64,000 nucleotides of DNA from an uncultured bacterium (GTDB lineage: Bacteria > CSSED10-310 > CAZUFC01). Positions 1 to 64,000 of this stretch are shown in pieces. The notes below the pieces were generated by a model. The model worked only from the letters and a program-made list of their open reading frames with translations. It was not told the DNA's origin and did no database searches. Each line of letters begins with the position of its first letter. Positions within the stretch are counted from its first letter, which is position 1. A program made the translations under genes and the position numbers. The stretch is from positions 46,570 through 110,569 of the forward strand of contig CAZUFC010000013.1 in assembly GCA_964619725.1 (NCBI GenBank), written 5' to 3'.

Positions 1-690
1 GATTCGCTTCCTGAGCAGACAAAAATAGTCAACAGCATGCTGCCCTATATACAAAAACTGCCCAGTCGATTCAAACGATCTTATTATATCGAGCGCCTGG
101 CTGAAAAACTGAAAGTCGACGACTCGCTGCTTCTTGATGAACTTAATAAAGTCAAAAAGAACAGAATAAAAAAAGTTTCCCCCACCGAAACAGCCTGCAA
201 TCCCGCATATGAAATTGAAAGTCAGCTCCTGTGGCTTATTCTGAACGAACCTCATAAAGCTTCCTGGATTTTTTCAGAAATTTCCTGGGAAATTTTTCAT
301 TGCTCAGAATTAAAAAAAATCGCCAGAGAAATTTATCGAATCTTGCTGGAAGGCAAAAAACCTTCCTTCAATTCCGTATGCGACCGCTTGAATGATCCCT
401 CTCTCAAATCGGAACTCAGTCGCCTGTGCTTTCCTCAACGAAGAGAGCTTCACATTGACGAAATTAACAAGGATGCTACTTTGAACGGATGCCTGCAAAA
501 TTTGAAAAACCGCATCGAAAGACAGGAAGATTCTATTCTCCAAAATGCGATAAAAGATGCGGAAAAAGAGAAAAATGACGAAGAACTCAGAAGATTGATA
601 CTGGAAAGACAAAGAAGACGCAGGGAGGAGGCTGAGTCGTTCAACCGAAGGTTGAACGATGACGGAGAGTTTTTGAAATCAGGTTTTTAA
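1..690 (+). CDS. dnaG: DNA primase, C-terminal part (5'-truncated by window edge)
   Basis: Frame is open from base 1; helical 'RSYYIERLAEKLKVDDSLL..E.QLLWLIL' resembles the DnaB-binding region; context (CAT tRNA, zinc-ribbon gene, rnpB) typical of the dnaG locus. Confidence 0.75.
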   Translation, partial: DSLPEQTKIVNSMLPYIQKLPSRFKRSYYIERLAEKLKVDDSLLLDELNKVKKNRIKKVSPTETACNPAYEIESQLLWLILNEPHKASWIFSEISWEIFHCSELKKIAREIYRILLEGKKPSFNSVCDRLNDPSLKSELSRLCFPQRRELHIDEINKDATLNGCLQNLKNRIERQEDSILQNAIKDAEKEKNDEELRRLILERQRRRREEAESFNRRLNDDGEFLKSGF

Positions 691-746
691 TTTTTTCCTT
701 GACAAATGTCCTCAATATCCTTATTCATTGTGATGGTATGAATGTT

Positions 747-819
747 GGGCCCATAGCTCATGTGGTAGAGCCACCGGCTCATAACCGGTAGGTGCCAGGT
801 TCGAGTCCTGGTGGGCCCA
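747..819 (+). tRNA. tRNA with CAT anticodon, most likely tRNA-Ile2 (lysidine) rather than Met; CCA not encoded
   Basis: Acceptor GGGCCCA/TGGGCCC, anticodon arm CCGG-CTCATAA-CCGG, T-arm CCAGG-TTCGAGT-CCTGG; paired 1:72 excludes initiator; position after dnaG matches the usual Ile2 locus. Confidence 0.9.
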
Positions 820-900
820 CTTACTTGCTTTGGTTTTCCGGGAGGAAACAAATACGTTGATTTCTTATATAAAATTCCCTTTTGGGAGAAGGATTCCGAA

Positions 901-936
901 AAAAAAGTGTACCGAATCTGGTACACTTTTTTTTTT
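901..936. terminator. Intrinsic terminator after the tRNA (possibly bidirectional)
   Basis: AAAAAAGTGTACC-gaatct-GGTACACTTTTTT followed by a long T run. Confidence 0.75.
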
Positions 937-992
937 CCCCATAATGATGATTTTCGATTAGTTTCAGAATCGCATATAAAAGGAGTTTAAAG

Positions 993-1700
993 GTGAATTC
1001 CAGGCTAAAAAAAGTGATCGAATTACAAAAAATCGATCACGTCATCAGGGAAATAGAAGAACGGAAAAAGGAGGTTCCCCGAGCCGTTGACGAGCTGGAC
1101 AGGGAACTTGAAGAATCGACCACAGTTCTGTCCGAATATCGTAAACGGCTCGAAACGATTGAAACGGACCGCCGGTCCAAGGAAAGAGATGTAGAATCGA
1201 ACAACGAGAAAAAGAAGAAATATGAAACGCAGTTATACAGCGTCAAAACGAACAAGGAATATACAGCTCTGCTGAACGAAATTGAAGATATGAATCGCCA
1301 GAATTTGAGTCTGGAAGAAGAAATTCTGGAGCTGATGGAAGAAGCGGATTCGCTTAAGAAAACTCTGGCCTTGAAAGAAGCGGAATTTAAGGAAGAAAAA
1401 CGTAATATTCAGAAGAAAAAACAGGTCAGGGAAGAAGGGCTGGAATCGTTAAACAAAAAACTGGAAGAGAATCAAAAGCAGAGGGCGGATATCCTTAAAG
1501 CGATTGACCGGAATTTGATGAACAGGTATCTCAGGATTTCGAAAGTACGCCGCAACGTCGTGGTCCCGATTAAAGGAAATGCCTGTTCAGGATGTTTTAT
1601 GGTGGTCAGGCCGCAGGTCCTGGCAAGAGTGAGAGAAAGCGAGCAAATAGTAACTTGCGATAATTGTTCTCGAATATTATATTATGAAGAGGACGAATGA
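993..1700 (+). CDS. Coiled-coil protein with C4 zinc ribbon (COG1579/DUF164 type)
   Basis: Long coiled coil, 'KTNKEY.ALL.EI', C-terminal CSGC...CDNC.RILY; AAGGAG before GTG start. Confidence 0.9.
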   Translation: MNSRLKKVIELQKIDHVIREIEERKKEVPRAVDELDRELEESTTVLSEYRKRLETIETDRRSKERDVESNNEKKKKYETQLYSVKTNKEYTALLNEIEDMNRQNLSLEEEILELMEEADSLKKTLALKEAEFKEEKRNIQKKKQVREEGLESLNKKLEENQKQRADILKAIDRNLMNRYLRISKVRRNVVVPIKGNACSGCFMVVRPQVLARVRESEQIVTCDNCSRILYYEEDE

Positions 1701-1709
1701 TTCGTCCGG

Positions 1710-2093
1710 GAGCGAGTCTGAGAGGCGATCGCCGTCATGTTCGCATGTCGGAGGAAAGTCCGAGCTCCGGAGAGCAAAGCGCCGGCTAACGGCCGGGAAC
1801 CGCGAGGTTACGGAAAGTGCCGCAGAAAACATACCGCCTAAGTCCAACGTTTTGAATAAGATTCGGACAAGGACCGGTAAGGGTGAAAAGGTGCGGTAAG
1901 AGCGCACCGCGTGTCCGGCGACGGTCACGGCAGGGCAAACCCCGCTTGGAGAAAGACCAAATAGGAGGACGCTTGAGGGCTGCTCGTCCGATGTCTTTGG
2001 GTAGGTCGTTAGAAGGATCGAGTAATCGATTCTCAAGATTAATGATCGCCGCCCTTCGAAGGGAACAGAACTCGGCTTATTGAAGGCTCGCTT
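1710..2093 (+). ncRNA. rnpB: RNase P RNA, bacterial type A
   Basis: GGAGGAAAGTCCGAGCTCC, GAAAGTGCCGCAGAAA, GGTGCGGTAAGAGCGCACC, GGCAAACCCC and AACAGAACTCGGCTTA motifs; P1 GAGCGAGTCT/AGGCTCGCTT. Confidence 0.97.
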
Positions 2094-2094
2094 T

Positions 2095-2128
2095 ATGGTT
2101 GCGGTTGTCCGCAACCATTTTTATTTTG
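2095..2128 (+). terminator. Intrinsic terminator after rnpB
   Basis: ATGGTTGCGG-ttgt-CCGCAACCAT then TTTTATTTT. Confidence 0.8.
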
Positions 2129-2162
2129 ATATATTTCTGAATGGCAGATGGAATAAAAAGGC

Positions 2163-3134
2163 ATGAGCAAAAAGGTCGGCATATGCAACGCATTGATGGA
2201 CCGTCGTTATGTCAGGCGCTGGAGATCATTTCTGGAAAGTCTTGATTTTGATGTAATCGTATCTCCTGAAACAAATGTACAGATAAAAAATATGGGCCTT
2301 GAAAAGGCGACCGCTGAATGTTGTCTTCCGCTCAAGATTTTTTTTGGTCACTGTTGCAGTCTTAAAGACAGGGTTGATCATATCCTTGTACCCCGTTACG
2401 TCAGAATAACAAAAGGGACTTACATGTGCCCCGTATTTCTGGGATTGCCGGATATGGTTCGGGCGATTCTTTGCGATGATTCGATGATTTGGGAAATCAA
2501 GATCGATTTCCATACTGCCAAAAAAACGGATGCCGGCCTCAGAGTATTCGCTGAAAAGGCGCAAAAGCCCCTGGCGGAAGTGAAAAAGGCTTTTAATAAC
2601 TCCTTGGAGGAAATTCCGCAAGAAGCGACCCACTGGTCGCCTTCAGAAAACAAAGACTTTTCTGAAGGACTTTACAAGAGAAAAAACTTACGTGTAGCGG
2701 TTATAGGCAGGCCGTACGTGATTTTTGATCCCGAATGCGGAGGAATGGCGGTAAAAATTCTGCAGGAAGAAGGATGTACGGTTTATTTTCCGAATTATAC
2801 GGATGAGAAGGATAGGGAACGTTCATTGGAATGTTTGGCCCGGCCCTTGTTCTGGTCGTCTGCGATTGAAACTGCAGGATCGGCTTTTCATATGCTGAGA
2901 GATTCGAATATCGACGGTATAGTTCATATTTCCAGTTTTGCATGCGGACCGGATTCCCTGGTAACGGCTCTGATAGGAAATCGAGCCGATGAATTGGGAG
3001 GCAAAACGCCTTTTTTGTCATTGATTGTTGACGAACATTCGTCGGTTGAAGGGATAAGGACGCGTCTGGAAGCGTTTTTAGATATTCTTGACAGAATGCC
3101 TGATAATCAAACGGAAGACGAAAAGAGCGACTGA
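2163..3134 (+). CDS. Acyl-CoA dehydratase activase-related (DUF2229-type) Fe-S protein
   Basis: 'W..FL..L.F.V..SP.T', 'CLPLK.F.GH', 'CP.F.GLPDM', 'GRPY', 'SFACGPDS', 'DEHSS..G..TRLEAF.D'. Confidence 0.85.
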   Translation: MSKKVGICNALMDRRYVRRWRSFLESLDFDVIVSPETNVQIKNMGLEKATAECCLPLKIFFGHCCSLKDRVDHILVPRYVRITKGTYMCPVFLGLPDMVRAILCDDSMIWEIKIDFHTAKKTDAGLRVFAEKAQKPLAEVKKAFNNSLEEIPQEATHWSPSENKDFSEGLYKRKNLRVAVIGRPYVIFDPECGGMAVKILQEEGCTVYFPNYTDEKDRERSLECLARPLFWSSAIETAGSAFHMLRDSNIDGIVHISSFACGPDSLVTALIGNRADELGGKTPFLSLIVDEHSSVEGIRTRLEAFLDILDRMPDNQTEDEKSD

Positions 3135-3147
3135 AAAGAGGCGAGAA

Positions 3148-4455
3148 GTGAATTTACGATTGGCTTTGGTATTTCCCTGGGACCAAATGGAGCCGTGGCG
3201 AGGCAAGAAATCTTCGTTCGTGTTTCCTCCCCTCGCTCTACCTCTGCTGGCGGCTCTAACTCCTCCGCACATTGATCTGAAAATCATCGACGAAGCCGTT
3301 GATCCGCTGAATTATCCTTATCCTGACTTTGATGCCGTAGCTTTTTCTGTGGTTACGCCTTCAGCTCCCAGAGCCTATCAACTGGCGCAGATTTATCGGG
3401 AAAAAGGAGCCAAGATTATCATGGGCGGTCTTCATCCGACTGTGCTTCCTGATGAAAGCGGCAATTATGCGGATTCGGTCGTGATCGGGGAGGCTGAATT
3501 GATATGGAGACAATTATTGAACGATCTGGAAAACGATGAGTTGGCGCCTGTATACAAGAGTGCCGCAATGACTCCTCCGGAAATGATACCGTTCGCAGAC
3601 AGATCGGGACTGAATCTGAGAAAATACGCCATACCTTATACGGTACAAGCGACCAGAGGTTGTCCCTGGGGATGTTCCTTCTGCTGCACAACCAGACTTT
3701 TCGGTTCTAAAGTTCGGATGAGGCCTGTGGATCAGGTGATTGAGGAAATAAAAAGTTTCCCGCGCAAGTTTTTCGTTTTTACTGATGATAACCTTTTCTT
3801 CGACAAGCGTTACGGGACTGAATTGGTCCAGGCTTTAAAACCCCTGAAAAAATGGTGGGTTACGCAAACGGATATGAGTCTCGCAAATCACCCCAATCTG
3901 ATTAAATCAGCAGTTAATGCCGGCTTACTGGGCATTCTGGTGGGCTTTGAAACCATTCTTGAAGAAAACAGACGGGACATCGGAAAAGGAATCAAGAGTG
4001 CGGCTTTCTACAAAAACGCAGTGGAGGTTTTCCATCGTAACGGCCTGCTCGTTCAGGGTTCTTTCGTCGTCGGCTTCGACCACGACACTCCCGACATGTT
4101 TCCGAAATTGCTGCGTTTCTGCCGGGATTTGAAATTGGATACGGCCAACTTTTGCATTTTGACGCCACTGCCGGGTACCCGAATTTATGACAGGTTGAAT
4201 TCCCAAAATCGTATAATTACCCCAGACTGGAAATTCTTCAATCGGCACTCGCTTGTTTTTCAACCTGAAAAATTAACTCCCCGGGAATTGCTCGAAGGCA
4301 GAAATTTTTTATACCGGAACTTCTATTCCTGGAAATCAATATGGAGAAGAAAACCCGGAAAATTACGTCATAACCTTTTTTATTGGACCTATAACATCAA
4401 TTTCAGACGCGGAATCAGGGAAATTGTAAACTTATCCCATAAGCTGGAGGACTGA
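3148..4455 (+). CDS. B12-binding radical SAM protein
   Basis: 'PPLAL..LAALTP', 'GG.HPT', 'GEAE', 'RGCPWGCSFC', 'DDN', 'TPLPGT'; GTG start at 3148 preferred because it avoids overlap. Confidence 0.9.
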   Translation: MNLRLALVFPWDQMEPWRGKKSSFVFPPLALPLLAALTPPHIDLKIIDEAVDPLNYPYPDFDAVAFSVVTPSAPRAYQLAQIYREKGAKIIMGGLHPTVLPDESGNYADSVVIGEAELIWRQLLNDLENDELAPVYKSAAMTPPEMIPFADRSGLNLRKYAIPYTVQATRGCPWGCSFCCTTRLFGSKVRMRPVDQVIEEIKSFPRKFFVFTDDNLFFDKRYGTELVQALKPLKKWWVTQTDMSLANHPNLIKSAVNAGLLGILVGFETILEENRRDIGKGIKSAAFYKNAVEVFHRNGLLVQGSFVVGFDHDTPDMFPKLLRFCRDLKLDTANFCILTPLPGTRIYDRLNSQNRIITPDWKFFNRHSLVFQPEKLTPRELLEGRNFLYRNFYSWKSIWRRKPGKLRHNLFYWTYNINFRRGIREIVNLSHKLED

Positions 4456-4546
4456 TATCTTTAAATTCTGATGAAAAAGTCAATAAACGCTCTCGACTCG
4501 CCATTCTCAATCGCATACAATAGTTCACAGAAGAGGTGAAGGGCTG

Positions 4547-5560
4547 ATGTCTTTGCATTTGAGTCGGTTTAAAATAAGCATCATTTTAATGGCGCTTATC
4601 GCTTGCACCGGCGTTCTTGGTTATGAAATTATTGAGGGAATGTCGTTTCTGGATGCTGTTTACATGACTGTCATTACTTTGGCGACTGTCGGGTATCAGG
4701 AAGTCAAACCGCTCAGCGATGGAGGCAGAATTTTTACTGTCGGTTTGATTCTCAGCGGCGCCATGCTGGCGGCTTACGTCGTGACAGCCTCAGCAAATAT
4801 TATTTTTGAAGGGCGCCTGAAATCGTTTTACCGGAGAAAATCCATGAAAAACAGAATTATGAATTTAAAGAATCATCATATTTTGGCCGGGTATAATCGC
4901 ATCGGAGTGCAGGTCGGAAGAGAGTTCCATAGTCGCAAAACGGATTTTGTGGTCATTGAAAAAGACGCAGAAAAAGCCGAAGAACTGATGGAGAAAAACT
5001 TTCTGGTTGTAACGGGAGATGCGCTGGAGGATGAAGTGCTGGTGGAAGCGGGGATTAAAAGAGCCAAAACGCTTATTACAGCCCTTACCGATGATGCGGA
5101 TAATGTTTATGTTACGCTGACGGCTAAAAGCCTGAATCCGAATGTTATCGTCGTCGCACAGACAAACTCCGAAATGACCGCTAGAAAGCTCGGCCGGGCC
5201 GGCGCCGACAAAGTTATCCTGCCCTACGAGATCGGCGGCAATATGATGGCGCTCGCTGCCATAAGACCTCACGTAACCGACTTGATCGAACTCACAACCG
5301 TAAGGCATGAATTGGACCTGGAAATAATGGGCGTTCAGGTCGAATCAGGTTCTGTTTTATGCCGAAAAACACTGGCTGATACTCGTTTGTCCAGAGAATT
5401 GGGATTGATCGTCATCGCAGTCAAAAAAGGGGAAGAAACCGTTTTCAATCCTTCCTTCGAAACTCTGATTGAAGACAAGGATATTCTGTTCGTCATTGGC
5501 AGCGAAAAACAACTCAGAAAATTGGAAAGACTGGCTTTGAAATTAGATTCAGATGCCTGA
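4547..5560 (+). CDS. 2-TM potassium channel family protein with TrkA-N/TrkA-C (RCK) domains
   Basis: Two TM helices around 'Y.TVITLATVGY', Rossmann 'H.I.AGYNRIG', 'GDA....L..AGI..A', TrkA-C 'FNPS.ET.I...D.L'. Confidence 0.9.
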   Translation: MSLHLSRFKISIILMALIACTGVLGYEIIEGMSFLDAVYMTVITLATVGYQEVKPLSDGGRIFTVGLILSGAMLAAYVVTASANIIFEGRLKSFYRRKSMKNRIMNLKNHHILAGYNRIGVQVGREFHSRKTDFVVIEKDAEKAEELMEKNFLVVTGDALEDEVLVEAGIKRAKTLITALTDDADNVYVTLTAKSLNPNVIVVAQTNSEMTARKLGRAGADKVILPYEIGGNMMALAAIRPHVTDLIELTTVRHELDLEIMGVQVESGSVLCRKTLADTRLSRELGLIVIAVKKGEETVFNPSFETLIEDKDILFVIGSEKQLRKLERLALKLDSDA

Positions 5561-5596
5561 AAAAATATACGCCCATTCTTCAGGACTGCCGCAGGA

Positions 5597-6553
5597 TTAA
5601 TCCAGATTATACTTTTTTCTTTTTTCCAAAAGAGTTTTACGGTTGATCTTAAGGATTTCCGCTGCGCGGGTTTTATTCCCCCCCGTCTTTTCCAGAACAC
5701 TTATAATGTAATGCTTTTCCAGCTCCTGAAGGCTCCAGTTCTGCATAGCCGCCGTTGAAATTAAATCCTCCTCGGGCGCATTTCGCGTAATCTGAATTTC
5801 ATTCAGCGTGATACAACCGTCCTCCGATAAAAGAGTCGCTCTTTCCAGCACGTTGAAAAGCTGTCTGACATTTCCCGGCCAATGGTAATTCGCCAACGCT
5901 TTCATTATCTCAGGGTCCGCTCTTTTGAATATTTTATTTTTCGTCCTGTCCTGACGGTCAAAAAATGCGCGAACCAGCAATGGTATATCGCTCAGTCGCT
6001 CTCTTAACGGAGGAATTCTTATAGGAAATACGTTCAGAGTATAATAGAGTTCCTTTCTGAGGCGACCATGCTTGAGAGCCGTTTGAATATCCTCATTGCA
6101 GGCTGCTATTACCCGCGCTTTCAGCTTGATTACATTGTGGCCGCCGAGTTTCCCGAACTCTCTGTCCTGGAGAACTCGCGCCAGTTTCGGCTGATATGAA
6201 GGCGGCATTGAAAGCACATTGTCCAAATACAACGATCCTTCTTCAGCTATTTCAAATTTGCCGGCTTTCGATTCCACCGCTCCCGTAAAAGTTCCCTTTT
6301 CATGCCCGAATAATTCTGAATCCAGTAAAGATTCGGGAATGGTCGAAAAATCTACTTTTACCATTGGAGATTCGCTGCGATATGATTGTTGATGAATGTA
6401 TCGAGCCAGATGTTCTTTTCCGCAACCGGTCTCGCCTGAGATCAGAACAGTTGCGCTTGAATCCGCTACTTTGCTCACTGCCGATTTTATCTTGAGTATC
6501 TCTGAGTGGTTGCCGACAAATTTGATTCCTGCCGCTTTTTTTTTGTCCTTCAT
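5597..6553 (-). CDS. Sigma-54 activator-family AAA+ protein with Fis-type HTH, no sensor domain, degenerate motifs
   Basis: GETGCGKE, SELFGHEKGTFTGA, WPGNVRQL, 'GGNKTRAAEILKI.RKTL'. Confidence 0.9.
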   Translation of the reverse strand: MKDKKKAAGIKFVGNHSEILKIKSAVSKVADSSATVLISGETGCGKEHLARYIHQQSYRSESPMVKVDFSTIPESLLDSELFGHEKGTFTGAVESKAGKFEIAEEGSLYLDNVLSMPPSYQPKLARVLQDREFGKLGGHNVIKLKARVIAACNEDIQTALKHGRLRKELYYTLNVFPIRIPPLRERLSDIPLLVRAFFDRQDRTKNKIFKRADPEIMKALANYHWPGNVRQLFNVLERATLLSEDGCITLNEIQITRNAPEEDLISTAAMQNWSLQELEKHYIISVLEKTGGNKTRAAEILKINRKTLLEKRKKYNLD

Positions 6554-6924
6554 TCTATATCATTCGTAATATCCGCAGTATGCAATTTTTTTTCGATCAT
6601 ATCTTCGAGCAGACGAGGCGCCTCCCGCCATAAGTGTTCAAGATTGTAATATTCGCGCTTTTCCTTGATGAATACATGAATAACTACATCCACGTAATCC
6701 ATCAGTACCCATTGGCCTTGCTCCTTTCCCTCTATATGACGCAACCTGTAGCCCTGCTCAGATAATTTCTCTTCCACTCTCTCGGCAATGGCCTTTACCT
6801 GTCTTTCAGAGTCGCCGGAACAAATAATGAAATGATCAGTTATGGTTGAAAAGCCCTTTAAATCCAATACTGTAATATCGTCTGCCTTTTTTTCTGCTGC
6901 CGCTGAAACGGCGTATTCCAACAA
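6550..6924 (-). CDS. rsfS: Ribosome silencing factor
   Basis: 'EKKA.DI.VLDL', 'D.FIICSG.S.RQVKAIA', 'WVLMDY.DVVIHVF....R.YY.LE.LW'. Confidence 0.95.
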   Translation of the reverse strand: MLEYAVSAAAEKKADDITVLDLKGFSTITDHFIICSGDSERQVKAIAERVEEKLSEQGYRLRHIEGKEQGQWVLMDYVDVVIHVFIKEKREYYNLEHLWREAPRLLEDMIEKKLHTADITNDIE

Positions 6925-7004
6925 ATCTTGGTGTGAAATCGGAGTTACCTCCTATATGAGTTATTTTGTTGATCTCATCGAGGAACTGAAAAGATTCCCT
7001 CATA

Positions 7005-7033
7005 AATATAAACAAAACAAAAGGAAGTGTCAA
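7005..7033 (-). promoter_or_regulatory. Sigma-70-like promoter for rsfS and the AAA+ gene
   Basis: TTGACA-17 nt-TATATT on the minus strand. Confidence 0.55.
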
Positions 7034-7086
7034 ATTGATTTCATCGAACGAAGTGATTTCTTCCCCAAATCTATTTCTCAGAAATC

Positions 7087-7761
7087 TTACGAATACAATC
7101 CGTGTTCTTTAATGTAAGTATATGTCTTCTCAGGAACAAGGTAGCGGAAACAGCGGTTCTCGCTGATTCGTTTCCTTATGCCGGAAGAGGAAACTTCGAT
7201 GGATGATATACGAAAAAACCATATGCGGGTTGGATGGCGGCATTCCTTTGACAACAAAGTATTAGTATCCAAAGGTTTCATATTTTGTTCATCGAGGGAA
7301 AAATTCAATTTTTGCGTGAAATGACCCGGCAAGTTTTTCAGGTCCTTGATGTACCGGTTAGGCCTGGATGTGACAATAAAATGACAGGTTTTCAGCAGTT
7401 GCTCCCAGTCTTTCCAGGTATTGATCTCGGCGAAAGCATCAATGCCCAGGATGAAATAAAATTCAGCCTCCGGATTCGTTTTCATCAAATAATGAATCGT
7501 ATCGATGGAATAGGAATAGCCGGGCCGTCTCGATTCGCAACGTTCTATTCTTAATCGTTCGTTGTTTTCGATGGCGGCTTCGACCATATTCGCCCTGTGC
7601 TTGAATGAAAGAACATCCGTTTGTTTTTTATGAGGCGGCGATTTTGAGGGGATAAAAAGGACATGATCGAGTTTGAATATTTCAAGAGTTTCTTCGGATG
7701 ATATAAGATGTCCGATATGGACCGGATCGAAAGTGCCTCCTAAAACTCCGATTTTTTTCAT
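7087..7761 (-). CDS. nadD: Nicotinate-nucleotide adenylyltransferase
   Basis: 'IGVLGGTFDPVHIGHL', 'PPHK', 'SSS.IR'; real start ATG 7761 directly after the obgE stop. Confidence 0.95.
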   Translation of the reverse strand: MKKIGVLGGTFDPVHIGHLISSEETLEIFKLDHVLFIPSKSPPHKKQTDVLSFKHRANMVEAAIENNERLRIERCESRRPGYSYSIDTIHYLMKTNPEAEFYFILGIDAFAEINTWKDWEQLLKTCHFIVTSRPNRYIKDLKNLPGHFTQKLNFSLDEQNMKPLDTNTLLSKECRHPTRIWFFRISSIEVSSSGIRKRISENRCFRYLVPEKTYTYIKEHGLYS

Positions 7762-7762
7762 C

Positions 7763-8785
7763 TTATTGATCGCTGTCTTTTGTAAGTCCTTCGTAAAGCT
7801 GCCAGACCTTTCCCAATAATTCCCGAACGCCCTTTCCCGTAACCGCTGAGATAGCCTGAAAAGCATAATCGCGGGAAAGAGCAAACTGACGCAACTTTTC
7901 CAGTTTCTCTTCATGCCCCGGTATATCGATTTTGGCGGCAACGATTATAAACGGCTTTTTCGCCAGATCAGCATGGTGCGATTTTAATTCTTCCTTGAGA
8001 ATAACAAATTCGTCAACCGGTTGATTCGTGTTCGCCGGAGATACGTCAATCAAATGGAGAAGCGCCTCTGTTCTTTCCACATGCTTCAGGAATTGAAGCC
8101 CCAGACCGGCTCCCTTGTGAGCATTCTCGATGATACCGGGAATATCGGCAAAAACGAGCTGTTTTTCATCTTTATATGTTACGATTCCGAGATTGGGGAT
8201 TAGGGTCGTAAAAGGATACCCGGCAATTTTGGGTTTGGCTGCGGAAACGCAACTGATGAGCGTTGATTTTCCTGCATTGGGAAAACCGATTAATCCGATG
8301 TTAGCTAAAAGCTTCAATTCCAGTCTTATTTTTCTGTACTGTCCGGGTTTGCCTTCTTCAGCATAGGTCGGCGTCTGATTCGTGGAAGAGGTAAAACGGG
8401 CGTTGCCTCGTCCGCCGCGGCCTCCTTGGGCGATTAAAACTTCCTTTCCGTCGCGATCTACATCGGCAATGATCGAACCTGTCTGTTCATCATATACCAC
8501 GGTTCCTACAGGAGCCTGTAAAATCATAGGTTCGGCGCTTCTGCCTGTACTTTTTTTCCCTCTTCCCGGCTTGCCGTTTTCCGCCCAATAATGCATTTTA
8601 TAATGATAATCCATCAGTGAGCTCATATGGGAATTGCCCTTGATTATCACATCTCCGCCTTTTCCTCCGTCGCCGCCGTCAGGACCGCCTTTAGGGACAT
8701 ACTTTTCCCTCCTGAAACCGACGCACCCGTCGCCTCCCTTGCCTGATTTAACTTCGATTACAGCCTCGTCGATGAATTTGCTCAT
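7763..8785 (-). CDS. obgE: GTPase ObgE/CgtA
   Basis: 'FIDEA.I.V.SG.GG.G...FRREKYVP.GGPDGGDGG', GFPNAGKST, DIPG. Confidence 0.97.
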   Translation of the reverse strand: MSKFIDEAVIEVKSGKGGDGCVGFRREKYVPKGGPDGGDGGKGGDVIIKGNSHMSSLMDYHYKMHYWAENGKPGRGKKSTGRSAEPMILQAPVGTVVYDEQTGSIIADVDRDGKEVLIAQGGRGGRGNARFTSSTNQTPTYAEEGKPGQYRKIRLELKLLANIGLIGFPNAGKSTLISCVSAAKPKIAGYPFTTLIPNLGIVTYKDEKQLVFADIPGIIENAHKGAGLGLQFLKHVERTEALLHLIDVSPANTNQPVDEFVILKEELKSHHADLAKKPFIIVAAKIDIPGHEEKLEKLRQFALSRDYAFQAISAVTGKGVRELLGKVWQLYEGLTKDSDQ

Positions 8786-8845
8786 ATGCAAATTAACCCC
8801 TTACCCATGAATGGGCAGGGGTTAGAAATATTCGAAAAAAATTGC

Positions 8846-9106
8846 TCAGTTTACTCTGGGGTATACGCTGATCTTCTTGCGCAGCCGGCCGTGCTTCTCG
8901 AATGCCACGATTCCGTCGATTTTAGCGAATAAACTGTCGTCCTTGGCCTTGCCGACGTTTAACCCGGGGTAATATTTCGTTCCCCGCTGCCTTATCAAAA
9001 TGCTTCCCGCAGTTACGAAATTTCCGCCGAATCGCTTTATTCCGAGTCTCTGGGCGTTACTGTCCCGGCCGTTCCTTGAACTCCCCACACCTTTTTTGTG
9101 TGCCAT
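8846..9106 (-). CDS. rpmA: 50S ribosomal protein L27
   Basis: [20 protein letters not shown]. Confidence 0.98.
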
Positions 9107-9145
9107 TTTTTCGCTCCTTATGAATTAAAGCAATGATCCGAAAAC

Positions 9146-9685
9146 CTACTCGTTTTCCCTCTTTTCCTCTTCCGGAGCTTCCGATTCTTCTACGGATTCA
9201 TCGGGAGACTCCATCTCCGGTTCTTCCGTCACTTCTTCGGCCGCCTCTTCAGTCTCCGCTCCTGAAGATTCAGGCTCAGTATCGCCGGAATCCTCTATGC
9301 TTGCCGCAGATTCAGCTTCAGTCTTCGTTTCCTCAGCTTCTTCTTCAGCCGCAGGCGCTTCCTCCACTCCAAAAGGTCCCTGGATGGACTCAACCCTGAT
9401 GCCTGTGAAAAGTTGTCTGTGACCTATTTTCCGACGATACTTCTTGCGGCGTTTCTTTTTTCCCACGATTATTTTTTTGCCTTTGCCCTGTTCAACGATC
9501 TTGGCGTTGACGACGGCATCCTCGATGACAGGCGAGCCTATCAACACGGTCTCATCGGTTCCTATCATAAGAACTCGGTCCAATTGAACGCTTGATCCCG
9601 GTTCACCTTCTATTCGCTCAATTCGAAGATAATCATTGGGTTCGATCTTGTACTGTTTTCCACCTGTTTTGATGACAGCAAACAT
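9146..9685 (-). CDS. rplU: 50S ribosomal protein L21 with long acidic C-terminal tail
   Basis: MFAVIKTGGKQYK...GHRQ; about 75 extra Glu/Ala/Ser-rich residues. Confidence 0.97.
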   Translation of the reverse strand: MFAVIKTGGKQYKIEPNDYLRIERIEGEPGSSVQLDRVLMIGTDETVLIGSPVIEDAVVNAKIVEQGKGKKIIVGKKKRRKKYRRKIGHRQLFTGIRVESIQGPFGVEEAPAAEEEAEETKTEAESAASIEDSGDTEPESSGAETEEAAEEVTEEPEMESPDESVEESEAPEEEKRENE

Positions 9686-9733
9686 TGTTCTTTACCTCCC
9701 CGTTAAAACCGCCAGGGTTAAAACGAATGTATA

Positions 9734-9762
9734 ATCATAATTTCTGAAAATTGCGAAGTCAA
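9734..9762 (-). promoter_or_regulatory. Sigma-70-like promoter of the rplU operon
   Basis: TTGACT-17 nt-TATGAT on the minus strand, about 50 nt upstream of rplU. Confidence 0.65.
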
Positions 9763-9881
9763 GCCTTTTCAACACATTTCTCGCTCTTTAAACTCGGTTT
9801 AAAGTGATTTCGGGACTGATCAAAACGGGGTTACACTTCTTTCAAGACTTTTGATAGTTTGTTTCAGTAATAGGAGTCCTT

Positions 9882-9925
9882 ATCGGGGTCGGGATCGAGT
9901 TCGCAATCGAAATCGAAATCGAAAC
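9882..9925. repeat. Degenerate tandem hexamer run (ATCGGG/ATCGAA type)
   Basis: atcggg gtcggg atcgag ttcgca atcgaa atcgaa atcgaa. Confidence 0.7.
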
Positions 9926-10178
9926 AAAATGATGGAAGATTCTGTCGAATTGTAACCGCAAAAGACCTGTTTTTGATCAATGCCGTAACTTTTCTTCACT
10001 AAATTAACCTGTCGCTGTTCAGAATCTGATTCGACACAGCAATTCATATTGCGGTTTTTTTCCTTGCCGCTTATTATTCTTAACAGGGCAGGTAATTTCT
10101 CTGCTGCAGCGCCGTGCGAATTATGGACGGTTCATTGCGCCGGCGTAAATATGAAGTTGAATCCCTGGAGGAAAGATA

Positions 10179-12200
10179 ATGAATGCCCAGCAAGCGAAAA
10201 GTCGAATCGAGGAATTAAGAAAAGAAATTAATCATCATAACTATTTATATTACATCAGAAATGAACCGGCAATCCCGGATGCGGAGTATGACGCTCTAAT
10301 GCGTGAGCTGATGAAACTTGAGGCGGAGTATCCCGAATATGACAGTATCGATTCTCCGACCAGGAAAGTGGGCGCTCCGCCGGTTGGGGAGCTGGGCAAG
10401 GTGGAACATACTTCGCCCATGCTGAGTCTTGATGCTTCATTGAATAAGTCTGATGTTATTCAATTCGATCAGCGCATAAAAAAGGCTGCCGGAGTCGACC
10501 GAATCGAATACTCGGCAGAACTGAAATTAGACGGTTTATCCGTTGAACTCGTCTATGAAAACGGCCTTTTCATAAGGGGCTCTACCAGGGGAGACGGAAG
10601 AATAGGAGAAGAAGTCACCTTGAACCTCAGGACGATTCGATCGCTGCCATTGAGGTTATGGGAAGAAGGGATACCTGTTCCCGGCATGTTGGCGGTTCGC
10701 GGTGAAGTCGTTATGCCTGTGAATGCCTTTCTCCAGTACAATAAGCAACTTACTGAAAAAGGCGAAGCCCCTTTCGCTAATCCTCGTAATGCAGCCGCAG
10801 GTTCGCTCAGACAGATTGATTCCCGCATAACGGCTTCACGCCCCCTGGATATCTATGTCTACGATGTTATGACAGCGGAGGGCGCAGCCTTCTCTTCCCA
10901 CTGGGAAATACTGGAGCAGCTTCCGAGATGGGGATTCAAAGTGACGGAACATTGGAGAAGGTGCAACGACATCAGGGATGCCGTAACTTTCCATTCTGAG
11001 ATAGAAAAAATACGAGAAGACCTCGAAGCTGAAATAGATGGAATAGTGATAAAAGTCAACGACTTGAAGTTGCGTGATCAATTGGGTTCGCGTGACAGAA
11101 GTCCGCGATGGGCCATGGCGTTGAAATTTCAACCCAGACGAGAAACTACCGAAGTTCTGGGAATTGCCGTTCAGGTCGGAAGGACAGGTATTTTAACTCC
11201 AGTGGCTATTCTGAAACCGGTGGATGTTGGAGGCGTTACTGTCAGTCGGGCCACTCTTCATAACTTGGATATCGTCAGGAAATTGGACGTCAGGGTCGGC
11301 GACAAGGTCAAAGTAATCAGAGCAGGTGATGTGATTCCTGAGATTGCCGAGGTCGATAAATCCGCAAGGCGCATTGAGAAAAAAGAATTCAATATGCCAG
11401 ATGCGTGTCCGGTTTGCGGGTCTGCCGTCACCAGAGAAGGAGCTTATTATTTTTGCTCAGGCGGGTTGGCCTGTCCCGCTCAATTGAAAAGCTCCATTAC
11501 TCATTATGCATCCCGGTATGCAATGGATATCGCCAATCTTTCGGAACAAACTGTCGGCCTGTTCGTCAATTTAGGCATAGTAAAACACGTTTACGACCTT
11601 TATAATCTGAAAAAGGAAGAAGTTGAAGAACTGAAAGGATGGGGCCCCAAAGCGACCCAAAATTTGTTGCAGGCCATTGAACAAAGCAAATCCAGACCTC
11701 TTTCTCAATTTATTTACGCCCTGGGCATCAGACATGTGGGTACGCATGTAGCTCAATTACTGGCTGAAAATTTCGGAACCCTCGATGCGCTTATGAATGC
11801 AGATCGCAATACTTTGGAGTCGATTGATCAAATAGGGCCGCGAATCAGCGAGAGTATTGTGTGCTTCTTCTCAGAAAAGCATAACAGGCAGACCATAAAA
11901 GCATTGATGGATTCAGGCGTGAAACCGTTGCCTGTCGAGAAATCAGAATCAAAGAATGGTGACGACAAGAAACCGTATAACCTTTCCTTCATCTTTACAG
12001 GGGGCCTTGAGTCAATGACCAGGGATGAAGCCAAGCGAAAAGTGGAGGCTTTAGGCGGACGCGTCGTTAATTCCGTCAGTAATAAAACAGATTACGTCGT
12101 TACCGGAAAGAATCCGGGGTCTAAACTGAGTAAAGCGAGAAAGTTGAATCTAAATGTTATATCTGAACAGGAATTCATCGATATGGTGAATTCCGGCTGA
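10179..12200 (+). CDS. ligA: NAD-dependent DNA ligase
   Basis: ELKLDG, TRGDG, RGEV, FANPRNAAAGSLRQ, VGRTG, RAGDVIP, C4 zinc finger, BRCT domain. Confidence 0.98.
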   Translation: MNAQQAKSRIEELRKEINHHNYLYYIRNEPAIPDAEYDALMRELMKLEAEYPEYDSIDSPTRKVGAPPVGELGKVEHTSPMLSLDASLNKSDVIQFDQRIKKAAGVDRIEYSAELKLDGLSVELVYENGLFIRGSTRGDGRIGEEVTLNLRTIRSLPLRLWEEGIPVPGMLAVRGEVVMPVNAFLQYNKQLTEKGEAPFANPRNAAAGSLRQIDSRITASRPLDIYVYDVMTAEGAAFSSHWEILEQLPRWGFKVTEHWRRCNDIRDAVTFHSEIEKIREDLEAEIDGIVIKVNDLKLRDQLGSRDRSPRWAMALKFQPRRETTEVLGIAVQVGRTGILTPVAILKPVDVGGVTVSRATLHNLDIVRKLDVRVGDKVKVIRAGDVIPEIAEVDKSARRIEKKEFNMPDACPVCGSAVTREGAYYFCSGGLACPAQLKSSITHYASRYAMDIANLSEQTVGLFVNLGIVKHVYDLYNLKKEEVEELKGWGPKATQNLLQAIEQSKSRPLSQFIYALGIRHVGTHVAQLLAENFGTLDALMNADRNTLESIDQIGPRISESIVCFFSEKHNRQTIKALMDSGVKPLPVEKSESKNGDDKKPYNLSFIFTGGLESMTRDEAKRKVEALGGRVVNSVSNKTDYVVTGKNPGSKLSKARKLNLNVISEQEFIDMVNSG

Positions 12201-12743
12201 ATGAACCGGTTTCAGAGTGCAAAAACAGGCACATGAGTCGTCGTGCGCTTTGCTTTAGAAGTTCTAAACGTGAATCCTGCAGCAGGTTGAAATCGGACGA
12301 GTAAAACATGAGCGCCAAGTACTGGGACCTGAGGTTGCCGCAAGAAATTTGTTAGTTTCTTTCCTTAAACGGCCATTTTTCCCCAACGCTGCGTCAGATT
12401 ACATCTGCTTATGGCGTATTCAAGACGCAAACCCTTTTATGGAGCATTACCGTGAATCAACGATACACTTGAACCTGTTTTGGGACACGACGGGCGCCCA
12501 TAAATTCGTAACGGAGCGTTTTCTGCCTCCAAAAATTCCGAATTTTATAATAATGAAATAATATTTAAAATTCGCGTCGTATATGACCATTTCTGAATAT
12601 TTTATATAAATTCTCCGCCTTTCTGATTCATTCCGTCGAATTGGAATTATGAATTAAATCTCATCAGATAAAAAGCAAAGGCATGAATTATGCTCTGTAT
12701 CTTCCGGTTGGATTTTTTGATCGTTCAATTTGAGGAGGTAAAA

Positions 12744-13328
12744 ATGCAGAACAAAATTTTAGTGTTGAGTTTAATGATTTTACCGTTTCTGCCGGTTCAT
12801 CCTTGGGCGGCGGCGAACGATGCGTTTTTCGGGATGGGACCTCGCGTGGGTTTTTACAGCACGGAGGAAAACGGTAATGATGAACTGGACGGGTATTTAG
12901 GCGTTCAGATGCGTTTTCGATTCAACAGCGTTTTCGGAATTGAAGCTTCATTCGACTGGAGGGAAGATGAGTATACGATAGTGACGCCCTATGAGGAGAC
13001 TAAAATGACTGTAGAACATCATCCCGTTTTGGTTTCCGCTATGTTTGACCTTGTGCCTTTCTCCAGCGTTTCTCCCTATGTGTTGATGGGTATCGGTTGG
13101 TATTACATGGAAGAAAAATATGAAGGGTACGATTATTACTATGAAACAGATGACCGGGATTTCGGATATCATCTTGGAGGCGGAATTAATGCCTACTTCA
13201 ATCCCAACATGTGTTTCAACGCTGATCTTCGCTATAATTTTCTGAAGATAACCGAAGATGAATGGGGAGACTCAGAACTCGATGCCGGCGGTTGGATAGT
13301 CAATATGGGCTTGACGTTTTTCTTTTAA
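12744..13328 (+). CDS. Small outer-membrane beta-barrel (OmpA-like/porin family) protein
   Basis: GAGGAGG RBS, signal peptide, amphipathic strands 'SPYV..G.G', 'FGYHLGGG', C-terminal Phe. Confidence 0.85.
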   Translation: MQNKILVLSLMILPFLPVHPWAAANDAFFGMGPRVGFYSTEENGNDELDGYLGVQMRFRFNSVFGIEASFDWREDEYTIVTPYEETKMTVEHHPVLVSAMFDLVPFSSVSPYVLMGIGWYYMEEKYEGYDYYYETDDRDFGYHLGGGINAYFNPNMCFNADLRYNFLKITEDEWGDSELDAGGWIVNMGLTFFF

Positions 13329-13382
13329 TTTGAAAAGGTCTGCGCCGGATCAATATAAAACCCTCGTGGAAGTTCTAAAAAC

Positions 13383-13426
13383 CGGCCCGTCCCGTGAAAT
13401 TTTTCATGGAACGGGCCGATTTTCTT
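13383..13426 (+). terminator. Intrinsic terminator
   Basis: CGGCCCGTCCCGTGAA...TTCATGGAACGGGCCG followed by T-rich tract. Confidence 0.7.
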
Positions 13427-13460
13427 GGCTTTTCTTTTCGATCAATTGCCATTACAATAA

Positions 13461-14891
13461 ATGATCGAGGTTTGGATTATGAAATTGAAGCTGGAATATC
13501 TTAGGTCAATGCTCAGAAAATTAAGAGTGTTTTTCGAAAGGGAGTTGTGGATAGGCAAAGAGAAAGAAAGGGCTCTCCGTCACAAGATCGTACGAGGTTT
13601 TTTAAGGCGAATATCACTAACAATTGAGGGTTCCATTGATGATCAGATTACGCTCAAGGCATCGGCTCTGACTTATATGACCTTGTTGTCGATCGTGCCG
13701 TTCTTAGCTTTTCTGTTTTCCATCTCGAAAGGATTTGGTATCCAGAAAGCGGTTTTACCCTCCCTGGTGAAAAGTCTGACGGTGGGGCAGACGGCCGTTA
13801 TGGAAAAAATAATCCAATACGTGGAAAACACAGATGTCAAAGCCCTGGGAACTGCAGGACTCGTTTTTCTTTTGTACACCGTAATAAAAGTCCTGGCTAA
13901 TATTGAAAAATCATTTAATGAGATATGGGGCGTAAGGAAAAACCGAACATGGGGAAGAAAATTTACCGACTACTTGAGCGTAATGATGATATGGCCTTTT
14001 CTTATGATATTCGTCACGGGACTCAATACCACATTGACGGGTTTTTCCATAGTCAGAAAAATGCAGGAAATCGCCGTCATCAGTTCGTTCGTTGGGATCG
14101 CTCTGAGACTCATACCTTTTGTGGCCATCTGGGTCGCTTTTACCTTTCTTTACGTGTTCATGCCCAACAAAAAAATCAGATTCTTTTCCGCTCTTCCAGC
14201 CGGTATAATCGCCGGCATCCTATGGCTCGCAGCACAATGGGGGTATATCTACTTCCAGGTCGGCGTTTCAAAATACAACGCCATTTACGGAACTTTCGCC
14301 TCCCTCCCTATATTCCTCGTATGGCTGTATCTCAGTTGGGTCATAGTTCTGCTCGGCGCTGAAATCGCCTGGGCCGATCAAAACGTTTCATTCAAGAAAT
14401 ATCAGGTCATAAGAAAATTCATGTCTCCCAGGGAAAAAGTGGAAAATGCGCTCAGAGTAATCTCGGTAATCACTAAACAATACTATTACGGCAATTCTCC
14501 TGCTCATATTGAAATGATATCGGAAAAGCTGGGTTACACTCAAGAACTGACGGAAAGCGCCGTGGATGACCTTCAAAAAATCGGACTGCTTATCGTTACT
14601 GGTGAAGATGAACAGCAATGCATTCCCGCAGTCAATCCCGAAAACCTTACCGTCGTCGATTTCATACTCAGGTTCTCTGAGGGGCATTTCAAGAAATCCA
14701 AAACCAAAAACGATGAGGACCAGATAACCAGTCAAATTAAAGACATCTTTCACAGCTTTGAAAAAGAATTAAAAAAATTAGAAGATAACAAAAACCTCAA
14801 ACAACTGGCCCTTCATGAATTTAAAAATATGAAAAAAAAAGAAAATAATTCTTTTTCGGTTCACTCCGATTCGCTTGACAATGTTCAATAA
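13461..14891 (+). CDS. YihY/BrkB family membrane protein with C-terminal soluble extension
   Basis: 'ASALTY.TLLSIVP', 'IE.SFN.IW', 'Y.AIYG.FA.LP.FL.WLY.SW.IVL.GAE'. Confidence 0.92.
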   Translation: MIEVWIMKLKLEYLRSMLRKLRVFFERELWIGKEKERALRHKIVRGFLRRISLTIEGSIDDQITLKASALTYMTLLSIVPFLAFLFSISKGFGIQKAVLPSLVKSLTVGQTAVMEKIIQYVENTDVKALGTAGLVFLLYTVIKVLANIEKSFNEIWGVRKNRTWGRKFTDYLSVMMIWPFLMIFVTGLNTTLTGFSIVRKMQEIAVISSFVGIALRLIPFVAIWVAFTFLYVFMPNKKIRFFSALPAGIIAGILWLAAQWGYIYFQVGVSKYNAIYGTFASLPIFLVWLYLSWVIVLLGAEIAWADQNVSFKKYQVIRKFMSPREKVENALRVISVITKQYYYGNSPAHIEMISEKLGYTQELTESAVDDLQKIGLLIVTGEDEQQCIPAVNPENLTVVDFILRFSEGHFKKSKTKNDEDQITSQIKDIFHSFEKELKKLEDNKNLKQLALHEFKNMKKKENNSFSVHSDSLDNVQ

Positions 14892-14897
14892 TCCAAA

Positions 14898-17198
14898 ATG
14901 ATAAACGATTCTCAAAACTATTTTATTAAATATTCTCTGCTGGGCGCTTCACTGGTCCTCCTGTCTGTCGCTTTTATTTTGCTGCTCTATTTTTCTCTTA
15001 ATCAAGGCGACTTCGACGTTATCTTCTTCCTGTCTTCAGGATTGCTTGGAGCGCTCATCTGCATCTATATCGTAACATCGAACATCACGAAGGAAATTAA
15101 ACGTTTATTTTTCTTCCTGTTTGCATTTTTCATCTTCTCCATGGCAGAAAGCATACTGGAAAACATACTCGTCGGAACCGCTGTCCGTCCGTATATCCTC
15201 CTTTTAACCGATATGATTATTCTCGCTTCTCTCGCCTTGAGCGTCCTGCACGTTATAAAACTGAACAAATTGAGTCGTAAATATACGCATCCGCTGTTTA
15301 TCATTCTGGTGTTTATTTTTGCCTCCGGCCTGCTGATTCTTCAATTGAACCGGTTCATCATCAGCAGGATGTTTGTTGCATCCATCAATATGACAGATAT
15401 CGATTCGATATTTTGCGCAATCCTCATGGTTTGCGCCTCTTTCGGATTGGGAATAAGGGCGATGGGATCAGATGACATTTCCAATATTACTCGGATGCTC
15501 GGTTTGACGTTGCTTTTCCTGTTGTCGGGAAGAATGGGCCTGAATATCTACGAATCGAACCGATTCTCACTCTCAATACCAATTATTCAATGCACGGCAT
15601 CAACTGCTTATTACTTGAATTTCATCAGCCTGACCGCGCTCCTGTTCATTCCGCCCTTCATCTCAAAAGCGACCGAAAAAAAGGAAATTTCTAAGGAGCA
15701 TTCCTCCTTGAATATCTATAAAGACCTGCTGGAAACGTCTTCCATGATCTTCGCCTGGCTTGACGGAAAATTCAACGTTAAATGGATCAATCGCGCTGCA
15801 GAAGAACAAACGGGATATCACAGAAATTTATGGTTGAAGCCCGGGGCAGGCTGGCTTGGGTTCGTTTATCCTCCGGATATTGAAAAAGTCCGTAAATTGA
15901 TGACGAATGTAAAGGCTCTGAACAGCAAGTGTAAAGTCAATGCCCGATTCATAATGAAGAATAGAAAAATTAAATATCTCGAATTAACCTGTTTCCCCCT
16001 CGATGTTTTTGCTAATGACGATTATTTCGGTCTTATCCTCCGCAATATTACTCCCCAGGTCAAAAAAAACCTGTACTGGCGTTACAGACTGAAAAAGAAA
16101 AAACTGCTTTTCGATATGCGCTCCATAGCGCTGAAAGCCAAAACCAGAGAACAATTTATTACAAATTCGCTCAGCGCCGCCGGCAAAATGCTTAACGGAA
16201 TACCGGCCGCATGGTACATCAAAGAAGGAAAAAATCCTTTTCAATTGGTATATGCTGTCGATCATCATGATGATTTTAAAAATAATCTGAATGATTATAA
16301 AGGAACCTGGAAAAATTTGAATTTGGAAATCAAAATGATGATCCTCAAATCTTTGGAGAACAATACCAAAACAAACTCAATTAAAGAATGCCTTCTGAAA
16401 TTTGAATTCGAAACTCAAGAAAATGTCGAAATGGCCGTCCTCTTTAAAAAACATATAGTTAATGCTCCCACTGAACTGCTGATCGATCTCCTCAACCTGC
16501 TCAGAAAAATTTTTAAAGGCCGCTATAAAGAAAACTGCCGAATGAGAAACATCAGAGATGGAAAAATCGCATTCGCTCGCCTGAAAAGATTGATGAACTC
16601 CGGACGCTCACCTCTCAACCTCGATTCTTTGCTCGCCTTTCTATCCGCTGAGCTGACCGATATATTCAAATCCCAACAAATTTACTTCTACTTGCACGAA
16701 TCAATGAAAAAACAATTTATTCTGAGGGAAGACAATTCTCCTAATCAAGACATATCCTCCTTGCCGATAAAGCAAAACTTACCCGAAGATGTAGCTGTTC
16801 CTTCCGAGGTAATGGATAGTGATAATTTCGATTTTCACGGCAGAGCCATATTAGATATCGAATCCGAAATAAATGTCGAGAATTGCCTTTTTATTCCCTG
16901 CTACTGGTGGAGAAGACCAAAAGCCATTATCGTTATGATTGACGTGAAAAATAAACAGCTTATGAAACAAAAAGAAATTCTCAAATTCTTATCCATCGTT
17001 TGCGCCTTATTGATTGAAAAAAATCTCCTGACCGAAAAATCTTCTCTGATATCTCAGTCTCTTTCAGCTAAATATAAAATCTTAAGCGAAAATCAGAACA
17101 GAATAACGGAACTCATGGAAAAATACCAAAAAAAGAAATCAGCCTTCGAGAAACTGGTCCGAAAAAAAACAAATTCCGATATGGACAACAATCGCTGA
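14898..17198 (+). CDS. Multi-TM membrane protein with PAS and possible GAF-like domains, no recognisable output domain
   Basis: About 8 hydrophobic helices, then PAS-like 'WINRAAEEQTGY...W...VYPPD'; ends in a coiled coil. Confidence 0.6.
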   Translation: MINDSQNYFIKYSLLGASLVLLSVAFILLLYFSLNQGDFDVIFFLSSGLLGALICIYIVTSNITKEIKRLFFFLFAFFIFSMAESILENILVGTAVRPYILLLTDMIILASLALSVLHVIKLNKLSRKYTHPLFIILVFIFASGLLILQLNRFIISRMFVASINMTDIDSIFCAILMVCASFGLGIRAMGSDDISNITRMLGLTLLFLLSGRMGLNIYESNRFSLSIPIIQCTASTAYYLNFISLTALLFIPPFISKATEKKEISKEHSSLNIYKDLLETSSMIFAWLDGKFNVKWINRAAEEQTGYHRNLWLKPGAGWLGFVYPPDIEKVRKLMTNVKALNSKCKVNARFIMKNRKIKYLELTCFPLDVFANDDYFGLILRNITPQVKKNLYWRYRLKKKKLLFDMRSIALKAKTREQFITNSLSAAGKMLNGIPAAWYIKEGKNPFQLVYAVDHHDDFKNNLNDYKGTWKNLNLEIKMMILKSLENNTKTNSIKECLLKFEFETQENVEMAVLFKKHIVNAPTELLIDLLNLLRKIFKGRYKENCRMRNIRDGKIAFARLKRLMNSGRSPLNLDSLLAFLSAELTDIFKSQQIYFYLHESMKKQFILREDNSPNQDISSLPIKQNLPEDVAVPSEVMDSDNFDFHGRAILDIESEINVENCLFIPCYWWRRPKAIIVMIDVKNKQLMKQKEILKFLSIVCALLIEKNLLTEKSSLISQSLSAKYKILSENQNRITELMEKYQKKKSAFEKLVRKKTNSDMDNNR

Positions 17199-17337
17199 CG
17201 CCTCATCTTAAGAATGCATTTCCAGCAAACCGCCGGTTGTTTTTATTTTTGAAAAATCCGGTTGGTTGATCAGAGACTGGATTCTGCTTGAAAGCTTTGG
17301 CGGGCGTCACCCTTGATAGAGTTCTGATGCTTGTGAT

Positions 17338-18147
17338 TCAATCGCTTTTTAACGGCTTGACTGCTGTGATCAGGCAGGCATATCCCTTTAAGAAACGTAT
17401 CAGTTTATCCAGTCTCGTTATCGAATAGGTGAAGGGATAAATCATCGAATACAGCTTAAATGATTTTTCATGCTTCTTTAGTTCTGCAGCCGAACCCGGC
17501 GATATATGTCCGTCGCGCGCTTCACGGATATTCTTGTTTTTTCTGAGAATTTTCATAAAGGTGAAATTTATGGCCGTTTCAATAAATTCGGTGAAGAAGC
17601 GGGAATATGTATCGGCGTTTTGGATTCGAAAGCCGGTTTTGTCGACCAGGGCTTCAAGTTTTTCCAGTTCATATCCTTCAATGACGTGACCGTAGAGATC
17701 GGGCGTTAAACCGATGCGCTTTTTCACTCGGTTAATGAGGAACCATTTTCCTGCCAGTGGAGTAGAAAGGATGAACCGGCCGCCGGGTTTCAGAATTCTG
17801 TATAGATCGAGCAGGCATTCCTGGTCGTTATGGATATGTTCGAGGAAGTCGAGGGAAACGATCAGATCGAATGAATCATCAGCAAAAGGCAAGGGTCCTT
17901 TGCCGACCATCAGGACATTATCTTGGAGCAGTTGCACCGCGTTTAGAAGATTTTGCATATCCAGATCGGCATGGAGCCACATTCCGCCTTTTTTTCTAAG
18001 GAACCAGCTTAATGTGCCTTTTGCGCAGCCCAGGTCGAGCGCTTTACGGTTTTGATCGAAAGAAATAATTTCATCAAGCAGTTTGAGTTTTTCCTTTTTT
18101 TTGAGACTTTTTTCAAAGATTCGCAACTGCCAGGGTATATTGTTCAT
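17338..18147 (-). CDS. Class I SAM-dependent methyltransferase
   Basis: 'LDLGCAKG', 'LPFADDSFD', 'LEHI', 'RILKPGG'. Confidence 0.9.
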   Translation of the reverse strand: MNNIPWQLRIFEKSLKKKEKLKLLDEIISFDQNRKALDLGCAKGTLSWFLRKKGGMWLHADLDMQNLLNAVQLLQDNVLMVGKGPLPFADDSFDLIVSLDFLEHIHNDQECLLDLYRILKPGGRFILSTPLAGKWFLINRVKKRIGLTPDLYGHVIEGYELEKLEALVDKTGFRIQNADTYSRFFTEFIETAINFTFMKILRKNKNIREARDGHISPGSAAELKKHEKSFKLYSMIYPFTYSITRLDKLIRFLKGYACLITAVKPLKSD

Positions 18148-18148
18148 T

Positions 18149-19171
18149 TCAGCGCCTGATCAACTTTCTTACAAGGTTGTAACCGGCTATGGTTTCACCA
18201 ATAAAGGCCTTGAAGTTTTCCGTCGGTATGCCAAGTATTGTTTTTCTGGTAAGTCTGTCGCATTGGGAGCAGGGCGAATAGGGCGCCGGTTCTTTTTCAA
18301 TCAGTTGTTTTCTTAATCGTTTCATATGATTTCCGTTCCAGATGGAGAAGAGCGGCGTCTCTGCTGCAGAGCCCAAGGTCATTTTAGAATACCAGTCCTG
18401 TGGGCAGGGGACGACGGTTCCGTCCCATAGAATGGTAAGGGCGTACCAGGGAAATGTGCAGACAGATTTTATCATTGGTTTTTGGGTAACTTCATGGTTT
18501 TCATCGAGAGAAATGTTGCCGGCCCAATTATGGGGTCTTTTTATGTATAATTTATCCAGTTCAAGATTTTCAAACATGGAGATGAATTGAGACTTCGCTT
18601 TTTCATCAACAGGCTCCGAGGGATTTTCAATTACCTGGATAATGGTGTAGGGTGACTTTTTATTTAATTTTTTTTTGGTTTCGAGAAACCGGAGTATATT
18701 TCCCAGCACCTTCTCATAATCGCCTCCGATGCGCACTTTTTCATAACCTTTGCTGTCGTAACCGTCGAAAGAGAACGACAATAAATCCACCCCGCTATGG
18801 AGAAGTTCTTCGGTCAAGGCATGGTCAAGCAGCATTCCGTTAGTGTGCAAACGAACAGAGATGCCGCAGCTATGAGCATAATTGATCATATCGATCAGAC
18901 GGGGATGGAATAATGACTCACCTCGATGACTTATGTTCACGTCGTTGACTGATCCGGCAGCCTGAGACATGATATGACGGAAAAGATTGTAATCCATGTC
19001 TCCCCGGGGAGAAGTCCGATCTGTGGAATTCGGGCAAAATGTGCACCGGAGATTGCAGCGGTTCGTCGCCTCGACCCACATTCGAAGAGGTCCATACGGG
19101 AGTTCCAGGGATTTTCTTTTAAAATGATGAAATATTTTGACGGTTTTCCACAATCTTTCAGCAGCTTTCAA
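18149..19171 (-). CDS. Radical SAM protein with SPASM/twitch domain
   Basis: CNLRCTFC, 'GESL.HP', 'TNG.LL', C-terminal 'C.FPW...I.WDG.V.PC..D', CSQC. Confidence 0.92.
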   Translation of the reverse strand: MKAAERLWKTVKIFHHFKRKSLELPYGPLRMWVEATNRCNLRCTFCPNSTDRTSPRGDMDYNLFRHIMSQAAGSVNDVNISHRGESLFHPRLIDMINYAHSCGISVRLHTNGMLLDHALTEELLHSGVDLLSFSFDGYDSKGYEKVRIGGDYEKVLGNILRFLETKKKLNKKSPYTIIQVIENPSEPVDEKAKSQFISMFENLELDKLYIKRPHNWAGNISLDENHEVTQKPMIKSVCTFPWYALTILWDGTVVPCPQDWYSKMTLGSAAETPLFSIWNGNHMKRLRKQLIEKEPAPYSPCSQCDRLTRKTILGIPTENFKAFIGETIAGYNLVRKLIRR

Positions 19172-19286
19172 TTTTTATCCTCTTTTTATTCCCGGTTTTT
19201 TTTCAAACAACCGCTTCCGGTTTTTCCGGAAAATCCTTCAGAAATTCAATTGAAGAACAGAATATTTGTCAAGTTTTTTCGAGTCG

Positions 19287-19339
19287 GCGACTGTCGATAA
19301 AATCGATTCACGATTGAAATTTTAATGCCGCACATGCGC
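19287..19339 (+). repeat. Degenerate copy of the 53-bp inverted-repeat element
   Basis: About 42/53 identical by eye to the reverse complement of 34268-34320. Confidence 0.7.
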
Positions 19340-19484
19340 TCGCAGTCTCTTTTACATGCAAGAATCCAAGGCAGACTATGGAAGGAGGATAGACAGACGG
19401 AAATATAAAAGTTATTATGGAAAGGGTTGCTTATGAAAGCGAACGAAAAAACAAACGGCAAGTGATGGAAAAGGAGGCGATTTT

Positions 19485-19793
19485 ATGTCGAAATTCAACA
19501 TAATGAAACAGGCGAAACAAATGGCGGAGAAGATGCAGAAAATGAAACAGGAGCTGTCTGCCCGAGTCATCGAGGCGTCGGTCGGCGGTGGTATGGTTAC
19601 GGTGCAGGCTAATGGAGAAAATAAGATAATCTCTATTAAGATTGAACCGGAAGTTATCGATCCGGATGATCCGGAAATGCTGGAGGACCTTATAGTTTCA
19701 GCCGTTAATGAAGCCTTGAGGCGCGTTCAGGAAATGGTTAACGAGGAAATGTCTCAGGTTACGGGTGGAATGAACATTCCGGGGCTCTTCTGA
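19485..19793 (+). CDS. ybaB: YbaB/EbfC nucleoid-associated protein
   Basis: 'GGGMV.V..NG', 'D.EMLEDLI..AVNEAL'; upstream of recR. Confidence 0.95.
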   Translation: MSKFNIMKQAKQMAEKMQKMKQELSARVIEASVGGGMVTVQANGENKIISIKIEPEVIDPDDPEMLEDLIVSAVNEALRRVQEMVNEEMSQVTGGMNIPGLF

Positions 19794-19912
19794 TTTTATC
19801 CGAGAAGCCCGGAATTTCGTTCCCTTGCTCAGCATGCGGCCTGAAAAAAAACGGGAAAGTCTGTCCTTTAGGAAATTGTGCCCCTCGATAAAAAATTACC
19901 GGACTATTACTA

Positions 19913-20518
19913 ATGAATGCATTTTCAAAAACCATCAACAGACTCATTGAAGAATTCCGAAAATTTCCGGGAATAGGTCCCAAAACGGCTCAGCGATTTG
20001 CCTATCATGTTCTGAAAAAACCTGACGAAGAAATCCGGCGCCTGGCCGCCGCCCTGATCGATACAAAAGAGAAAGTGCATATGTGTTCCCGTTGCTTCAA
20101 TTTTACGGAAGATGAAATTTGCAGCATCTGCAGGGACCCTAAAAGGAATTACCGTTTGCTGTGCGTTGTTGAAGAAGCCTTCGTCATTCCGATTATTGAA
20201 AAAACGAACGAATTCAATGGGGTTTATCATGTTCTCAAAGGTGCATTGAATCCTCTTAAAGGAACGGGACCGGAACAATTGAAGATTCAGGAGTTAAAAA
20301 GCAGGATAGAGAAGGAAAAGATAGAGGAGGTCATCATAGCCACGAATCCGAACATCGAAGGAGAAGCCACTGCACTGTACGTGACGAAAATTCTCAGACC
20401 CCTGGGGATCAAACTGACGCGAATCGCTCACGGTTTGCCAATAGGAAGCGATCTGGAATATGCGGACCAGGCGACTATGGCTCAATCTTTAATGGGAAGG
20501 ATAGAGTTGAAAGAGTGA
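19913..20518 (+). CDS. recR: Recombination protein RecR
   Basis: 'PGIGPKTAQR', C4 zinc finger, 'YHVL.G', 'ATNP..EGEATA.Y', 'G.DLEYAD'. Confidence 0.97.
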   Translation: MNAFSKTINRLIEEFRKFPGIGPKTAQRFAYHVLKKPDEEIRRLAAALIDTKEKVHMCSRCFNFTEDEICSICRDPKRNYRLLCVVEEAFVIPIIEKTNEFNGVYHVLKGALNPLKGTGPEQLKIQELKSRIEKEKIEEVIIATNPNIEGEATALYVTKILRPLGIKLTRIAHGLPIGSDLEYADQATMAQSLMGRIELKE

Positions 20519-20726
20519 CTCGCTGTAGTATTTCAATCGAAGTATTCGCAGAAATTCAATTAGGTTTTGTAGTCTCCTGATTTTCCGTATTTTCCGGGGC
20601 TAAATGACATAGCAAGATGCTGTGTTATTTCAGGAGGGTAAATTTGCAAATTTTTAACGACTTTCTGGACAGGCGCTGCTGAGTTGACTTTTGGTTTGTT
20701 TTCTATAAAAATTTACTGATTCGAGA

Positions 20727-21548
20727 GTGAAGTTTTTAATTTTCGCCCAAGGAAGGATTATGATCATGATGATAAAAAAAACTGTTAGTGTGAAGATTCT
20801 TGCGCTGATTTGCTGTTCTTTTTTTTATTCCTTCACTGAAACTGCGTCAGCAAGCGGAGCCGCTCGTGAAGAAATAAAATTCAAGTCCGGGGATGTCGAA
20901 TTGCAGGGTACTTTGACAATTCCTGAGTCAAAAACCCCGAGTTATTGCATAGTGATTTTCGTGGGGGCGCAGCCCTGGGACAGGGATGGAAATATAAACG
21001 GCGGTCAGGATTACAACATTTATAAGGGATTGGAAGTGGAGCTGGCTGATGCGGATTTAGCCGTTTTTCGTTATGACAAAAGAGGGACGGGGAAGAGTGA
21101 AGGAGCCTTTACTACAAATATAGAGACGTTAAAAAAAGATGCGGAAGCAGGATTGAAATACCTTCATTCCGATAGAGGTTTCGATAAGAACAAGATAATA
21201 TTTCTGGGACACAGCCTGGGTACAGCGATAGCGGCTGAATTAGCCGCATTTAAACCTTATGCTGCTGTTCTTTTATCCCCGGTAATCCCGCCGGAAAAAC
21301 TGAAACAATTCGACTGTCCTCTTCTGCTGATTAAAGGAAAAGAAGATAAAAGCATAAAAGAATATGAATTCTCAGAATTGTCTGAAAAAGCCGGAAATCT
21401 TAATGCCGCATCCCGGTCAATCATAGTTCCTGATACTGGTCATATTTTTCTGTCAATAAAAAAAGCGGAAACTGAAGATACTCTGATTTCAACGATAAAG
21501 CCGGAGGTTCCCGTTGGTATAATCGATTGGCTGAACGGACTGGAATAG
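20727..21548 (+). CDS. Exported alpha/beta hydrolase
   Basis: Signal peptide, 'L.GTLT.P', 'RYDKRG.GKS', GHSLG nucleophile, 'G..D', 'GH'; start may be one of the downstream ATGs. Confidence 0.85.
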   Translation: MKFLIFAQGRIMIMMIKKTVSVKILALICCSFFYSFTETASASGAAREEIKFKSGDVELQGTLTIPESKTPSYCIVIFVGAQPWDRDGNINGGQDYNIYKGLEVELADADLAVFRYDKRGTGKSEGAFTTNIETLKKDAEAGLKYLHSDRGFDKNKIIFLGHSLGTAIAAELAAFKPYAAVLLSPVIPPEKLKQFDCPLLLIKGKEDKSIKEYEFSELSEKAGNLNAASRSIIVPDTGHIFLSIKKAETEDTLISTIKPEVPVGIIDWLNGLE

Positions 21549-21593
21549 GATCAAGCCGGCAGACTTGTTAAAGCACATGGAAAAAGGGCTATT

Positions 21594-22220
21594 ATGAACG
21601 AGAAAGTAATTCTGATCGGCATCGCCGGAGGAACGGGTTCCGGAAAAACGACCATCGCGAACAATATAATCGCTGAATTATCCCCGCAGACTGCCAGGAT
21701 GATTGATTACGATTCCTATTACAAAGACCTGAGTCACCTGTCCATTGAAGAGCGGAAAAAAGTAAATTTTGATCATCCCAATGCAATGGACAATGATTTG
21801 TTTTACAATCATCTCAATTTATTAAAAAGCCGGCAGGCGATCGACAAGCCTGTGTATAATTACATGAGCCATACCAGGATGGATGAAGCCGTCAAAATCG
21901 AGCCTAAGCCCGTTATTATCGTGGAGGGTCTTCTTTTATTTGTTGAGAAAAGGATCAGAAATTTATTCGACATCAAGTTATTCGTCGACACTGACGCTGA
22001 CGTCAGGGTTCTGAGACGGATAAGACGCGACCTGCATGAAAGAGGGCGTTCTTTGGAAAGCATCGAAAGACAGTATATGATTTCCGTGAGGCCTATGCAT
22101 TTGGAATTTGTCGAACCGAGCAAAAGATGGGCTGATTTGATTATACCGGAAGGCGGATTCAACCAGGTCGCCCGAGATATGATCATAGCGCGTATAAATA
22201 ATTTGTCGGAAACTGAATAA
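21594..22220 (+). CDS. udk: Uridine kinase
   Basis: 'IGIAGGTGSGKTT', 'NFDHP.A', 'RD..ERGR', 'F.EPSK..AD.IIPEGG'. Confidence 0.96.
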   Translation: MNEKVILIGIAGGTGSGKTTIANNIIAELSPQTARMIDYDSYYKDLSHLSIEERKKVNFDHPNAMDNDLFYNHLNLLKSRQAIDKPVYNYMSHTRMDEAVKIEPKPVIIVEGLLLFVEKRIRNLFDIKLFVDTDADVRVLRRIRRDLHERGRSLESIERQYMISVRPMHLEFVEPSKRWADLIIPEGGFNQVARDMIIARINNLSETE

Positions 22221-22303
22221 AACCTGTAATCCGGACCTGACAGCCTGCCCTTAATTCAAGAGAAGATTGCCGGCTTTCATTTAGAGACATTTAGTTCAAA
22301 GAT

Positions 22304-22786
22304 TCATTTTCTTTCTGTATGGCAGTCCAGACATCTGATGGGCGCATTTACTCCGGGATTTTTCTGAAGTGTTTCTCTGTGACAGCCCACGCAAGTCTTA
22401 TGCATAGCTTCTTTCATGTTTAAAGAGGCATCATGCATGCCATGACAGGAGGAACATTTCCTGCAAGTATTCTCGCCTTTTTGTTTATGATGACACCGGC
22501 GACAATCATTGCCGGCTAATCGTATATGAAGTTCATGCTCCTTGAAAATAAGCGGCATGTAACGTGTTGTAGCTTCAGTAATCGCATCCAGAATGAATAC
22601 TTCCTTTTTCTGCCCGGTTCCGGTCGTGTTGGATTGAACTTCGGTCTGTTCAGCCCATACGATTGACGTCTTATCGGCGAAGGTGAAAGAAGCAAGGGAG
22701 AGAACCCATAACACTGCCGGAAAAACTTTTATTAGTGATATTCTTGTGGCTGACAGGAACAATTCATCATTTTTGCCTATTCTCAT
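22304..22786 (-). CDS. Tetrahaem cytochrome c3-family protein
   Basis: Signal peptide; four CxxCH (CRRCHH, CSSCH, CVGCH, CLDCH) plus distal His motifs 'F.EH..H' and 'AMH'. Confidence 0.88.
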   Translation of the reverse strand: MRIGKNDELFLSATRISLIKVFPAVLWVLSLASFTFADKTSIVWAEQTEVQSNTTGTGQKKEVFILDAITEATTRYMPLIFKEHELHIRLAGNDCRRCHHKQKGENTCRKCSSCHGMHDASLNMKEAMHKTCVGCHRETLQKNPGVNAPIRCLDCHTERK

Positions 22787-22787
22787 T

Positions 22788-24431
22788 TTAGTTCATCCCC
22801 TCGTTTTTTAAAATAAGCTGCGTTGTAATATATCCCGAAAACTGAGCGCCGCTGACTCCATGAGACGGATAGACCCAGGAGCCGGCGAGGTACAAACCCG
22901 GGACGGGCGTATCGTTAAACAGCCGGATGTATTGATCGGCAGTAAATTCCCAGCCGTAGGGAATGCCGTTTTTTTGAAGAGTAAAATTCTGCAGGGTACG
23001 CGGGGTCATTATTTCTTTAACGACAACATGCTCCTGTAATCCTGGAAGAATCGATTCAGCCGTTTCGATCAATTTTCGGGCAATTCTGTTTTTCATTTCC
23101 AAATAAGATTTCCTGTCGGCGGGCCATGCTTTTATATCCGAATAAGATGTGAGCGTAAGAACGGAAGAGCCTTCAGGCGCATACCAATCATCACCCAAAT
23201 TACCGTAGAACGCCAACGCTATCATCCCTTTTTCGTAATTTCCCGACATCATATTCTCATACATCGAGTCTTCATCATAGCTCGCATTATAGAAAACTTC
23301 GTATTCATTGATGTTCCAGAAGTCCGGTTCCACATCCAGTCCCAGATAGACGCAGACAAGCGAATTTCCTGGCTTCAGCTTTTCGAGCTTTTCCAGAATG
23401 CTTCCCGGCGTTTTCTCCCTGCCCAGTAATTCTAAAAAAGTCTGATACGGATCAGCCGTTGAAATCACATACTTTGATCGATATATATCGCCGAATTCCG
23501 TTTGTACTCCCGTTACTCGCCCTTTCTCCGTCAATATGGATTCAACCAGCGTTCCAACCAGAATTGTACCGCCCAATTCCCTTATTCGCTCAGCATAAGC
23601 ATCCGAAAGAGCCTGAGAAGAGCCTTTGATGTGCCAGGCGCCTTCCGTCCAGTATGAATAATTCGCCAGCATGAAAAAAGGCCCCCATAATCTGGAAGGC
23701 GGCGGTCCGTAGAAAATCCAGAGCTGTGAAAGTGCGGATTTCAATTCTTCATCTCTTATCCGGGAATTTAAAATATCCTGAAGACTTTTATTCCGATTTT
23801 TAAATAAATCCCGCTGCCTGAAAGGAATGCCGATTTTCTTGAAAAATGATCGGACAGGCCCCGCTGAAAATATGTTGCGCAATTCCGACATGTCTGAATT
23901 CAGCCTTTGCGTTAAATTCATAAAATCGTTTATTCCGCTTCCCTCCTCAGGCCATTTTCTTATAAAAGCCTGCCGGGCTTCCTCAAATTCCACCGGACAC
24001 GTAAAATCTGTTGCAGGGAAAATAGAACGGTATAATTCAGGAATCCTGATGAATTCTACTTTCTCATAGACCCCGGCCTCGCGCAGCAATTCTGCCAGCG
24101 CGCCCCTTCCGCCTCCTCCGCTCATTTCATGCAAGGACGCATCAAAATTGAAATCGCCCCGTGAAAAAGAGGACGTACACCCGCCGACCTTATGATGCTG
24201 TTCAAGAAGTAATACTCTGAAACCGTTTCGAGCAAGATGAACTCCCGCCGATAAGCCGCCCATGCCGGTGCCTATGACCGAAACATCATAATCGAAATTT
24301 ATTGACTGCTCTCTTCTTCTCAATCGGCAGGCGACTAAAATGGTCGCTGAAATTAAAAAAAATATCCAAAATGTCCTCATATATGCCTTCATACGACGTC
24401 TCCTTGAGTTGTTCTTCTGATCATATATCAT
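22788..24431 (-). CDS. FAD-dependent oxidoreductase, phytoene desaturase-like family
   Basis: 'VIGTGMGGL', 'EQH..VGG...SF.R..F.FD', 'TP.T', 'GLYLAGSW..P.HG'; N-terminal hydrophobic segment ending LVAC. Confidence 0.88.
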   Translation of the reverse strand: MIYDQKNNSRRRRMKAYMRTFWIFFLISATILVACRLRRREQSINFDYDVSVIGTGMGGLSAGVHLARNGFRVLLLEQHHKVGGCTSSFSRGDFNFDASLHEMSGGGGRGALAELLREAGVYEKVEFIRIPELYRSIFPATDFTCPVEFEEARQAFIRKWPEEGSGINDFMNLTQRLNSDMSELRNIFSAGPVRSFFKKIGIPFRQRDLFKNRNKSLQDILNSRIRDEELKSALSQLWIFYGPPPSRLWGPFFMLANYSYWTEGAWHIKGSSQALSDAYAERIRELGGTILVGTLVESILTEKGRVTGVQTEFGDIYRSKYVISTADPYQTFLELLGREKTPGSILEKLEKLKPGNSLVCVYLGLDVEPDFWNINEYEVFYNASYDEDSMYENMMSGNYEKGMIALAFYGNLGDDWYAPEGSSVLTLTSYSDIKAWPADRKSYLEMKNRIARKLIETAESILPGLQEHVVVKEIMTPRTLQNFTLQKNGIPYGWEFTADQYIRLFNDTPVPGLYLAGSWVYPSHGVSGAQFSGYITTQLILKNEGMN

Positions 24432-24627
24432 GGCTTCCGCTTAAGGGCAAGTGTACCTCAATGTCCCGAACGCCCTGGCGGTTTTTGGGATTGACAAACT
24501 CGTTTTTAAATTATATGAATTAGTCCTAAACTTAAATCGGATTTTTTCAAGAAGTCTGTCCGATTGCTCGAAGGTGTTTTTTCGTTTTTTTGATTTTTTC
24601 GGTACAACAAAAAAGGAGGTCCTGCTT

Positions 24628-25317
24628 GTGAAAACATTCATTGTCGGATTATTCATTGCGGCTTTGTTCTTCCTGACAGGAGGAGCTGGAGAGGTTTCAG
24701 CCTGGGGAACCGGCGGATGCTTTGACGCACCCGGATTGCACATTCACCGGGATATGGCGCTGAGAGTAATTGACAGTCCGGACATTAACTGGGCTTTATG
24801 GTGGTTTGATCTGGATGCCGAAAGTATAGCGTATTATGCTGCTACAGAACCTCAATGCCATGTCGGCTATCATCCGAGCTGGACTCATTTGCGCGATCTG
24901 GCGCATCTGAATTGGGGATGGCCGTCTGATATGCTGGTCGGCGTTATTCTTCATACGGCATCGGATGCAGGCGTAGGCGCATGCCACTGTCCCGCCTGCG
25001 AAGTATGGTGTCATGATTGGGCGGAAATTCTTTTTGAAGGAACGGCTGAAGCCAGAAGCGTACCTTCCTTGACAGGGGCTCTCACGGGTTCCTACTCCGC
25101 GCGTATGCAGCATTTTCGAAACGTTCAAAAGTCCCTGACCTCCAGCTTCAAACGATGGTTCAAAAGAACCTGGTACTGTAGAATATACTGTGATCCCTGG
25201 CACTGGTCGAGGCAGGGAGAGATAAATGGTATGAGGCTGGCGCATACGGCTTTATTGAGTTATTTCTGCGAATACGCCGATTGGGCAGCGGATGAATGCG
25301 ATCAGCTTTTTGAATAA
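24628..25317 (+). CDS. Secreted Cys/Trp-rich protein resembling the zinc phospholipase C / P1 nuclease fold
   Basis: AAGGAGG then GTG; signal peptide ending VSA|WG; 'H.H', 'LHTASD', 'CH', 'HDWAE' candidate metal ligands. Confidence 0.55.
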   Translation: MKTFIVGLFIAALFFLTGGAGEVSAWGTGGCFDAPGLHIHRDMALRVIDSPDINWALWWFDLDAESIAYYAATEPQCHVGYHPSWTHLRDLAHLNWGWPSDMLVGVILHTASDAGVGACHCPACEVWCHDWAEILFEGTAEARSVPSLTGALTGSYSARMQHFRNVQKSLTSSFKRWFKRTWYCRIYCDPWHWSRQGEINGMRLAHTALLSYFCEYADWAADECDQLFE

Positions 25318-25464
25318 GCTTCACGTTTATCTGCCGACACATTCGAAGACATCCTAATTCAGTAAATAACAGGCTGAATTTCACAGATTATGAACTGAGG
25401 CGCGACTCCTGCGTCCGGTTATTCTTTCGGATATTAATCTTCCTGTCATATTCGGAGGATATGA

Positions 25465-27039
25465 TTGATGACTGCTTTTTCTGAGGACCTATTAAAAGAT
25501 TCGGCGCGGCTGTTACTAATCATGGCCGTTTTATTATCCTGGCCGGCGGTTTGTAATGCGGGCGGTTCGGCCTCCTCGAAGAAAACGGAATATAAGGGCT
25601 GGATACATATTTACAATCGATCCGATGAATTCGACTCACCCCTGGATGGATACGATTTTTCCGAATATCATTACAACAATGTAACTTTTGAAGCGGCGAC
25701 CGTTTTCGGAAGCGCCGGGGAACGGCAGGTCGAATGGATTTCGATAAAGAAGGGCGAACGTATGGTTTATTATGCCGAATCCAACGTCTTGAAGGTTTTC
25801 AGCCTCTCGAAAAAAGAAGAAGAATGGGCCAAGGATTCAGGCTCGGAATACAAAGAACCTCCGACGACATTAAAAGCGCTTCAAGAGTCCAACGAGTTAA
25901 AAAAGGATAACTTCACAAGAGAGGAAACGGAAGAGGGTGACGGCTTCTTGCTTTATATTCTGGATGTTGAGGGATATGGAGAGCGTGAGTGTATCGACTG
26001 CCCCGATAGCCCGGATACGTTAAAAGTATGGGTCGATCCTGAAACGCTTCTGATACGCAGGATTCAAAATTCAGGTTCTCAGAAAGGCGAACTCATTTTC
26101 GAGTATGGTGAGCCTCACTTTTCCGGCATTTTTGACCTGGATGTTCCTGAAGACGCGCAAATGCGCGATTATCGCATGAGTCCCCGTGCGGAAAATATTG
26201 TCGAACGAATAAACGGAAGAGCACGTAAAGGGTTGGGCGATTTGACGGCTATGCTTCTTGAATCGACGATCAACGGAGATCAAAAGCCGAAGCCTCGCTC
26301 ATTAATTATCTTCTCGCGCCGGGGTGAAGCTGTTCTGTATTACAAGTATTCTCTCAGAAACGGCGATGTCGATATGGAACAGATACACGGCTTGAATTCC
26401 GGAATAAAAGAAGCTGTTGATATTTCTTCTGCAGTAAATGCTCTTGAAAATGTGAAACCTGTATATTACTGCGTCACAGACAGCTTGACGGTCTGGGAAG
26501 GCGTTTTCGAGAAAAAATTCGATTCGGTCGCTTCTCGATCCGGAGAATCACGTTATCAATTCAAAGAAAAAGGATTTCCTTTCCCCAGGACTCTTGCCGC
26601 AAAATTATGGCCGGCCGAACAACTGCAAATTTTTCTCGACGACGGGTGGAACGTGGAAACTGTAAATGAAAACGAATCATCGGATTTAATCGGATTGGCT
26701 TTCAAAGAACCCGTCCCGGAAGGCAGAGAAGATGAGACGACGAAAAAATCATTACATGTCGAACACATTTATAAATTTGACCTGAAAAAAGATGATCTGC
26801 CCGTTGAAATAATCGATAGAAGCTATTCCGGCGAAAAGATAAAAACAGTATTCCGCACCGTAAGCAGTACTTTTGAAAATTTGCCGAACGGTCTATTTTA
26901 TCCGGCATATTGGGAAACGACTGCTGCTTTTTTCAGTAAAGGGAAACAGGCGAGAAAAATGAAAAGAACCTATCACCTCATCGTCGATCCTGATTTCAAG
27001 ATGGTTGATGAATGGTTCGTCAGTCCGTCATTGAAATAA
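25465..27039 (+). CDS. Hypothetical exported protein, possibly LolA/RseB-like beta fold
   Basis: GGAGG RBS, signal peptide, 'KVWVDPETLLIRRI' hairpin typical of LolA-like folds. Confidence 0.5.
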   Translation: MMTAFSEDLLKDSARLLLIMAVLLSWPAVCNAGGSASSKKTEYKGWIHIYNRSDEFDSPLDGYDFSEYHYNNVTFEAATVFGSAGERQVEWISIKKGERMVYYAESNVLKVFSLSKKEEEWAKDSGSEYKEPPTTLKALQESNELKKDNFTREETEEGDGFLLYILDVEGYGERECIDCPDSPDTLKVWVDPETLLIRRIQNSGSQKGELIFEYGEPHFSGIFDLDVPEDAQMRDYRMSPRAENIVERINGRARKGLGDLTAMLLESTINGDQKPKPRSLIIFSRRGEAVLYYKYSLRNGDVDMEQIHGLNSGIKEAVDISSAVNALENVKPVYYCVTDSLTVWEGVFEKKFDSVASRSGESRYQFKEKGFPFPRTLAAKLWPAEQLQIFLDDGWNVETVNENESSDLIGLAFKEPVPEGREDETTKKSLHVEHIYKFDLKKDDLPVEIIDRSYSGEKIKTVFRTVSSTFENLPNGLFYPAYWETTAAFFSKGKQARKMKRTYHLIVDPDFKMVDEWFVSPSLK

Positions 27040-27050
27040 GTTTTATGTGA

Positions 27051-28076
27051 TTAATCCGTGGAATGAGACATCAGAAAATCTCTGAATTCATGCCACTCGT
27101 GATTTTGGAGGTAGTCTCTTATCATTCTGAAACCGCCGCCGTAAATCGGATCAGTATTTTCCGATTTACGTTCATTTAAATGGCTGTTCCCGTAAAGCTC
27201 ATTCACCACCGATGCCGAAAATTCCGCAAATCCTTCGTTAATTTTAGGATCAGAAATGTTCGGATATTCGGCGGACATCCAGTCGTGGGCTAATTCATGA
27301 GCGCAGGTGTCAATGAAGAATTCGACGGGTAATCCTTCGAGTATATAAATGAAATATTCCGAATGAACGGTTTTTGATTCGTCGACCGATTTTTCCAGGC
27401 CGAAGATGGATTTCCAGATTTTCCTTACTGTTTTGCTGGTCGTTTTACAGACGAATAGACCGTTTTCCCGGTCCGATCCGCTTCCCGACAAATTCGAAAG
27501 TTTATCCAGTGAAACCAGATCAAAATTAATCTTGTGGTCTGTGCTCATGCTTAATCTTCTCTTCATTTTATTTCTTATTTCATCAAAGAGGTTGCGTGCG
27601 ATCGTTTTATTCGTAACCGTTCTTTTTCGGCAATCCGGGCAAATTTTGCGGCCGTCGGAATAGGTGATCGAACCCTCTGGAAGTCCGCAATACAGGCATC
27701 TGGGTTGAGCCGCATGATGCCGGCAATAAACGTTGCCGTTAATTTCGATCCATGATTCCAGGGTTTTACCGCAAATTTTACATTGGGGCAGCGATTTTTC
27801 ATAACATTTGCGGCATAGTATTCTTCCGTCCGAAGTCACAAGCCAGCTTTTCATTTTTTTACCGCACCCGGCGCACCGCGGCAGAGTGTTTTCGAAACAA
27901 GCTTTGGAACAATAGACGTGACCGTCTGAGGTATAATAAGTTTCGCTGATTTTACGTCCGCAGGCGTCGCATTTGAGGAAATCGTCGGCCGAAATGGTCG
28001 TGGCGGAGAAAAAGTAAAGCAGTAAAGCAACGAAAATTACGATCAGCGAAAAAAATGATTTTTTTGAAGTCGCCAT
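27051..28076 (-). CDS. Exported protein with LIM-like zinc fingers and DA1-like zinc metallopeptidase domain
   Basis: Signal peptide; eight CxxC/CxxH-type pairs; 'AHELAHDW', 'EGFAE', 'D..YG.GF'. Confidence 0.75.
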   Translation of the reverse strand: MATSKKSFFSLIVIFVALLLYFFSATTISADDFLKCDACGRKISETYYTSDGHVYCSKACFENTLPRCAGCGKKMKSWLVTSDGRILCRKCYEKSLPQCKICGKTLESWIEINGNVYCRHHAAQPRCLYCGLPEGSITYSDGRKICPDCRKRTVTNKTIARNLFDEIRNKMKRRLSMSTDHKINFDLVSLDKLSNLSGSGSDRENGLFVCKTTSKTVRKIWKSIFGLEKSVDESKTVHSEYFIYILEGLPVEFFIDTCAHELAHDWMSAEYPNISDPKINEGFAEFSASVVNELYGNSHLNERKSENTDPIYGGGFRMIRDYLQNHEWHEFRDFLMSHSTD

Positions 28077-28526
28077 AACGTCCTTCCTCCCTCATCATTT
28101 TTGCACTTCGGATGATCAAAGTCAAAATATTGAATTCAGGCAAGAGGAGAACGGATTTAATTAAAGGAGAATGAGACGGTGTTTTGTGGAATTTCGGCAT
28201 TGATCAAGTATCCGTGTTTCGGAGTTAAAATTTTTACAGCCTAGAAAATCTGATAAAGACAAAGACATCTCCTCGTAATTATTTATTCCGATTTATGATA
28301 CCGATCCGTGTAACGAAACAAACGGCTCTCGATGAAAAAACAGGGGTGAGATCGTCAAACGGATAATTGTGGGGCAGGGTTAGTTTCTGAATTGGGATTT
28401 TAATCAGTCAATTATTTTAGGAAACAGCGTACCAGCTCGGTTTGATCATTCACCGAATTTACATCTTGACATGAAAGATGGGATACAATAAAAAAATCAG
28501 GGCAAAAGCATTATCTTGCAGAAAGG

Positions 28527-29639
28527 ATGAAAATGGCTGTACCTTTTTTTAATCTTAACAGACAGTATGAAAAAATAGGACATGAGCTTGAGAAAGCCTT
28601 ATTGGAAACGGCAAGCAGCGGAATGTACATTCTGGGAAAAAACGTGACGGGCTTGGAACAAGAAATGGCTGAATACTGCGGAACGAAATATGCGGTAGGC
28701 GCAGCATCGGGTACTGATGCGCTGATTTTGGCTCTGAAAGCGCTCGGCATCGGAAAGGGTGATGAGGTGATAACGACTCCATACTCTTTTTTTGCAACCG
28801 CGAGTTGCATTTACAGAATAGGAGCGCGACCGACGTTTGCCGATATAGAGCCCGATACTTATAATATAAATCCTGATGAAGTAAGGAAAAAAATTACTAA
28901 GAAAACTCGTGCCGTAATCCCTGTTCATCTATTCGGATTGCCTGCTGATATGGATGAATTGAATGCAATCTCAAATGAATTTGATATCCCAATTGTAGAA
29001 GATGCCGCCCAGGCAATCGGAGCTGAATACAAAAACAAAAAAGTGGGTTCTTTCGGGAAGGCAGGCTGTTTCAGCTATTTTCCCACGAAGAACCTGGGAG
29101 GTATGGGAGACGGGGGGATCGTCACAACAAACGACGAAAAAATTAAAGAAGAAGCGGCCAAATTGCGCGTACACGGCGGAGGCAGTTCTTACATTCATGA
29201 GAAAATCGGTTTGAACAGTCGATTAGATGAAATTCAGGCCGCTGTCATTCGCGTTAAAATGAAATATCTGACGATGTGGAAAGAGGCTCGTTTTCAAAAC
29301 GCCATGAAGTATTCCGAGCTTCTGGCGAACTTGCCTGAGGTCGTTCTCCCCGCAGAAAAAACAGACCGGCAATGCGTTTTCAACCAGTTCGTCATCAGAA
29401 TCAAGGAAAAACGGGATGCTCTAATGGAGAAACTCAAACAGCAGAAAATCGGATGCAATATTTATTATCCTTTGCCTTTGCATCAGCAGCCGTGTTTCCG
29501 TTATTTGAATTACGCTGCAGGAGATTTCCCGGAATCTGAAAAAGCATCTAAGGAAACTCTGGCCTTACCTGTGTTTCCCGAGCTTATGGATGAGGAGATA
29601 AATGAAACGGCACAGGCAATAATTCGATTTTTTGAGTAA
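28527..29639 (+). CDS. DegT/DnrJ/EryC1/StrS sugar aminotransferase
   Basis: 'SGTDAL', 'GDEVIT', 'PVHLFG', 'EDAAQAIG', 'S.FPTKNLG..GDGG', 'NSRLD'. Confidence 0.95.
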   Translation: MKMAVPFFNLNRQYEKIGHELEKALLETASSGMYILGKNVTGLEQEMAEYCGTKYAVGAASGTDALILALKALGIGKGDEVITTPYSFFATASCIYRIGARPTFADIEPDTYNINPDEVRKKITKKTRAVIPVHLFGLPADMDELNAISNEFDIPIVEDAAQAIGAEYKNKKVGSFGKAGCFSYFPTKNLGGMGDGGIVTTNDEKIKEEAAKLRVHGGGSSYIHEKIGLNSRLDEIQAAVIRVKMKYLTMWKEARFQNAMKYSELLANLPEVVLPAEKTDRQCVFNQFVIRIKEKRDALMEKLKQQKIGCNIYYPLPLHQQPCFRYLNYAAGDFPESEKASKETLALPVFPELMDEEINETAQAIIRFFE

Positions 29640-29668
29640 AATTGAAACTTTGAATCGGAGGTTGAGGA

Positions 29669-30514
29669 ATGAAAAATTGGAATTTTGCCGCATATGTGGC
29701 TTTGTTTATTATGGGAACCTTCTTTTTTTCCGGTTGCGGTGAGAAATGGCCTGAAAACAATGAAACATGGGCCGAGAACACTTACATCACTGAGGGCAAA
29801 ATAGAAATCGCTCACTACCACGGACAAACTATGCTCAATAATGAATTAAAAAAATATGAGATGCTGACCGCCGTCCATCTGACCGGTTTCCAGCAGGACA
29901 GCGCTGTTGCCGCACCCGCACGCGACGAATCCAAGCTTAAAGTTCTCAGGCTATCTCAATTCTTTTCCATTCCAGATAAAATCCGGGATTCAAACTATAA
30001 TCTGGTCATTTCAGCAGACCCGGGCAATCCTTTCAAAATGCTCCGGGCGACCTTTTCACTCCAATCAAACAAAGGAAACCTATTTAAATTGTTTGAAAAC
30101 GGATCGGAAAAAGGTCGACTGAAATTTTTCACAGACTATCCGTTGACCAAGCTCGCAAAAATAAATTGGGAAACCGAAAAAGATAAGGTTCTTCTGGACC
30201 TGCTGCCTTTGAGCCTCAGGTCGTTGCGTTTCGATCAGGAAAAAAGTTCCTCTTTCGATTTAACCGTCATTTCGTCTCTCATGGATTGCAAACTGCATCC
30301 TCCGACTCTTATGGATGTTGAACTGCAAGTTACGAACAAAGAAAGCATAACGACGGGACTGGGCGCTAAAAATGCCTGGAGAGTTAGAATGGCTGCGGAG
30401 GAAGTGGAGTGGCAATATTGGTTTGAAGACAAGGCGCCTTATGTATTGCTGCAGGCTAGATCGAATAAAAACGATCAATGGTTGCTGAAGGACCTCAAGA
30501 TAATCGAAAACTAA
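29669..30514 (+). CDS. Hypothetical lipoprotein
   Basis: Signal peptide with 'FSGC' lipobox; RBS present. Confidence 0.65.
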   Translation: MKNWNFAAYVALFIMGTFFFSGCGEKWPENNETWAENTYITEGKIEIAHYHGQTMLNNELKKYEMLTAVHLTGFQQDSAVAAPARDESKLKVLRLSQFFSIPDKIRDSNYNLVISADPGNPFKMLRATFSLQSNKGNLFKLFENGSEKGRLKFFTDYPLTKLAKINWETEKDKVLLDLLPLSLRSLRFDQEKSSSFDLTVISSLMDCKLHPPTLMDVELQVTNKESITTGLGAKNAWRVRMAAEEVEWQYWFEDKAPYVLLQARSNKNDQWLLKDLKIIEN

Positions 30515-30584
30515 AAATGCTCTTTTGGCTTGAATTGCTTTGTTGATGATGTTATGATCGGTTATTCCATCGGGCGTTTCGCCG

Positions 30585-30858
30585 ATGGACGAACAGGTGA
30601 AAGGAGGGGGCAGTTTCGAATATCTTCCTGGGTCCGGCCAAATATTTAACGCTCGGGCTTGAAATTGTCGCTTCCACTGCAATAGGCCTTTTTTTAGGCC
30701 TTTACCTTGATTCAAAATTTGGGACCGAACCATGGATGATGATCGTTTTTCTGATTTTTGGAATTGCCGCAGGTTTCTTGAGTTTGTTCAGAGCCGGCAG
30801 AATCGACGCCGAAGGAATAAAGCTTGACGATGCCCCGGAAAAAAAGAAATTCGAATAA
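30585..30858 (+). pseudogene. atpZ: AtpZ/AtpI-family small membrane protein, frameshifted or with non-canonical start (absent from ORF track)
   Basis: Frame from 30601 reads KEGAVSNIFLGPAKYLTLGLEIVASTAIGLFLGLYLDSKFGTEPWMMIVFLIFGIAAGFLSLFR...* but is preceded by TGA; ATG 30585 is in another frame across a G5 run. Confidence 0.7.
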
Positions 30859-30862
30859 CAGT

Positions 30863-31234
30863 ATGATTCCTGTTTTCAGAAACGCGCTTCTTATCGGAAT
30901 CATCGCATCCTTTGTAGGACTGCTTATTTCAAGCTCGATTTTCTGGGGGATGCTGACCGGCGCCATTGTCGCTTTAGCTAATCTTGTTTCGGTCAATTTC
31001 CTCGTCAAAAGAATTGCGACTCCTGAAAAAATAAAAAAACTCAAGTTGAAAATTTTCGGTGTTCTTATCTCCAAACTCCTTCTCATCGGATTGATCTTCT
31101 ATTTCTTTCTCGTAATAGCCAAAATCAGTCCATTGGGCCTCTTTGCAGGATTGACCGTAGTCCTTGCAGCCTTTATGATTCAGGCCGGCTTTTTTCATCC
31201 CAACAGATTATCGGATGAACCTCTTCAACGATGA
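30863..31234 (+). CDS. atpI: ATP synthase subunit I
   Basis: Four-TM protein between atpZ and atpB with 'G....L.N', 'K', 'GL..G' pattern. Confidence 0.8.
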   Translation: MIPVFRNALLIGIIASFVGLLISSSIFWGMLTGAIVALANLVSVNFLVKRIATPEKIKKLKLKIFGVLISKLLLIGLIFYFFLVIAKISPLGLFAGLTVVLAAFMIQAGFFHPNRLSDEPLQR

Positions 31235-31249
31235 TAAACGGACGTTAAA

Positions 31250-31987
31250 ATGGAAGGCATTGCTCATACACTATGGATTACCGAAAAAGTTAATCAGGTC
31301 CTGGGCGGTCCCGCCTCAGCGCTGCTGACTGCTTTGGGCATTCAACATGATACGGCGACTCCGTTGCCCCAGCACCTCATCATCACCTGGGAAATAATAA
31401 TTATCCTGACCATACTGGCGTATGTCTCTTCAAAAAGAATTTCCCTCATACCCAAAAAATTACAACATGTCTGGGAATTATTCGCTCAGGTCATTCTGCA
31501 ATTGCTTCGGTCTGTACTAGGACCAAAAGGAGATAAATATTTTTCCCTGATTGCTTCTATGGCATTGTTCATCCTTATCGGTAATCTGATGGGCTTGTTT
31601 CCCTTCAGTTCTTCTCCCACCGCCAACCTCAACACCACTGTCGCATGCGCATTGATCATATTCTTCTACTACCACTTCCAGGGCATAAAGGAACTCGGCT
31701 TGAAAAAATACTTGAAACACTTCATGGGACCTTCTCTCATCGCTGCGCCTTTCTTGATTCCCATAGAAACCATCAGTCATTGTTCGAGAGTGCTCAGTCT
31801 GTCCGTTAGACTATTCGGAAATATCATGGGCGAAGATATCGTCATTATCATTATTTTTTCTCTGGCTCCACTGCTGGCGCCCGTTCCCATGATGGCTTTC
31901 GCCATCTTTACCTCCATTCTTCAGGCGTTCATTTTTATCATGCTCTCCATCATGTACCTCGCAGGAGCCGTCAGCCAGGAACATTAA
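31250..31987 (+). CDS. atpB: F0F1 ATP synthase subunit a
   Basis: 'N..GL.P', 'PTANLN', 'IE.IS...R.LSLSVRLFGN', 'LQAFIF..L...Y'. Confidence 0.97.
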   Translation: MEGIAHTLWITEKVNQVLGGPASALLTALGIQHDTATPLPQHLIITWEIIIILTILAYVSSKRISLIPKKLQHVWELFAQVILQLLRSVLGPKGDKYFSLIASMALFILIGNLMGLFPFSSSPTANLNTTVACALIIFFYYHFQGIKELGLKKYLKHFMGPSLIAAPFLIPIETISHCSRVLSLSVRLFGNIMGEDIVIIIIFSLAPLLAPVPMMAFAIFTSILQAFIFIMLSIMYLAGAVSQEH

Positions 31988-32051
31988 AGGATTATTCATT
32001 GAAAGGAATAAGATTTAAAATCAATTTTTGGAACTTCAAGGGAGGAATCTG

Positions 32052-32423
32052 ATGTTAAAAGGACTGTCGATTTTCACGTTAGCTTTAGTTTTCTTGTTCA
32101 TTACAGCAGCCCCCATCGCCGCTCAAGAAGCTCATTCAAGTGCGGAATCAGAATCGGCTATGGACCCCAAAACACTCTACTTTATTGTCGTTGTCGTCGT
32201 GGCAAGCGTATGTATGATGCTGGCCTCTTCCATGGCTATCCTGGGACAGAGCAGAGCTTTGATTACCGCAATCAAAGCAATCTCTAGACAACCCAACGCT
32301 CTTGCCGGCATTCAGACCAATCTGATCATCGGGCTCGCTCTGATAGAATCACTTGCTATTTATGTACTGCTCATCGCTCTGATTCTCTTCTTCGTGAATC
32401 CTTTTACGGAATACCTGGTCTGA
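32052..32423 (+). CDS. atpE: F0F1 ATP synthase subunit c with N-terminal leader
   Basis: GGAGG RBS; 'GQ', 'RQP', 'GLALIESLAIY'; signal-like N-terminus. Confidence 0.93.
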   Translation: MLKGLSIFTLALVFLFITAAPIAAQEAHSSAESESAMDPKTLYFIVVVVVASVCMMLASSMAILGQSRALITAIKAISRQPNALAGIQTNLIIGLALIESLAIYVLLIALILFFVNPFTEYLV

Positions 32424-32947
32424 TCTGAACATCTTTCTCGATACATTAAAATATTCGCTTTCCTGGGTTTCAGTTTACCCCAATTTACAACCGGCTTAGA
32501 AGTTTTGACTGTAGAGGCCTGGCGAACTGCAGTGAATTTTGCGCATCTGAGTACAAAAATGACGGCAAGAAAGGCATTTCAAAAGTCTATTTAATAATCC
32601 TGCGTTCTCTGAGGGAATTCGGATTGCAGGATTTCTAAGCGGCAAACACATGAAATTTTCTCAGTAGTATTGCAATGCGCTGGTTATGACTTGAAAAAGC
32701 CCGGCGGCTAATTCGGGGTAGCAAAAAGAGATTGATCGAACCGGTAGAATAATTATTACGAAGTGCTGGATCACTAATAATAAATGTTTTGAAATAACCG
32801 TTAATGAGCAAAGAATTCATTCGCAGCGGTTCGGTCATGGAGGGCTTCGCATAACCTTTCGCAATAATATCCCGGGCGGTAAAAGCGTCTGCCGCACAAC
32901 CGGCGAAAAAATGATTTTTCTATAAAAAAACGACGGCTATTTTTTTC

Positions 32948-32976
32948 TTGACATTCACAATAGCATTAGGAATAAT
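32948..32976 (+). promoter_or_regulatory. Sigma-70-like promoter about 210 nt upstream of the 33187 ORF
   Basis: TTGACA-17 nt-AATAAT. Confidence 0.55.
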
Positions 32977-33186
32977 AAGAGAGTGTTACTTTCCTTACTG
33001 ATGGAATAAGGATTCAAGTAACGGATTTGCTTAGGAAGCTCAGGAAGAATTGTAAAACCGATTTTGGTTAGCTAATGAAAGATATTTATAGAAACGCATG
33101 GATTCAAATGAGCTAGGCAGAGTGATTTTATGAAAATTGCTTTATTGATGAAATTTTTTTTTACAGAAGGGAGTTGAGTAATTATA

Positions 33187-33942
33187 ATGCCTAAAGAAAA
33201 GGATATGGTCGATTTTATGCTTTATCTTTTATCCGCCGGCAACTTTGTCCAGGAACAGAGCATCCCAACACACAAGGACAGGTTGTACAACACTTTCGGA
33301 AAGACTTTTCTAAGAGGGATCAAATCGCTTTCGGTCCTTTCAGGAGCTGCAGCCGATGCCCTGGCAGCCCAAAGGAATAGAGAGGAAGTGAAACAGAAAC
33401 CAGAAGAGGAAAAAATAACGCCTCGTATACAATATACCCCACAGGTCGTCGAAAAAGAACCCAGACCGGCGCCTTCTTACGATTATTCACCGCCGGAAAA
33501 AATGACGATACCCGATACTCAAAAAGAAGAACCGGTCCCAGTGAGACCTCAGAAGCCTTTTGTACGAGTTCGCAAGCACAATAGAGACGAGTCCCGGAAG
33601 AAAACAACGGACACGACCTCAGAGACCTTCGATGCGACGGAAAATGAGGAGCAGCAGATCACCGCAGTTCAGAGTCCTCCTCAGGATGATGTGCAGAAGA
33701 AGCCGGCTGCTGAAGTCCCACAGGAGCAATTCTACAAGATCAAGGAAAACGAAGCGGAAAACAATGACAGAGAGCCTGCCATATCAGGTGAAACATTCGA
33801 AAAGATCAGGGAAGAGGAAAAAGAAAAACTTAAAGAAAAATATCCTCATCTCCAGGATAAAGATTGGAACCGGGGATTGTGGAAGACCTGGCTTGATTTA
33901 GCCGTAAAAAACAGAATCGACGAAATGAAAGCGAAAAGCTGA
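33187..33942 (+). CDS. Hypothetical cytoplasmic protein with Pro/Glu/Thr-rich disordered linker
   Basis: 251-aa ORF with AAGGGAG RBS; no recognised motif. Confidence 0.6.
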   Translation: MPKEKDMVDFMLYLLSAGNFVQEQSIPTHKDRLYNTFGKTFLRGIKSLSVLSGAAADALAAQRNREEVKQKPEEEKITPRIQYTPQVVEKEPRPAPSYDYSPPEKMTIPDTQKEEPVPVRPQKPFVRVRKHNRDESRKKTTDTTSETFDATENEEQQITAVQSPPQDDVQKKPAAEVPQEQFYKIKENEAENNDREPAISGETFEKIREEEKEKLKEKYPHLQDKDWNRGLWKTWLDLAVKNRIDEMKAKS

Positions 33943-34267
33943 ATCCCTTTGTTTTTTTAATGGGCGTAAACAAAAAACTTCATCGCCATTTTCATCTATG
34001 AACTGATTTGTTTTTGTTTATTAAAAGTGAGATAAAGTGATTGGGAATTTCTTTTGTTGAATCTGAATGAGAAGCCTGTTATATCAGATTTTATGTTATT
34101 ATATTATTTTATTTGTTAATTTTTGTCCACATAAACGGCGAATTTTCCCCAATACTGAGTCAGTCTTCGGATTTGCTCAGTCAAAGTATAAGCGCCGCCC
34201 CTGCCTCGCAAATCCTTACCATCCTTGTCTTAAGAAAAATTCGCTCGTTTATGGATCAAAAACCGCA

Positions 34268-34320
34268 GTGACTGTCCGGCATTAAATTTTGAATCGAGAA
34301 TCGAGTTTGTGGACAGTCAC
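34268..34320 (-). repeat. 53-bp element with perfect 10-bp terminal inverted repeats
   Basis: GTGACTGTCC...GGACAGTCAC; reverse complement nearly identical to 63893-63945 and 63952-64000. Confidence 0.85.
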
Positions 34321-34364
34321 TTGTTAAGAATATTTAATAGTATTATTTTATAATTCATTAAACA

Positions 34365-34417
34365 GCGCCTGTCCGCAACGAATTTTTAACTCAGCATGCC
34401 GTGAGGCGGACAGACGT
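34365..34417. repeat. 53-bp element with related ends but different core
   Basis: GCGCCTGTCCGC...GCGGACAGACGT, same length as the neighbouring element. Confidence 0.55.
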
Positions 34418-34504
34418 TGCGAGTTTCCGGCTCGGAAACAAGAAAATCCGCAGCCTGCGAAGCATTGTAGGAAATCGCCGTTTAAGGACAAAAACAAGGT
34501 AAAT

Positions 34505-36502
34505 TTAATGCACGATCACGCCTGGTGGGATTTCGCCGGGGAATTCAGCGAGCGTAATTGTTTCATCATTTATTCCGGCTGCCAGAATCATCCCTTCACT
34601 CATGCCGTGTTTCAGTTTTTCAGCTTTCAAGTTAGCGACGAAGAGGACTTTTTTTCCAATCAGTGTTTCCGGTTGATAGGAAAGTCCGATTCCAGCCAGG
34701 ACGACTTTCTTGCCGTTTCCGGCGTCGAGCGTTATTCTTAAGTGTTTTGCAGCATCTGTTACTTTTTCTGCGCCGGTGATTTCAGCGACTCTCAAGTCTA
34801 TTTTCAAAAAATCTTCCATTGAGATGCTGGGTTTGGCGAGCATTTCTTTCACGTCTGAAATATTGACGTTATTATTTTTCTTTTCAGAGGCATATATCAT
34901 TTTTGAGAATTTATCGTTATTGGGGGAATTGATCAAGCGGAAGAAGGGTCCGATTTTATGATTTTCCAGATTGAATTTATGATCGTTCCATGTCAGGGGT
35001 TTGATTCTTAGTATTTTCTCAGCTTCCATAGCAGTATGAGGTAATATGGGTTTTATAAAAACCACAAGCGCTTTGCAGAAATTTAGAACCGCTGTCGCTA
35101 TTTTCCTCGCCTCCTGTTCATCCTTTTTTACCAGCCGGGGAAGGTCGGCTTCTTTAAGGTATTTTATTCCCAGATCGGCGACTTTACGAATTTCTTCGAT
35201 TGCAGAATTAAAATTGAGGCTGAGATAGTGAGTAAACAGAACCTGCGCTTTTTGTGAAATGTATTTTTCCAGTTTCGTTTGTTTTTCGGGCAAATTTGCA
35301 ATACGACCTTTTAAATTTTGATGAATAAAATTGATCAGGTTGTCGAATAGCCAATTCAGACGATCTGTCAGGTCCTCCTTGATTAGAGCATAAAATTCCT
35401 TTTCATTGAATTCGGCAGGTTTGATTGAAGAGGAGGAATTTGCAGCAAAGAAATATCTCAATGTTTCCGGATTAAAGAATTTTTCAAATACTTCAGCGGA
35501 TATGTCGGGTTTGTCATCTGATGATGAACCGACGATTACATCTCCATGCGCCACGATTCTCTCAGGCAGCGCAAAACGAGTGCCCATAAGAATTGACGGC
35601 CAGATCAGTGAATACATGTACCAGTCCTTGCTGCTCATGAAATGAAAAATATGTGACTTTGAGTTGGACCAGTGTTTCGCGTTTTTTCCTTCTATTTTGT
35701 CCAGATATTCTTCCGTTACAGCCGGAAAAGAAGCGGCGATATCAAAATATTCGTTGAAATACAAAGATTCCTCTCCTGGAATCGCAAATCCTAAATAATT
35801 CTGGTCACGGCTTATCTCCGCATCGGGCAGTTCTTCTTCCAGTTTTTCTTCAATATAACTTTTCACTTCTCCAGGAAAACTCTTCGGGTTCTTCAACCAT
35901 TCTTTTAAACGATGTTTATACTCGGAAATCTTATAGAAATAATGCACTCTCGTCTTTTTCACATACTCGCTGCCGCAGCGGGCGCAGGCGTCTCCCGGTT
36001 CTGATTCTTCAATTGCAACGCCGCAAAAAGGACAAGCGGATGTGCCGTTGAAAATTCCTCTGCAATGAGAGCATATTTTTTGAGATTCGAAGGGGGAAGC
36101 AAATAAATTACATGTTTCACAATAATTTTGTTCGGTTTCGGTTCTGTAAACGTGGTCAAGTCCTCTGAGCCGCCGGAAGAAAAGTTCAATAAAGTGTTTC
36201 GTTTTTGAGATATGCGTGGAATAAAGTCCGTCGAATTCTATTCCGAATTTTTGAAAAAATTTCCTTTTTTCTTCAATGACAGCGCTCAATTTCTTGTCGA
36301 TTTCTTCTTTATTTTCGTCAGTTTCAGGTTCATAAGACGGACTGTGGACCTGCAGGGCGCAGGTGAAAACAGAATCCTGGCTGGTCAGATTGAGAAACCG
36401 GTTAAAGATATCCGCTTTGACAAATTTGTACAGATCCTCAATGGAAAACTCTCGATCAATGGACGGAACGGAACATGTAATAATTATTTTGTCATCCTTC
36501 AA
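34505..36502 (-). CDS. Methionyl-tRNA synthetase paralogue, catalytically degenerate
   Basis: Colinear with MetG: 'AD...RF', zinc knuckles, 'HYF.K.S', 'ISRD..Y.GF.IP', 'LRYFFA', 'KPILP', C-terminal 'DF.K.DLRV..I...NL....SEGM.LAA'; HIGH and KMSKS absent; TTG start at 36502 after AGGGGAG. Confidence 0.85.
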   Translation of the reverse strand: MKDDKIIITCSVPSIDREFSIEDLYKFVKADIFNRFLNLTSQDSVFTCALQVHSPSYEPETDENKEEIDKKLSAVIEEKRKFFQKFGIEFDGLYSTHISKTKHFIELFFRRLRGLDHVYRTETEQNYCETCNLFASPFESQKICSHCRGIFNGTSACPFCGVAIEESEPGDACARCGSEYVKKTRVHYFYKISEYKHRLKEWLKNPKSFPGEVKSYIEEKLEEELPDAEISRDQNYLGFAIPGEESLYFNEYFDIAASFPAVTEEYLDKIEGKNAKHWSNSKSHIFHFMSSKDWYMYSLIWPSILMGTRFALPERIVAHGDVIVGSSSDDKPDISAEVFEKFFNPETLRYFFAANSSSSIKPAEFNEKEFYALIKEDLTDRLNWLFDNLINFIHQNLKGRIANLPEKQTKLEKYISQKAQVLFTHYLSLNFNSAIEEIRKVADLGIKYLKEADLPRLVKKDEQEARKIATAVLNFCKALVVFIKPILPHTAMEAEKILRIKPLTWNDHKFNLENHKIGPFFRLINSPNNDKFSKMIYASEKKNNNVNISDVKEMLAKPSISMEDFLKIDLRVAEITGAEKVTDAAKHLRITLDAGNGKKVVLAGIGLSYQPETLIGKKVLFVANLKAEKLKHGMSEGMILAAGINDETITLAEFPGEIPPGVIVH

Positions 36503-36789
36503 ATCGATTCTCCCCTTTCTGGCGCTGTTACGAATAATACTTCCCGGAAAAGCCGGAGCTTTCCGGAGACACAACAGCATATACAAGTGTTTTTTGAAAA
36601 GCAAGAGCTTAGGGTGAAAATAAGGGAAGAAATTATGCAGCAAAACATCGCAGATTCTTAACATTCCGGTCATCAGCAGCGATAGGCGAATAAATCGAAG
36701 GGGAAGAAATCATTTGATTTCGTCAGTTGAATTCTCTAAGATAATCTGAAGCTTATCGATTCCGCAAACATTCGGGAGAGAGATCGCAC

Positions 36790-37443
36790 ATGAGATACAT
36801 GAAACGTTACGAAAAACACATTCTGACTTTCGTGGTCATGCTTTTTTACATCGTCGGATATTTTGTCATAACTTCAGCCGTCTCTTCGTTGCCTTCTCAT
36901 ACGCTTTTTTCGAGTTGGGATCGTGAGTTGCCATTAAGGCCAGGATTCATTTATGTCTATCTTCAGGTCTATTTCATCGTTTTTTTGCCTGTCTTTCTGA
37001 CGGACAGGATATCCCTGATCAGGAAATTCGCTTGCGCTTATATGGTCACGATGATTTGCAGTTATGCGCTTTTCATCATATTTCCCGTAGTAAGACCCAG
37101 GCCTGATGTTGAGCTCGTTAGTTTCAACAGTTTTTGTCTATCCGTGCTATACCGGTTAGATCATCCTACCGGATGTTTTCCCAGCCTTCATGTGGCTATG
37201 GCCACTTTGGCCTCTCTCTGCACCTTCTCCGTCAACCGCGCTTTCGGCATTTTTTCCTGGATAATGACATTGCTGATCGCTTTATCCACTTTGTTTATAA
37301 AGCAACACTTTGCAGCCGATGTCATTTCAGGAGCTTTTTTGGCCTGCCTCTCTTACTTGCTCGTTAAAAGCGAAATAAAGGCTATCGTTTTACAACCGCT
37401 CTTCAAAAGAACGGCTTCCGCTGAACAGGGAAATCATCCTTGA
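36790..37443 (+). CDS. PAP2-family membrane phosphatase/phosphotransferase
   Basis: 'P...RP', 'D.P..CFPSLHV', 'STLF.KQH...DV..G'. Confidence 0.9.
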   Translation: MRYMKRYEKHILTFVVMLFYIVGYFVITSAVSSLPSHTLFSSWDRELPLRPGFIYVYLQVYFIVFLPVFLTDRISLIRKFACAYMVTMICSYALFIIFPVVRPRPDVELVSFNSFCLSVLYRLDHPTGCFPSLHVAMATLASLCTFSVNRAFGIFSWIMTLLIALSTLFIKQHFAADVISGAFLACLSYLLVKSEIKAIVLQPLFKRTASAEQGNHP

Positions 37444-37628
37444 CTGAGCAACCTCTTGACGCCTGGCTGAAAAACAACTGTTACCGGTAAGGAAACCATA
37501 CGTGCGCGTCAAAAATTTTGTGGGGCAAATCATTATGTGCTAAACTTGTCGTCGGGTAAGTCGTTGATGAGGAACCTTCTGAAAAACAGAGAATTTTTTG
37601 GTAATTCTTCTTAAGGGAAAGGCTGGAT

Positions 37629-38882
37629 ATGAATCGAACGAGTTTATTCGCTCAAGTTACAATTTTTTGCATCATCACCGCCGGCGGGCTCCTTCAAGAA
37701 ACTGATGCAAAAAACCTTGATCTGATTAATGAAAAATCCCTATCTGAAATCAGGGAATCAGACAAATTGACGACATCAGACCAGGAATACTACATCGCTG
37801 ATTTTTTCATTTCTGAAACAGGGATTTTAAGAGAAACAGAAACGCCGACATATCTTCCCAGCGTTACGCCCTCCGCTCCTCCTTCATTCACTTCCACGCC
37901 CATTCCCACAATAACAGTTTCCCCTTATTGGAGTCCAACCGGAGCAATTACTCCGCCTACCGAAACTCCGGTTGAAAGTCCCACTTTTTCATCAACTCCT
38001 ACGGCCTTTTTCACCCATTCCCCCACCAGTACGAATACTGCAACGCCGACACCGACTCCAACGGGTTTTTCAACGGTTACTGAAGTTCCTACCTTGCCGA
38101 CTGCAACGGCCACAGCGAGCCCCACTTTTTCATCCACGGGGACGCCATATCCGACTACAAGCGTTACTTTAACAAATACGCCCGATGAAACGGCGACGCC
38201 TACGCCCACAGTATCCTCATCAGGAACTCCTGTTCCGACGTTAATCCCGACAAATGCCTTCACCTTTACATCCACTCCGACAGAGACAATGACGTTTTCG
38301 CCTACCGGCACGGCAGTCGTTACCCCCACCGCTGAATTAACCCGGACAATCGCTCCTACGATGAGTCAAACTCCAACGCCACGCATTACGTTGACGCCCA
38401 CATTGCCTCCTTTAGGGGTTATTCTTGAGTTATCGGAAGAGGACGATTTTTGTTTCAGGACGGGCGATCTTTTTCGACTCGATGCCTGGATAAGCAATCC
38501 AGGTCCCGAAGAGTATGAAGGAGTTCCTTTCGTTGTATTGCTTGATATTGACGGAGAGTATTGGTGGTATCCGGAGTGGAGCAGTGATTTTACATATGCA
38601 CAGGTTGAGTTGCCGAGTGGAACGAAAAAGTTGAGGATTCTGGACTTTATTTGGCCTGACGATCCTTCGGAAGAGGATGACGTGAGAATATACGCCGCTC
38701 TTTTAAATTATGAATTGACTGATTTTTTCGCTCCTGAGGGGGATTACGCCGGATACGATTATGTTGAATTCGACTATGGTTGCGATTGTCCCGGTTTTCA
38801 TCCGGAACAGAAAGAGGGTCTTTTGAGAGAACGGACTGAAGCGAATTCGCCGGCCCGGGAGCTCCCGTTTTTCACTCAATAG
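37629..38882 (+). CDS. Secreted Thr/Pro-rich protein with globular C-terminal domain
   Basis: Signal peptide, about 190 aa of TPT/SPT repeats, C-terminal 'LGV.L...F..GD...L.....NPGP....P.FV.LD..G.YW..P.W'. Confidence 0.75.
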   Translation: MNRTSLFAQVTIFCIITAGGLLQETDAKNLDLINEKSLSEIRESDKLTTSDQEYYIADFFISETGILRETETPTYLPSVTPSAPPSFTSTPIPTITVSPYWSPTGAITPPTETPVESPTFSSTPTAFFTHSPTSTNTATPTPTPTGFSTVTEVPTLPTATATASPTFSSTGTPYPTTSVTLTNTPDETATPTPTVSSSGTPVPTLIPTNAFTFTSTPTETMTFSPTGTAVVTPTAELTRTIAPTMSQTPTPRITLTPTLPPLGVILELSEEDDFCFRTGDLFRLDAWISNPGPEEYEGVPFVVLLDIDGEYWWYPEWSSDFTYAQVELPSGTKKLRILDFIWPDDPSEEDDVRIYAALLNYELTDFFAPEGDYAGYDYVEFDYGCDCPGFHPEQKEGLLRERTEANSPARELPFFTQ

Positions 38883-38895
38883 CGCATTCTAGAGG

Positions 38896-40620
38896 ATGAT
38901 GGATTCTCCAAAATCGAGTTCATACGTTAAGTCTTTTCGTGAATCGGTCGTACTTTTCGTCATAGTCATCGTTTCTCAATCGGTCGTATTTCATAAGGTA
39001 CCTTATGATAATGTTGCGAGCAGAACGAATATCGTATTATCGGTAATCAATCATGGAACTTTTCAAATCGATGCCTATCATGAAAATACTTTGGATAAAG
39101 CATTTCGATCGGGGCGCTATTTCTCCGACAAGGCGCCCGGAGGAGCGCTTCTGGCAGCATTGCTTCTTTATGTCCCGGTAAAAACGCTGAATTTTACCGG
39201 ACTGCAAATTAGCGATGAAGTCGTCAGGTACTTTGCGAGAATCCTGGTCGTCTCATTCCCCGTCGGCATCATGGCGCTGCTGATGTTTAATTGGGCTTCG
39301 GACCTGGTAAAATCTCACTCATTGCGTATGCTGCCTGTCTTGTTTTATGCGCTTGGAACACCGGCTTATCCTTACTCCACTTTATTCTATGGGGCTCAAA
39401 CAGCGGCGGCTTTCGGTTTTTTTGCTTTTTTACTCATAATTATGCCGCTCGGCAACAAAGAAGGGCCGAATAAAAAGTTCTTTTATCGAGGTTTCCTGGC
39501 CGGCGCTTTAGCTTCTTTTTCCGCTGCTTCCGTTTATCCTGCTGCCCTGCTATGGATACTCTGTTTTCTATTTACAATTTTTCTGAAAAAGTCTAAAGCT
39601 TCAATCCTTTCTTTCATCGCGGGTTCGATCCCGATAGCTCTGGGAGTCGCCTTATACCATCAAATCTGTTTCGGAGGCATCCTGCAGACGGGTTATCAGT
39701 ATAAATTTCTGGAACATCATGCTCAGATGCATTCGGAAGGTTTTTTCGGCATTACTGTTCCTTCTGCCGCCGCCCTCTGGGGTATAACCTTCAGCGTTGA
39801 AAAAGGTTTATTTTATTACGCGCCCCATTTGCTCTTCGGTATCGCCGGACTGTTTTACGTTCTTAAATCCAAATGGAAATCCGCAGCGCTGTTTTGCATT
39901 ACCATTATTTTTACCTTCATCCTTTTCAACTCCGCATTCCAGGATTGGAAGGCCGGATGGACCTTCGGACCAAGACATCTGCTGCCCGCCATTCCTTATA
40001 TGACAATAGGCAGCTTTTTTTTCCTCAAAGTCGCATCAACAAGAAAAAATCCGGAAAAATATTTCCTCATCTCAGTCTACTTTTGCCTGGGTATCGTCTC
40101 CATGTTTCCGACGTTTCTCGCCGCCTTTACTACTCCGCATATACCCCTCTCTTTTGAAAGCCCGGTTTTTGAATTTCTTGTCCCAATTTTCATGAAAGGA
40201 TACAGCGTCATTTCTCCGGTCAGTATGGCCGGTTTGCCTCCCCAGTCGGCGCCTGCTATTTTGTTCGTTTTCATCGCTTTGCTTATGCTTTATACCTTTT
40301 GGAAAAACAATGTCTTTAGACGAATTAACAGCGAGCGATTGTTAGGATTCCTCGCCGGCATTCTAACCGTTTCGATTTTTTTTGGACTTACAGCTTATTA
40401 TTCGTTTAAAATCGCAAAGCCCGATAATTTTGAACGTAAAGGAGCGCGCGCCCAGGTGTTTTTGGCTGGAAAGATGTGGGATGAAGCGGAAACTGAAGCA
40501 AGAGAGATATTACGGCAAAATCAGAATGTCAGGTTCGCGTGGGAAATACTGGCGATTTGCAGAGAGAAAAAAAAGGAAAAGGAGAATAATAATGAAATAT
40601 ATAGGCGCGAAAATCAATAA
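38896..40620 (+). CDS. Multi-pass GT-C-like glycosyltransferase with C-terminal TPR-like helix
   Basis: Periplasmic 'N..SR', 'D.A..G.Y.SDKAPG', 'GT..YPYS', 'GL..Y.P', 'W..GW.FGPRHLLP'; more than 10 TM helices. Confidence 0.7.
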   Translation: MMDSPKSSSYVKSFRESVVLFVIVIVSQSVVFHKVPYDNVASRTNIVLSVINHGTFQIDAYHENTLDKAFRSGRYFSDKAPGGALLAALLLYVPVKTLNFTGLQISDEVVRYFARILVVSFPVGIMALLMFNWASDLVKSHSLRMLPVLFYALGTPAYPYSTLFYGAQTAAAFGFFAFLLIIMPLGNKEGPNKKFFYRGFLAGALASFSAASVYPAALLWILCFLFTIFLKKSKASILSFIAGSIPIALGVALYHQICFGGILQTGYQYKFLEHHAQMHSEGFFGITVPSAAALWGITFSVEKGLFYYAPHLLFGIAGLFYVLKSKWKSAALFCITIIFTFILFNSAFQDWKAGWTFGPRHLLPAIPYMTIGSFFFLKVASTRKNPEKYFLISVYFCLGIVSMFPTFLAAFTTPHIPLSFESPVFEFLVPIFMKGYSVISPVSMAGLPPQSAPAILFVFIALLMLYTFWKNNVFRRINSERLLGFLAGILTVSIFFGLTAYYSFKIAKPDNFERKGARAQVFLAGKMWDEAETEAREILRQNQNVRFAWEILAICREKKKEKENNNEIYRRENQ

Positions 40621-41254
40621 GCCTAGATTCGCCGTTTTCATCGCTTCTTCGATCAGCCTCATGCTGCTGGCGGGGTGCGCTGCAGCCTTGAGCGGTAAGA
40701 TTAAAGAAAGAGAAACCGCATATAATCTATCGGGAATCAAGGTCGTTATTGAATCGGAAAACAAAGTGCAGGAAACTTATTCCGATCAGAAAGGCAATTA
40801 CAATTTCACCAATCTCAAAAAAGGCGAATACGATATTAAAATCGAAGACAATCAGGATTATCTTCCATTTCATGCGGTTATAAGAATTCAAAAACCTGAA
40901 AAAATGATTAAGGACATCGAATTGAAACCGATGCCGTCCATTAAAGGAAAAGTCTTTGACGGCGCCATGCCGGTAAACGGAATGAAGGTGGAATTGTGGT
41001 CGATCGATAGAAAAAATCATTTAAATTCAATCACTGACGCCAAAGGGGAATTTCAATTTCCAGGTCTTCAACCAGGCGATTACTACCTGGAAGCTTTCAA
41101 TAAGACAAAATCCTGCCGGCGAAAAGTGACGCTGGAATACGGAACGACAGTCCTGGACCTCTTTCTGGAAAAACCTGTCCGATTGGAACCGGGAAAAGTT
41201 CAAGGAAGAGAAAGTTCATTGCTAGGTACAGTTCCGCATCGCGACAGCAATTAA
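40592..41254 (+). CDS. Lipoprotein with two carboxypeptidase-regulatory-like (prealbumin fold) domains
   Basis: AAGGAG RBS, LAGC lipobox, two 'T(S)D..G.Y/F.F..L..G.Y' repeats. Confidence 0.8.
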   Translation: MKYIGAKINKPRFAVFIASSISLMLLAGCAAALSGKIKERETAYNLSGIKVVIESENKVQETYSDQKGNYNFTNLKKGEYDIKIEDNQDYLPFHAVIRIQKPEKMIKDIELKPMPSIKGKVFDGAMPVNGMKVELWSIDRKNHLNSITDAKGEFQFPGLQPGDYYLEAFNKTKSCRRKVTLEYGTTVLDLFLEKPVRLEPGKVQGRESSLLGTVPHRDSN

Positions 41255-41266
41255 TTCCAATTACGG

Positions 41267-42967
41267 GTGAAAGTAATCATGGAAAACCAGCAGACTTCCC
41301 GAATAATACTAAAGATTGTTTTAAGCGCCGTTATATTGTTCTCTGTAACAATGACGATCGTTTTGGGCTTGCGCTTCTGGGATAAGCATACTTCAAAGGA
41401 AAAAAGGGCGGAACGCTATGATCAGAAACAACCGGTAAAGAGTGATTTTCTTTTTAAATTGGAACTCAAAGGGAAAACTGACCGATTGTCTGAAACCAGA
41501 ATCTTTTTCGAAGGAAGGGAAGTAGACAAGAAAGATTATGTAAAAAAAAGCGGAGATCGTTTTTTGTGCAATTTTCCGTTTGCCGCTTATTCTGCTGAAC
41601 TGAAAAAATATGCTCTCGTGTTTGATCCGGACGACAACGGAAAGGAACTCACTTTTCAGGAATATTTTGAGACGGATATAGACAAAGGCGAATATTTTTT
41701 TTCTAAAAACTTTGAAGATATTTTTCCGGAAGCCCTGAAAGATGAGACTAAAACTGTGAAGGAAAGAGCGGAGAGCGTTCCGGTAAAAATGAAAGACCAG
41801 GAAGAGAAGAAAAAGGTGACTGAAGCAGAGTCAGAGGTAGCTGATGGTGCGGACGAATCCCGGATGCGCCGGCCTGAACGAAAGTCGCCGCCCGCTAGCC
41901 CTGCATTCACTGGAAAATTAAAATTATCTGTAAAAAACCGCGATACCGGTGAGGCGGTTCAAGGTGCGATCGCTTATTTGAAAAACGGAGAGGATTGGCG
42001 TGCCGTTTCGCCTGGAACGGATACAAGCGGTGTAACTGAAGTGAAAAATCTGCCGAATGCGCCCTTCCTTTTGTCAATCAGACGAGAGGGATATGAGGAT
42101 TACGAATTGAATATTGAAAAGAGCCGGGAAGATTTTAATGTTTTAATGAAAGAGAAAAAATGTCATCTGACGCTCAATATAGGACCTGTTTCAGCGCTTG
42201 TTAAATATCGAGGAATCGTCATAGGCGAATCTTCTCCGGGCCGGGATTTCATTCATGCTTTCCCATGCAGTATAATAAAACTGCAGATACACCCGACCGA
42301 CTCAGGAAAAGGATACGCTTCTGAAAAAAGAGAAATCGATCTCACCCAGGGAGACGTCACAAAGGAAGTGTTTCTTGTTGAAGATCACTATGAAACGGCG
42401 GAAAAGTTTTATGCTGAGGCGATGAAGACAAATGATATTAAGCTCTTCGAGCAGGCGGCCATACAATATGAACAGGTTCGAATGATAGGCGTTACTCATC
42501 ATGCTCGCAATAAATATTTAAACGCTCAGTATTACGCGGGACAGATATATGCAGAGCAATTGTTCGAGTATGATAAAGCGAGAAAAAGTTTCATGAAAAT
42601 AAGAGAGACGGATGCGCAGGCGAAGCCCACGATATATTACTACCTGGCGAAGATCGACTTTGAATCGAACAATTACAGAGATGTATTCGAACATATGAAC
42701 GATTTGAATTCATGTTCGGAATATCTGCCGGACGAACAAAGGATGGAAATTTTATTCCGCACAAAATATTATCTGGCGAAAAGCGCATTCGAGATGTGGA
42801 AAACTTCTGATGATGCGGGGAAAGATAAAATGCGGAAAAATGCAATCTATCATTTGAAAGACGCCATGGTGTATTACGATAAAGAACTTTCAGCGGACCA
42901 GAATGCGGCAGCGAGATTAAAAAGATATAATGATGAATTGAAAGAACTGTTGAATTTTCTCGAATAG
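41267..42967 (+). CDS. Membrane-anchored protein with prealbumin/PEGA-like domains and C-terminal TPRs
   Basis: N-terminal TM; 'TD.SG...V..L', 'I.REGYE'; TPR-like 'AQYYAGQIY...Y.KA...F'. Confidence 0.65.
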   Translation: MKVIMENQQTSRIILKIVLSAVILFSVTMTIVLGLRFWDKHTSKEKRAERYDQKQPVKSDFLFKLELKGKTDRLSETRIFFEGREVDKKDYVKKSGDRFLCNFPFAAYSAELKKYALVFDPDDNGKELTFQEYFETDIDKGEYFFSKNFEDIFPEALKDETKTVKERAESVPVKMKDQEEKKKVTEAESEVADGADESRMRRPERKSPPASPAFTGKLKLSVKNRDTGEAVQGAIAYLKNGEDWRAVSPGTDTSGVTEVKNLPNAPFLLSIRREGYEDYELNIEKSREDFNVLMKEKKCHLTLNIGPVSALVKYRGIVIGESSPGRDFIHAFPCSIIKLQIHPTDSGKGYASEKREIDLTQGDVTKEVFLVEDHYETAEKFYAEAMKTNDIKLFEQAAIQYEQVRMIGVTHHARNKYLNAQYYAGQIYAEQLFEYDKARKSFMKIRETDAQAKPTIYYYLAKIDFESNNYRDVFEHMNDLNSCSEYLPDEQRMEILFRTKYYLAKSAFEMWKTSDDAGKDKMRKNAIYHLKDAMVYYDKELSADQNAAARLKRYNDELKELLNFLE

Positions 42968-42974
42968 AGATTAA

Positions 42975-44369
42975 ATGAGATTACCTAACGTGATAACCTT
43001 TTTAAAACATGGTAGACAGTCGGTCTTCAGCAATTTTAGAGAATTTTCTTTACTCCGTGGGTGGGGCGGAGCGCCGGCATACCGTTTTAAGGGGGGACAA
43101 TCTTTACTTTTTTTGATCGTTTGCTGTTTTGCGGTAATTATGTTTTTCGTTGAGGCATCGTTCTGCAACGATCAGAGTATTGTTGGCGAATTACGGTGGG
43201 ATGAGAGTTTGGGCTATTCATATGCACAGTTGATGGAAAGACCTGTTATTATGAAGAGCATAGAGTTGTCGGCTGCTTCTCCTGAAACGGGACGGATACA
43301 GCATCCGAAGTTTTCTCCTTCAGGACGGCATATAGCTTTTGAAATTGAAAGAGAGGAAACGATAGAGCTATGGATGTTAGACCTTAAAACGAAAAGTAAA
43401 CAGAAAGTAGAGACGGAGAGCAGCGGATACTTCGATTCTAATGAAATAACGGGAGATATGGATTGGAGTCCGCTTATCATTAATGACAAGGAATGGTTCG
43501 TATTCGTTCACAAGGACAGATCGGAAAACGTGTTATTGCTCAATTACATAAAGGACGGCGTTATCGGTTCTTCTCATCAAAGATTAACTGGGATAGAAAA
43601 CCGTTTTTTGCTCTCCTCTCCCCAATGGAGTTCGGATGCGGAATTTCTGATTTTCTATTCGACTCAATCCGGATTCGGGGATATTTTCATCATTCCGGAT
43701 ATAAAAAAGAATCTCTCAGGCGCCGGCGTAAATTTTGTTGAGACGAAAAGATTGAGAGGTCAGAGCAGCGATCTGGAACCGGAATTATGGCCCTCCATCA
43801 TCAAAGATGATACGGGAAACTATTTCGCGTTCTATTCCTCGCCAGGCGAAAATGATAATTATCAGATCAGGCAACTTTGGTTTTCAAGGAATAAAATACC
43901 CAAAAAACAGAAGGATTACCTTTTTTGGGGTGATCCGCTTTATGATGCCGTCAGGCCGTCTTATATCGATAAGCACAAGCTGGCTTTTTACAGAACAAGG
44001 AGAAGTTTAAGCCGGTCTACCCATACGACCATATGCATTTTTGATCCTGATGAACGAAAACTGATTGAGATTGCTGAAAAAGAGGGAGTCGTTCCCAATA
44101 AAAGAAGGGGGCCGTTGGTTTTTGAAGGCGGTATGCTTTATACGGGAGCGAGTAAATTTGAAAACAATCCCATCGTGATGACGGATTTTAATGGAAATGA
44201 AATTTTTCGATATGATAAAACGGTTCATAATTTTGACATTGACGTTTATCACGATGTGAAGGCTAATTGTTTTAAACTGACCTACACAGCAGTAAAAAAT
44301 GGAAAATCCTGTCTTTTCCTGGCCTTTCTCAATATAAACGACAGGATGGGAATATCCGGGAAGCCTTGA
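42975..44369 (+). CDS. Exported TolB-like (PD40) beta-propeller protein
   Basis: 'HPKFSPSGRHIAF', 'DWSP', 'PQWSSD..FL.F.S...G..DIF'; true start may be downstream. Confidence 0.7.
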   Translation: MRLPNVITFLKHGRQSVFSNFREFSLLRGWGGAPAYRFKGGQSLLFLIVCCFAVIMFFVEASFCNDQSIVGELRWDESLGYSYAQLMERPVIMKSIELSAASPETGRIQHPKFSPSGRHIAFEIEREETIELWMLDLKTKSKQKVETESSGYFDSNEITGDMDWSPLIINDKEWFVFVHKDRSENVLLLNYIKDGVIGSSHQRLTGIENRFLLSSPQWSSDAEFLIFYSTQSGFGDIFIIPDIKKNLSGAGVNFVETKRLRGQSSDLEPELWPSIIKDDTGNYFAFYSSPGENDNYQIRQLWFSRNKIPKKQKDYLFWGDPLYDAVRPSYIDKHKLAFYRTRRSLSRSTHTTICIFDPDERKLIEIAEKEGVVPNKRRGPLVFEGGMLYTGASKFENNPIVMTDFNGNEIFRYDKTVHNFDIDVYHDVKANCFKLTYTAVKNGKSCLFLAFLNINDRMGISGKP

Positions 44370-44370
44370 A

Positions 44371-45822
44371 ATGGAAAAAATTTTCACTAGCCTTTTGACC
44401 GTTGCGGCTCTCTTTAGTTTCTTGATCATTGATCAGGAATTTTACGATCCGAAAAGTCCTGTCGATAAAATGATTTACGACAATAATTACGAAGAGGCGT
44501 TGACGGAATTGAATAATGATGGACTCGAACAATGGATTCTTAAGGGCAAAGCCTTATATGAACTTGGTCTTATTTATGAAAGAATTTTCCGCTTGACGGT
44601 CAATGAACAACTGCAGGCTTACGAAATTTCACTCAGAGAAAATCACGATTTTTACCTTAATTTTTTCTATGCCAGATGCCTTTTCCTGAATGGAAAATAT
44701 GAAAAATCTGCAGCTCTTTTCGATAAGCTGGTTGCCGCTCCTGAATCATCAGATGATCCTGAAATCAAAAAATTGCTGCTGGTCTGGCGCTCCGCTTCCT
44801 CAATATTGCGTGATTCCTCCGCTCAAAACGAAAATTTCAGAAAAGAACGCCTGCTGTTGAAAGAAATAAAAAAAGAATTTATTGAAACGGATAACATCAT
44901 GTGCGAAGAAAAAAGCTTCCGTTCATCTCTTCTTCGAAGCTTTGAAAAAAGAAACGTTTTCTGGTGCAATTCTAAGCAAAGGAGTTACGACAAGTATCCG
45001 CTCGCCTCTGAAGAAAACATCACGCCATGGAAACCTGTTTTCGAAATAGAATCCGTTCGATATTTCGACCCGCTTTCTCTTTACGCATCATCTGTGAATT
45101 ATTTCCGGTCAGCAGCAATAAATTTTCAACGAGCTGCAGATGCTTGCGCCAATCACACCTGCTCTGAAAAATTCCTGCCGGTCCTGAAGGAAAGAACAGC
45201 TTTAAGTTATTTCAAATCCAGGGATTATTCGAAAGCTGAAGCGTATCTAATTGGCTCCGGTTCTGTCCGTTCGCGCATCATAAAAGAATGGATTGAAGTA
45301 ACTAAAAAAGAACACGTGGATGAAACTGCTGTAAGAAAAATTATAAAATCCGTTATGGAGAACGACGTTCCCCTTGCAGACTGGAAGCTTCTGCTCGAAT
45401 TCGTTCATTCCGTTTCATTCGATAAGATTTCGCTTGGTGAATTGTCGGAGAAATTTGAGGAGATGATCAAAAAATCAGACCTGCAGCATCAATTACCGAA
45501 AAGATTTCAACATGAAATGGCCGATTATCTTATGCTGCTTTATAAAAATGAAAATACGGATGACTTGTTGAGAAACCTGAAGAAATATAATCCGGAATTC
45601 TCCGGAGATATCTGGAAAAATAATGACCCTTTATTCCTCATTACCTGGTCCTCGCTTATTGCTCTTTCTGATCTTTCGAGCGACTACACCCTGAAACAGG
45701 GAAATTTGATGAGCGTAAAATCAAAAATGCCGGCTTTAATTCCTATGATTGAAGCTTTTCAGGTCATACTGGAGAACAAATTCAAAGGCGCCGCGCAAAA
45801 ACCGCGGTACGATTCAAATTAA
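44371..45822 (+). CDS. Exported TPR-like helical protein
   Basis: Signal segment; 'KGKALYELG', 'YARCLFLNGKYEKSAALF', 'ALSYFKSRDYSKAE'. Confidence 0.6.
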   Translation: MEKIFTSLLTVAALFSFLIIDQEFYDPKSPVDKMIYDNNYEEALTELNNDGLEQWILKGKALYELGLIYERIFRLTVNEQLQAYEISLRENHDFYLNFFYARCLFLNGKYEKSAALFDKLVAAPESSDDPEIKKLLLVWRSASSILRDSSAQNENFRKERLLLKEIKKEFIETDNIMCEEKSFRSSLLRSFEKRNVFWCNSKQRSYDKYPLASEENITPWKPVFEIESVRYFDPLSLYASSVNYFRSAAINFQRAADACANHTCSEKFLPVLKERTALSYFKSRDYSKAEAYLIGSGSVRSRIIKEWIEVTKKEHVDETAVRKIIKSVMENDVPLADWKLLLEFVHSVSFDKISLGELSEKFEEMIKKSDLQHQLPKRFQHEMADYLMLLYKNENTDDLLRNLKKYNPEFSGDIWKNNDPLFLITWSSLIALSDLSSDYTLKQGNLMSVKSKMPALIPMIEAFQVILENKFKGAAQKPRYDSN

Positions 45823-45849
45823 TTGAGTTCAACTAACAGACGATTTGTC

Positions 45850-47478
45850 ATGACATCAAAAAAACAACGGCATAAATTCACTATTCATAAATCTTTCAAA
45901 TCAAACCGCCTGTCATGTCTGCTGATCCGGCTTCTTGTTTCCATCTTGTTTCTTCTGAAATTCAATCTGGTTTACGGTTCTCCCGCACCAGAGGATAAAT
46001 CAACGTTAATGCTGGAATTGCAGAATGACATTTCAAAACGGAAGGCCCATGAAAATCTAATAATGAATCCGTCAGCAGAGGATCAGGAGGGACTCTTCAA
46101 ATTTTATTTTGTTTTATTCATGGATAACGTCAGTTCTGAAAATGAAAATACTGCCCGTCATTATTTGGCTGAGTTTTACGAAGCGATAAATTGCGATCGG
46201 AATGCCATGGAGCATTGGAAAGCAATCTTAAGGTCTGACCCTCACGATGCTGCAGCGCAGCTCAGTTTATTCGATTTATATCTTTCACAGAAGAAGTTCA
46301 GCGGCGCATTGGAGGTTTTTTGCGCGGGAGCGGAAGGGTGCGCATTGGATAAGGCTGGAATGAATGAATACTTCATCCGGCTTCAGCGGTTGTTCGAAAC
46401 CTTTTTAAAAAGGAAAGATAAATCGGACAACGATTCTGAGAAGAAAAAAATGGAGAACATTCTAACCGGATTATGGCTTTATTCCAGATGGAATAACAGG
46501 GAAGAGGCGGAATTATTACTGAGAAAAAGTCGGACAGTTTTCGAACGGGCAGCCTATAAAAGATTAAAAACGAAATACAGGGATATTGAAAAACACAAGA
46601 ATTTTCAATTATCAAGTAAAGGGAGTGCGGAACGATTAAGGCTTGAGGACCTCACGGATGTGAAGTCGCTTGATTTTTCACGCTGTCGCCGGAGTGAAAC
46701 GCTGGATGATGAAATTAATATTTTTGAAAGAATCAGGCAATGGACGCCGAAGGAGATTCCTGTATTGAATAATCTTGCGGTTTTATATTTCAAAAACGGG
46801 GAATGTCGAAAATCACTGGATTCGTTGATCGAAATCGTGAATTTAAGTCCTTTTTATAAAATCGGATGGGACAATTTGATCCTGGAAATAACGGCTCTTC
46901 AAACGAATAATGACCTTAAGGATTTTTACAGATGGAAAAAAATGGAGCTTCAATTAATGGAAAAGAAGGCCGAAAGCGATTTTACATTATCATCAGCCGT
47001 GCAATTTGAAAAAGAATATCTGGAATCATCCGCTCCGGAGTTGCAAAAAACGCGCAAACAAAAACCAGATAACTATTTGGAAAGTTCTAACGCATTGGAA
47101 TGGTTTACAGGAAGACCAGCTTACGCCAAAAAAGGCTCGTCATTGAAGAAATCGCCCTCACCATCAGCAGCCACGGTTTACCTGGTAAGGACTGACGAGC
47201 GTGTTGAAGTATTGGATATTCATAGGAACTGGTGCAATGTTGAGTTTAATAAAGGAAACGGCCGGACAGGCTGGCTGCATTTCGACGATCTGTTGATTTC
47301 CGCTGTCGTTAAATATGATAACGTCATCGTTGAATTTCCTCGATTAACCAGCAAGAAAGCAGGCCGACTGAAAGAAGGACATCATGTACGATTGCTCGAA
47401 AGGGTCGATGAATGGATCAGAATATCCGTTCTCGAGACGGGAGAAAAAGGCTGGGTTAAAATTACAGGCTTGAAATAA
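45850..47478 (+). CDS. Exported TPR protein with two C-terminal bacterial SH3-like domains
   Basis: TPRs 'LNNLAVLYFKNGE..KS'; SH3b 'VEVL.....WC.V.....G.TGW' and 'L..G..V..L....EWIRI.....G..GWV'. Confidence 0.7.
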   Translation: MTSKKQRHKFTIHKSFKSNRLSCLLIRLLVSILFLLKFNLVYGSPAPEDKSTLMLELQNDISKRKAHENLIMNPSAEDQEGLFKFYFVLFMDNVSSENENTARHYLAEFYEAINCDRNAMEHWKAILRSDPHDAAAQLSLFDLYLSQKKFSGALEVFCAGAEGCALDKAGMNEYFIRLQRLFETFLKRKDKSDNDSEKKKMENILTGLWLYSRWNNREEAELLLRKSRTVFERAAYKRLKTKYRDIEKHKNFQLSSKGSAERLRLEDLTDVKSLDFSRCRRSETLDDEINIFERIRQWTPKEIPVLNNLAVLYFKNGECRKSLDSLIEIVNLSPFYKIGWDNLILEITALQTNNDLKDFYRWKKMELQLMEKKAESDFTLSSAVQFEKEYLESSAPELQKTRKQKPDNYLESSNALEWFTGRPAYAKKGSSLKKSPSPSAATVYLVRTDERVEVLDIHRNWCNVEFNKGNGRTGWLHFDDLLISAVVKYDNVIVEFPRLTSKKAGRLKEGHHVRLLERVDEWIRISVLETGEKGWVKITGLK

Positions 47479-47530
47479 AAAAGAGCAGAAAGCTTGATTT
47501 GGAATTATTTTGAAAGTAACGGAGGAAACA

Positions 47531-49135
47531 ATGAGAAGTAATTATAGTAAGGGTTTTTCGGTTCTGATGGGCCTGCTCTTGTCCGTTTTGTTTTTTTCTG
47601 CTGAAGCGCCGGCAGATGAGATAATTTACGGAACCATTAAAGAAGTTGATTGTCTTAATCCTCTAATCAGCAACCTTCGTTCGACGAGAGAAATTACTGA
47701 TCTTATTTTTCAGCCCCTGGTCAAATATAATGATGCTGAGGAATTTTACTGGGAAATCGATATTGACGAAAGTCCGATGTTGCGGGAACCTCCGGAAGTA
47801 TTGGGAGGCGGATCAAGAATAGACGTCAAATTGCGCAAGAACCTGACCTGGCATGACGGCGAAAACATAACCGCTGACGACCTTCTGTTCACCATTAACT
47901 TGACAAGGAATTCAAAAAGCGATCCCTCAGTAAGGAATCGATATGAATGGATCGATTACATTCAAAAAATCGACGATTGCGAAGCTCGAATATATCTTAA
48001 AAATATCGTGTACAATCCCGTATCGCTTTTGACCGAATTCGTAGTTTTTCCGAAACATATATTTGAAAAAAAGGGGTATGATTATTTGACTGAAGAAGAT
48101 AATTTCGTTTGGAATCCGGTAGGAAACGGGATGTATTATCTCCAGGAAAGAGATGAATCGGGAAAGATATTTTTGAATGCATTCGAGGATTATCTGCCGG
48201 AAAAAGCGAACGTGGACGCCCTGATCCGGCAGAAATTTTCGCAGGCCGATATCATGGTTCAGGAATTTTTTGCCGGCAAAATAGACCTTATCACCGAAAC
48301 ACCCATGAATTACGTCAAAGAATTCAAAGAAATGAAAATGAGGAATCCGATTCAGTTGCAGTATTACAGCCCTTTATCGATACAGGTCATTGCTTTCAAT
48401 TGTTCGAATGAATTTTTGAAAGAGGTTAGAATAAGAAGAGCGTTGACGATGGCGGTCGACCGTGAACACATACTGAAAACCTGGTTCAATAATGAGGGTT
48501 CCGTCATTTCAGGTCCTTATGCAGTGAATGCGTGGTGCGTTAATCCTCATGTTCCGCCTTTAAGGTTCGACTTGCCGGAATCAAAGAAGATTCTGGATGA
48601 TTTTACGGACAAAATTAAAAATGGCATCAGGGTCGGAACGAACGGCGAAAAAATGATTTTCGATTTTCTCATTTCTGACGAGAATGAAGCGGATTCTCCA
48701 GAACGTATTGCCTGTACGGTCATTCAGCAGACGTTCGAGAAGGAGCTGGGCATCAAGTTAAATACGAAAATACTGAAGAAAAACGTCTGGGAGAAGAAGG
48801 TTTTTGAGGAAAGGGATTACGATCTGGCGTTTCTGGGATGGTATTTCCCTTACGGTTACGACGTTTCGCCGATTTTTGAAACCGCAGGCGTGCAGAATTT
48901 CATGGGATATTCCAATGACCAGGTTGACAGATACTGTTCCATAGCAAAACTGGCGGAAGACAGGGCCACGGTAAGAAAAGCCAACTGGAAGATACACGAA
49001 ATACTCCAGGCCGATGCTCCCTGCCTTTTCCTGTGGAGCCTCAAAAGACAAGCCGCCTACTGGGCAAAAATCTATAATCTGAAAATCCACCCGTTTTCCT
49101 TTTTCTGGTGGATCGACAAATGGGAGCTGGAATAG
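47531..49135 (+). CDS. ABC transporter substrate-binding protein, family 5 (peptide/nickel)
   Basis: 'LNPL.......I..LIF..LV', 'LR....WHDG..ITADD..FT', 'PVG.G.Y', 'VR.R.AL..A.DR', 'D.P..FLW'. Confidence 0.9.
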   Translation: MRSNYSKGFSVLMGLLLSVLFFSAEAPADEIIYGTIKEVDCLNPLISNLRSTREITDLIFQPLVKYNDAEEFYWEIDIDESPMLREPPEVLGGGSRIDVKLRKNLTWHDGENITADDLLFTINLTRNSKSDPSVRNRYEWIDYIQKIDDCEARIYLKNIVYNPVSLLTEFVVFPKHIFEKKGYDYLTEEDNFVWNPVGNGMYYLQERDESGKIFLNAFEDYLPEKANVDALIRQKFSQADIMVQEFFAGKIDLITETPMNYVKEFKEMKMRNPIQLQYYSPLSIQVIAFNCSNEFLKEVRIRRALTMAVDREHILKTWFNNEGSVISGPYAVNAWCVNPHVPPLRFDLPESKKILDDFTDKIKNGIRVGTNGEKMIFDFLISDENEADSPERIACTVIQQTFEKELGIKLNTKILKKNVWEKKVFEERDYDLAFLGWYFPYGYDVSPIFETAGVQNFMGYSNDQVDRYCSIAKLAEDRATVRKANWKIHEILQADAPCLFLWSLKRQAAYWAKIYNLKIHPFSFFWWIDKWELE

Positions 49136-49147
49136 CTCTGGTCGCTT

Positions 49148-50353
49148 ATGCGTTATAGTCTTTCATTAAAAATGGTTGGATATGTGATCGCTTTGAGCTT
49201 GCGGTATTTATTGTTTTCAGCGCTGCTGCTTTTAGTTTTGACTTTTATTATTTTCTGGTCGAGTCGTCCTATCATGACCGGAGAGACCCCTTTCGATAAA
49301 TTCATACAGCGTTTGCCTTCAAGACAGAGATATATATTGAGGCAAAATTTGTTTGACGACCAAAAGGAATCATTGAAAAATTCAACGGAGCATTATTATG
49401 AAAAAGAATATCAGGAAATCCTGGAAAGCTTAGCTGCTGCCCATCTCGGAAAACTTCTGTCTGATTCCGAAATTAACGGGCAAACCAGGTCGCTTATTCG
49501 GGATTATTATTTAGAGGGCTTAAACAGGGAGGGCTTGAGTCAAAAATATGGGTTCAGAGTTAAAGAGATTGATGCGATCATTAAACGCTCTCCGGTTTTG
49601 TTCAACGAAAAGCAAATGATCCATTATCTGAAAAAACTGGAACCTTCGCTGTTTCATGATTATTTTGCACATATGAAAAAACTGATCGCCGGCCATGCTT
49701 ACGATCAAGGACGACCTGTTTTCCAGATTTTCTTCGACCGTTTCAAAACGACTTTGTCGATAACCATCGGCGCTTTGTTGTTAAGTTCGCTGATCGCCGG
49801 GACATTTGTCTGGATTCAGATTAAATACCCATTGTTTGGCGTGACGACCAATGCGTTCTATTTGTTTTCGATCTGTCCCGTTTTTATACTGGGGTACATA
49901 ATTTATCTGGCCGTATGGAAAACAGCGGGAGTATCGCCGTTGACGAAGCTTTATCCAGCGATTATCGCTTTAGCTCTGGGCGACGGACTTATTTTTGATA
50001 CCGGACGCGTAATAAAAGATACCGTTACGACAGTGACTAATCGTCACTACATAAAGGCGATAAGAGCCCGAGGCCTTAATGAGAAGAAGCATCTGGCCCG
50101 GTCACTGATTTTACCTCTTGCCGTGATTCTGCAGACTCGTTTCATGTTTCTGCTTGGAGGCGTAGTTGTCGCAGAAAATGTATTTGAAATCCCCGGGATG
50201 GGAAATTGGCTGGTCGAGGCCGTTAAAGGCGAGGGTGAGAAAATAAACGTAATAATTTTGTTCACTGCTGTGTGCGTAATTCTCTCCCAATTGACGGCCG
50301 GATTGAATCGCTTGATTATGCACTTCTCAGAACCTCAATTGGAAAATATTTAA
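49148..50353 (+). CDS. ABC permease (OppB/DppB-like) with large soluble insertion
   Basis: 'YI.A.RARGL', 'LLGG.VV.E.VF.IPG.G'; about 120-aa insert after TM1. Confidence 0.85.
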   Translation: MRYSLSLKMVGYVIALSLRYLLFSALLLLVLTFIIFWSSRPIMTGETPFDKFIQRLPSRQRYILRQNLFDDQKESLKNSTEHYYEKEYQEILESLAAAHLGKLLSDSEINGQTRSLIRDYYLEGLNREGLSQKYGFRVKEIDAIIKRSPVLFNEKQMIHYLKKLEPSLFHDYFAHMKKLIAGHAYDQGRPVFQIFFDRFKTTLSITIGALLLSSLIAGTFVWIQIKYPLFGVTTNAFYLFSICPVFILGYIIYLAVWKTAGVSPLTKLYPAIIALALGDGLIFDTGRVIKDTVTTVTNRHYIKAIRARGLNEKKHLARSLILPLAVILQTRFMFLLGGVVVAENVFEIPGMGNWLVEAVKGEGEKINVIILFTAVCVILSQLTAGLNRLIMHFSEPQLENI

Positions 50354-50356
50354 TCA

Positions 50357-51370
50357 ATGGCCGTATTCAGCGAAAACAGGAATTTTTTCAACCGGATTAG
50401 AACTGGCCGCCCCGGAAAGAAGGCGGGGTTGATCCAGCTTGCCTTCGGAATAATGACGATGATTGTCTTCGGCATCTGCACTCTCTACCAAGGACCCCTA
50501 ACGAGAGAATATGAGGTTGTCTCGACAAAAGCTGCAAATTATCGCCTGGCTTTACCTCCGACATTATTTCCCTTCAATTTTTTTTTTCAGGAATCCCATA
50601 GCGAACAAAAGGGGGGGCTGGATTCCCCTGCTTCGTTTTACTCAACCGAAAAAACAGTAAGGGAAATTCCGGTATCGAATGTTTCATTTCTTCTGGGCAC
50701 GGACCAGGCAGGAAGAAGCATCGCGGCAGGTTTGATCCGCGGGGTCAAAGCTGCATTTTTCCCTGCTTTAATCAGCGTCGCCTCCATGATGGGCTTCAGT
50801 ATCCTTTTAGGCAGCATTACCGGGTTTTCAGACGGATTACTCGAAAAAATCGTGAATATGATGTTTCGTGCTTTGAATGCTTTGCCTGGTCTTGTTCTGG
50901 TCATTATCGCCGGCTATATGAGCAGACGCAGCCTGTTGTTTATCATGATAGCCGTCGGCATCGCCAATATACCTCGTTTGACCATGCAGATCAGAAATGA
51001 AATTCAGCGTTTCAGGGATAATCAGTTTATTGAAGCCGCTCGCCAAATGGGCTTATCCAATTTTACAATCGTCGGCAAACACATTCTATGGAAAAACTGC
51101 CGCACAATTCTTTTCAGAGAAGCCGCATTTTGCATGGCTTCAGCCATATTGATCGAAACCACACTTTCTTTTCTCGGTATTGGTCCTGAACCTCTTGAAG
51201 GTACCACGAGCTGGGGCTATATGGTTGCTTTCGGTAAAAGCATGATTTTTAAAAATAAATTTTGGGTTTCAGGCATACCCGCTATGGCGGTAATTTTAAG
51301 CATATTTGGGTTTTACTCCCTCGGAGAAGGAGCAGCACGAATAATCGAGAAGCGGAAAATAGATCGATGA
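50357..51370 (+). CDS. ABC permease (OppC/DppC-like)
   Basis: 'LGTD..GR', 'FIEAAR.MG.S...I..KHI', 'E..LSFLG.G', 'SWG.M'. Confidence 0.92.
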   Translation: MAVFSENRNFFNRIRTGRPGKKAGLIQLAFGIMTMIVFGICTLYQGPLTREYEVVSTKAANYRLALPPTLFPFNFFFQESHSEQKGGLDSPASFYSTEKTVREIPVSNVSFLLGTDQAGRSIAAGLIRGVKAAFFPALISVASMMGFSILLGSITGFSDGLLEKIVNMMFRALNALPGLVLVIIAGYMSRRSLLFIMIAVGIANIPRLTMQIRNEIQRFRDNQFIEAARQMGLSNFTIVGKHILWKNCRTILFREAAFCMASAILIETTLSFLGIGPEPLEGTTSWGYMVAFGKSMIFKNKFWVSGIPAMAVILSIFGFYSLGEGAARIIEKRKIDR

Positions 51371-52446
51371 ATGATCCGTTGATTCAAATAGAGAACCTGA
51401 AAATTTTTTTCGTCAATCGAAATATCTTTATAAGGGCCGTTGACGGTATTTCTCTTATAATCCGAAAAGGCGAAAGGTTCGGTCTTGTCGGCGAATCCGG
51501 CAGCGGTAAAAGCATGACGGCCGCTGGGATTATGGGTCTTATTTCAGGTTTGCCAGGAATCATCGAAGGCAGAATTTTTTTCCAAAACTTGAACCTTCTG
51601 AAAAATTTAGAAAGATATTGCCGGATTGAAAAAAAAGAGGGGCGGCTTGTTATCAAAAAAAAAATCAACACCTGGCAAAAAATACACGACAAAACAATGA
51701 AGGGGGTGAGAGGAAAAAAAATAGCCATGGTGTTCCCTCATGCAACGGCTTCATTAGCGCCGTATTTAACTGTCGGAAATCAAATATCTGAATCGCTCAG
51801 ACGACATCAATTATTATCTTCAAATGATTCTGCCGAAAGCGTCATCTTGGATTGGCTCAATAAGATGGGTTTTGAGAATCCAGATTTAATAGCAAAAGCT
51901 TACCCAAATCAATTAAGCGGAGGTATGAATCAGAGAATAGCGATAATACTGAGCCTGCTGACCAAACCTGATTTACTTATTGCCGACGAACCGACGACTG
52001 CTGTCGATCCTATAACGGAAGCCCGTATAATGAAACATTTGGACAACCTGCAAAAGCAGTTCGGCTTTTCTTTGTTTCTTATCTCTCATAATATTGCCCT
52101 GATAAAAAAAATGACTGATATGATCGCTGTAATGTATAGGGGCAGAATCCTGGAAATGGGTCCCACGAAGGAAATAACGGCTGAAATGATTCCGAAACAT
52201 CCTTACACGGAAAAACTCCTGAATGCCGTTCCCAAAATGCAAAAAAAGAAAAAACATTTTCCAGAGAAAAAAGCTGAAAAGTTCTCTTCGGAAGATGTTT
52301 CTGATGCCTACGGGTGTCCGTATTTTGCCGATTGCGAATATGCTGAATCCGGGGATTCCGCAATGCCCTGCGACCGTGAGCCGCCGGTTCCCTTTTATGT
52401 GAATCCCGATCATTATATATGTTGTCAGAAGTTTGGAAGACGTTGA
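51367..52446 (+). CDS. ABC ATP-binding protein (OppD-like)
   Basis: GESGSGKS, 'YP.QLSGGM.QR', 'ADEPTT', 'ISHN', 'HPYT..L', Cys-rich C-terminus; ATG overlaps upstream TGA. Confidence 0.93.
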   Translation: MNDPLIQIENLKIFFVNRNIFIRAVDGISLIIRKGERFGLVGESGSGKSMTAAGIMGLISGLPGIIEGRIFFQNLNLLKNLERYCRIEKKEGRLVIKKKINTWQKIHDKTMKGVRGKKIAMVFPHATASLAPYLTVGNQISESLRRHQLLSSNDSAESVILDWLNKMGFENPDLIAKAYPNQLSGGMNQRIAIILSLLTKPDLLIADEPTTAVDPITEARIMKHLDNLQKQFGFSLFLISHNIALIKKMTDMIAVMYRGRILEMGPTKEITAEMIPKHPYTEKLLNAVPKMQKKKKHFPEKKAEKFSSEDVSDAYGCPYFADCEYAESGDSAMPCDREPPVPFYVNPDHYICCQKFGRR

Positions 52447-52448
52447 GA

Positions 52449-53429
52449 ATGATAATGCAAGCGCCCTTATTGATTATTCATGATTTGACGAAATATTATC
52501 AGCAAAAAACAGGCCTGGGATTCCATGCGCGAAGAAAAATGGTCTTGAATCGAATCAATATGGAAGCGCATGCTGAAGAGATAGTCGGAATAGTCGGCGA
52601 AAGCGGAAGCGGGAAAACGACTCTTTTACGTTGCGCGACGAAGTTGATCCCCGCTGATGAAGGGGAGGTTATATTTAAGGGTGTGAAACTTTTTGAAATT
52701 CCGGAGAAAAAATTAAGGAGCATTCGGAAGGAAATTAGAATGATCTTTCAGGACCCTTTGAGTTCATTGAATCCTGGAATGACGATTGAAGAGACTCTTC
52801 GGGAAGCGGGTAAAATTTATTTGAAAGAGAATGATTTAAAAGACAGAAGTAACTTTAATGAATATTTGGAAATGGTGCGTTTATCGCCGCGTCATTTGAA
52901 TAAGTACCCTTTTGAGCTGAGCAGCGGCGAATTGCGCCGGGCCGGATTAGCGAGAGCGATAATGGGGAATCCTTCTCTCATTATGGCCGACGAACCTGTA
53001 TCCGGCATCGATGCTCCGCTGCAATCCGATATCGTGGAATTATTTTTGAGATTGCAGCGAACTCTCAAATTGAGTATGCTTTTTGTGTCTCACAATATTG
53101 CTTTGGTGAAAAGCATCAGTGATCGCATAGTCGTAATGTTGAAGGGAAGGATTGTAGAGATGGGCAGAAATGAGTTTTTTAGTGAAACGAACAGTCGGCA
53201 TCCTTATACGCGGAGACTGATAAAGTCTGTGAACTGGGAGCCGGAAAGTTACGATACGTCTATTGAAGCAGGAAGAAGTAGAGAAATGGAAGAAGCTTTT
53301 TGCCCTTTCTATGACAGATGCAAGCAAAGAAAAGAGTCAATCTGTCGAGAAGCCGGATATGAATTGATTGAAATAGAGGAGGGACATTGGTGTAGTTGTC
53401 CTCTGGAATTCAGCGAATGTTCATTGTAA
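52449..53429 (+). CDS. ABC ATP-binding protein (OppF-like)
   Basis: GESGSGKT, 'MIFQDP.SSLNP', 'YP.ELSSGE..R', 'ADEPVS', 'HPYT', 'CPF..RC'. Confidence 0.93.
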   Translation: MIMQAPLLIIHDLTKYYQQKTGLGFHARRKMVLNRINMEAHAEEIVGIVGESGSGKTTLLRCATKLIPADEGEVIFKGVKLFEIPEKKLRSIRKEIRMIFQDPLSSLNPGMTIEETLREAGKIYLKENDLKDRSNFNEYLEMVRLSPRHLNKYPFELSSGELRRAGLARAIMGNPSLIMADEPVSGIDAPLQSDIVELFLRLQRTLKLSMLFVSHNIALVKSISDRIVVMLKGRIVEMGRNEFFSETNSRHPYTRRLIKSVNWEPESYDTSIEAGRSREMEEAFCPFYDRCKQRKESICREAGYELIEIEEGHWCSCPLEFSECSL

Positions 53430-53446
53430 TATTAAAGCGGTGAGAG

Positions 53447-53977
53447 ATGATGAAATTAGAGATCATGGAGGGAAAAGTGAAAGGAAAGAGGAGTATTATT
53501 TTATTAATTATCGGGATAATGGCTTTTGGCTGTGCGGCATCGCGAAAAGCGGAATATGGCTTTCGGGTTATTGAAGACAAGTCGGGCATATATGGAGGAA
53601 TCCGTATCGATCCGGGGAGTGATGTTCCTTTGATACCGTCCGAAAAGCGAACGGCGTTGGATTGTTCCATCAACAACGAGGCTGTATTGTATCTTGAATT
53701 TTACGGCCGATGCGTCGGATATAACGTCGTTACTGAATGGCTGGACCCTCAAGGCTCGGTTTTTACGAGCAACGAAAACAAAATACCGCCGGAGAAAAGC
53801 GGAAAAAAGGGCTACTGCAAATATTCCTTTTGGGAAAAAATGGACCTGACTTTTGTGCGCGGCCTGGTGCCGGAGGGTCAATGGCGGGTGAGAATTACCT
53901 TCAATCCCATACTTTTGGATGACACGGATTTAAGACCTGTAACGAAGGAATTCCCTTTTCAGTTGGAATGCAGATAA
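53447..53977 (+). CDS. Hypothetical lipoprotein
   Basis: 'AFGC' lipobox; Ig-like 'W.DP.G', 'G.W.V.I'. Confidence 0.65.
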   Translation: MMKLEIMEGKVKGKRSIILLIIGIMAFGCAASRKAEYGFRVIEDKSGIYGGIRIDPGSDVPLIPSEKRTALDCSINNEAVLYLEFYGRCVGYNVVTEWLDPQGSVFTSNENKIPPEKSGKKGYCKYSFWEKMDLTFVRGLVPEGQWRVRITFNPILLDDTDLRPVTKEFPFQLECR

Positions 53978-53986
53978 ATAAGCGTA

Positions 53987-55570
53987 ATGAGGTTAAAAAT
54001 GAATCGAAATAAAGCATTAATCACAACAATCGTTATTGTTATGGTATTAGTATTGACGTCAGGGGCTGAAATGCAATTTGAAGAGACGATGAACATCATC
54101 CAGCCTTCTACCATCAACGAACTGAGAAGTGGTTATTGGATCAGGTCGCGAATTCTACCGATAAAGATAGAAGTTCGCCCTTGGTCGACGATCCGCAATG
54201 TTACGATGTTTTTCCATGAGCTGCCGGGAGGCGAGGAACAATTTATCGAATTGCGATTTGAAAAAGAAGATTATCAATTTTTCGGCTCTTTGGACAGTTC
54301 GGAGCTGGGCGCGGAAATAGAATTTTATTTTGTGGGATATGACGAAAGACAACGGGAAATCGCCCGATCGGACACTTACAGAATCCAATTTATCGCCGAT
54401 CCGATTATGACGGACTTCAGTCTTTTAGAATCGACGAAGATAAGAAGCGGCGCTTTCTGGAAAATCGGCCTGGGTTTGATAGCGGGCGCCGGCGTATATT
54501 TCGCTGCGGATTCAATGATCGATGATAATGAAGCCCCGGATGTCTCCTTGACGGCTGACAGAACAGCGATCAATACGGGAGAAACGGTTACTTTGAGGGC
54601 AGAAGCCGATGATCCTGACGGAAGCGACGGAAAAATAGAATTCAAGTGGCGCTCTGATCCCGGCGGGACATTTTTTGATGAATCCGGGAACGCGATACCG
54701 GATGCTGGTGAATATTTTCGGGGGAGGAATGTGGTCAAATGGTCGGATACCGATCTCGGATTTTTCGCTGATAGCATGGATCGAAAAATTTCAAGGCGTA
54801 GTAACCTTGGCGATGTAGTATCACAAGATAAAAGTTCCACGTTGAAAAACGCCTCGGACCTTAATCGAGCAAGAATCCAAAGCAGTATTGCCCCAGTAAA
54901 AAATGCGTCGCTTCGTGAAAATTCAATTTCTCCATATAAAAGGTCGATGATGAATTCTTCGGAACAAGTTTACGAGATAAAGGTCAGCGTCAAAGATGAA
55001 GATGGTGAAAAAGCATCAGCCGGAATTACCATCTCCGTTCAATACGAAGAATCCACTCAAACCCCTACCTTTACCCCAACTCCTCAGCAGTCGGAGACTT
55101 ATACTCCCACTCCGACGCCGGAAGATGATTATTCTCCCACTCCGACCGCAACGCCTACCGGAACGTTTATACCTCCATCCGTAACCCCCACTCCATCACC
55201 AACCCCGACTCCTACATCGTCTCTGTGCTGGATTTATTCAGAAGCGCTGTTCACGCAAAATGATTTTCAAAAACGGGACTTGTTGGGAATAGTTCGCCTT
55301 ATGTTCACTTCTCAATCCGGAAAAGAGGTTTATGATTATCAGTTTAAATCGGAAGAACCCAGTCGCTATTATTACTGGATAAGAAGAAGCGTAAATGTCG
55401 GATATTATCGCATCAACGCATGGCTGGATTTCAACGGCAATGGAGAGAGAGAAGAAAACGAAGCCCAGGTATTGCATAATAACGGTAACCCAGTCAATTT
55501 AGGTCCGAATGAACAACAGAATCCGTATCGGATAATTCTATCTTTTCCGAATGGGAGCGTTCCGGATTAA
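53987..55570 (+). CDS. Secreted multidomain protein with PKD/Ig-like domain and Thr/Pro linker
   Basis: Signal peptide, internal Gly-rich hydrophobic segment, 'GETVTL.A.A.DPDG....F.W', TPTP repeats, 'D.NGNG'. Confidence 0.65.
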   Translation: MRLKMNRNKALITTIVIVMVLVLTSGAEMQFEETMNIIQPSTINELRSGYWIRSRILPIKIEVRPWSTIRNVTMFFHELPGGEEQFIELRFEKEDYQFFGSLDSSELGAEIEFYFVGYDERQREIARSDTYRIQFIADPIMTDFSLLESTKIRSGAFWKIGLGLIAGAGVYFAADSMIDDNEAPDVSLTADRTAINTGETVTLRAEADDPDGSDGKIEFKWRSDPGGTFFDESGNAIPDAGEYFRGRNVVKWSDTDLGFFADSMDRKISRRSNLGDVVSQDKSSTLKNASDLNRARIQSSIAPVKNASLRENSISPYKRSMMNSSEQVYEIKVSVKDEDGEKASAGITISVQYEESTQTPTFTPTPQQSETYTPTPTPEDDYSPTPTATPTGTFIPPSVTPTPSPTPTPTSSLCWIYSEALFTQNDFQKRDLLGIVRLMFTSQSGKEVYDYQFKSEEPSRYYYWIRRSVNVGYYRINAWLDFNGNGEREENEAQVLHNNGNPVNLGPNEQQNPYRIILSFPNGSVPD

Positions 55571-55593
55571 AGGCAAGCGAAGGACTGGACAAG

Positions 55594-57525
55594 ATGATTT
55601 TATGCCCTAAATGCAATTTTAAAAACAACGATGACGCTGATGCATGCTATCATTGCGGTTACAAGTTTTCTGATGAAACGATAAGCATTGACTCGGCAGG
55701 CGATTCGGCTCAACCCGATACGAATACCAAGGATCAGCGCGTTCCCGATACCCCTGTCAAATTGCCCAGTAATCCTTTTGGGTTGAAGGGCGACGAACTC
55801 CTGGCCGGTCGTTACAAGGTTTTAAAAATGCTGGGACGGGGCGGCATGGGCGCTGTTTTCAAGGTCCTGGATACCATGATCGGCGAAATCGTCGCCCTGA
55901 AACTCATGAACCCGGTCATCACTTCTGACGAAGAATATGTTCATCGGTTCATGCGCGAGGCTAAACTAGCGCAACCGATGATGCATGAAGGAATCATGCG
56001 GATTTATCACATCGATAGGATAAGGTTGGCGATTGATGGAAAAGAGACGGAAACCCACTACCTGGTCATGGAGTATCTGGAAGGCGTCAATCTTACTTCC
56101 TGGATGAAACAACAACAGGAACCCGTGCCGGTCCCGCTTGCTTTGGATTTCTGTCGTCAATTATGCCGAATATTGGATTATGCGCATAAATTCATGATCC
56201 ACAGAGACATAAAACCCAGCAACATAATGGTCGGCAAAAATAATAAGATAACATTAATGGACTTCGGAATAGCTAAAACCGAAGATGCAACGCTTTTGAC
56301 CAAAAGCGGCTGGTTTATCGGAAGCCCCCAGTATGCCGCCCCCGAACAATTCGAAGATGCCGCCGCCGTTACTCCGGCTTCGGATATTTATTCCATCGGC
56401 GTTATCCTTTATGAGCTTCTCACGGGGCTTAAACCTCGAGGCGTGACCGCTCTGCCGACCGATTTGAGGAATGATGTGCCGAAAAAACTCGACGATATAA
56501 TTCGCTGCTCTCTTCAGAATGATCCCCAAGTCAGATATCAGACAGCAGATGAAATGCTGGAAGCGCTGGATACCGTCAATGAATCAATCGACAGGAGCTA
56601 CGATGAAAATTCGATTCAAGGCCAGGAAGCAAAAAAACCCAAAAGAACAAAATACCGGGAAGGAAAAAAAGAACTTCTTAAACTGAGGAATCTGTTCGTT
56701 ATGTCTGCTTTTTCCATGCTGATAATGGTTGCTGCTGTTTTTTTCTTTCTGAAGGATGGAGACGACTGGTCTTTAGGACGAAGCAGCATCGCCGAATCCC
56801 AGGATTTCTTTGATGCGCAGGAGTATGAAAAGTATAAAATTTTTCACCTCGGGAAAGGCGTTAACCTGGAAACCGCGCTCATACCGCAAGGAAAAATTAC
56901 AATTACATCGACGGACGCCCCAGGCGCAAACACTGGATCGAATGGACCAACAGAGTTGTACGTTCCTCGACCGTTTTATCTCGGCAAACATGAAGTGACT
57001 CAGGCTCAATATGAACTTGTTACGGGAAATAACCCATCCCAAAGAAAAGATTGTCCTGAATGCCCGGTTGAAAATGTCGATTATGAGGAATGTTTGCTGT
57101 TTACTAAAGGACTAAACTCGATTATCGATAATTATGCCTTTCGACTGCCTACTGAGACGGAATGGGAATACGCCTGCAGAACTGACAGCGCAACAGATTC
57201 ATTTGATGATCCGAATCTGATGTTTTGGTGGAAGGAAAATGCGGAAGGAAAAACTCAGCCGGTGGGACAGATGAAAGCAAATGCATGGGGATTGAGCGAC
57301 ATGCTGGGCAATGTGTGGGAGTGGTGCGCTAACCTCAAAACTGCGGGAAAGCAAGGCGGAAACTCTAATGCTGCGGTTACAGCTATAAGGGGCGGTTCGA
57401 GCTGGAGTGATCTTGACGGCGTTAATCCTTCCAGCAGAATCCTTATCAACTATTCTGAAAAAAGGCCGAATCTTGGTTTCCGGATTCTGGCGGAGAAAAC
57501 AAAACCGGATCGAATCGACCGATAA
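55594..57525 (+). CDS. Hanks-type Ser/Thr kinase: zinc ribbon - kinase - TM - FGE-sulfatase (SUMF1-like) domain
   Basis: CPKC..CYHC; GRGGMG, VALK, HRDIKPSN, DFG, APE; TM; 'EVT..QY', 'RLPTE.EWEYACR', 'N.WGL.DM.GNV.EW', 'RGGS', 'GFR'. Confidence 0.93.
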   Translation: MILCPKCNFKNNDDADACYHCGYKFSDETISIDSAGDSAQPDTNTKDQRVPDTPVKLPSNPFGLKGDELLAGRYKVLKMLGRGGMGAVFKVLDTMIGEIVALKLMNPVITSDEEYVHRFMREAKLAQPMMHEGIMRIYHIDRIRLAIDGKETETHYLVMEYLEGVNLTSWMKQQQEPVPVPLALDFCRQLCRILDYAHKFMIHRDIKPSNIMVGKNNKITLMDFGIAKTEDATLLTKSGWFIGSPQYAAPEQFEDAAAVTPASDIYSIGVILYELLTGLKPRGVTALPTDLRNDVPKKLDDIIRCSLQNDPQVRYQTADEMLEALDTVNESIDRSYDENSIQGQEAKKPKRTKYREGKKELLKLRNLFVMSAFSMLIMVAAVFFFLKDGDDWSLGRSSIAESQDFFDAQEYEKYKIFHLGKGVNLETALIPQGKITITSTDAPGANTGSNGPTELYVPRPFYLGKHEVTQAQYELVTGNNPSQRKDCPECPVENVDYEECLLFTKGLNSIIDNYAFRLPTETEWEYACRTDSATDSFDDPNLMFWWKENAEGKTQPVGQMKANAWGLSDMLGNVWEWCANLKTAGKQGGNSNAAVTAIRGGSSWSDLDGVNPSSRILINYSEKRPNLGFRILAEKTKPDRIDR

Positions 57526-57526
57526 A

Positions 57527-59431
57527 ATGAAATTTGAAATGACGCCGACCTATCGAGGGAAAGGAAAAAAAACAATGCTGAACTCGTGGGGAGATAAAAA
57601 TCCTTTTAAAGCGGTATTACACAATATGACCATCTGCGCAATTGCTTTTTTAACGTTTTTGGTTTTTATTTTCAATGATTGCTCAGCTCAAAATATAGAA
57701 AATCAAAAAAGCCCGACGCCCGATCCTACAGCTCCTCATCATGATACTCCTCAGCCGACGCCGACGGTTATCGCTTACGCCGTTGAAATAAATTCAATTC
57801 CTATGGAAGCGCATTTGTTCATTGACGACGTTTATCGGGGAAAAACACCAGCAAAAATTAAAGTGGCGCCTGAACGTCATGAACTGCGATTGGATAAAAA
57901 GGGTTATCTGGATGTAACGATGATCCTGGAAAAAGACGATATTTTTGAGGGTAACAGTTTCACTTTAAATTTGAATCCGGTTCCGGAACCCGAGCCGGCG
58001 GATGCCGCCCATAAAAACGCAACACCTACTCCGATACAAAGTCTGAGCTCAATAGGGCGCATTGAGGCTGCTGAACCGGAACAAAATTTCGTTAGAATAA
58101 ATTTTTATGAAAAGGGGATAGGAGGAAAGGGGGATTACCTGGAACTGACCGACAGGTACGATAATAAAATCGCACTATTGCAGATACTGTCTGTTGATCC
58201 GGAAAACGAAAAAATTGCTGATTGCGAGATTATCAAAATTGAAGACGACAAAGTCATTGATGAGAAATCGCTTGTGAAAATAAGGACTTCCGATATCCCA
58301 AGTATTTACCGGGTCAAACCTTCCGAACGATGGACCATGATTCAGGCTGATCCTTTTCATAGCGGCAGAATTAAATCGGATGTTAAACAGCCCTTCACCT
58401 ATAAGCTCAAAAAACGGATTAAATTTTCCAATGCCGTCGGTTTCGCGTATGATGAAGAACAAGTTTATCTTTGTAAAAAATTCGACAATCGAATATACAA
58501 GTATGATCTTAAATCCGGCAAAAGAAATGATAAAATAAAAATCAATGGATATATTCAGGGAATCCCTGCTTTGTATGAAAATCGGACTCTCGTCGCAACT
58601 TCAAAAGGCAAACTCTATTCAATCGATAAAAACGACATTCACAGGCTAAGATTTAAAGAGTTGCCGAAGACGGGCCGATATAATGAGTTCACTTCCATGA
58701 TAATCTATCGGGACATAGCTTTTTGGGGCTCAAAAAACGGCATGTTGTACGGAGTTCGATTGAATAAAGATGATGATTACATGTTTCTGAAAGCGGATGT
58801 TGGAGAACCCGTCGGATATTCGCCGGTAATCGTGGAAAATGATGTCGTTTGCGCAACGACTGAGGGAAAAATTTTCGGCGTAAATTTAGATGATCCCGGT
58901 AAAACCTGGAGCCTTAAAATCGAAGATGTCATTTCCGGAGAATTAACGGCTTTTAAAGATATCCTGTTGATCCCTTTGGAATCGGGAAGAATTTTCGCTT
59001 TGAATGTGAAGGAAAGAGAAAGCCGCAAATTCATTTCTAAGACTAAAATAAAAAGAAAAATGGAAATATATCCGATCTCCGGCCCGATAACGATTTATGA
59101 GGATCAGGTTTTATCCTGTTCCGATAATGGAATCATCACCTGTTATGAACTTTCTTTCAAAAACGGAAATATCTTCGCGCCAATGCGCTGGGAGGAAGAC
59201 CTGGAAAACGAAGTGGCGGGAAATTCAGTCATAGTCGGAGACTATTTATTCGTTCCCCTTAAACCCCGGGGCGTTTGCTGTTTTGATTTGAAAAAGGAAC
59301 AGAATCTCGGAATCGTCGCTCTTCCGTATAAAGGTAATTTTGTGAGTCTGACCGGACATCCCGGCGGTTTATTATTGCTGACAGACCAATTTTTGTACTT
59401 CTACAAAATAGAAGCGCTCAAGACGGATTAA
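57527..59431 (+). CDS. Exported PEGA-domain protein with PQQ/BamB-like beta-propeller
   Basis: PEGA 'I.S.P..A...ID..Y.GKTP.......H.L.L.K.GY'; repeats 'GS..G.LY', 'T..G..FG', 'G...AL'. Confidence 0.8.
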   Translation: MKFEMTPTYRGKGKKTMLNSWGDKNPFKAVLHNMTICAIAFLTFLVFIFNDCSAQNIENQKSPTPDPTAPHHDTPQPTPTVIAYAVEINSIPMEAHLFIDDVYRGKTPAKIKVAPERHELRLDKKGYLDVTMILEKDDIFEGNSFTLNLNPVPEPEPADAAHKNATPTPIQSLSSIGRIEAAEPEQNFVRINFYEKGIGGKGDYLELTDRYDNKIALLQILSVDPENEKIADCEIIKIEDDKVIDEKSLVKIRTSDIPSIYRVKPSERWTMIQADPFHSGRIKSDVKQPFTYKLKKRIKFSNAVGFAYDEEQVYLCKKFDNRIYKYDLKSGKRNDKIKINGYIQGIPALYENRTLVATSKGKLYSIDKNDIHRLRFKELPKTGRYNEFTSMIIYRDIAFWGSKNGMLYGVRLNKDDDYMFLKADVGEPVGYSPVIVENDVVCATTEGKIFGVNLDDPGKTWSLKIEDVISGELTAFKDILLIPLESGRIFALNVKERESRKFISKTKIKRKMEIYPISGPITIYEDQVLSCSDNGIITCYELSFKNGNIFAPMRWEEDLENEVAGNSVIVGDYLFVPLKPRGVCCFDLKKEQNLGIVALPYKGNFVSLTGHPGGLLLLTDQFLYFYKIEALKTD

Positions 59432-59653
59432 CTTTTTTCCGTAAATCCATTAATGCGGCTGACGCAGCGGTTAAAAGAGAGGAATGCTTTTCTTTCGGTT
59501 AAGCCCGGGAACTTTTTAAGAAAAGTCCAAAATAACTAAAGTATCAGGGTAAAGATTTGATTCAGAATAAATTCTGAAGAATTCTGAGTCGAGCTTTCAA
59601 GGTGATCGTCGGGACTGGTCATTGACTATAAGGAAGCAAAATTTTCAGAACGT

Positions 59654-62002
59654 TCAGGGCAAAGCATAGCCAAGGTATTTAAGTTGTTCCTGCAACTCTT
59701 CATCAATTTCAGGTTTGCTTTTTGATTCCTTTTCAGTCGTTTGATAATAAATCAGCGAGATAACAGCTTCTTTTTTACCCTCCAGCTTTTTTTCGGGAGA
59801 GAATGTAAGCGGATATAATTCTATTTCCGTTCCGTCCCCGTCGGATGAAAAATGCTGATACCGTTGATCCTCAAAGAGTAAAATGTCGATTTGGTCCTTT
59901 TTTAAAACCTGATCGTTTATCCTGAGATTTTTCAAAATTATTTTACTTTCAGACGCGAAAGTTAATCCGCTCAAGCCTATATCCGTTTCCGGCTTGTGCA
60001 AGATAGTCATGGAAATGGTTTCGCCGTTTTGTTTCTTGTCGACTATACTCGTTTCAGAAGCATAAGTCATAATATCTTTCAGCTCATTTGACGTTTCCAG
60101 TTCAAAACTCAACGTTTCATCAGAATCGCGTTGTCTGTGCCAGAGCAAAAAACGTCCAGGTCCGCTGACGGAGCCTCTGAACGCAGAATCAATCATCAAG
60201 TCGACGGAATCCCGGCCTGGCTTTAAGGGAACTTGTTCTGCGGGATCGCTCACTGTGTCATAGACCTCAAAACCAGCAGAAGAATCCCAGATGACCTTTT
60301 GTTTCGTATCCTCCGCTGAGACCACAATGTCGGCTCTTTTTTTTCCGAATCCGCAGATAACGTGATCGGAAAAACAGTGGTCGATGTTTTTTATATCATA
60401 ATCAAAAGCCTTTTTCGCTTTATCCAGTCCATACATTTCCGATAAAAAAGGCATCACCGACGTACTGGCGGCAGGTTGATCTATTATCTTTGGAGGAAAG
60501 GAATCATAAGGAGTCTTAAACATGAACGGTATTTCCATGGCTTCCCGGAAGACTGTCTTGCCGTGAAAGACTCCTCCATGTTCGCCGAATTGTTCGCCAT
60601 GGTCTGAGTGAATAATTATTCCTGAAGAGTCATACAGTCCTTCGCTGATCAGGAACCGGAAAAAATCTCCCACAAGGGCATCCGTATATCTTATTCCATC
60701 GTCATAGTGGTCGATGAGCAAATCATAGGGAACATCGTTGTATTGTCTTCTCGCCAACGGCAATTTCGCTCTTCCCCTGGAAAAAATTTTCTGACCGGTA
60801 TGCGTGTTGTAAGGATCATGAATTTCATAAGTATGCAGGAATAAGAAAAACGGCGTTAGAAGTTCCTTCTCCTGAATCCAATCCCTGGCGGATTCGAATA
60901 TACGCTTTGCTCCTATTCGGTCGGCATGGTACAAATCGAAACCTCGCGAGAATCCCCAAACCGGACTTACATAACCTCCATCAGTAAAAGCGGCGGTCCT
61001 GTATCCGGCATTATGAAAGAATTCTGCCAGAAAATACCTGTTTTCGACCGGCAAGCCCGGATCAATGTGAGAAATTGTTTGATGCTGATGAGGTTCCAGT
61101 CCGGTAAGAATCGAAATCATTGAAGGCAGGGTCCAGGAGCTTACGCTTCTCATATTGCTGAAAAACAGACAATTTTTGCTGAACCGGTCTATTTCGGGGG
61201 AAAGATTTCGAGGGTAACCGCAACAATGTAAATGATCGCGCCTCAACGTATCCAGGCATATAATAATGAGATTCGGCCTTTTTCGACGGTCGCGCAATTC
61301 TTTTTTTTCGTTTTCGATTCCAGGGACTGACCAGACGCCGCAAGTCTTCATTCCTTCATCTTTCAGAAGAAACTCTAAATCTATTTCCTCTCCTGAAAAT
61401 CGATCAAGCGATATTCGGTAGGGGCGCCAGCGGCGATCTTCCTTCTTTTCCTCTGGACAAAGGGACTCTTTCAGTAAATTGTATGTTCGATCATCTTTTC
61501 TGGCCCGGATAAAAAAATAGACCGGTCCGGAATAGCCGTCTCCCTCAACACCCAATTTGGGAACTCTCCATTGCAGCAATTCGTCTACTTCCTTAGGCTC
61601 CTCGGATTTTGTCTCATCGCCTGATTTCGATCTCTGGGTTTTATTGTTCGCTGGTTGGTCTTCATCCTTTTCCGGATTCATCAGGATCGCCTGGACGCCG
61701 AAAGCCCCTGTTAAAAAATCTCCTTCTTTTACTTTCACATTTTCGAATCGGATATGTTTATCCTTTTCCAATACAGGGCGGCATTCCTTTTTCAGACTCA
61801 AGTATTTAACGTAAGGCGCCAGATATCGAATTCGTGCCGTCGTATCCATTTTATTTGCTGTTGAGCAACCGTTTGAATTTTTTGTCGACAGATAATTTTT
61901 TACAAGAAGAAATGAAAAAAAGAGCGCCGCAAAGGTCAGAATCGAAAGAAAGTAAGTTTTTCTGTTATGGCTGAGTGATTTCATGTCGTTTTTTTGTAAC
62001 AC
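59654..62002 (-). CDS. Membrane-anchored sulfatase-like (alkaline phosphatase superfamily) protein
   Basis: 'PN.I.I.LDTLR.DHL..GY', 'SSWTLPS..S..TG..P..H', 'H.YE.H.PY', 'SDHGE.FGEHG...HG', C-terminal 'L..LGY'. Confidence 0.9.
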   Translation of the reverse strand: MLQKNDMKSLSHNRKTYFLSILTFAALFFSFLLVKNYLSTKNSNGCSTANKMDTTARIRYLAPYVKYLSLKKECRPVLEKDKHIRFENVKVKEGDFLTGAFGVQAILMNPEKDEDQPANNKTQRSKSGDETKSEEPKEVDELLQWRVPKLGVEGDGYSGPVYFFIRARKDDRTYNLLKESLCPEEKKEDRRWRPYRISLDRFSGEEIDLEFLLKDEGMKTCGVWSVPGIENEKKELRDRRKRPNLIIICLDTLRRDHLHCCGYPRNLSPEIDRFSKNCLFFSNMRSVSSWTLPSMISILTGLEPHQHQTISHIDPGLPVENRYFLAEFFHNAGYRTAAFTDGGYVSPVWGFSRGFDLYHADRIGAKRIFESARDWIQEKELLTPFFLFLHTYEIHDPYNTHTGQKIFSRGRAKLPLARRQYNDVPYDLLIDHYDDGIRYTDALVGDFFRFLISEGLYDSSGIIIHSDHGEQFGEHGGVFHGKTVFREAMEIPFMFKTPYDSFPPKIIDQPAASTSVMPFLSEMYGLDKAKKAFDYDIKNIDHCFSDHVICGFGKKRADIVVSAEDTKQKVIWDSSAGFEVYDTVSDPAEQVPLKPGRDSVDLMIDSAFRGSVSGPGRFLLWHRQRDSDETLSFELETSNELKDIMTYASETSIVDKKQNGETISMTILHKPETDIGLSGLTFASESKIILKNLRINDQVLKKDQIDILLFEDQRYQHFSSDGDGTEIELYPLTFSPEKKLEGKKEAVISLIYYQTTEKESKSKPEIDEELQEQLKYLGYALP

Positions 62003-62086
62003 AAAGTGAGGGCAGGAGCAACAAAATTACGGCTGGAGTTTAAAGGTTGGTAAGGGTGCTCTTTACGGGAAAAGTAATTTCAGCAA

Positions 62087-62115
62087 TTGACATACGAGCT
62101 TGATACGGTTAGCAT
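62087..62115 (+). promoter_or_regulatory. Sigma-70-like promoter
   Basis: TTGACA-17 nt-TAGCAT upstream of the 62169 ORF. Confidence 0.55.
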
Positions 62116-62168
62116 TCGGAATTCGAGTTTCCCTTTGCAGGAAATAATGGGGAGCAGCGTTAAATAAA

Positions 62169-63698
62169 GTGAATTTGAAATTTCATAAAATATCAGCTTC
62201 TCTTATTGCCGGCGCAGCTTGTTGTATCATGTTGGCCCACCAGTTGAGTTTAAGCGGCGACACAGTCGATGATGCCTTTATTTCTTTCCGTTACGCTTCA
62301 AATTTGATCAACGGAAACGGACTGGTTTTCAACAGCGGGGTCAGGGTGGAGGGATACACTAATTTCTTGTGGGTGATGATCAGCGCAGCCTGGATGAAAG
62401 CGGGCGTTCCGCCTGAATTAGGGGCCAAAATAACCGGAGCGCTTTGTTCACTCGGGATACTCTTGTTATTGTTTCGCTCAGTCGGGAAACATTGCCTTTG
62501 GGCCGCAATAGCGCCGGTTCTTTTAGCTTTTGATCCAAACCTGAATTATTGGTCTACGGCGGGATTGGAAACCCCTTTATTCGTGTTTTTGATCTTTGCC
62601 GGATTCCTTAAGGCCAAAAGGGATGCTGAAAAAAATACAGATACTCTTTTTTCCGGATTAATCCTGGGAGGCGCATATCTAACTAGACCGGAAGGCGCAG
62701 CGGTGTTTGTCTTCCTGGGATTCTTTTTGATCGTTACTCGCAGGAATGAATCAAATAGATTAAAATTCCATTTTCCCTTGAAGTATATCCTCGGATTTAT
62801 GATCCCGTTCGCTCCTCATCTCATCTGGCGATATTTCTACTACGGAAGTTTCGTTCCCAATACTTTTTATGCGAAAACCGGCGGCGGCTTTCTTCAGATG
62901 GTTCGGGGTTTCTTCTACTTTGTTGAATGGTTGCAGCCTGAATTCATCTTTTTAATCTCGGCAGCAGCGCTGGGTTTCTTTGTTGTAAAGGACAAAGCCG
63001 GCAAAGCCGCGGGCGCTTTAATTATTTTTTTCATTTTTTATACGATTAAAATCGGGGGAGATTTTTTCGGTCATCACCGTTTTATGGTCCCTCTAATGCC
63101 CTTTGTGTATTTTCTTATCGGCCAGGCTCTCCTCAGCGCCCGGAGTTTCATACACGGTCTCGCCGCAGTCTGTTGCGGAGCGGTTTTGATTATCAACGGT
63201 TGGAATACATTTCGAACCGTCAGTGATCCCAGTATCTATTCAAGAGAGCTGGAACTAAATCATCCGAAAACGTTATTGGCGAAATGTCTGAAAAAGCATG
63301 CACGAAAAAATGACTCTGTTGCGACGAATGTCATAGGGAGACTATCCTTTTATTCCGGCTTAACGACCTATGACGTCTTCGGCTTGACCGAACCTTACAT
63401 CGCCCGCAGGAAATTTCGTTTCCAGGGTCTGCGCACACCCGGACACGAAAAAAGCGATCATGATTATATTATGTCGAAAATGCCGACCTATTCGACGGCT
63501 ACCGAAGGTAAACTTTTGGTCTATAATCGATTCGTAAACAGAGTCAATCGCTTTGCAAGAAAATACATGAAAGTCGAAGATGATGGTTTTAGAGTTTTCA
63601 AACCGCCTCAGGATTTGTATTCCCTGAAAACCCTTGAATGCGGCGGACGAAAGTATAAAATCTATAAACTGAAAACCGCTGACCAGTCCTGTCCATAA
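62169..63698 (+). CDS. GT-C fold membrane glycosyltransferase
   Basis: 'DDAFISFRYA.N...G.GLVFN.G.RVEGYTNFLW', 'GLET', 'TRPEG', 'PNTFYAK', 'GGD....RF..P', 'GL....IA', 'GHEK'. Confidence 0.85.
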   Translation: MNLKFHKISASLIAGAACCIMLAHQLSLSGDTVDDAFISFRYASNLINGNGLVFNSGVRVEGYTNFLWVMISAAWMKAGVPPELGAKITGALCSLGILLLLFRSVGKHCLWAAIAPVLLAFDPNLNYWSTAGLETPLFVFLIFAGFLKAKRDAEKNTDTLFSGLILGGAYLTRPEGAAVFVFLGFFLIVTRRNESNRLKFHFPLKYILGFMIPFAPHLIWRYFYYGSFVPNTFYAKTGGGFLQMVRGFFYFVEWLQPEFIFLISAAALGFFVVKDKAGKAAGALIIFFIFYTIKIGGDFFGHHRFMVPLMPFVYFLIGQALLSARSFIHGLAAVCCGAVLIINGWNTFRTVSDPSIYSRELELNHPKTLLAKCLKKHARKNDSVATNVIGRLSFYSGLTTYDVFGLTEPYIARRKFRFQGLRTPGHEKSDHDYIMSKMPTYSTATEGKLLVYNRFVNRVNRFARKYMKVEDDGFRVFKPPQDLYSLKTLECGGRKYKIYKLKTADQSCP

Positions 63699-63766
63699 TT
63701 CGTTCAATGAACAATACATACTGCACGACAGGCGTTAGCCCGGACTCCTCAGCCAAAAACTGTTAC

Positions 63767-63886
63767 GAGCGTCCATATCCCCGCACCTTCAAGCGCTGCT
63801 CCCTGCGGACTTGTTCAACATAGCGCTGCTTTGCCTCCGCAGTCCTCCTGTCCGCCACGCTTGAATCTGCGGGAATCTGAACGCTC
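63767..63886. repeat. 120-bp nested imperfect palindrome
   Basis: GAGCGT/ACGCTC, CCCGCA/TGCGGG, TTCAAGCG/CGCTTGAA and CTGCGGA/TCCGCAG pair in nested order. Confidence 0.65.
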
Positions 63887-63892
63887 TCACTA

Positions 63893-64000
63893 GTGCCTGT
63901 CCATAAACTCGAATCTCGATTCAAAATTTAATGCTGGACAGCCACTAGATAGTGTCTGTCCACAAACTCAAATCTCGATTCAAAATTTAATGCTGGACAG
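63893..64000 (+). repeat. Two tandem copies (59-bp period) of the 53-bp element; second copy cut by window edge
   Basis: GTGyCTGTCCAyAAACTCrAATCTCGATTCAAAATTTAATGCTGGACAG at 63893 and 63952, separated by TAGATA. Confidence 0.9.

Follow-up and report, generated by a model that had tools for sequence, protein, structure and literature searches.

A full-length methionyl-tRNA synthetase homologue with degenerate catalytic motifs and a conserved OB domain in an uncultured bacterium

The gene described here encodes a full-length homologue of methionyl-tRNA synthetase (MetRS), hereafter pseudo-MetRS, in which the residues for ATP binding, methionine binding and anticodon reading have been replaced and the zinc-binding cysteines and C-terminal OB domain are retained. 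It lies in a 64,000-nucleotide stretch (the window) of contig C13 from an uncultured bacterium, its reading frame is open, and a second, active MetRS gene is present in the same genome. We favour, with slightly better than even confidence, the explanation that pseudo-MetRS is a non-catalytic MetRS paralogue kept for binding tRNA 3' ends or other RNA, or as a scaffold, and its pattern of losses and retentions suggests that it has probably been retained for a binding function. The features of the gene are collected in Table 1.

Table 1. Features of the pseudo-MetRS gene, in window coordinates
Feature	Position	Strand	Basis or remark
CDS of the 665-aa MetRS-like pseudo-enzyme	34505..36502	minus	start TTG, stop 34505-34507; ORF list, stored protein P0002, Pfam domain order, N-terminal alignment
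In-frame 5' extension up to the first ATG, 57 codons	36503..36673	minus	without MetRS homology
Shine-Dalgarno-like AAAGGGGAG	36510..36518	minus	7 nt ahead of the TTG start; read from the sequence
Sigma-70-like promoter match TTAAGA-18-CATAAT	36632..36661	minus	weak consensus match only
Degenerate HIGH: Ser20-Ile-Glu-Asp23 for His21-Leu-Gly-His24 (E. coli)	36434..36445	minus	alignment to 1p7p_A
Connective-peptide insert, two nested zinc knuckles: CETC128, CSHC144, CPFC157, CARC173	35975..36121	minus	8/8 Cys retained
Degenerate KMSKS loop: Ser-Ser-Ser-Asp-Asp-Lys (SSSDDK), 3 residues shorter	35510..35527	minus	1p7p_A; columns of the motif in 155 homologues
Stem-contact fold and helical anticodon-binding domain	34913..35467	minus	Anticodon_3; helical core retained, readers replaced
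Trbp111/EMAPII-like OB-fold (tRNA_bind), best conserved part	34508..34807	minus	PF01588; Aquifex Trbp111 chain
Intrinsic-terminator-like hairpin and T-run	34437..34461	minus	44 nt past the stop codon

Counted from its first ATG, the minus-strand open reading frame spans 34505..36673 and specifies 722 amino acids; the form that begins at the TTG at 36502, which the protein collection lists as P0002, has 665. Alignment places the N-terminus of this shorter form level with that of canonical MetRS, at residue 6 of the E. coli enzyme, and Pfam and PDB matches start only at residue 60-64 of the 722-residue form. The extension is probably an untranslated 5' leader, and a promoter-like site falls within it. 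The predicted ribosome-binding site of the 665-residue gene was graded strong. Sigma-70-like sites numbered 10 in the region versus 6.0 +/- 2.4 in shuffled sequences, which alone is not significant, and terminator-like sites numbered 3 versus 3.1 +/- 2.0, so that the hairpin past the stop codon is suggestive by its position alone. An Rfam scan of 33000-37500 (E <= 1) returned nothing, neither a T-box nor another leader, and PADLOC detected no defence system among pseudo-MetRS and its 10 neighbours. NCBIfam and Pfam searches of the flanks identified ATP synthase a/c upstream and PAP2 together with unknown secreted or repeat proteins downstream, and yielded no functional link between pseudo-MetRS and these genes. 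A tie to the tRNA-Met(CAT) gene at 747-820 was rejected, as it is 34 kb distant.

Three Pfam domains were matched in the order typical of E. coli-type MetRS, namely tRNA-synt_1g (PF09334; 1.1e-56, 192.7 bits versus a cut-off of 20.1), Anticodon_3 (PF19303; 3.1e-07, 30.8 bits versus 23.5) and tRNA_bind (PF01588; 1.5e-17, 63.9 bits versus 27). Together with the ORF list, this order bore out the uninterrupted frame of about 665 residues, colinear with MetG, that had been reported in the initial annotation. Canonical MetG (PDB 1P7P and 1QQT for the core, 6WQ6 for the full-length protein) resembles pseudo-MetRS in length, domain order, zinc insert and OB domain, and the two align colinearly over residues 5-540. 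Unlike pseudo-MetRS, the canonical enzyme has intact HIGH and KMSKS motifs, Met-AMP pocket and anticodon readers; pseudo-MetRS falls under every NCBIfam metG equivalog cut-off (PRK00133, 392.7 versus 587; PRK12267, 236.9 versus 598; TIGR00398, 227.7 versus 336.35). In the phylogenetic tree, pseudo-MetRS was placed inside a 33-row clade of E. coli-type MetRS with an SH-aLRT support of 98, and no other end branch is as long as its own (1.54 versus a median of 0.52).

The motif changes were read from HMMER alignments to solved MetRS chains, including 1p7p_A, and are given in E. coli numbering. ALPYANG..HLGH is replaced by SVPSIDREFSIED, CADDAHG by CALQVHS, YFYVWLDAP by LYFNEYFDIA and GKDIVYFH by SSKDWYMY, and in the remnant of the KMSKS loop one lysine may pair with either Lys335 or Lys332, according to which aligner is used. 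At the level of single residues, the active site carries Tyr15 to Ser, His21 to Ser, Gly23 to Glu, His24 to Asp, Glu27 to Lys and Asp52 to Gln, followed by Trp253 to Tyr, Ala256 to Ile, Pro257 to Ala, Tyr260 to Phe, Gly294 to Ser, Asp296 to Lys, His301 to Tyr, Tyr325 to Asp and Lys332 to Ser. What HIGH, KMSKS and the Gly/Asp residues that bind ribose do has been described previously (PMC6038951). Measured against the 16 residues of the Met-AMP pocket listed from PDB 1PG0 (PMC10535265), 13 are replaced, including Tyr15, Asp52, Trp253 and His301, and Pro14, His323 and Val326 are retained. In the 155 nearest database proteins His21 is found in 104 of the 105 sequences that cover its column, Tyr15 in 105/105, Asp52 in 111/111 and His301 in 140/140. 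Among conserved columns of the catalytic body, pseudo-MetRS retains 2/15 of those that contact ligand versus 55/102 of the remainder (Fisher p = 0.004); the loss of residues is targeted to ligand-contact positions. Each change listed in the initial annotation for HIGH, DAHG, YVW.DA, GKDI..FH and KMSKS was recovered in these alignments, and the motif losses and Pfam architecture agree with its description of the protein as a full-length, apparently non-catalytic MetRS homologue, for which adenylation of methionine is implausible.

The connective-peptide insert has its CxxC motifs at residues 128, 144, 157 and 173, so that all eight cysteines of the four zinc motifs noticed at the outset are present; in canonical homologues the inner four occur in 59/59 and all eight in 21/59. 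The anticodon-binding domain presents a different picture. The residues that read the CAU anticodon (Asn391, Arg395 and Trp461; PMC10535265, Table 4) are each invariant in 59/59 canonical homologues, and in pseudo-MetRS Asn391 is replaced by Trp384, Arg395 by Asn388, and Trp461 is lost, the aligners pairing it with either Pro455 or Arg456. This matches the earlier observation that the anticodon-binding Trp is missing, and since every anticodon-reading residue is replaced, binding specific to tRNA-Met is unsupported.

The C-terminal 100 residues align without gaps to the Aquifex Trbp111 chain 8vtz_A (E 1.3e-21). Here 30/36 conserved columns are retained, and identity to canonical OB domains is 36% versus 39% among canonical pairs, which, with the Pfam score given above, is in line with the initial description of this domain as well kept. 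The tRNA 3'-CA end is held in Trbp111 by Glu32, Lys33, Lys73, Pro74, Arg75, Ile77, Phe78, Ser82 and Met85 (PMC11286949). Within this pocket Lys33, Lys73, Ser82 and Met85 are identical in pseudo-MetRS and Ile77 is Leu; the changes are Arg75 to Glu, Phe78 to Lys, Pro74 to Ala and Glu32 to Ala. Substitution of Arg75 with alanine in Trbp111 nearly abolished tRNA binding (PMC11286949), and the canonical homologues carry Ala at this position in 31/59, Arg in 22/59 and Glu in 0/59. The identical pocket residues speak for the favoured explanation, and the changes at Arg75, Phe78 and Pro74 speak against it. Pseudo-MetRS shares the OB fold with Trbp111, CsaA, Arc1p and EMAPII, and like them it would bind tRNA without charging it. 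In those proteins the OB domain is free or appended, whereas in pseudo-MetRS it is still joined to a complete, dead synthetase body.

To compare the domains, we used identities to 59 canonical homologues, which form 1711 canonical pairs. The catalytic part of pseudo-MetRS is 24% identical to these homologues versus 41.5% among canonical pairs, and its ratio of OB to catalytic identity is reached in only 0.35% of the 1711 pairs. End branches versus the median of the others were 2.15 versus 0.51 for the catalytic domain (about 4-fold), 1.58 versus 0.89 for the anticodon domain and 0.87 versus 0.51 for the OB domain. The OB domain has evolved at a near normal rate, and the catalytic domain is the fastest part. 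The GC content of the gene is 0.408, at the 2nd percentile, and both GC and GC3 rank among the lowest 2-3% of all genes in this genome; by part it is 0.41 (catalytic), 0.38 (anticodon) and 0.47 (OB), and the AT-richness outside the OB part fits relaxed selection over most of the protein.

Nevertheless, not one stop codon is found in the 665 codons versus about 42 expected from base composition (P ~ 1e-19), the other five frames contain 23 to 45, and the in-frame coding score lies at the 87th percentile when 3345 long ORFs from this genome are ranked. The gene is also flanked by its ribosome-binding site and the terminator-like hairpin. Selection has clearly maintained the open frame. An absence of stops, a strong ribosome-binding site and good codon usage all speak against decay by neutral drift, and the open frame and differing constraint by domain uphold the view, put forward in the initial annotation, of a maintained gene. 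We therefore regard it as unlikely that pseudo-MetRS is a functionless relic, i.e., a redundant metG copy that is drifting to loss with its frame still uninterrupted. Such a relic would be consistent with a singleton whose best database relative is 32% identical, with an end branch longer than any other, with the low GC and GC3 and with the absence of any RNA run among the listed holders of the sequence. However, drift that replaced more than 20 invariant residues should also have brought stops or frameshifts, the losses are enriched at ligand columns, and conservation stays close to canonical in the OB domain and at structural columns of Gly, Pro and Cys. The gene was present in 4 DNA runs of one microbial-mat study, whose contigs (depth 2-8) showed 0 differences from the window and hence no polymorphism usable for pN/pS.

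The constraint on the fold, with 55/102 non-ligand conserved columns and 8/8 zinc cysteines kept, would also be expected if the protein were neofunctionalised, so that a remodelled Rossmann pocket had taken on another ligand or reaction and function resided in the MetRS body instead of the OB tail. We consider this a rather slim prospect. The charge shift in the pocket is non-random: neutral or basic ATP contacts are now acidic (Gly23Glu, His24Asp, Ile297Asp, Tyr325Asp, Met333Asp, Ser334Asp), and acidic ribose- or amine-binding residues are now Lys or Gln (Glu27Lys, Asp296Lys, Asp52Gln). A precedent exists in the hydrazine synthetases (cupin plus MetRS-like, e.g., PyrN/Spb40), whose MetRS-like domains, a paralogue family predicted by Aravind and colleagues (PMC2922099), were recruited to new chemistry (PMC2922099, PMC8664883). 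Like pseudo-MetRS, they come from an additional MetRS-family gene that accompanies the housekeeping copy, and they work outside translation (PMC2922099), as pseudo-MetRS presumably would. According to these two sources, they are fused to or adjoin a cupin and a lysine (or ornithine) N-hydroxylase, keep the adenylation residues including the ATP-binding Lys and need ATP; pseudo-MetRS, by contrast, keeps no ATP motif. They also group with archaeal/eukaryotic-type MetRS (PMC2922099) and pseudo-MetRS with the E. coli type. No cupin or N-hydroxylase was found among the 48 neighbouring ORFs of the window, and the flanks hold no biosynthetic partner or gene cluster. The sole flavoprotein among the neighbours is encoded by an amine-oxidase-like gene at a distance of about 10 kb. 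Membership in the hydrazine synthetases was rejected, given the lack of a cupin and of an ATP motif, and the rate of the catalytic domain and the absence of orthologues that would reveal a conserved new pocket further argue against neofunctionalisation.

A search of the genome bin for a second, canonical metG, as proposed in the initial annotation, located one on contig C27 (HLGN and FSKS motifs, 484.5 bits), and it encodes the only canonical MetRS across the whole bin. This enzyme belongs to another MetRS subtype and clade, has no tRNA_bind OB domain and carries a B3_4 domain instead. The two proteins are 23-24% identical and their genes are unlinked, on different contigs; a recent duplication of the resident metG was rejected on the grounds of identity and clade. 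It is very improbable that C13 and C27 derive from different organisms, in which case the two genes would not be paralogues in one cell. Bin contamination is 6.5%, C13 has a GC of 0.446 versus a median of 0.473 and a tetranucleotide distance at the 86th percentile (137 contigs >= 20 kb), and LigA and atpB/atpE are duplicated, on C13 and C30. Against such a binning artefact, Obg, L21, RecR and RsfS, all of them single-copy markers, were detected on C13 and on no other contig, and a repeat family of about 205 bp (133 copies >= 180 bp on 96 contigs, with matches on 199/344 contigs) is common to C13, C27 and C30. From these markers and the shared repeat we conclude that C13 and C27 belong to one genome. 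The single canonical MetRS in the bin points the same way, and even if the contigs were from different organisms, the host of pseudo-MetRS would need another MetRS, as pseudo-MetRS has no catalytic motifs.

E. coli-type MetRS dimerises through its Trbp111-type C-terminal domain. The suggested heterodimer of pseudo-MetRS with the true MetRS is unsupported, since the C27 enzyme is of another clade and lacks this domain. A related idea, to which we give little credence, is that pseudo-MetRS acts in trans as a cofactor that docks on the resident MetRS or another aminoacyl-tRNA synthetase and lends it an OB domain, as Arc1p does, or modulates its activity in the manner of a prozyme or HisZ. The resident enzyme lacks a tRNA_bind domain, and only two were found in the genome, in pseudo-MetRS and in a stand-alone 132-aa frame on contig C48. 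Arc1p captures tRNA 3' ends for MetRS and GluRS through the same OB fold (PMC11286949), and dead paralogues are reported to activate live partners in other enzyme families (PMC5201418, PMC3663545). On the other hand, Pfam revealed nothing suited to docking, for instance a GST-like domain, and the low identity, different clades and lack of linkage between the two MetRS genes weigh against an interaction. A specific form of this arrangement, a bacterial equivalent of yeast Arc1p derived from a dead synthetase, in which an OB dimer would capture the 3'-CA end and hand the tRNA in trans to the resident MetRS or a small bacterial multi-synthetase assembly, with the zinc-bound body as a docking scaffold, appears to us similarly improbable.

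Returning to the favoured explanation of a retained non-catalytic binding protein, a gene for an E. coli-type MetRS, obtained by horizontal transfer or through an old duplication, would have turned redundant beside the resident metG and then lost ATP binding, methionine binding and reading of the CAU anticodon. Selection has preserved the whole polypeptide, including the two-zinc insert, much of the Rossmann and helical scaffold and, best of all, the OB domain. Pseudo-MetRS may fold like MetRS with two zinc ions bound and dimerise via the OB domain, which would grip tRNAs or other RNAs by their single-stranded 3'-CA end, with no charging involved. Its role might then be to bind tRNA ends, to act as a chaperone or to provide a scaffold.

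Non-catalytic aminoacyl-tRNA synthetase paralogues such as HisZ and the HisRS-like domain of GCN2 have a synthetase fold without synthetase chemistry, and they have defined partners and a wide phylogenetic distribution. Such dead paralogues have been described for the synthetases of a few amino acids and have taught much about the recruitment of translation enzymes to regulation. Pseudo-MetRS resembles the HisZ/GCN2-type pseudo-enzymes in its synthetase fold, its lost catalytic residues and the active paralogue in the same genome. Unlike them, it is a singleton, its dead form was not found in the genomes and metagenomes searched and it has no known partner. In the open-access literature we found no full-length MetRS that is devoid of ATP, methionine and anticodon recognition yet keeps the zinc sites and OB tail. 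Should pseudo-MetRS prove to be expressed and to bind tRNA ends, it would reveal which parts of MetRS merit retention once catalysis is gone and would allow the Trbp-type mode of 3'-CA capture, described recently, to be tested in a natural and separable setting, although the weight of a single gene from one uncultivated genome, with no orthologues found, is limited.

Among 1.84 billion representative proteins no orthologue was detected. A word-indexed protein search retrieved only pseudo-MetRS itself (its cluster comprises 1 sequence, from 1 contig), a scan of JGI metagenome contigs gave no orthologue, a scan of GTDB contigs gave only a 75-residue, 33% match, and the dead form was not found in 13 genomes of the same phylum. 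The nearest sampled genome shares only the phylum with the host, and with no closer relative sampled the absence of orthologues is weak evidence either way; it also means that long-term maintenance is not demonstrable by dN/dS. The gene may be young or lineage-restricted. A metagenomic MetRS-like family (P0117 and P0158-P0166; 57-65% identity across 10 clusters) likewise lacks the HIGH His and KMSKS and retains all eight zinc cysteines, but it is 23% identical to pseudo-MetRS and lies elsewhere in the tree. Its members keep the methionine pocket (Tyr15, Asp52, Trp253, His301) and have no OB domain, whereas pseudo-MetRS shows the reverse.

Translation of the MetRS-like pseudo-enzyme is likely to start at a TTG codon at position 36502. 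This codon is preceded by AAAGGGGAG at a distance of 7 nt and gives the 665-aa form P0002, the same form as the entry in the protein collection, whose N-terminal residues align with the N terminus of canonical MetRS. From base composition, 42 stops would be expected in 665 codons; the frame is open (P ~1e-19), and the other five frames across the gene hold 23 to 45 stops each. By in-frame codon score, the gene ranks at the 87th percentile among 3345 long ORFs from this genome. A hairpin resembling a terminator is located 44 nt past the stop, with counts of promoter and terminator matches not above those in shuffled sequence.

Coordinates of the pseudo-MetRS gene and other features (window positions unless a contig is named)
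Feature	Position	Strand	Description
Pseudo-MetRS ORF	36673 to 34505	minus	722 aa counted from first ATG
MITE-like repeat	34116-34321		~205 bp, terminal inverted repeats, intergenic
tRNA-Met (CAT)	747-820	plus	only tRNA gene of the window
LigA	10179-12200	plus	second diverged copy on contig C30, 50% identity
atpB/atpE (ATP-synthase a/c subunits)	31250-32423	plus	second copies on C30, 32-35% identity
417-aa ORF	37629-38882	plus	long Thr/Pro/Ser-rich low-complexity region
Stand-alone Trbp111/CsaA-like tRNA_bind gene	C48:22690-22971		132-aa open frame, 107 bits

Pfam searches of the pseudo-enzyme returned tRNA-synt_1g (192.7 bits), Anticodon_3 and tRNA_bind in the order of MetRS, and the NCBIfam metG equivalogs span it end to end, all under cut-off (392.7 versus 587, 236.9 versus 598 and 227.7 versus 336.35). 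Among solved structures, bacterial MetRS chains match it best (6wq6_A, E 4e-70; E. coli 1p7p_A, E 2e-54). Residues are numbered by chain 1p7p_A, to which the N-terminal part aligns without gaps and whose index matches the usual E. coli numbering. Each motif replacement listed in the initial annotation was confirmed. The substitutions in this alignment are Tyr15 to Ser, His21 to Ser, Gly23 to Glu, His24 to Asp, Glu27 to Lys, Asp52 to Gln, Trp253 to Tyr, Ala256 to Ile, Pro257 to Ala, Tyr260 to Phe, Gly294 to Ser, Asp296 to Lys, His301 to Tyr and Tyr325 to Asp, with the KMSKS loop reading SSSDDK and shorter by three residues. The Met-AMP pocket is described as 16 residues from PDB 1PG0 (PMC10535265), and 13 of these 16 listed residues are replaced (Pro14, His323 and Val326 are kept). 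Phosphate, ribose and adenine are reported to be held by the HIGH histidines, the Gly/Asp ahead of the FH motif, a Glu and the KMSKS loop (PMC6038951). The anticodon readers Asn391, Arg395 and Trp461 (PMC10535265, Table 4) correspond to Trp384, Asn388 and Pro455/Arg456 in the pseudo-enzyme, and all three columns are invariant in 59/59 canonical homologues; the partner of the lost anticodon Trp, like that of the lone remaining KMSKS-loop Lys, varies with the aligner. Judged from these residues, both adenylation and specific recognition of tRNA-Met by the pseudo-enzyme are very unlikely.

To place these losses, 155 nearest database proteins were aligned (149 listed phmmer hits, query excluded, and six hits from a separate search of the protein collection). 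Among the covering sequences, the canonical residue is found in 105/105 at Tyr15, 111/111 at Asp52, 140/140 at His301 and 104/105 at His21, where the sole other outlier is the metagenomic protein P0117. The canonical set of 59 near-full-length homologues was hand-picked out of the 155. Over residues 1-345, the pseudo-enzyme keeps 2/15 conserved ligand columns, versus 55/102 for the remaining conserved columns (Fisher p = 0.004); once the ligand set is extended to the HIGH, KMSKS and ribose positions, the counts are 3/20 versus 54/97 (p = 0.001). A remodelled ligand pocket is a rival reading of the protein. The zinc motifs are kept, as the initial annotation had noted, with all eight zinc-knuckle cysteines present; in the canonical set the inner four occur in 59/59 and all eight in 21/59.

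Identity and FastTree end branches of the pseudo-enzyme (query) and the canonical set, by domain
Domain	Identity, query vs canonical	Identity, canonical pairs	End branch, query	End branch, others' median	End branch, others' maximum
Catalytic	24%	41.5%	2.15	0.51	1.04
Anticodon	20.5%	25.9%	1.58	0.89	1.59
OB	36%	39%	0.87	0.51	2.11

The C-terminal OB domain, which the same annotation had described as well kept, is the best-kept part of the protein, with an identity near that of canonical pairs. The OB-to-catalytic identity ratio is 1.53, a value reached by 0.35% of 1711 canonical pairs (median 0.96). Four lines argue for maintenance of the pseudo-enzyme, namely the open frame, the targeted losses, the domain-wise constraint and the look of a working unit. 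Counted against it are its low GC (0.408) and GC3 (0.423), in the lowest 2-3% among the genome's genes, its absence from RNA runs and the identity of its sequences in DNA runs. An unbroken relic is another rival reading of the gene. GC is 0.41 in the catalytic, 0.38 in the anticodon and 0.47 in the OB part, and the AT-richness of the first two fits relaxed selection over most of the pseudo-enzyme. In the search of sequencing runs, no RNA run contained the gene, and the four DNA runs that did come from one study and are identical, hence there is no population signal.

What the OB domain might bind was assessed against Trbp111, described in a co-crystal study as a very stable dimer that recognizes tRNA solely by capture of the terminal 3'-CA, through Glu32, Lys33, Lys73, Arg75, Ile77, Phe78, Ser82 and Met85, with R75A the most damaging mutant (PMC11286949). 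The alignment of the two is gap-free. Lys33, Lys73, Ser82 and Met85 are kept and Ile77 is Leu, whereas Arg75 is changed to Glu, Phe78 to Lys and Pro74 to Ala. At the Arg75 position the 59 canonical tails have Ala in 31, Arg in 22 and Glu in none, and at Phe78 mostly Arg. Because the pocket is partly kept and partly changed, binding of tRNA 3' ends by the pseudo-enzyme is plausible but not assured. We picture the protein as a predicted zinc-bound, MetRS-shaped dimer, which would bind RNA 3' ends without chemistry. In a rival reading, the protein is a partner to a live synthetase, in the manner of Arc1p or a prozyme. The related suggestion of a heterodimer with the true MetRS is weakened, since the resident MetRS has no tRNA_bind domain with which to pair. 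Apart from the pseudo-enzyme, a tRNA_bind domain was detected in the genome in the stand-alone gene on C48 alone; most genomes of the phylum have similar stand-alone genes.

The expected second, canonical metG is indeed present: the bin (9.17 Mb, 344 contigs, 90.9% complete, 6.5% contaminated) holds exactly one canonical MetRS, on contig C27, with 810 aa, HLGN and FSKS motifs, PF09334 (484.5 bits), Anticodon_3 and a C-terminal B3_4. In a quick-search tree of 75 rows (LG+G4), this resident MetRS groups with its counterpart from the other 9-Mb genome of the phylum, within a 13-row clade (SH-aLRT 98). The pseudo-enzyme falls among E. coli-type enzymes in another clade, of 33 rows (SH-aLRT 98); its place inside this clade is not fixed owing to a long end branch (1.54 versus a median of 0.52). 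The two genes being in separate clades, a recent duplication of the resident gene is ruled out, and by its tree position the pseudo-MetRS gene is an old paralogue or horizontally acquired. We assign both genes to one genome; a slight doubt is left that C13, which carries the window, and C27 come from different organisms and were binned together. C13 is somewhat AT-rich, with a tetranucleotide distance at the 86th percentile (among 137 contigs of 20 kb or more), and the LigA and atpB/atpE copies, close together on C30, point either to real paralogous regions, the genome being 9 Mb in size, or to contamination of the bin; on the other hand, Obg, L21, RecR and RsfS are found on C13 only and the ~205-bp repeat family is common to C13, C27 and C30.

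Orthologues with the same losses, on which the initial annotation had set store, did not appear. A phmmer search of 1.84 billion representative proteins gave no relative above 32% identity, peptide-pattern scans of JGI metagenome contigs and GTDB species genomes gave none except a 75-residue match (33%), and a second MetRS-level match was found in 0/13 other genomes of the phylum. The 90% cluster of the pseudo-enzyme holds one sequence from one contig. The 13 genomes are the closest available and share the phylum, not the class, of the source genome, so that missing orthologues are weak evidence on the age of the gene.

HisZ is one of the known examples of a dead synthetase paralogue. No full-length dead MetRS came up in searches of open-access papers. 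The MetRS paralogues described are cupin-associated proteins, now called hydrazine synthetases, which are reported to depend on ATP, with their adenylation residues intact, and to have a cupin and a lysine N-hydroxylase adjacent (PMC2922099; PMC8664883). In contrast, the pseudo-enzyme has lost the motifs and has no such neighbours. P0117 and P0158-P0166 form a conserved metagenomic family (~500-534 aa, 57-65% identical mutually, at most 39% to canonical MetRS) in which HIGH becomes R/Q-x-G/R/H-Q, GKDI becomes RRD and KMSKS becomes R-x-A-G; the methionine pocket (Tyr15, Asp52, Trp253, His301) and all eight zinc cysteines are kept, and there is no OB domain. They may represent an undescribed non-canonical MetRS paralogue family. 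With 23% identity and another tree position, they are ruled out as orthologues of the pseudo-enzyme. Their conservation without the HIGH histidines and KMSKS shows that, elsewhere, a MetRS paralogue can be kept without these motifs.

The families of the flanking ORFs and a defence-system search gave no functional hint from the neighbourhood. Just 3' of the gene lies the MITE-like repeat, followed by a GC-rich hairpin, and this repeat family accounts for a contig depth, summed over runs, of ~3200x there versus ~8x in the flanks. It gave 422 blastn hits on 199/344 contigs and no Rfam match at E <= 1. Copies 180 bp or longer number 133, on 96 contigs. Many copies sit at the end of a contig, and the canonical metG has one ~275 bp upstream. 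The tRNA-Met gene is 34 kb from the pseudo-MetRS gene, with no evident link between them. The 417-aa ORF has no family match and probably encodes a secreted or cell-surface protein.

Follow-up and report, generated by a model that had tools for sequence, protein, structure and literature searches.

A conserved candidate module of a peptide-type ABC importer and periplasmic partners within a tight 16-gene run of an uncultured bacterium

Importers of the Opp/App/Dpp type consist of a family-5 substrate-binding protein (SBP5), two BPD_transp_1 permeases and two oligo_HPY ATPases. Besides peptides, the ligands of family-5 binding proteins include oligosaccharides, nickel and opines, which counts against the peptide reading adopted below. 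A TPR plus SH3 architecture is found in BatE of the Bacteroides aerotolerance (Bat) operon. According to one source (PMC9928106), Opp imports peptidoglycan peptides and SH3b domains touch the stem peptide, as does the SH3b of the NlpC/P60-SH3b enzyme YkfC, which goes with OppABCDF in Chlamydia.

Our ORF survey of the window (the whole stretch of 64,000 nucleotides analysed, from an uncultured bacterium) revealed that positions 37629-59431 are filled by sixteen plus-strand ORFs, g01 to g16 (Table 1). The starts of g03 (40592), g11 (51367), g12 (52449) and g16 (57527) were reset to the first Met yielding a lipobox, a signal or a standard N-terminus, and after this correction all junctions are overlaps or gaps of 31 nt or less, the largest being that from 47478 to 47510; the g04/g05/g06/g07 junctions measure just 0-12 nt. 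As a chance check, a crude ORF caller was applied to the 137 contigs of at least 20 kb (7.4 Mb of the 9.2-Mb genome), which gave 3,241 same-strand runs with gaps of 60 nt or less. The longest runs had 15, 13 and 13 genes, and our cluster, which this caller splits at mis-started ORFs, is one of the two 13s. The 16-gene run is real and among the three longest tight runs of the 3,241. Upstream, g00 ends 185 nt before g01 and is possibly co-transcribed with the run. Rfam families, tRNAs and tandem repeats were absent from 34000-64000.

As the initial annotation had proposed, the genes are consecutive and tightly spaced, and Pfam and NCBIfam gave no peptidase or catabolic family for any of the 16 proteins. 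Pfam also confirmed the labels given to g03 (two CarboxypepD_reg domains), g07 (SH3_3 and TPR), the binding protein (SBP_bac_5), the permeases (BPD_transp_1), the ATPases (ABC_tran and oligo_HPY), g15 (Pkinase and FGE-sulfatase) and g16 (PEGA and PQQ_2). The TolB-like propeller assigned to g05 is weak by Pfam alone (PD40, E 0.0035) but strong by family profile comparison, and the TPR label of g06 agrees with its all-helical AlphaFold model (pLDDT 71, pTM 0.77). For g04, the "PEGA/TPR" label was supported only through a paralogue on contig C135 of this genome. The GT-C label of g02 draws on its hydrophobic segments and on a sub-threshold match to the NCBIfam LA_3751/LA_3752 putative glycosyltransferase (E 3e-15; 56 bits, where the cut-off is 200), and g02 is a probable GT-C-type glycosyltransferase. 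The PKD-like label of g14, whose sole Pfam match is K319L-like_PKD at E 0.0067, was not confirmed. The non-ABC proteins of the cluster have one N-terminal hydrophobic segment each, and a lipobox Cys is present in g03 and g13.

Table 1. Genes of the run and its flanks, with the basis of each assignment.
Gene	Product	Position	Strand	Basis
MetRS	MetRS (flank)	34505-36673	opposite to cluster	
g00	PAP2-family membrane phosphatase	36790-37443	+	Pfam PAP2_3 E 5.7e-13; 5 hydrophobic segments
g01	Secreted Thr/Pro-rich protein, ~115-160-aa C-terminal domain	37629-38882	+	lineage-specific
g02	Polytopic membrane protein	38896-40620	+	at least 9 hydrophobic segments
g03	Kit part 1, lipoprotein with two CarboxypepD_reg (prealbumin-like) domains	40592-41254	+	Pfam E 1.2e-16; lipobox LLAGC
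g04	Kit part 2, membrane-anchored beta-sandwich/PEGA-like, TPR-like C-terminal part	41267-42967	+	TM 17-35
g05	Kit part 3, periplasmic PD40 (TolB-like) beta-propeller	42975-44369	+	hhalign, phmmer
g06	Kit part 4, ~480-aa TPR superhelix, unnamed family	44371-45822	+	AlphaFold, hhalign
g07	Secreted TPR protein, two C-terminal SH3_3 domains	45823-47478	+	Pfam SH3_3 E 3.5e-11, two stretches
g08	Family-5 substrate-binding protein	47510-49135	+	Pfam SBP_bac_5 E 1e-53
g09	Permease 1	49148-50353	+	BPD_transp_1 at residues 223-379
g10	Permease 2	50357-51370	+	BPD_transp_1 E 2.7e-13
g11	ATPase 1 (OppD-like)	51367-52446	+	ABC_tran + oligo_HPY
g12	ATPase 2 (OppF-like)	52449-53429	+	ABC_tran E 6.5e-30 + oligo_HPY; motifs present
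g13	Small lipoprotein	53447-53977	+	lipobox AFGC
g14	Secreted protein with Thr/Pro-rich linker	53987-55570	+	lineage-specific
g15	Zn-ribbon, Hanks Ser/Thr kinase, one TM, periplasmic FGE-sulfatase-like domain	55594-57525	+	Pfam
g16	Secreted PEGA + PQQ-like beta-propeller	57527-59431	+	PEGA E 1.9e-8; PQQ_2 E 3.5e-13
sulfatase	Sulfatase family, EptA/LtaS-like (flank)	59654-62002	opposite to cluster	

The best solved relative of g08 is AppA of B. subtilis, a nonapeptide binder (1xoc; full-length match, E 1.4e-37), followed, after two unnamed family-5 proteins, by the putative peptide-binding protein 4oet (E 2.7e-21); the match to MppA is weak and distant. In permease 1 the periplasmic loop between TM1 (18-36) and TM2 (205-223) is enlarged, at 168 aa. 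This permease is 38% identical to a 413-aa orthologue in genome G002, and its best non-self match among 5.8 billion proteins reached 30% identity. Permease 2 is 37% and 32% identical to its orthologues in G002 and G004, respectively. ATPase 1, in which Walker A, LSGG and Walker B are present, has a Cys-rich C-terminus and an ABC domain with a conserved insert; in the alignment the insert is shared and Cys 317, 323, 335 and 353 are invariant.

The core of the run (40592-53429), made up of g03, g04, g05, g06, g08, the two permeases and the two ATPases, recurs elsewhere with its order kept. G002 and G004 share the candidate phylum of our genome but come from two families other than its own. In G002 (contig C517) the order is TPR, PD40, SBP5 with an SH3_3 insert, permease, permease, ATPase, ATPase, while in G004 (C38) a CarboxypepD_reg lipoprotein, a 1099-aa Zn-ribbon/TPR protein, PD40 and a 504-aa protein precede SBP5, the two permeases and the two ATPases. 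Two further copies of the kit are present in our genome: C135 encodes a PQQ propeller, a CarboxypepD_reg lipoprotein, a CarboxypepD_reg/PEGA protein, PD40, TPR and SBP5 (hhalign E 1.3e-25 and 1.1e-7), and C142 holds a divergent third copy. Outside the phylum, PD40 orthologues at E below 1e-160 occur in 11 of 151 Fibrobacterota genomes (G041, with locus L044, and the ten genomes that carry L100-L109). Read to the contig ends (L108 stops within SBP5), nine of the 11 loci have TM-TPR, PD40, TPR, SBP5, a small CarboxypepD_reg lipoprotein and then the ABC genes; for L101 and L106 the crude mapping gave a scrambled gene order. In a third phylum, 2 of 168 genomes have the kit. Wherever the map resolves it (18/18 loci), the gene following the TPR-family gene is SBP5. 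Metagenome contigs gave the same picture: of 62 found with the PD40 family, 11 have a family-type propeller, always beside kit genes, and the other 51 encode generic PD40 proteins without kit genes. Since the Fibrobacterota loci form one clade (59-64% identity), the independent lineages number about 5-7, not 29. With g05 as single query, the kit was found in only 2 of 14 genomes of the phylum, absence meaning not found with these queries.

Profile comparisons link the partners between phyla. Against the corresponding Fibrobacterota families, g05 scored a probability of 99.9 (hhalign E 1.6e-31, 315 columns), g06 E 1.6e-10 over 415 columns, and g04, compared with the TM+TPR family, E 1.7e-9 over 136 columns. 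The g05 propeller also matches that of L044 (phmmer E 3e-18). The g04 protein is further related to an 840-aa CarboxypepD_reg/PEGA paralogue on C135 (BLASTP E 3e-7 over 345 residues), the matched span comprising the CarbopepD_reg_2, PEGA and helical parts of the latter. Counterparts of g03 occur in G004, on C135 and in Fibrobacterota (hhalign E 1.6e-5 and 1.7e-6). Among 1.84 billion proteins, the g06 family has 157 representatives at E of 1e-10 or less.

The binding proteins encoded in the kit context form one group, both with FastTree (97 rows, support 100) and with IQ-TREE (54 and 60 rows, support 99), and the window's g08 sits there on a long branch (1.3-1.4). OppA, MppA, DppA, SapA, NikA and YejA of E. 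coli fall outside it, as do the Elusimicrobiota peptidase-linked operons. We also fetched 80 genome loci with patterns from the kit binding proteins, a sample biased around the clade. Set against the scenario of plain opp operons that the initial annotation named as refuting, they give a divided outcome. Kit PD40 or TPR genes occur in three (L029, L042 and L044), and the binding proteins of these three cluster with g08, whereas the clade next to them lies in M16 peptidase-linked or ordinary operons. The binding protein on C15 of our genome is YejA-like and also outside the kit clade; an NlpC/P60 lipoprotein gene directly precedes that operon.

Where the SH3 domain is placed varies. In G002 and G004 it lies inside the binding protein (Pfam SH3_3 E 4.9e-6; insert against the g07 domains, hhalign E 2.5e-4), and in the window, where the binding protein has no insert, it lies on the preceding TPR protein g07, which is missing from the loci with the insert. 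No homologue of g07 was found in the 16 other kit loci, and it is present only in the window locus of this genome. The Fibrobacterota and third-phylum kit loci have no SH3 domain, so the cell-wall link, if real, may not be general. The ligand is most likely a peptide, as suggested by AppA as top solved relative and by the paired M16 peptidases that precede the genes of the next clade out. Because of the SH3 link, a cell-wall (peptidoglycan stem) peptide is the leading single candidate, and the substrate is possibly derived from the cell wall.

We give about even chances to a composite reading, in which a conserved core of importer and periplasmic kit, acting as a peptide importer with a scaffold, is joined by local additions. 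What the analysis establishes is which genes make up the set, in what order they lie, that they are inherited together and that the ATPase motifs are intact. On these grounds the core appears to belong to a conserved, hitherto undescribed module of a PepT-family (Opp/Dpp/Nik-type) importer and four periplasmic partners, and no named system of this composition was found in NCBIfam or the literature. The CarboxypepD_reg lipoprotein, the anchor protein, PD40 and the TPR superhelix would form a periplasmic scaffold that either keeps the binding protein close to the wall or the outer membrane or passes the ligand to it. The loaded binding protein would then dock on the permeases, including permease 1 with its enlarged loop, and ATP hydrolysis would drive import; SH3 would be optional, either fused into the binding protein or carried by g07. 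Such a module would be a peptide-type ABC uptake system inherited in three phyla with a fixed periplasmic protein set.

Of the alternatives, the one that survives best, though unlikely, is a Tol-Pal-type trans-envelope structural complex, with the ABC importer as energy or sensing unit and tethering or surface assembly, not uptake, as its function. The anchor TPR, PD40, lipoprotein and TPR proteins would correspond to TolA, TolB, Pal and CpoB. In 8 of the 10 loci L100-L109, the genes immediately upstream, on the same strand, encode an Omp85/POTRA, a ~1270-aa, a PEGA and a TolB_N-like protein, and surface-type genes accompany the kit (g01 and g14 here; in G482, an Ig-repeat protein of 2613 aa encoded between PD40 and TPR). 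However, the Omp85 group is absent beside the kit in G041 and in all loci of the window's own phylum, Pfam finds no TolQ, TolR or OmpA-like Pal family in the cluster, and the importer has the complete make-up of type I, binding protein included, with no sign of degeneration.

Also unlikely, and ranked next, is an importer of cello-, chito- or other glycan oligomers whose partners handle glycans. A solved chitin-oligosaccharide binder is among the relatives of g08 (E 4.5e-16), and many carriers are Fibrobacterota. One source describes oligosaccharide import by family-5 systems in Thermotoga and Pyrococcus and a Fibrobacter succinogenes family-5 protein proposed for cellodextrin uptake (PMC6851124). 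Yet the top solved relatives, AppA and putatively 4oet, bind peptides, the Pfam-scanned kit loci contain no glycoside hydrolase, and those Fibrobacterota carriers that have names are uncultured MAGs, F. succinogenes not being among them.

The initial annotation took all 16 genes for a single envelope machine, controlled by the Hanks kinase and serving signalling or assembly; this now seems quite improbable. The 16 genes are not one conserved system: homologues of g01, g02, g13, g14, g15 and g16 were found in none of the 16 other kit loci (nor was that of g00, which lies outside the conserved kit), and downstream of their ATPase genes G002 and G004 have LpxC and ArgG, encoded on the opposite strand. 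By sequence comparison, g01 and g02 before the core and g13-g16 after it are the lineage's own additions. The g01-type C-terminal domain, in a protein with no Pfam or NCBIfam match, ends 212 ORFs of this genome; g13 has neither a match in these databases nor a paralogue in the genome. Possibly g16 is an optional accessory, because the C135 copy is also headed by a PQQ propeller (769 aa; weak hhalign match, probability 52, E 1.4e-4). The kinase (Pkinase E 7e-40, FGE-sulfatase E 1.3e-28, TM 361-379) has the motifs GRGGMG81, HRD203, DFG223 and APE249. In favour of one machine are the tight packing of the run and the closest g15 paralogue, which is 61% identical with the same Zn-ribbon/kinase/TM/FGE build and lies 4.6 kb from the C15 family-5 operon; only 2 of 32 kinase loci (window and C15) have any of the 7 SBP5 loci at a distance of 10 kb or less. 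Moreover, G004 has an Opp-like cassette on C250 with genes for a kinase, an FHA protein and a PP2C phosphatase immediately before it. Nevertheless, the C15 operon has a binding protein outside the kit clade and is separated from the kinase by an opposite-strand caspase gene, and by simple arithmetic about 0.6 such pairs are expected by chance in this genome. With the outer genes missing from the other kit loci, phosphorylation control is left with this packing and one further kinase-paralogue adjacency. The g15 kinase may sense a related envelope cue, without being part of the conserved system.

Equally improbable is an ordinary nutrient oligopeptide operon with unrelated neighbours (the closest outgroup loci are ordinary or peptidase-linked opp operons), or its variant, a Sap-like antimicrobial-peptide importer in a lipid-modifying island (PAP2, two GT-C genes and the EptA/LtaS-like gene around the cluster; weak SapA match, E 2.4e-7). 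Against both, the binding-protein clade and the partners are inherited together in three phyla and three paralogous copies, the g04-g07 genes are closely joined, SapA and DppA of E. coli are not members of the clade, and the lipid-modifying genes are conserved beside none of the 16 other kit loci; the view that this is no plain opp operon stands in this respect.

The composite reading can finally be set against the described systems. The TPR plus SH3 build of g07 resembles BatE, but Pfam finds no MoxR ATPase, DUF58 or vWA gene of a Bat operon in the cluster. As in Tol-Pal with CpoB, genes for a periplasmic PD40, a TPR protein, a lipoprotein and a partner anchored in the inner membrane are grouped; the cluster differs in lacking TolA as well as the families named above, and in having an ABC importer as membrane unit. 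The g05 propeller, which has no TolB_N, reaches E 1.2e-6 and 27.7 bits with the TIGR02800 TolB propeller, far under the cut-off of 343. The genome's own TolB is possibly encoded elsewhere, by a PD40 ORF on C58 that matches the family profile at E 1.2e-33. The M16-linked family-5 operons seen in Elusimicrobiota and in one Clostridia MAG, the nearest binding-protein outgroup, have the same ABC cassette and no kit proteins, with two M16 peptidase genes in place of PD40 and TPR. With the peptidoglycan-peptide recycling by E. coli MppA/Opp and by OppABCDF/YkfC, the kit shares an Opp-type importer linked to SH3b; MppA, however, is outside the kit clade, Pfam finds no amidase or NlpC/P60 gene in the cluster, and the kit SH3 is periplasmic, on or beside the binding protein and not on a hydrolase. 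Finally, the importer has the make-up of Opp, App and Dpp, but none of its parts reaches any curated NCBIfam cut-off, its binding protein lies in a separate clade, and it is distinguished by four co-inherited periplasmic partners, the long loop of permease 1 and the conserved insert of ATPase 1.

As the initial annotation had described, 16 tightly packed ORFs (here g01 to g16) occupy positions 37629-59431 on the + strand; after correction of four ORF starts, neighbouring ORFs either overlap or are separated by no more than 31 nt. This run is among the three longest tight same-strand runs of the 3,241 detected with a crude caller in 7.4 Mb of the genome. Antisense ORFs of 110-154 aa lying entirely within its + strand genes were taken as spurious. 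No RNA genes or repeats were found in 34000-64000, and the promoter and terminator scans gave counts near those of shuffled sequence; the + strand hairpins of the terminator scan were all intragenic except one at 59493-59510, just past the g16 stop. The assembly comprises 344 contigs and 9.17 Mb, at 90.9% completeness and 6.5% contamination; the closest genomes of the collection (13) are related to it at phylum level only. The window DNA occurs in four microbial-mat sequencing runs, all from one study, and no RNA run was listed for it. Note that the cluster is bordered by genes for envelope-lipid or glycan modification, namely a PAP2 gene, two GT-C-like genes and an EptA/LtaS-like sulfatase-family gene.

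Envelope-lipid or glycan-modifying genes at the cluster and on its flanks
Feature	Coordinates	Remark	Basis
PAP2 phosphatase (g00)	36790-37443	flanks cluster	Pfam/NCBIfam
GT-C-like protein (g02)	38896-40620	first of two GT-C-like proteins at cluster	Pfam/NCBIfam
EptA/LtaS-like sulfatase-family membrane protein	59654-62002 (-)	-	sulfatase domain without C/SxPxR motif
PMT_2 protein	62169-63698	second GT-C-like protein near cluster	

Pfam and NCBIfam confirmed the labels CarboxypepD_reg lipoprotein (g03), TPR-SH3 protein (g07), the five ABC parts (binding protein g08, permeases g09 and g10, ATPases g11 and g12), kinase with an FGE-sulfatase-like ectodomain (g15) and PEGA-PQQ propeller (g16). The GT-C assignment of g02 is probable, while the PKD-like label of g14 was not confirmed. 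The anchor g04, the PD40 propeller g05 and the ~480-aa TPR protein g06 had weak Pfam scores, and their identities were secured by family comparisons and, for g06, by an AlphaFold model that is helical throughout (pLDDT 71). Foldseek on this model returned generic TPR superhelices only (Tom70/71, APC/C, OGT), none at E<=0.001, and a stored family member in the ESM Atlas led to generic TPR clusters. The g06 family has 157 representatives at E<=1e-10, without annotation, and the cluster names of ten members all read 'hypothetical protein'. Permease 1 (g09) has an enlarged periplasmic loop, and a search of 5.8 billion proteins gave it no relative with more than 30% identity; ATPase 1 (g11) carries a conserved insert. 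The C-terminus of g11 (window 52315-52425) contains four cysteines (317, 323, 335 and 353) invariant in three genomes of the window's phylum, and the C-terminal end of g12 is likewise Cys-rich; the g11 tail resembles metal- or cluster-binding tails that have been reported for some OppD/DppD proteins.

The C-terminal part of g01 (window 38380-38882) is a domain of ~115-160 aa without Pfam or NCBIfam match. It occurs in 212 ORFs of the genome, g01 included, ending 1 residue (median) before the C-terminus, in proteins of 316-1368 aa (5th-95th percentile) and often behind a Thr/Pro/Ser-rich linker. It appears to be a so far undescribed domain for C-terminal sorting or anchoring, shared by a very large family of cargo proteins. 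A T9SS sorting domain was considered and rejected, as no Por_Secre_tail/TIGR04183 match was obtained (no Pfam at E<=0.01, no NCBIfam at E<=0.001).

Our results suggest that the conserved core of this cluster is smaller than the run itself: the lipoprotein g03, the anchor g04 (beta-sandwich/TPR), the propeller g05 and the TPR protein g06, tied to the importer genes g08-g12 (together, the kit). The gene maps of the compared loci come from a crude ORF caller, and absences mean not found with the queries used. Two genomes from other families of the candidate phylum carry the kit. In the first (G002, contig C517), a TPR gene truncated by the end of the contig precedes genes for PD40, a binding protein into which an SH3_3 domain is inserted, two permeases and two ATPases; LpxC follows on the other strand. 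The second (G004, contig C38) encodes a CarboxypepD_reg lipoprotein, a 1099-aa Zn-ribbon/TPR protein, PD40, a 504-aa protein, a binding protein bearing the ~75-aa insert also seen in G002, two permeases and two ATPases, between SelB and ArgG on the other strand. The SH3 domain lies within the binding protein in these two genomes and on the adjacent g07 in the window. The window's own genome has two further copies: one on contig C135 (PQQ propeller, lipoprotein, CarboxypepD_reg/PEGA, PD40, TPR and binding protein, no ABC membrane genes) and a divergent one on C142.

The kit was also found in other phyla. The best match of the binding-protein scan was a locus in a Fibrobacteria MAG (L044) encoding a TM-TPR protein, PD40, TPR, binding protein, a small lipoprotein and the ABC genes. 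PD40 orthologues at E <1e-160 occur in 11 of 151 Fibrobacterota genomes, this MAG and ten others (loci L100-L109), and nine of the 11 loci keep the kit order as far as the contig reaches on crude maps; spurious ORFs disrupt the maps of L101 and L106, both of which contain the PD40 gene. At eight of the ten further loci, a ~1270-aa protein without Pfam match and Omp85/POTRA, two-PEGA and TolB_N-like proteins are encoded upstream on the same strand (L103-L105 and L107-L109 are examples; L104 12202-19943); L044 lacks the Omp85/POTRA group upstream.

A profile of the g06 family was positive in four of 401 diverse genomes, including one of a third phylum (G482). Within that phylum the family is present in two of 168 genomes, in both directly 5' of a family-5 binding-protein gene, and G482 also carries a TPR anchor, a PD40 propeller and a 2613-aa Ig-repeat protein. 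The latter is encoded between the kit PD40 and TPR genes (L113 2461-10302, contig C208) and has nine Invasin_D3/Big_1 repeats and a FlgD_ig-like end. Genome G323 yielded a fragment in this cross-phylum survey. Profile comparison across phyla gave E 1.6e-31 for PD40, 1.6e-10 over 415 columns for the g06 family, 1.7e-9 for the anchor and 1.6e-5 for the lipoprotein. A metagenome scan with a 13-sequence PD40 alignment gave 62 loci. In 11, all Fibrobacterota-like, the propeller was of the family type and, within the reach of the contig, was accompanied by kit genes every time; the other 51 were generic PD40 proteins without kit genes in the vicinity. One metagenome locus (L175) has two generic PD40 genes and, a few genes on, three kinase-FGE-like ORFs, which is a different pairing of the domain types seen in the window.

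Next, binding-protein trees were built; the searches were quick, without bootstraps, and the window's branch is long. In FastTree (97 rows), all 12 kit-context binding proteins formed one group with support 100, joined by the C142 copy and by a second copy from G002, and in IQ-TREE (quick, LG+G4, 54 rows) SH-aLRT was 99 for 17 kit-context proteins plus the second G002 copy. The group stayed intact when E. coli OppA, MppA, DppA, SapA, NikA and YejA were added, with none of the six inside; GsiB and Opp4A were left out. Note that the 80 loci compared were seeded by patterns from kit proteins. Outside the group lies a well-supported separate clade of Elusimicrobiota and a Clostridia MAG with two M16 peptidase genes in place of the partners, and the Geobacter-like loci of this clade have one large TPR gene. 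The two M16 genes are adjacent and 5' of the family-5 binding-protein gene at L021, L025, L028 and L076, and the three Elusimicrobiota loci among these have a PolyA_pol/CCA-adding-type gene after the ATPases. The initial annotation had asked whether the nearest relatives of the ABC genes sit in plain opp operons; the answer from trees and loci together is that the closest relatives carry the partners, whose place is taken by ordinary operons from the next clade outward.

Taken alone, a conserved module of importer and partners is very probable. A complete type I importer set, secreted or anchored partners and co-inheritance of partners with the binding protein are what is seen; the partners would serve the binding protein as a scaffold in the periplasm or as a hand-over chain, and the enlarged loop of permease 1 and the insert of ATPase 1 may serve partner contacts. 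The ligand would be a peptide, because the best solved relative of g08 is AppA and because the outgroup is peptidase-linked. An excerpt of PMC9928106 states that SH3b domains contact peptidoglycan stem peptides and that Opp systems import such peptides, which puts a wall peptide first among the single candidates. For the whole statement (module, scaffold or hand-over chain, peptide ligand, wall peptide in front) we see about even chances.

In an unlikely alternative reading, the kit would be a counterpart of Tol-Pal driven by ATP, in which the importer is wired through the membrane-anchored TPR, the TolB-like propeller, the TPR superhelix and the lipoprotein into a periplasm-spanning complex. 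In such a complex, events at the wall or outer membrane, or the assembly of surface proteins, would be coupled to ligand capture or to ATP hydrolysis; the Omp85/TamB-like genes of Fibrobacterota and the kinase of the window's genome would be its lineage-specific outputs. However, g05 reaches 27.7 bits against the 343-bit cut-off of TIGR02800, and the TolB_N, MotA/ExbB, ExbD, TolA and OmpA families were not found among the 16 proteins. Slightly less credible still is oligosaccharide import, for which an excerpt of PMC6851124 offers F. succinogenes proteomics proposing cellodextrin import for a family-5 protein; the named Fibrobacterota carriers of the kit, however, are uncultured MAGs.

The initial reading of all 16 genes as one kinase-controlled machine was not supported: PAP2, g01, g02, g07, g13, g14, the kinase and g16 have counterparts at none of the 16 other kit loci (phmmer E<=1e-4), and none of them gave a profile match to the Fibrobacterota flanking families. 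In particular, g13, g14, g16 and g01 were tried as homologues of the Fibrobacterota TolB_N-like, PEGA and small lipoprotein families, and none matched. Since the C135 copy begins with a PQQ propeller, g16 may be an optional accessory. Two other loci hint at a link between kinases and such transporters; both hints were drawn post hoc, from transporters that lie outside the kit clade. We consider the 16-gene machine improbable. At the first (C15:59069-68254), the closest g15 paralogue (61% identity; same Zn-ribbon, kinase, TM and FGE-like build) lies 4.6 kb from an operon of NlpC/P60 lipoprotein, YejA-like binding protein and two permeases, with a caspase-domain gene on the other strand in between. 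It is a candidate wall-peptide recycling locus beside a sensor kinase, and its arrangement echoes E. coli K-12 (2269979-2277889), where mepS, which encodes an NlpC/P60 endopeptidase, is found two genes upstream of yejABEF. The g15 locus and this paralogue on C15 are the only two of the genome's 32 kinase loci within 10 kb of one of its seven family-5 loci. At the second (G004, contig C250; L017 2511-13438), genes for a Ser/Thr kinase, FHA, a PP2C phosphatase and an fn3/Ig protein lie directly 5' of an Opp-like cassette (ATPase, permease, permease, ATPase) with no binding-protein gene; it was rejected as a further kit locus, as no kit proteins were found there. Equally improbable is a reading as unrelated neighbours or as a Sap-like defence island.

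The usual picture of a binding-protein-dependent importer is that of a self-contained unit of one binding protein, two permeases and two ATPases. In the kit, a distinct clade of family-5 binding proteins has kept its link to one set of four periplasmic proteins through the divergence of three phyla and gene duplication within one genome, which argues that the transporter needs these partners for its job. No description of the kit gene set was found in the main texts of CC-licensed papers (without supplements), and within that scope the earlier statement that no named system has this composition stands. What is new is the conserved, unnamed partner set with its own binding-protein clade; the transporter type is known. 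Should the partners act as a scaffold or hand-over chain, diderm bacteria would have a new means of feeding an ABC importer, and should the ligand be a wall peptide, poorly known phyla would have a new route of wall recycling or sensing. The g06 TPR family and the propeller family make a simple two-gene marker to find the system.

By sequence, the transporter belongs to the PepT (Opp/Dpp/Nik) family, importers of peptides, nickel, opines or oligosaccharides: g08 is a family-5 (cluster C) binding protein (Pfam SBP_bac_5, E 9.6e-54, 183 bits vs a cut-off of 32), two BPD_transp_1 permeases and two ATPases with the oligo_HPY C-terminal region are present, and both ATPases have intact Walker A, signature (LSSG in g12) and Walker B motifs. 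All ABC parts fall under every curated NCBIfam cut-off; among the named equivalogs (OppA, MppA, DppA, SapA, NikA, YejA, GsiB, Opp4A), the best match is Opp4A with 106.8 bits vs 650 (NikA, 83 vs 393; DppA, 57 vs 1005; SapA, 30 vs 560). The kinase g15 carries the Hanks catalytic motifs (GRGGMG81, HRD203, DFG223, APE249; Pkinase E 7e-40) and scores 244.7 bits against the 450-bit cut-off of NF033483; unlike PknB/Stk1-type kinases, it has an FGE-sulfatase-like ectodomain (E 1.3e-28) and no PASTA repeats. In formylglycine-generating enzymes we take the mark to be a catalytic Cys pair after a conserved RGGS stretch, whereas g15 has no Cys after RGGS; that this ectodomain matures the neighbouring sulfatase-family protein was rejected, both the Cys pair and the C/SxPxR target being absent. 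MoxR ATPase, DUF58 and vWA, which mark the Bat operon, are absent among the 20 proteins scanned. On these profile matches, the transporter corresponds to no named equivalog, the locus is distinct from Tol-Pal and from the Bat operon, and the kinase is of a type other than PASTA.
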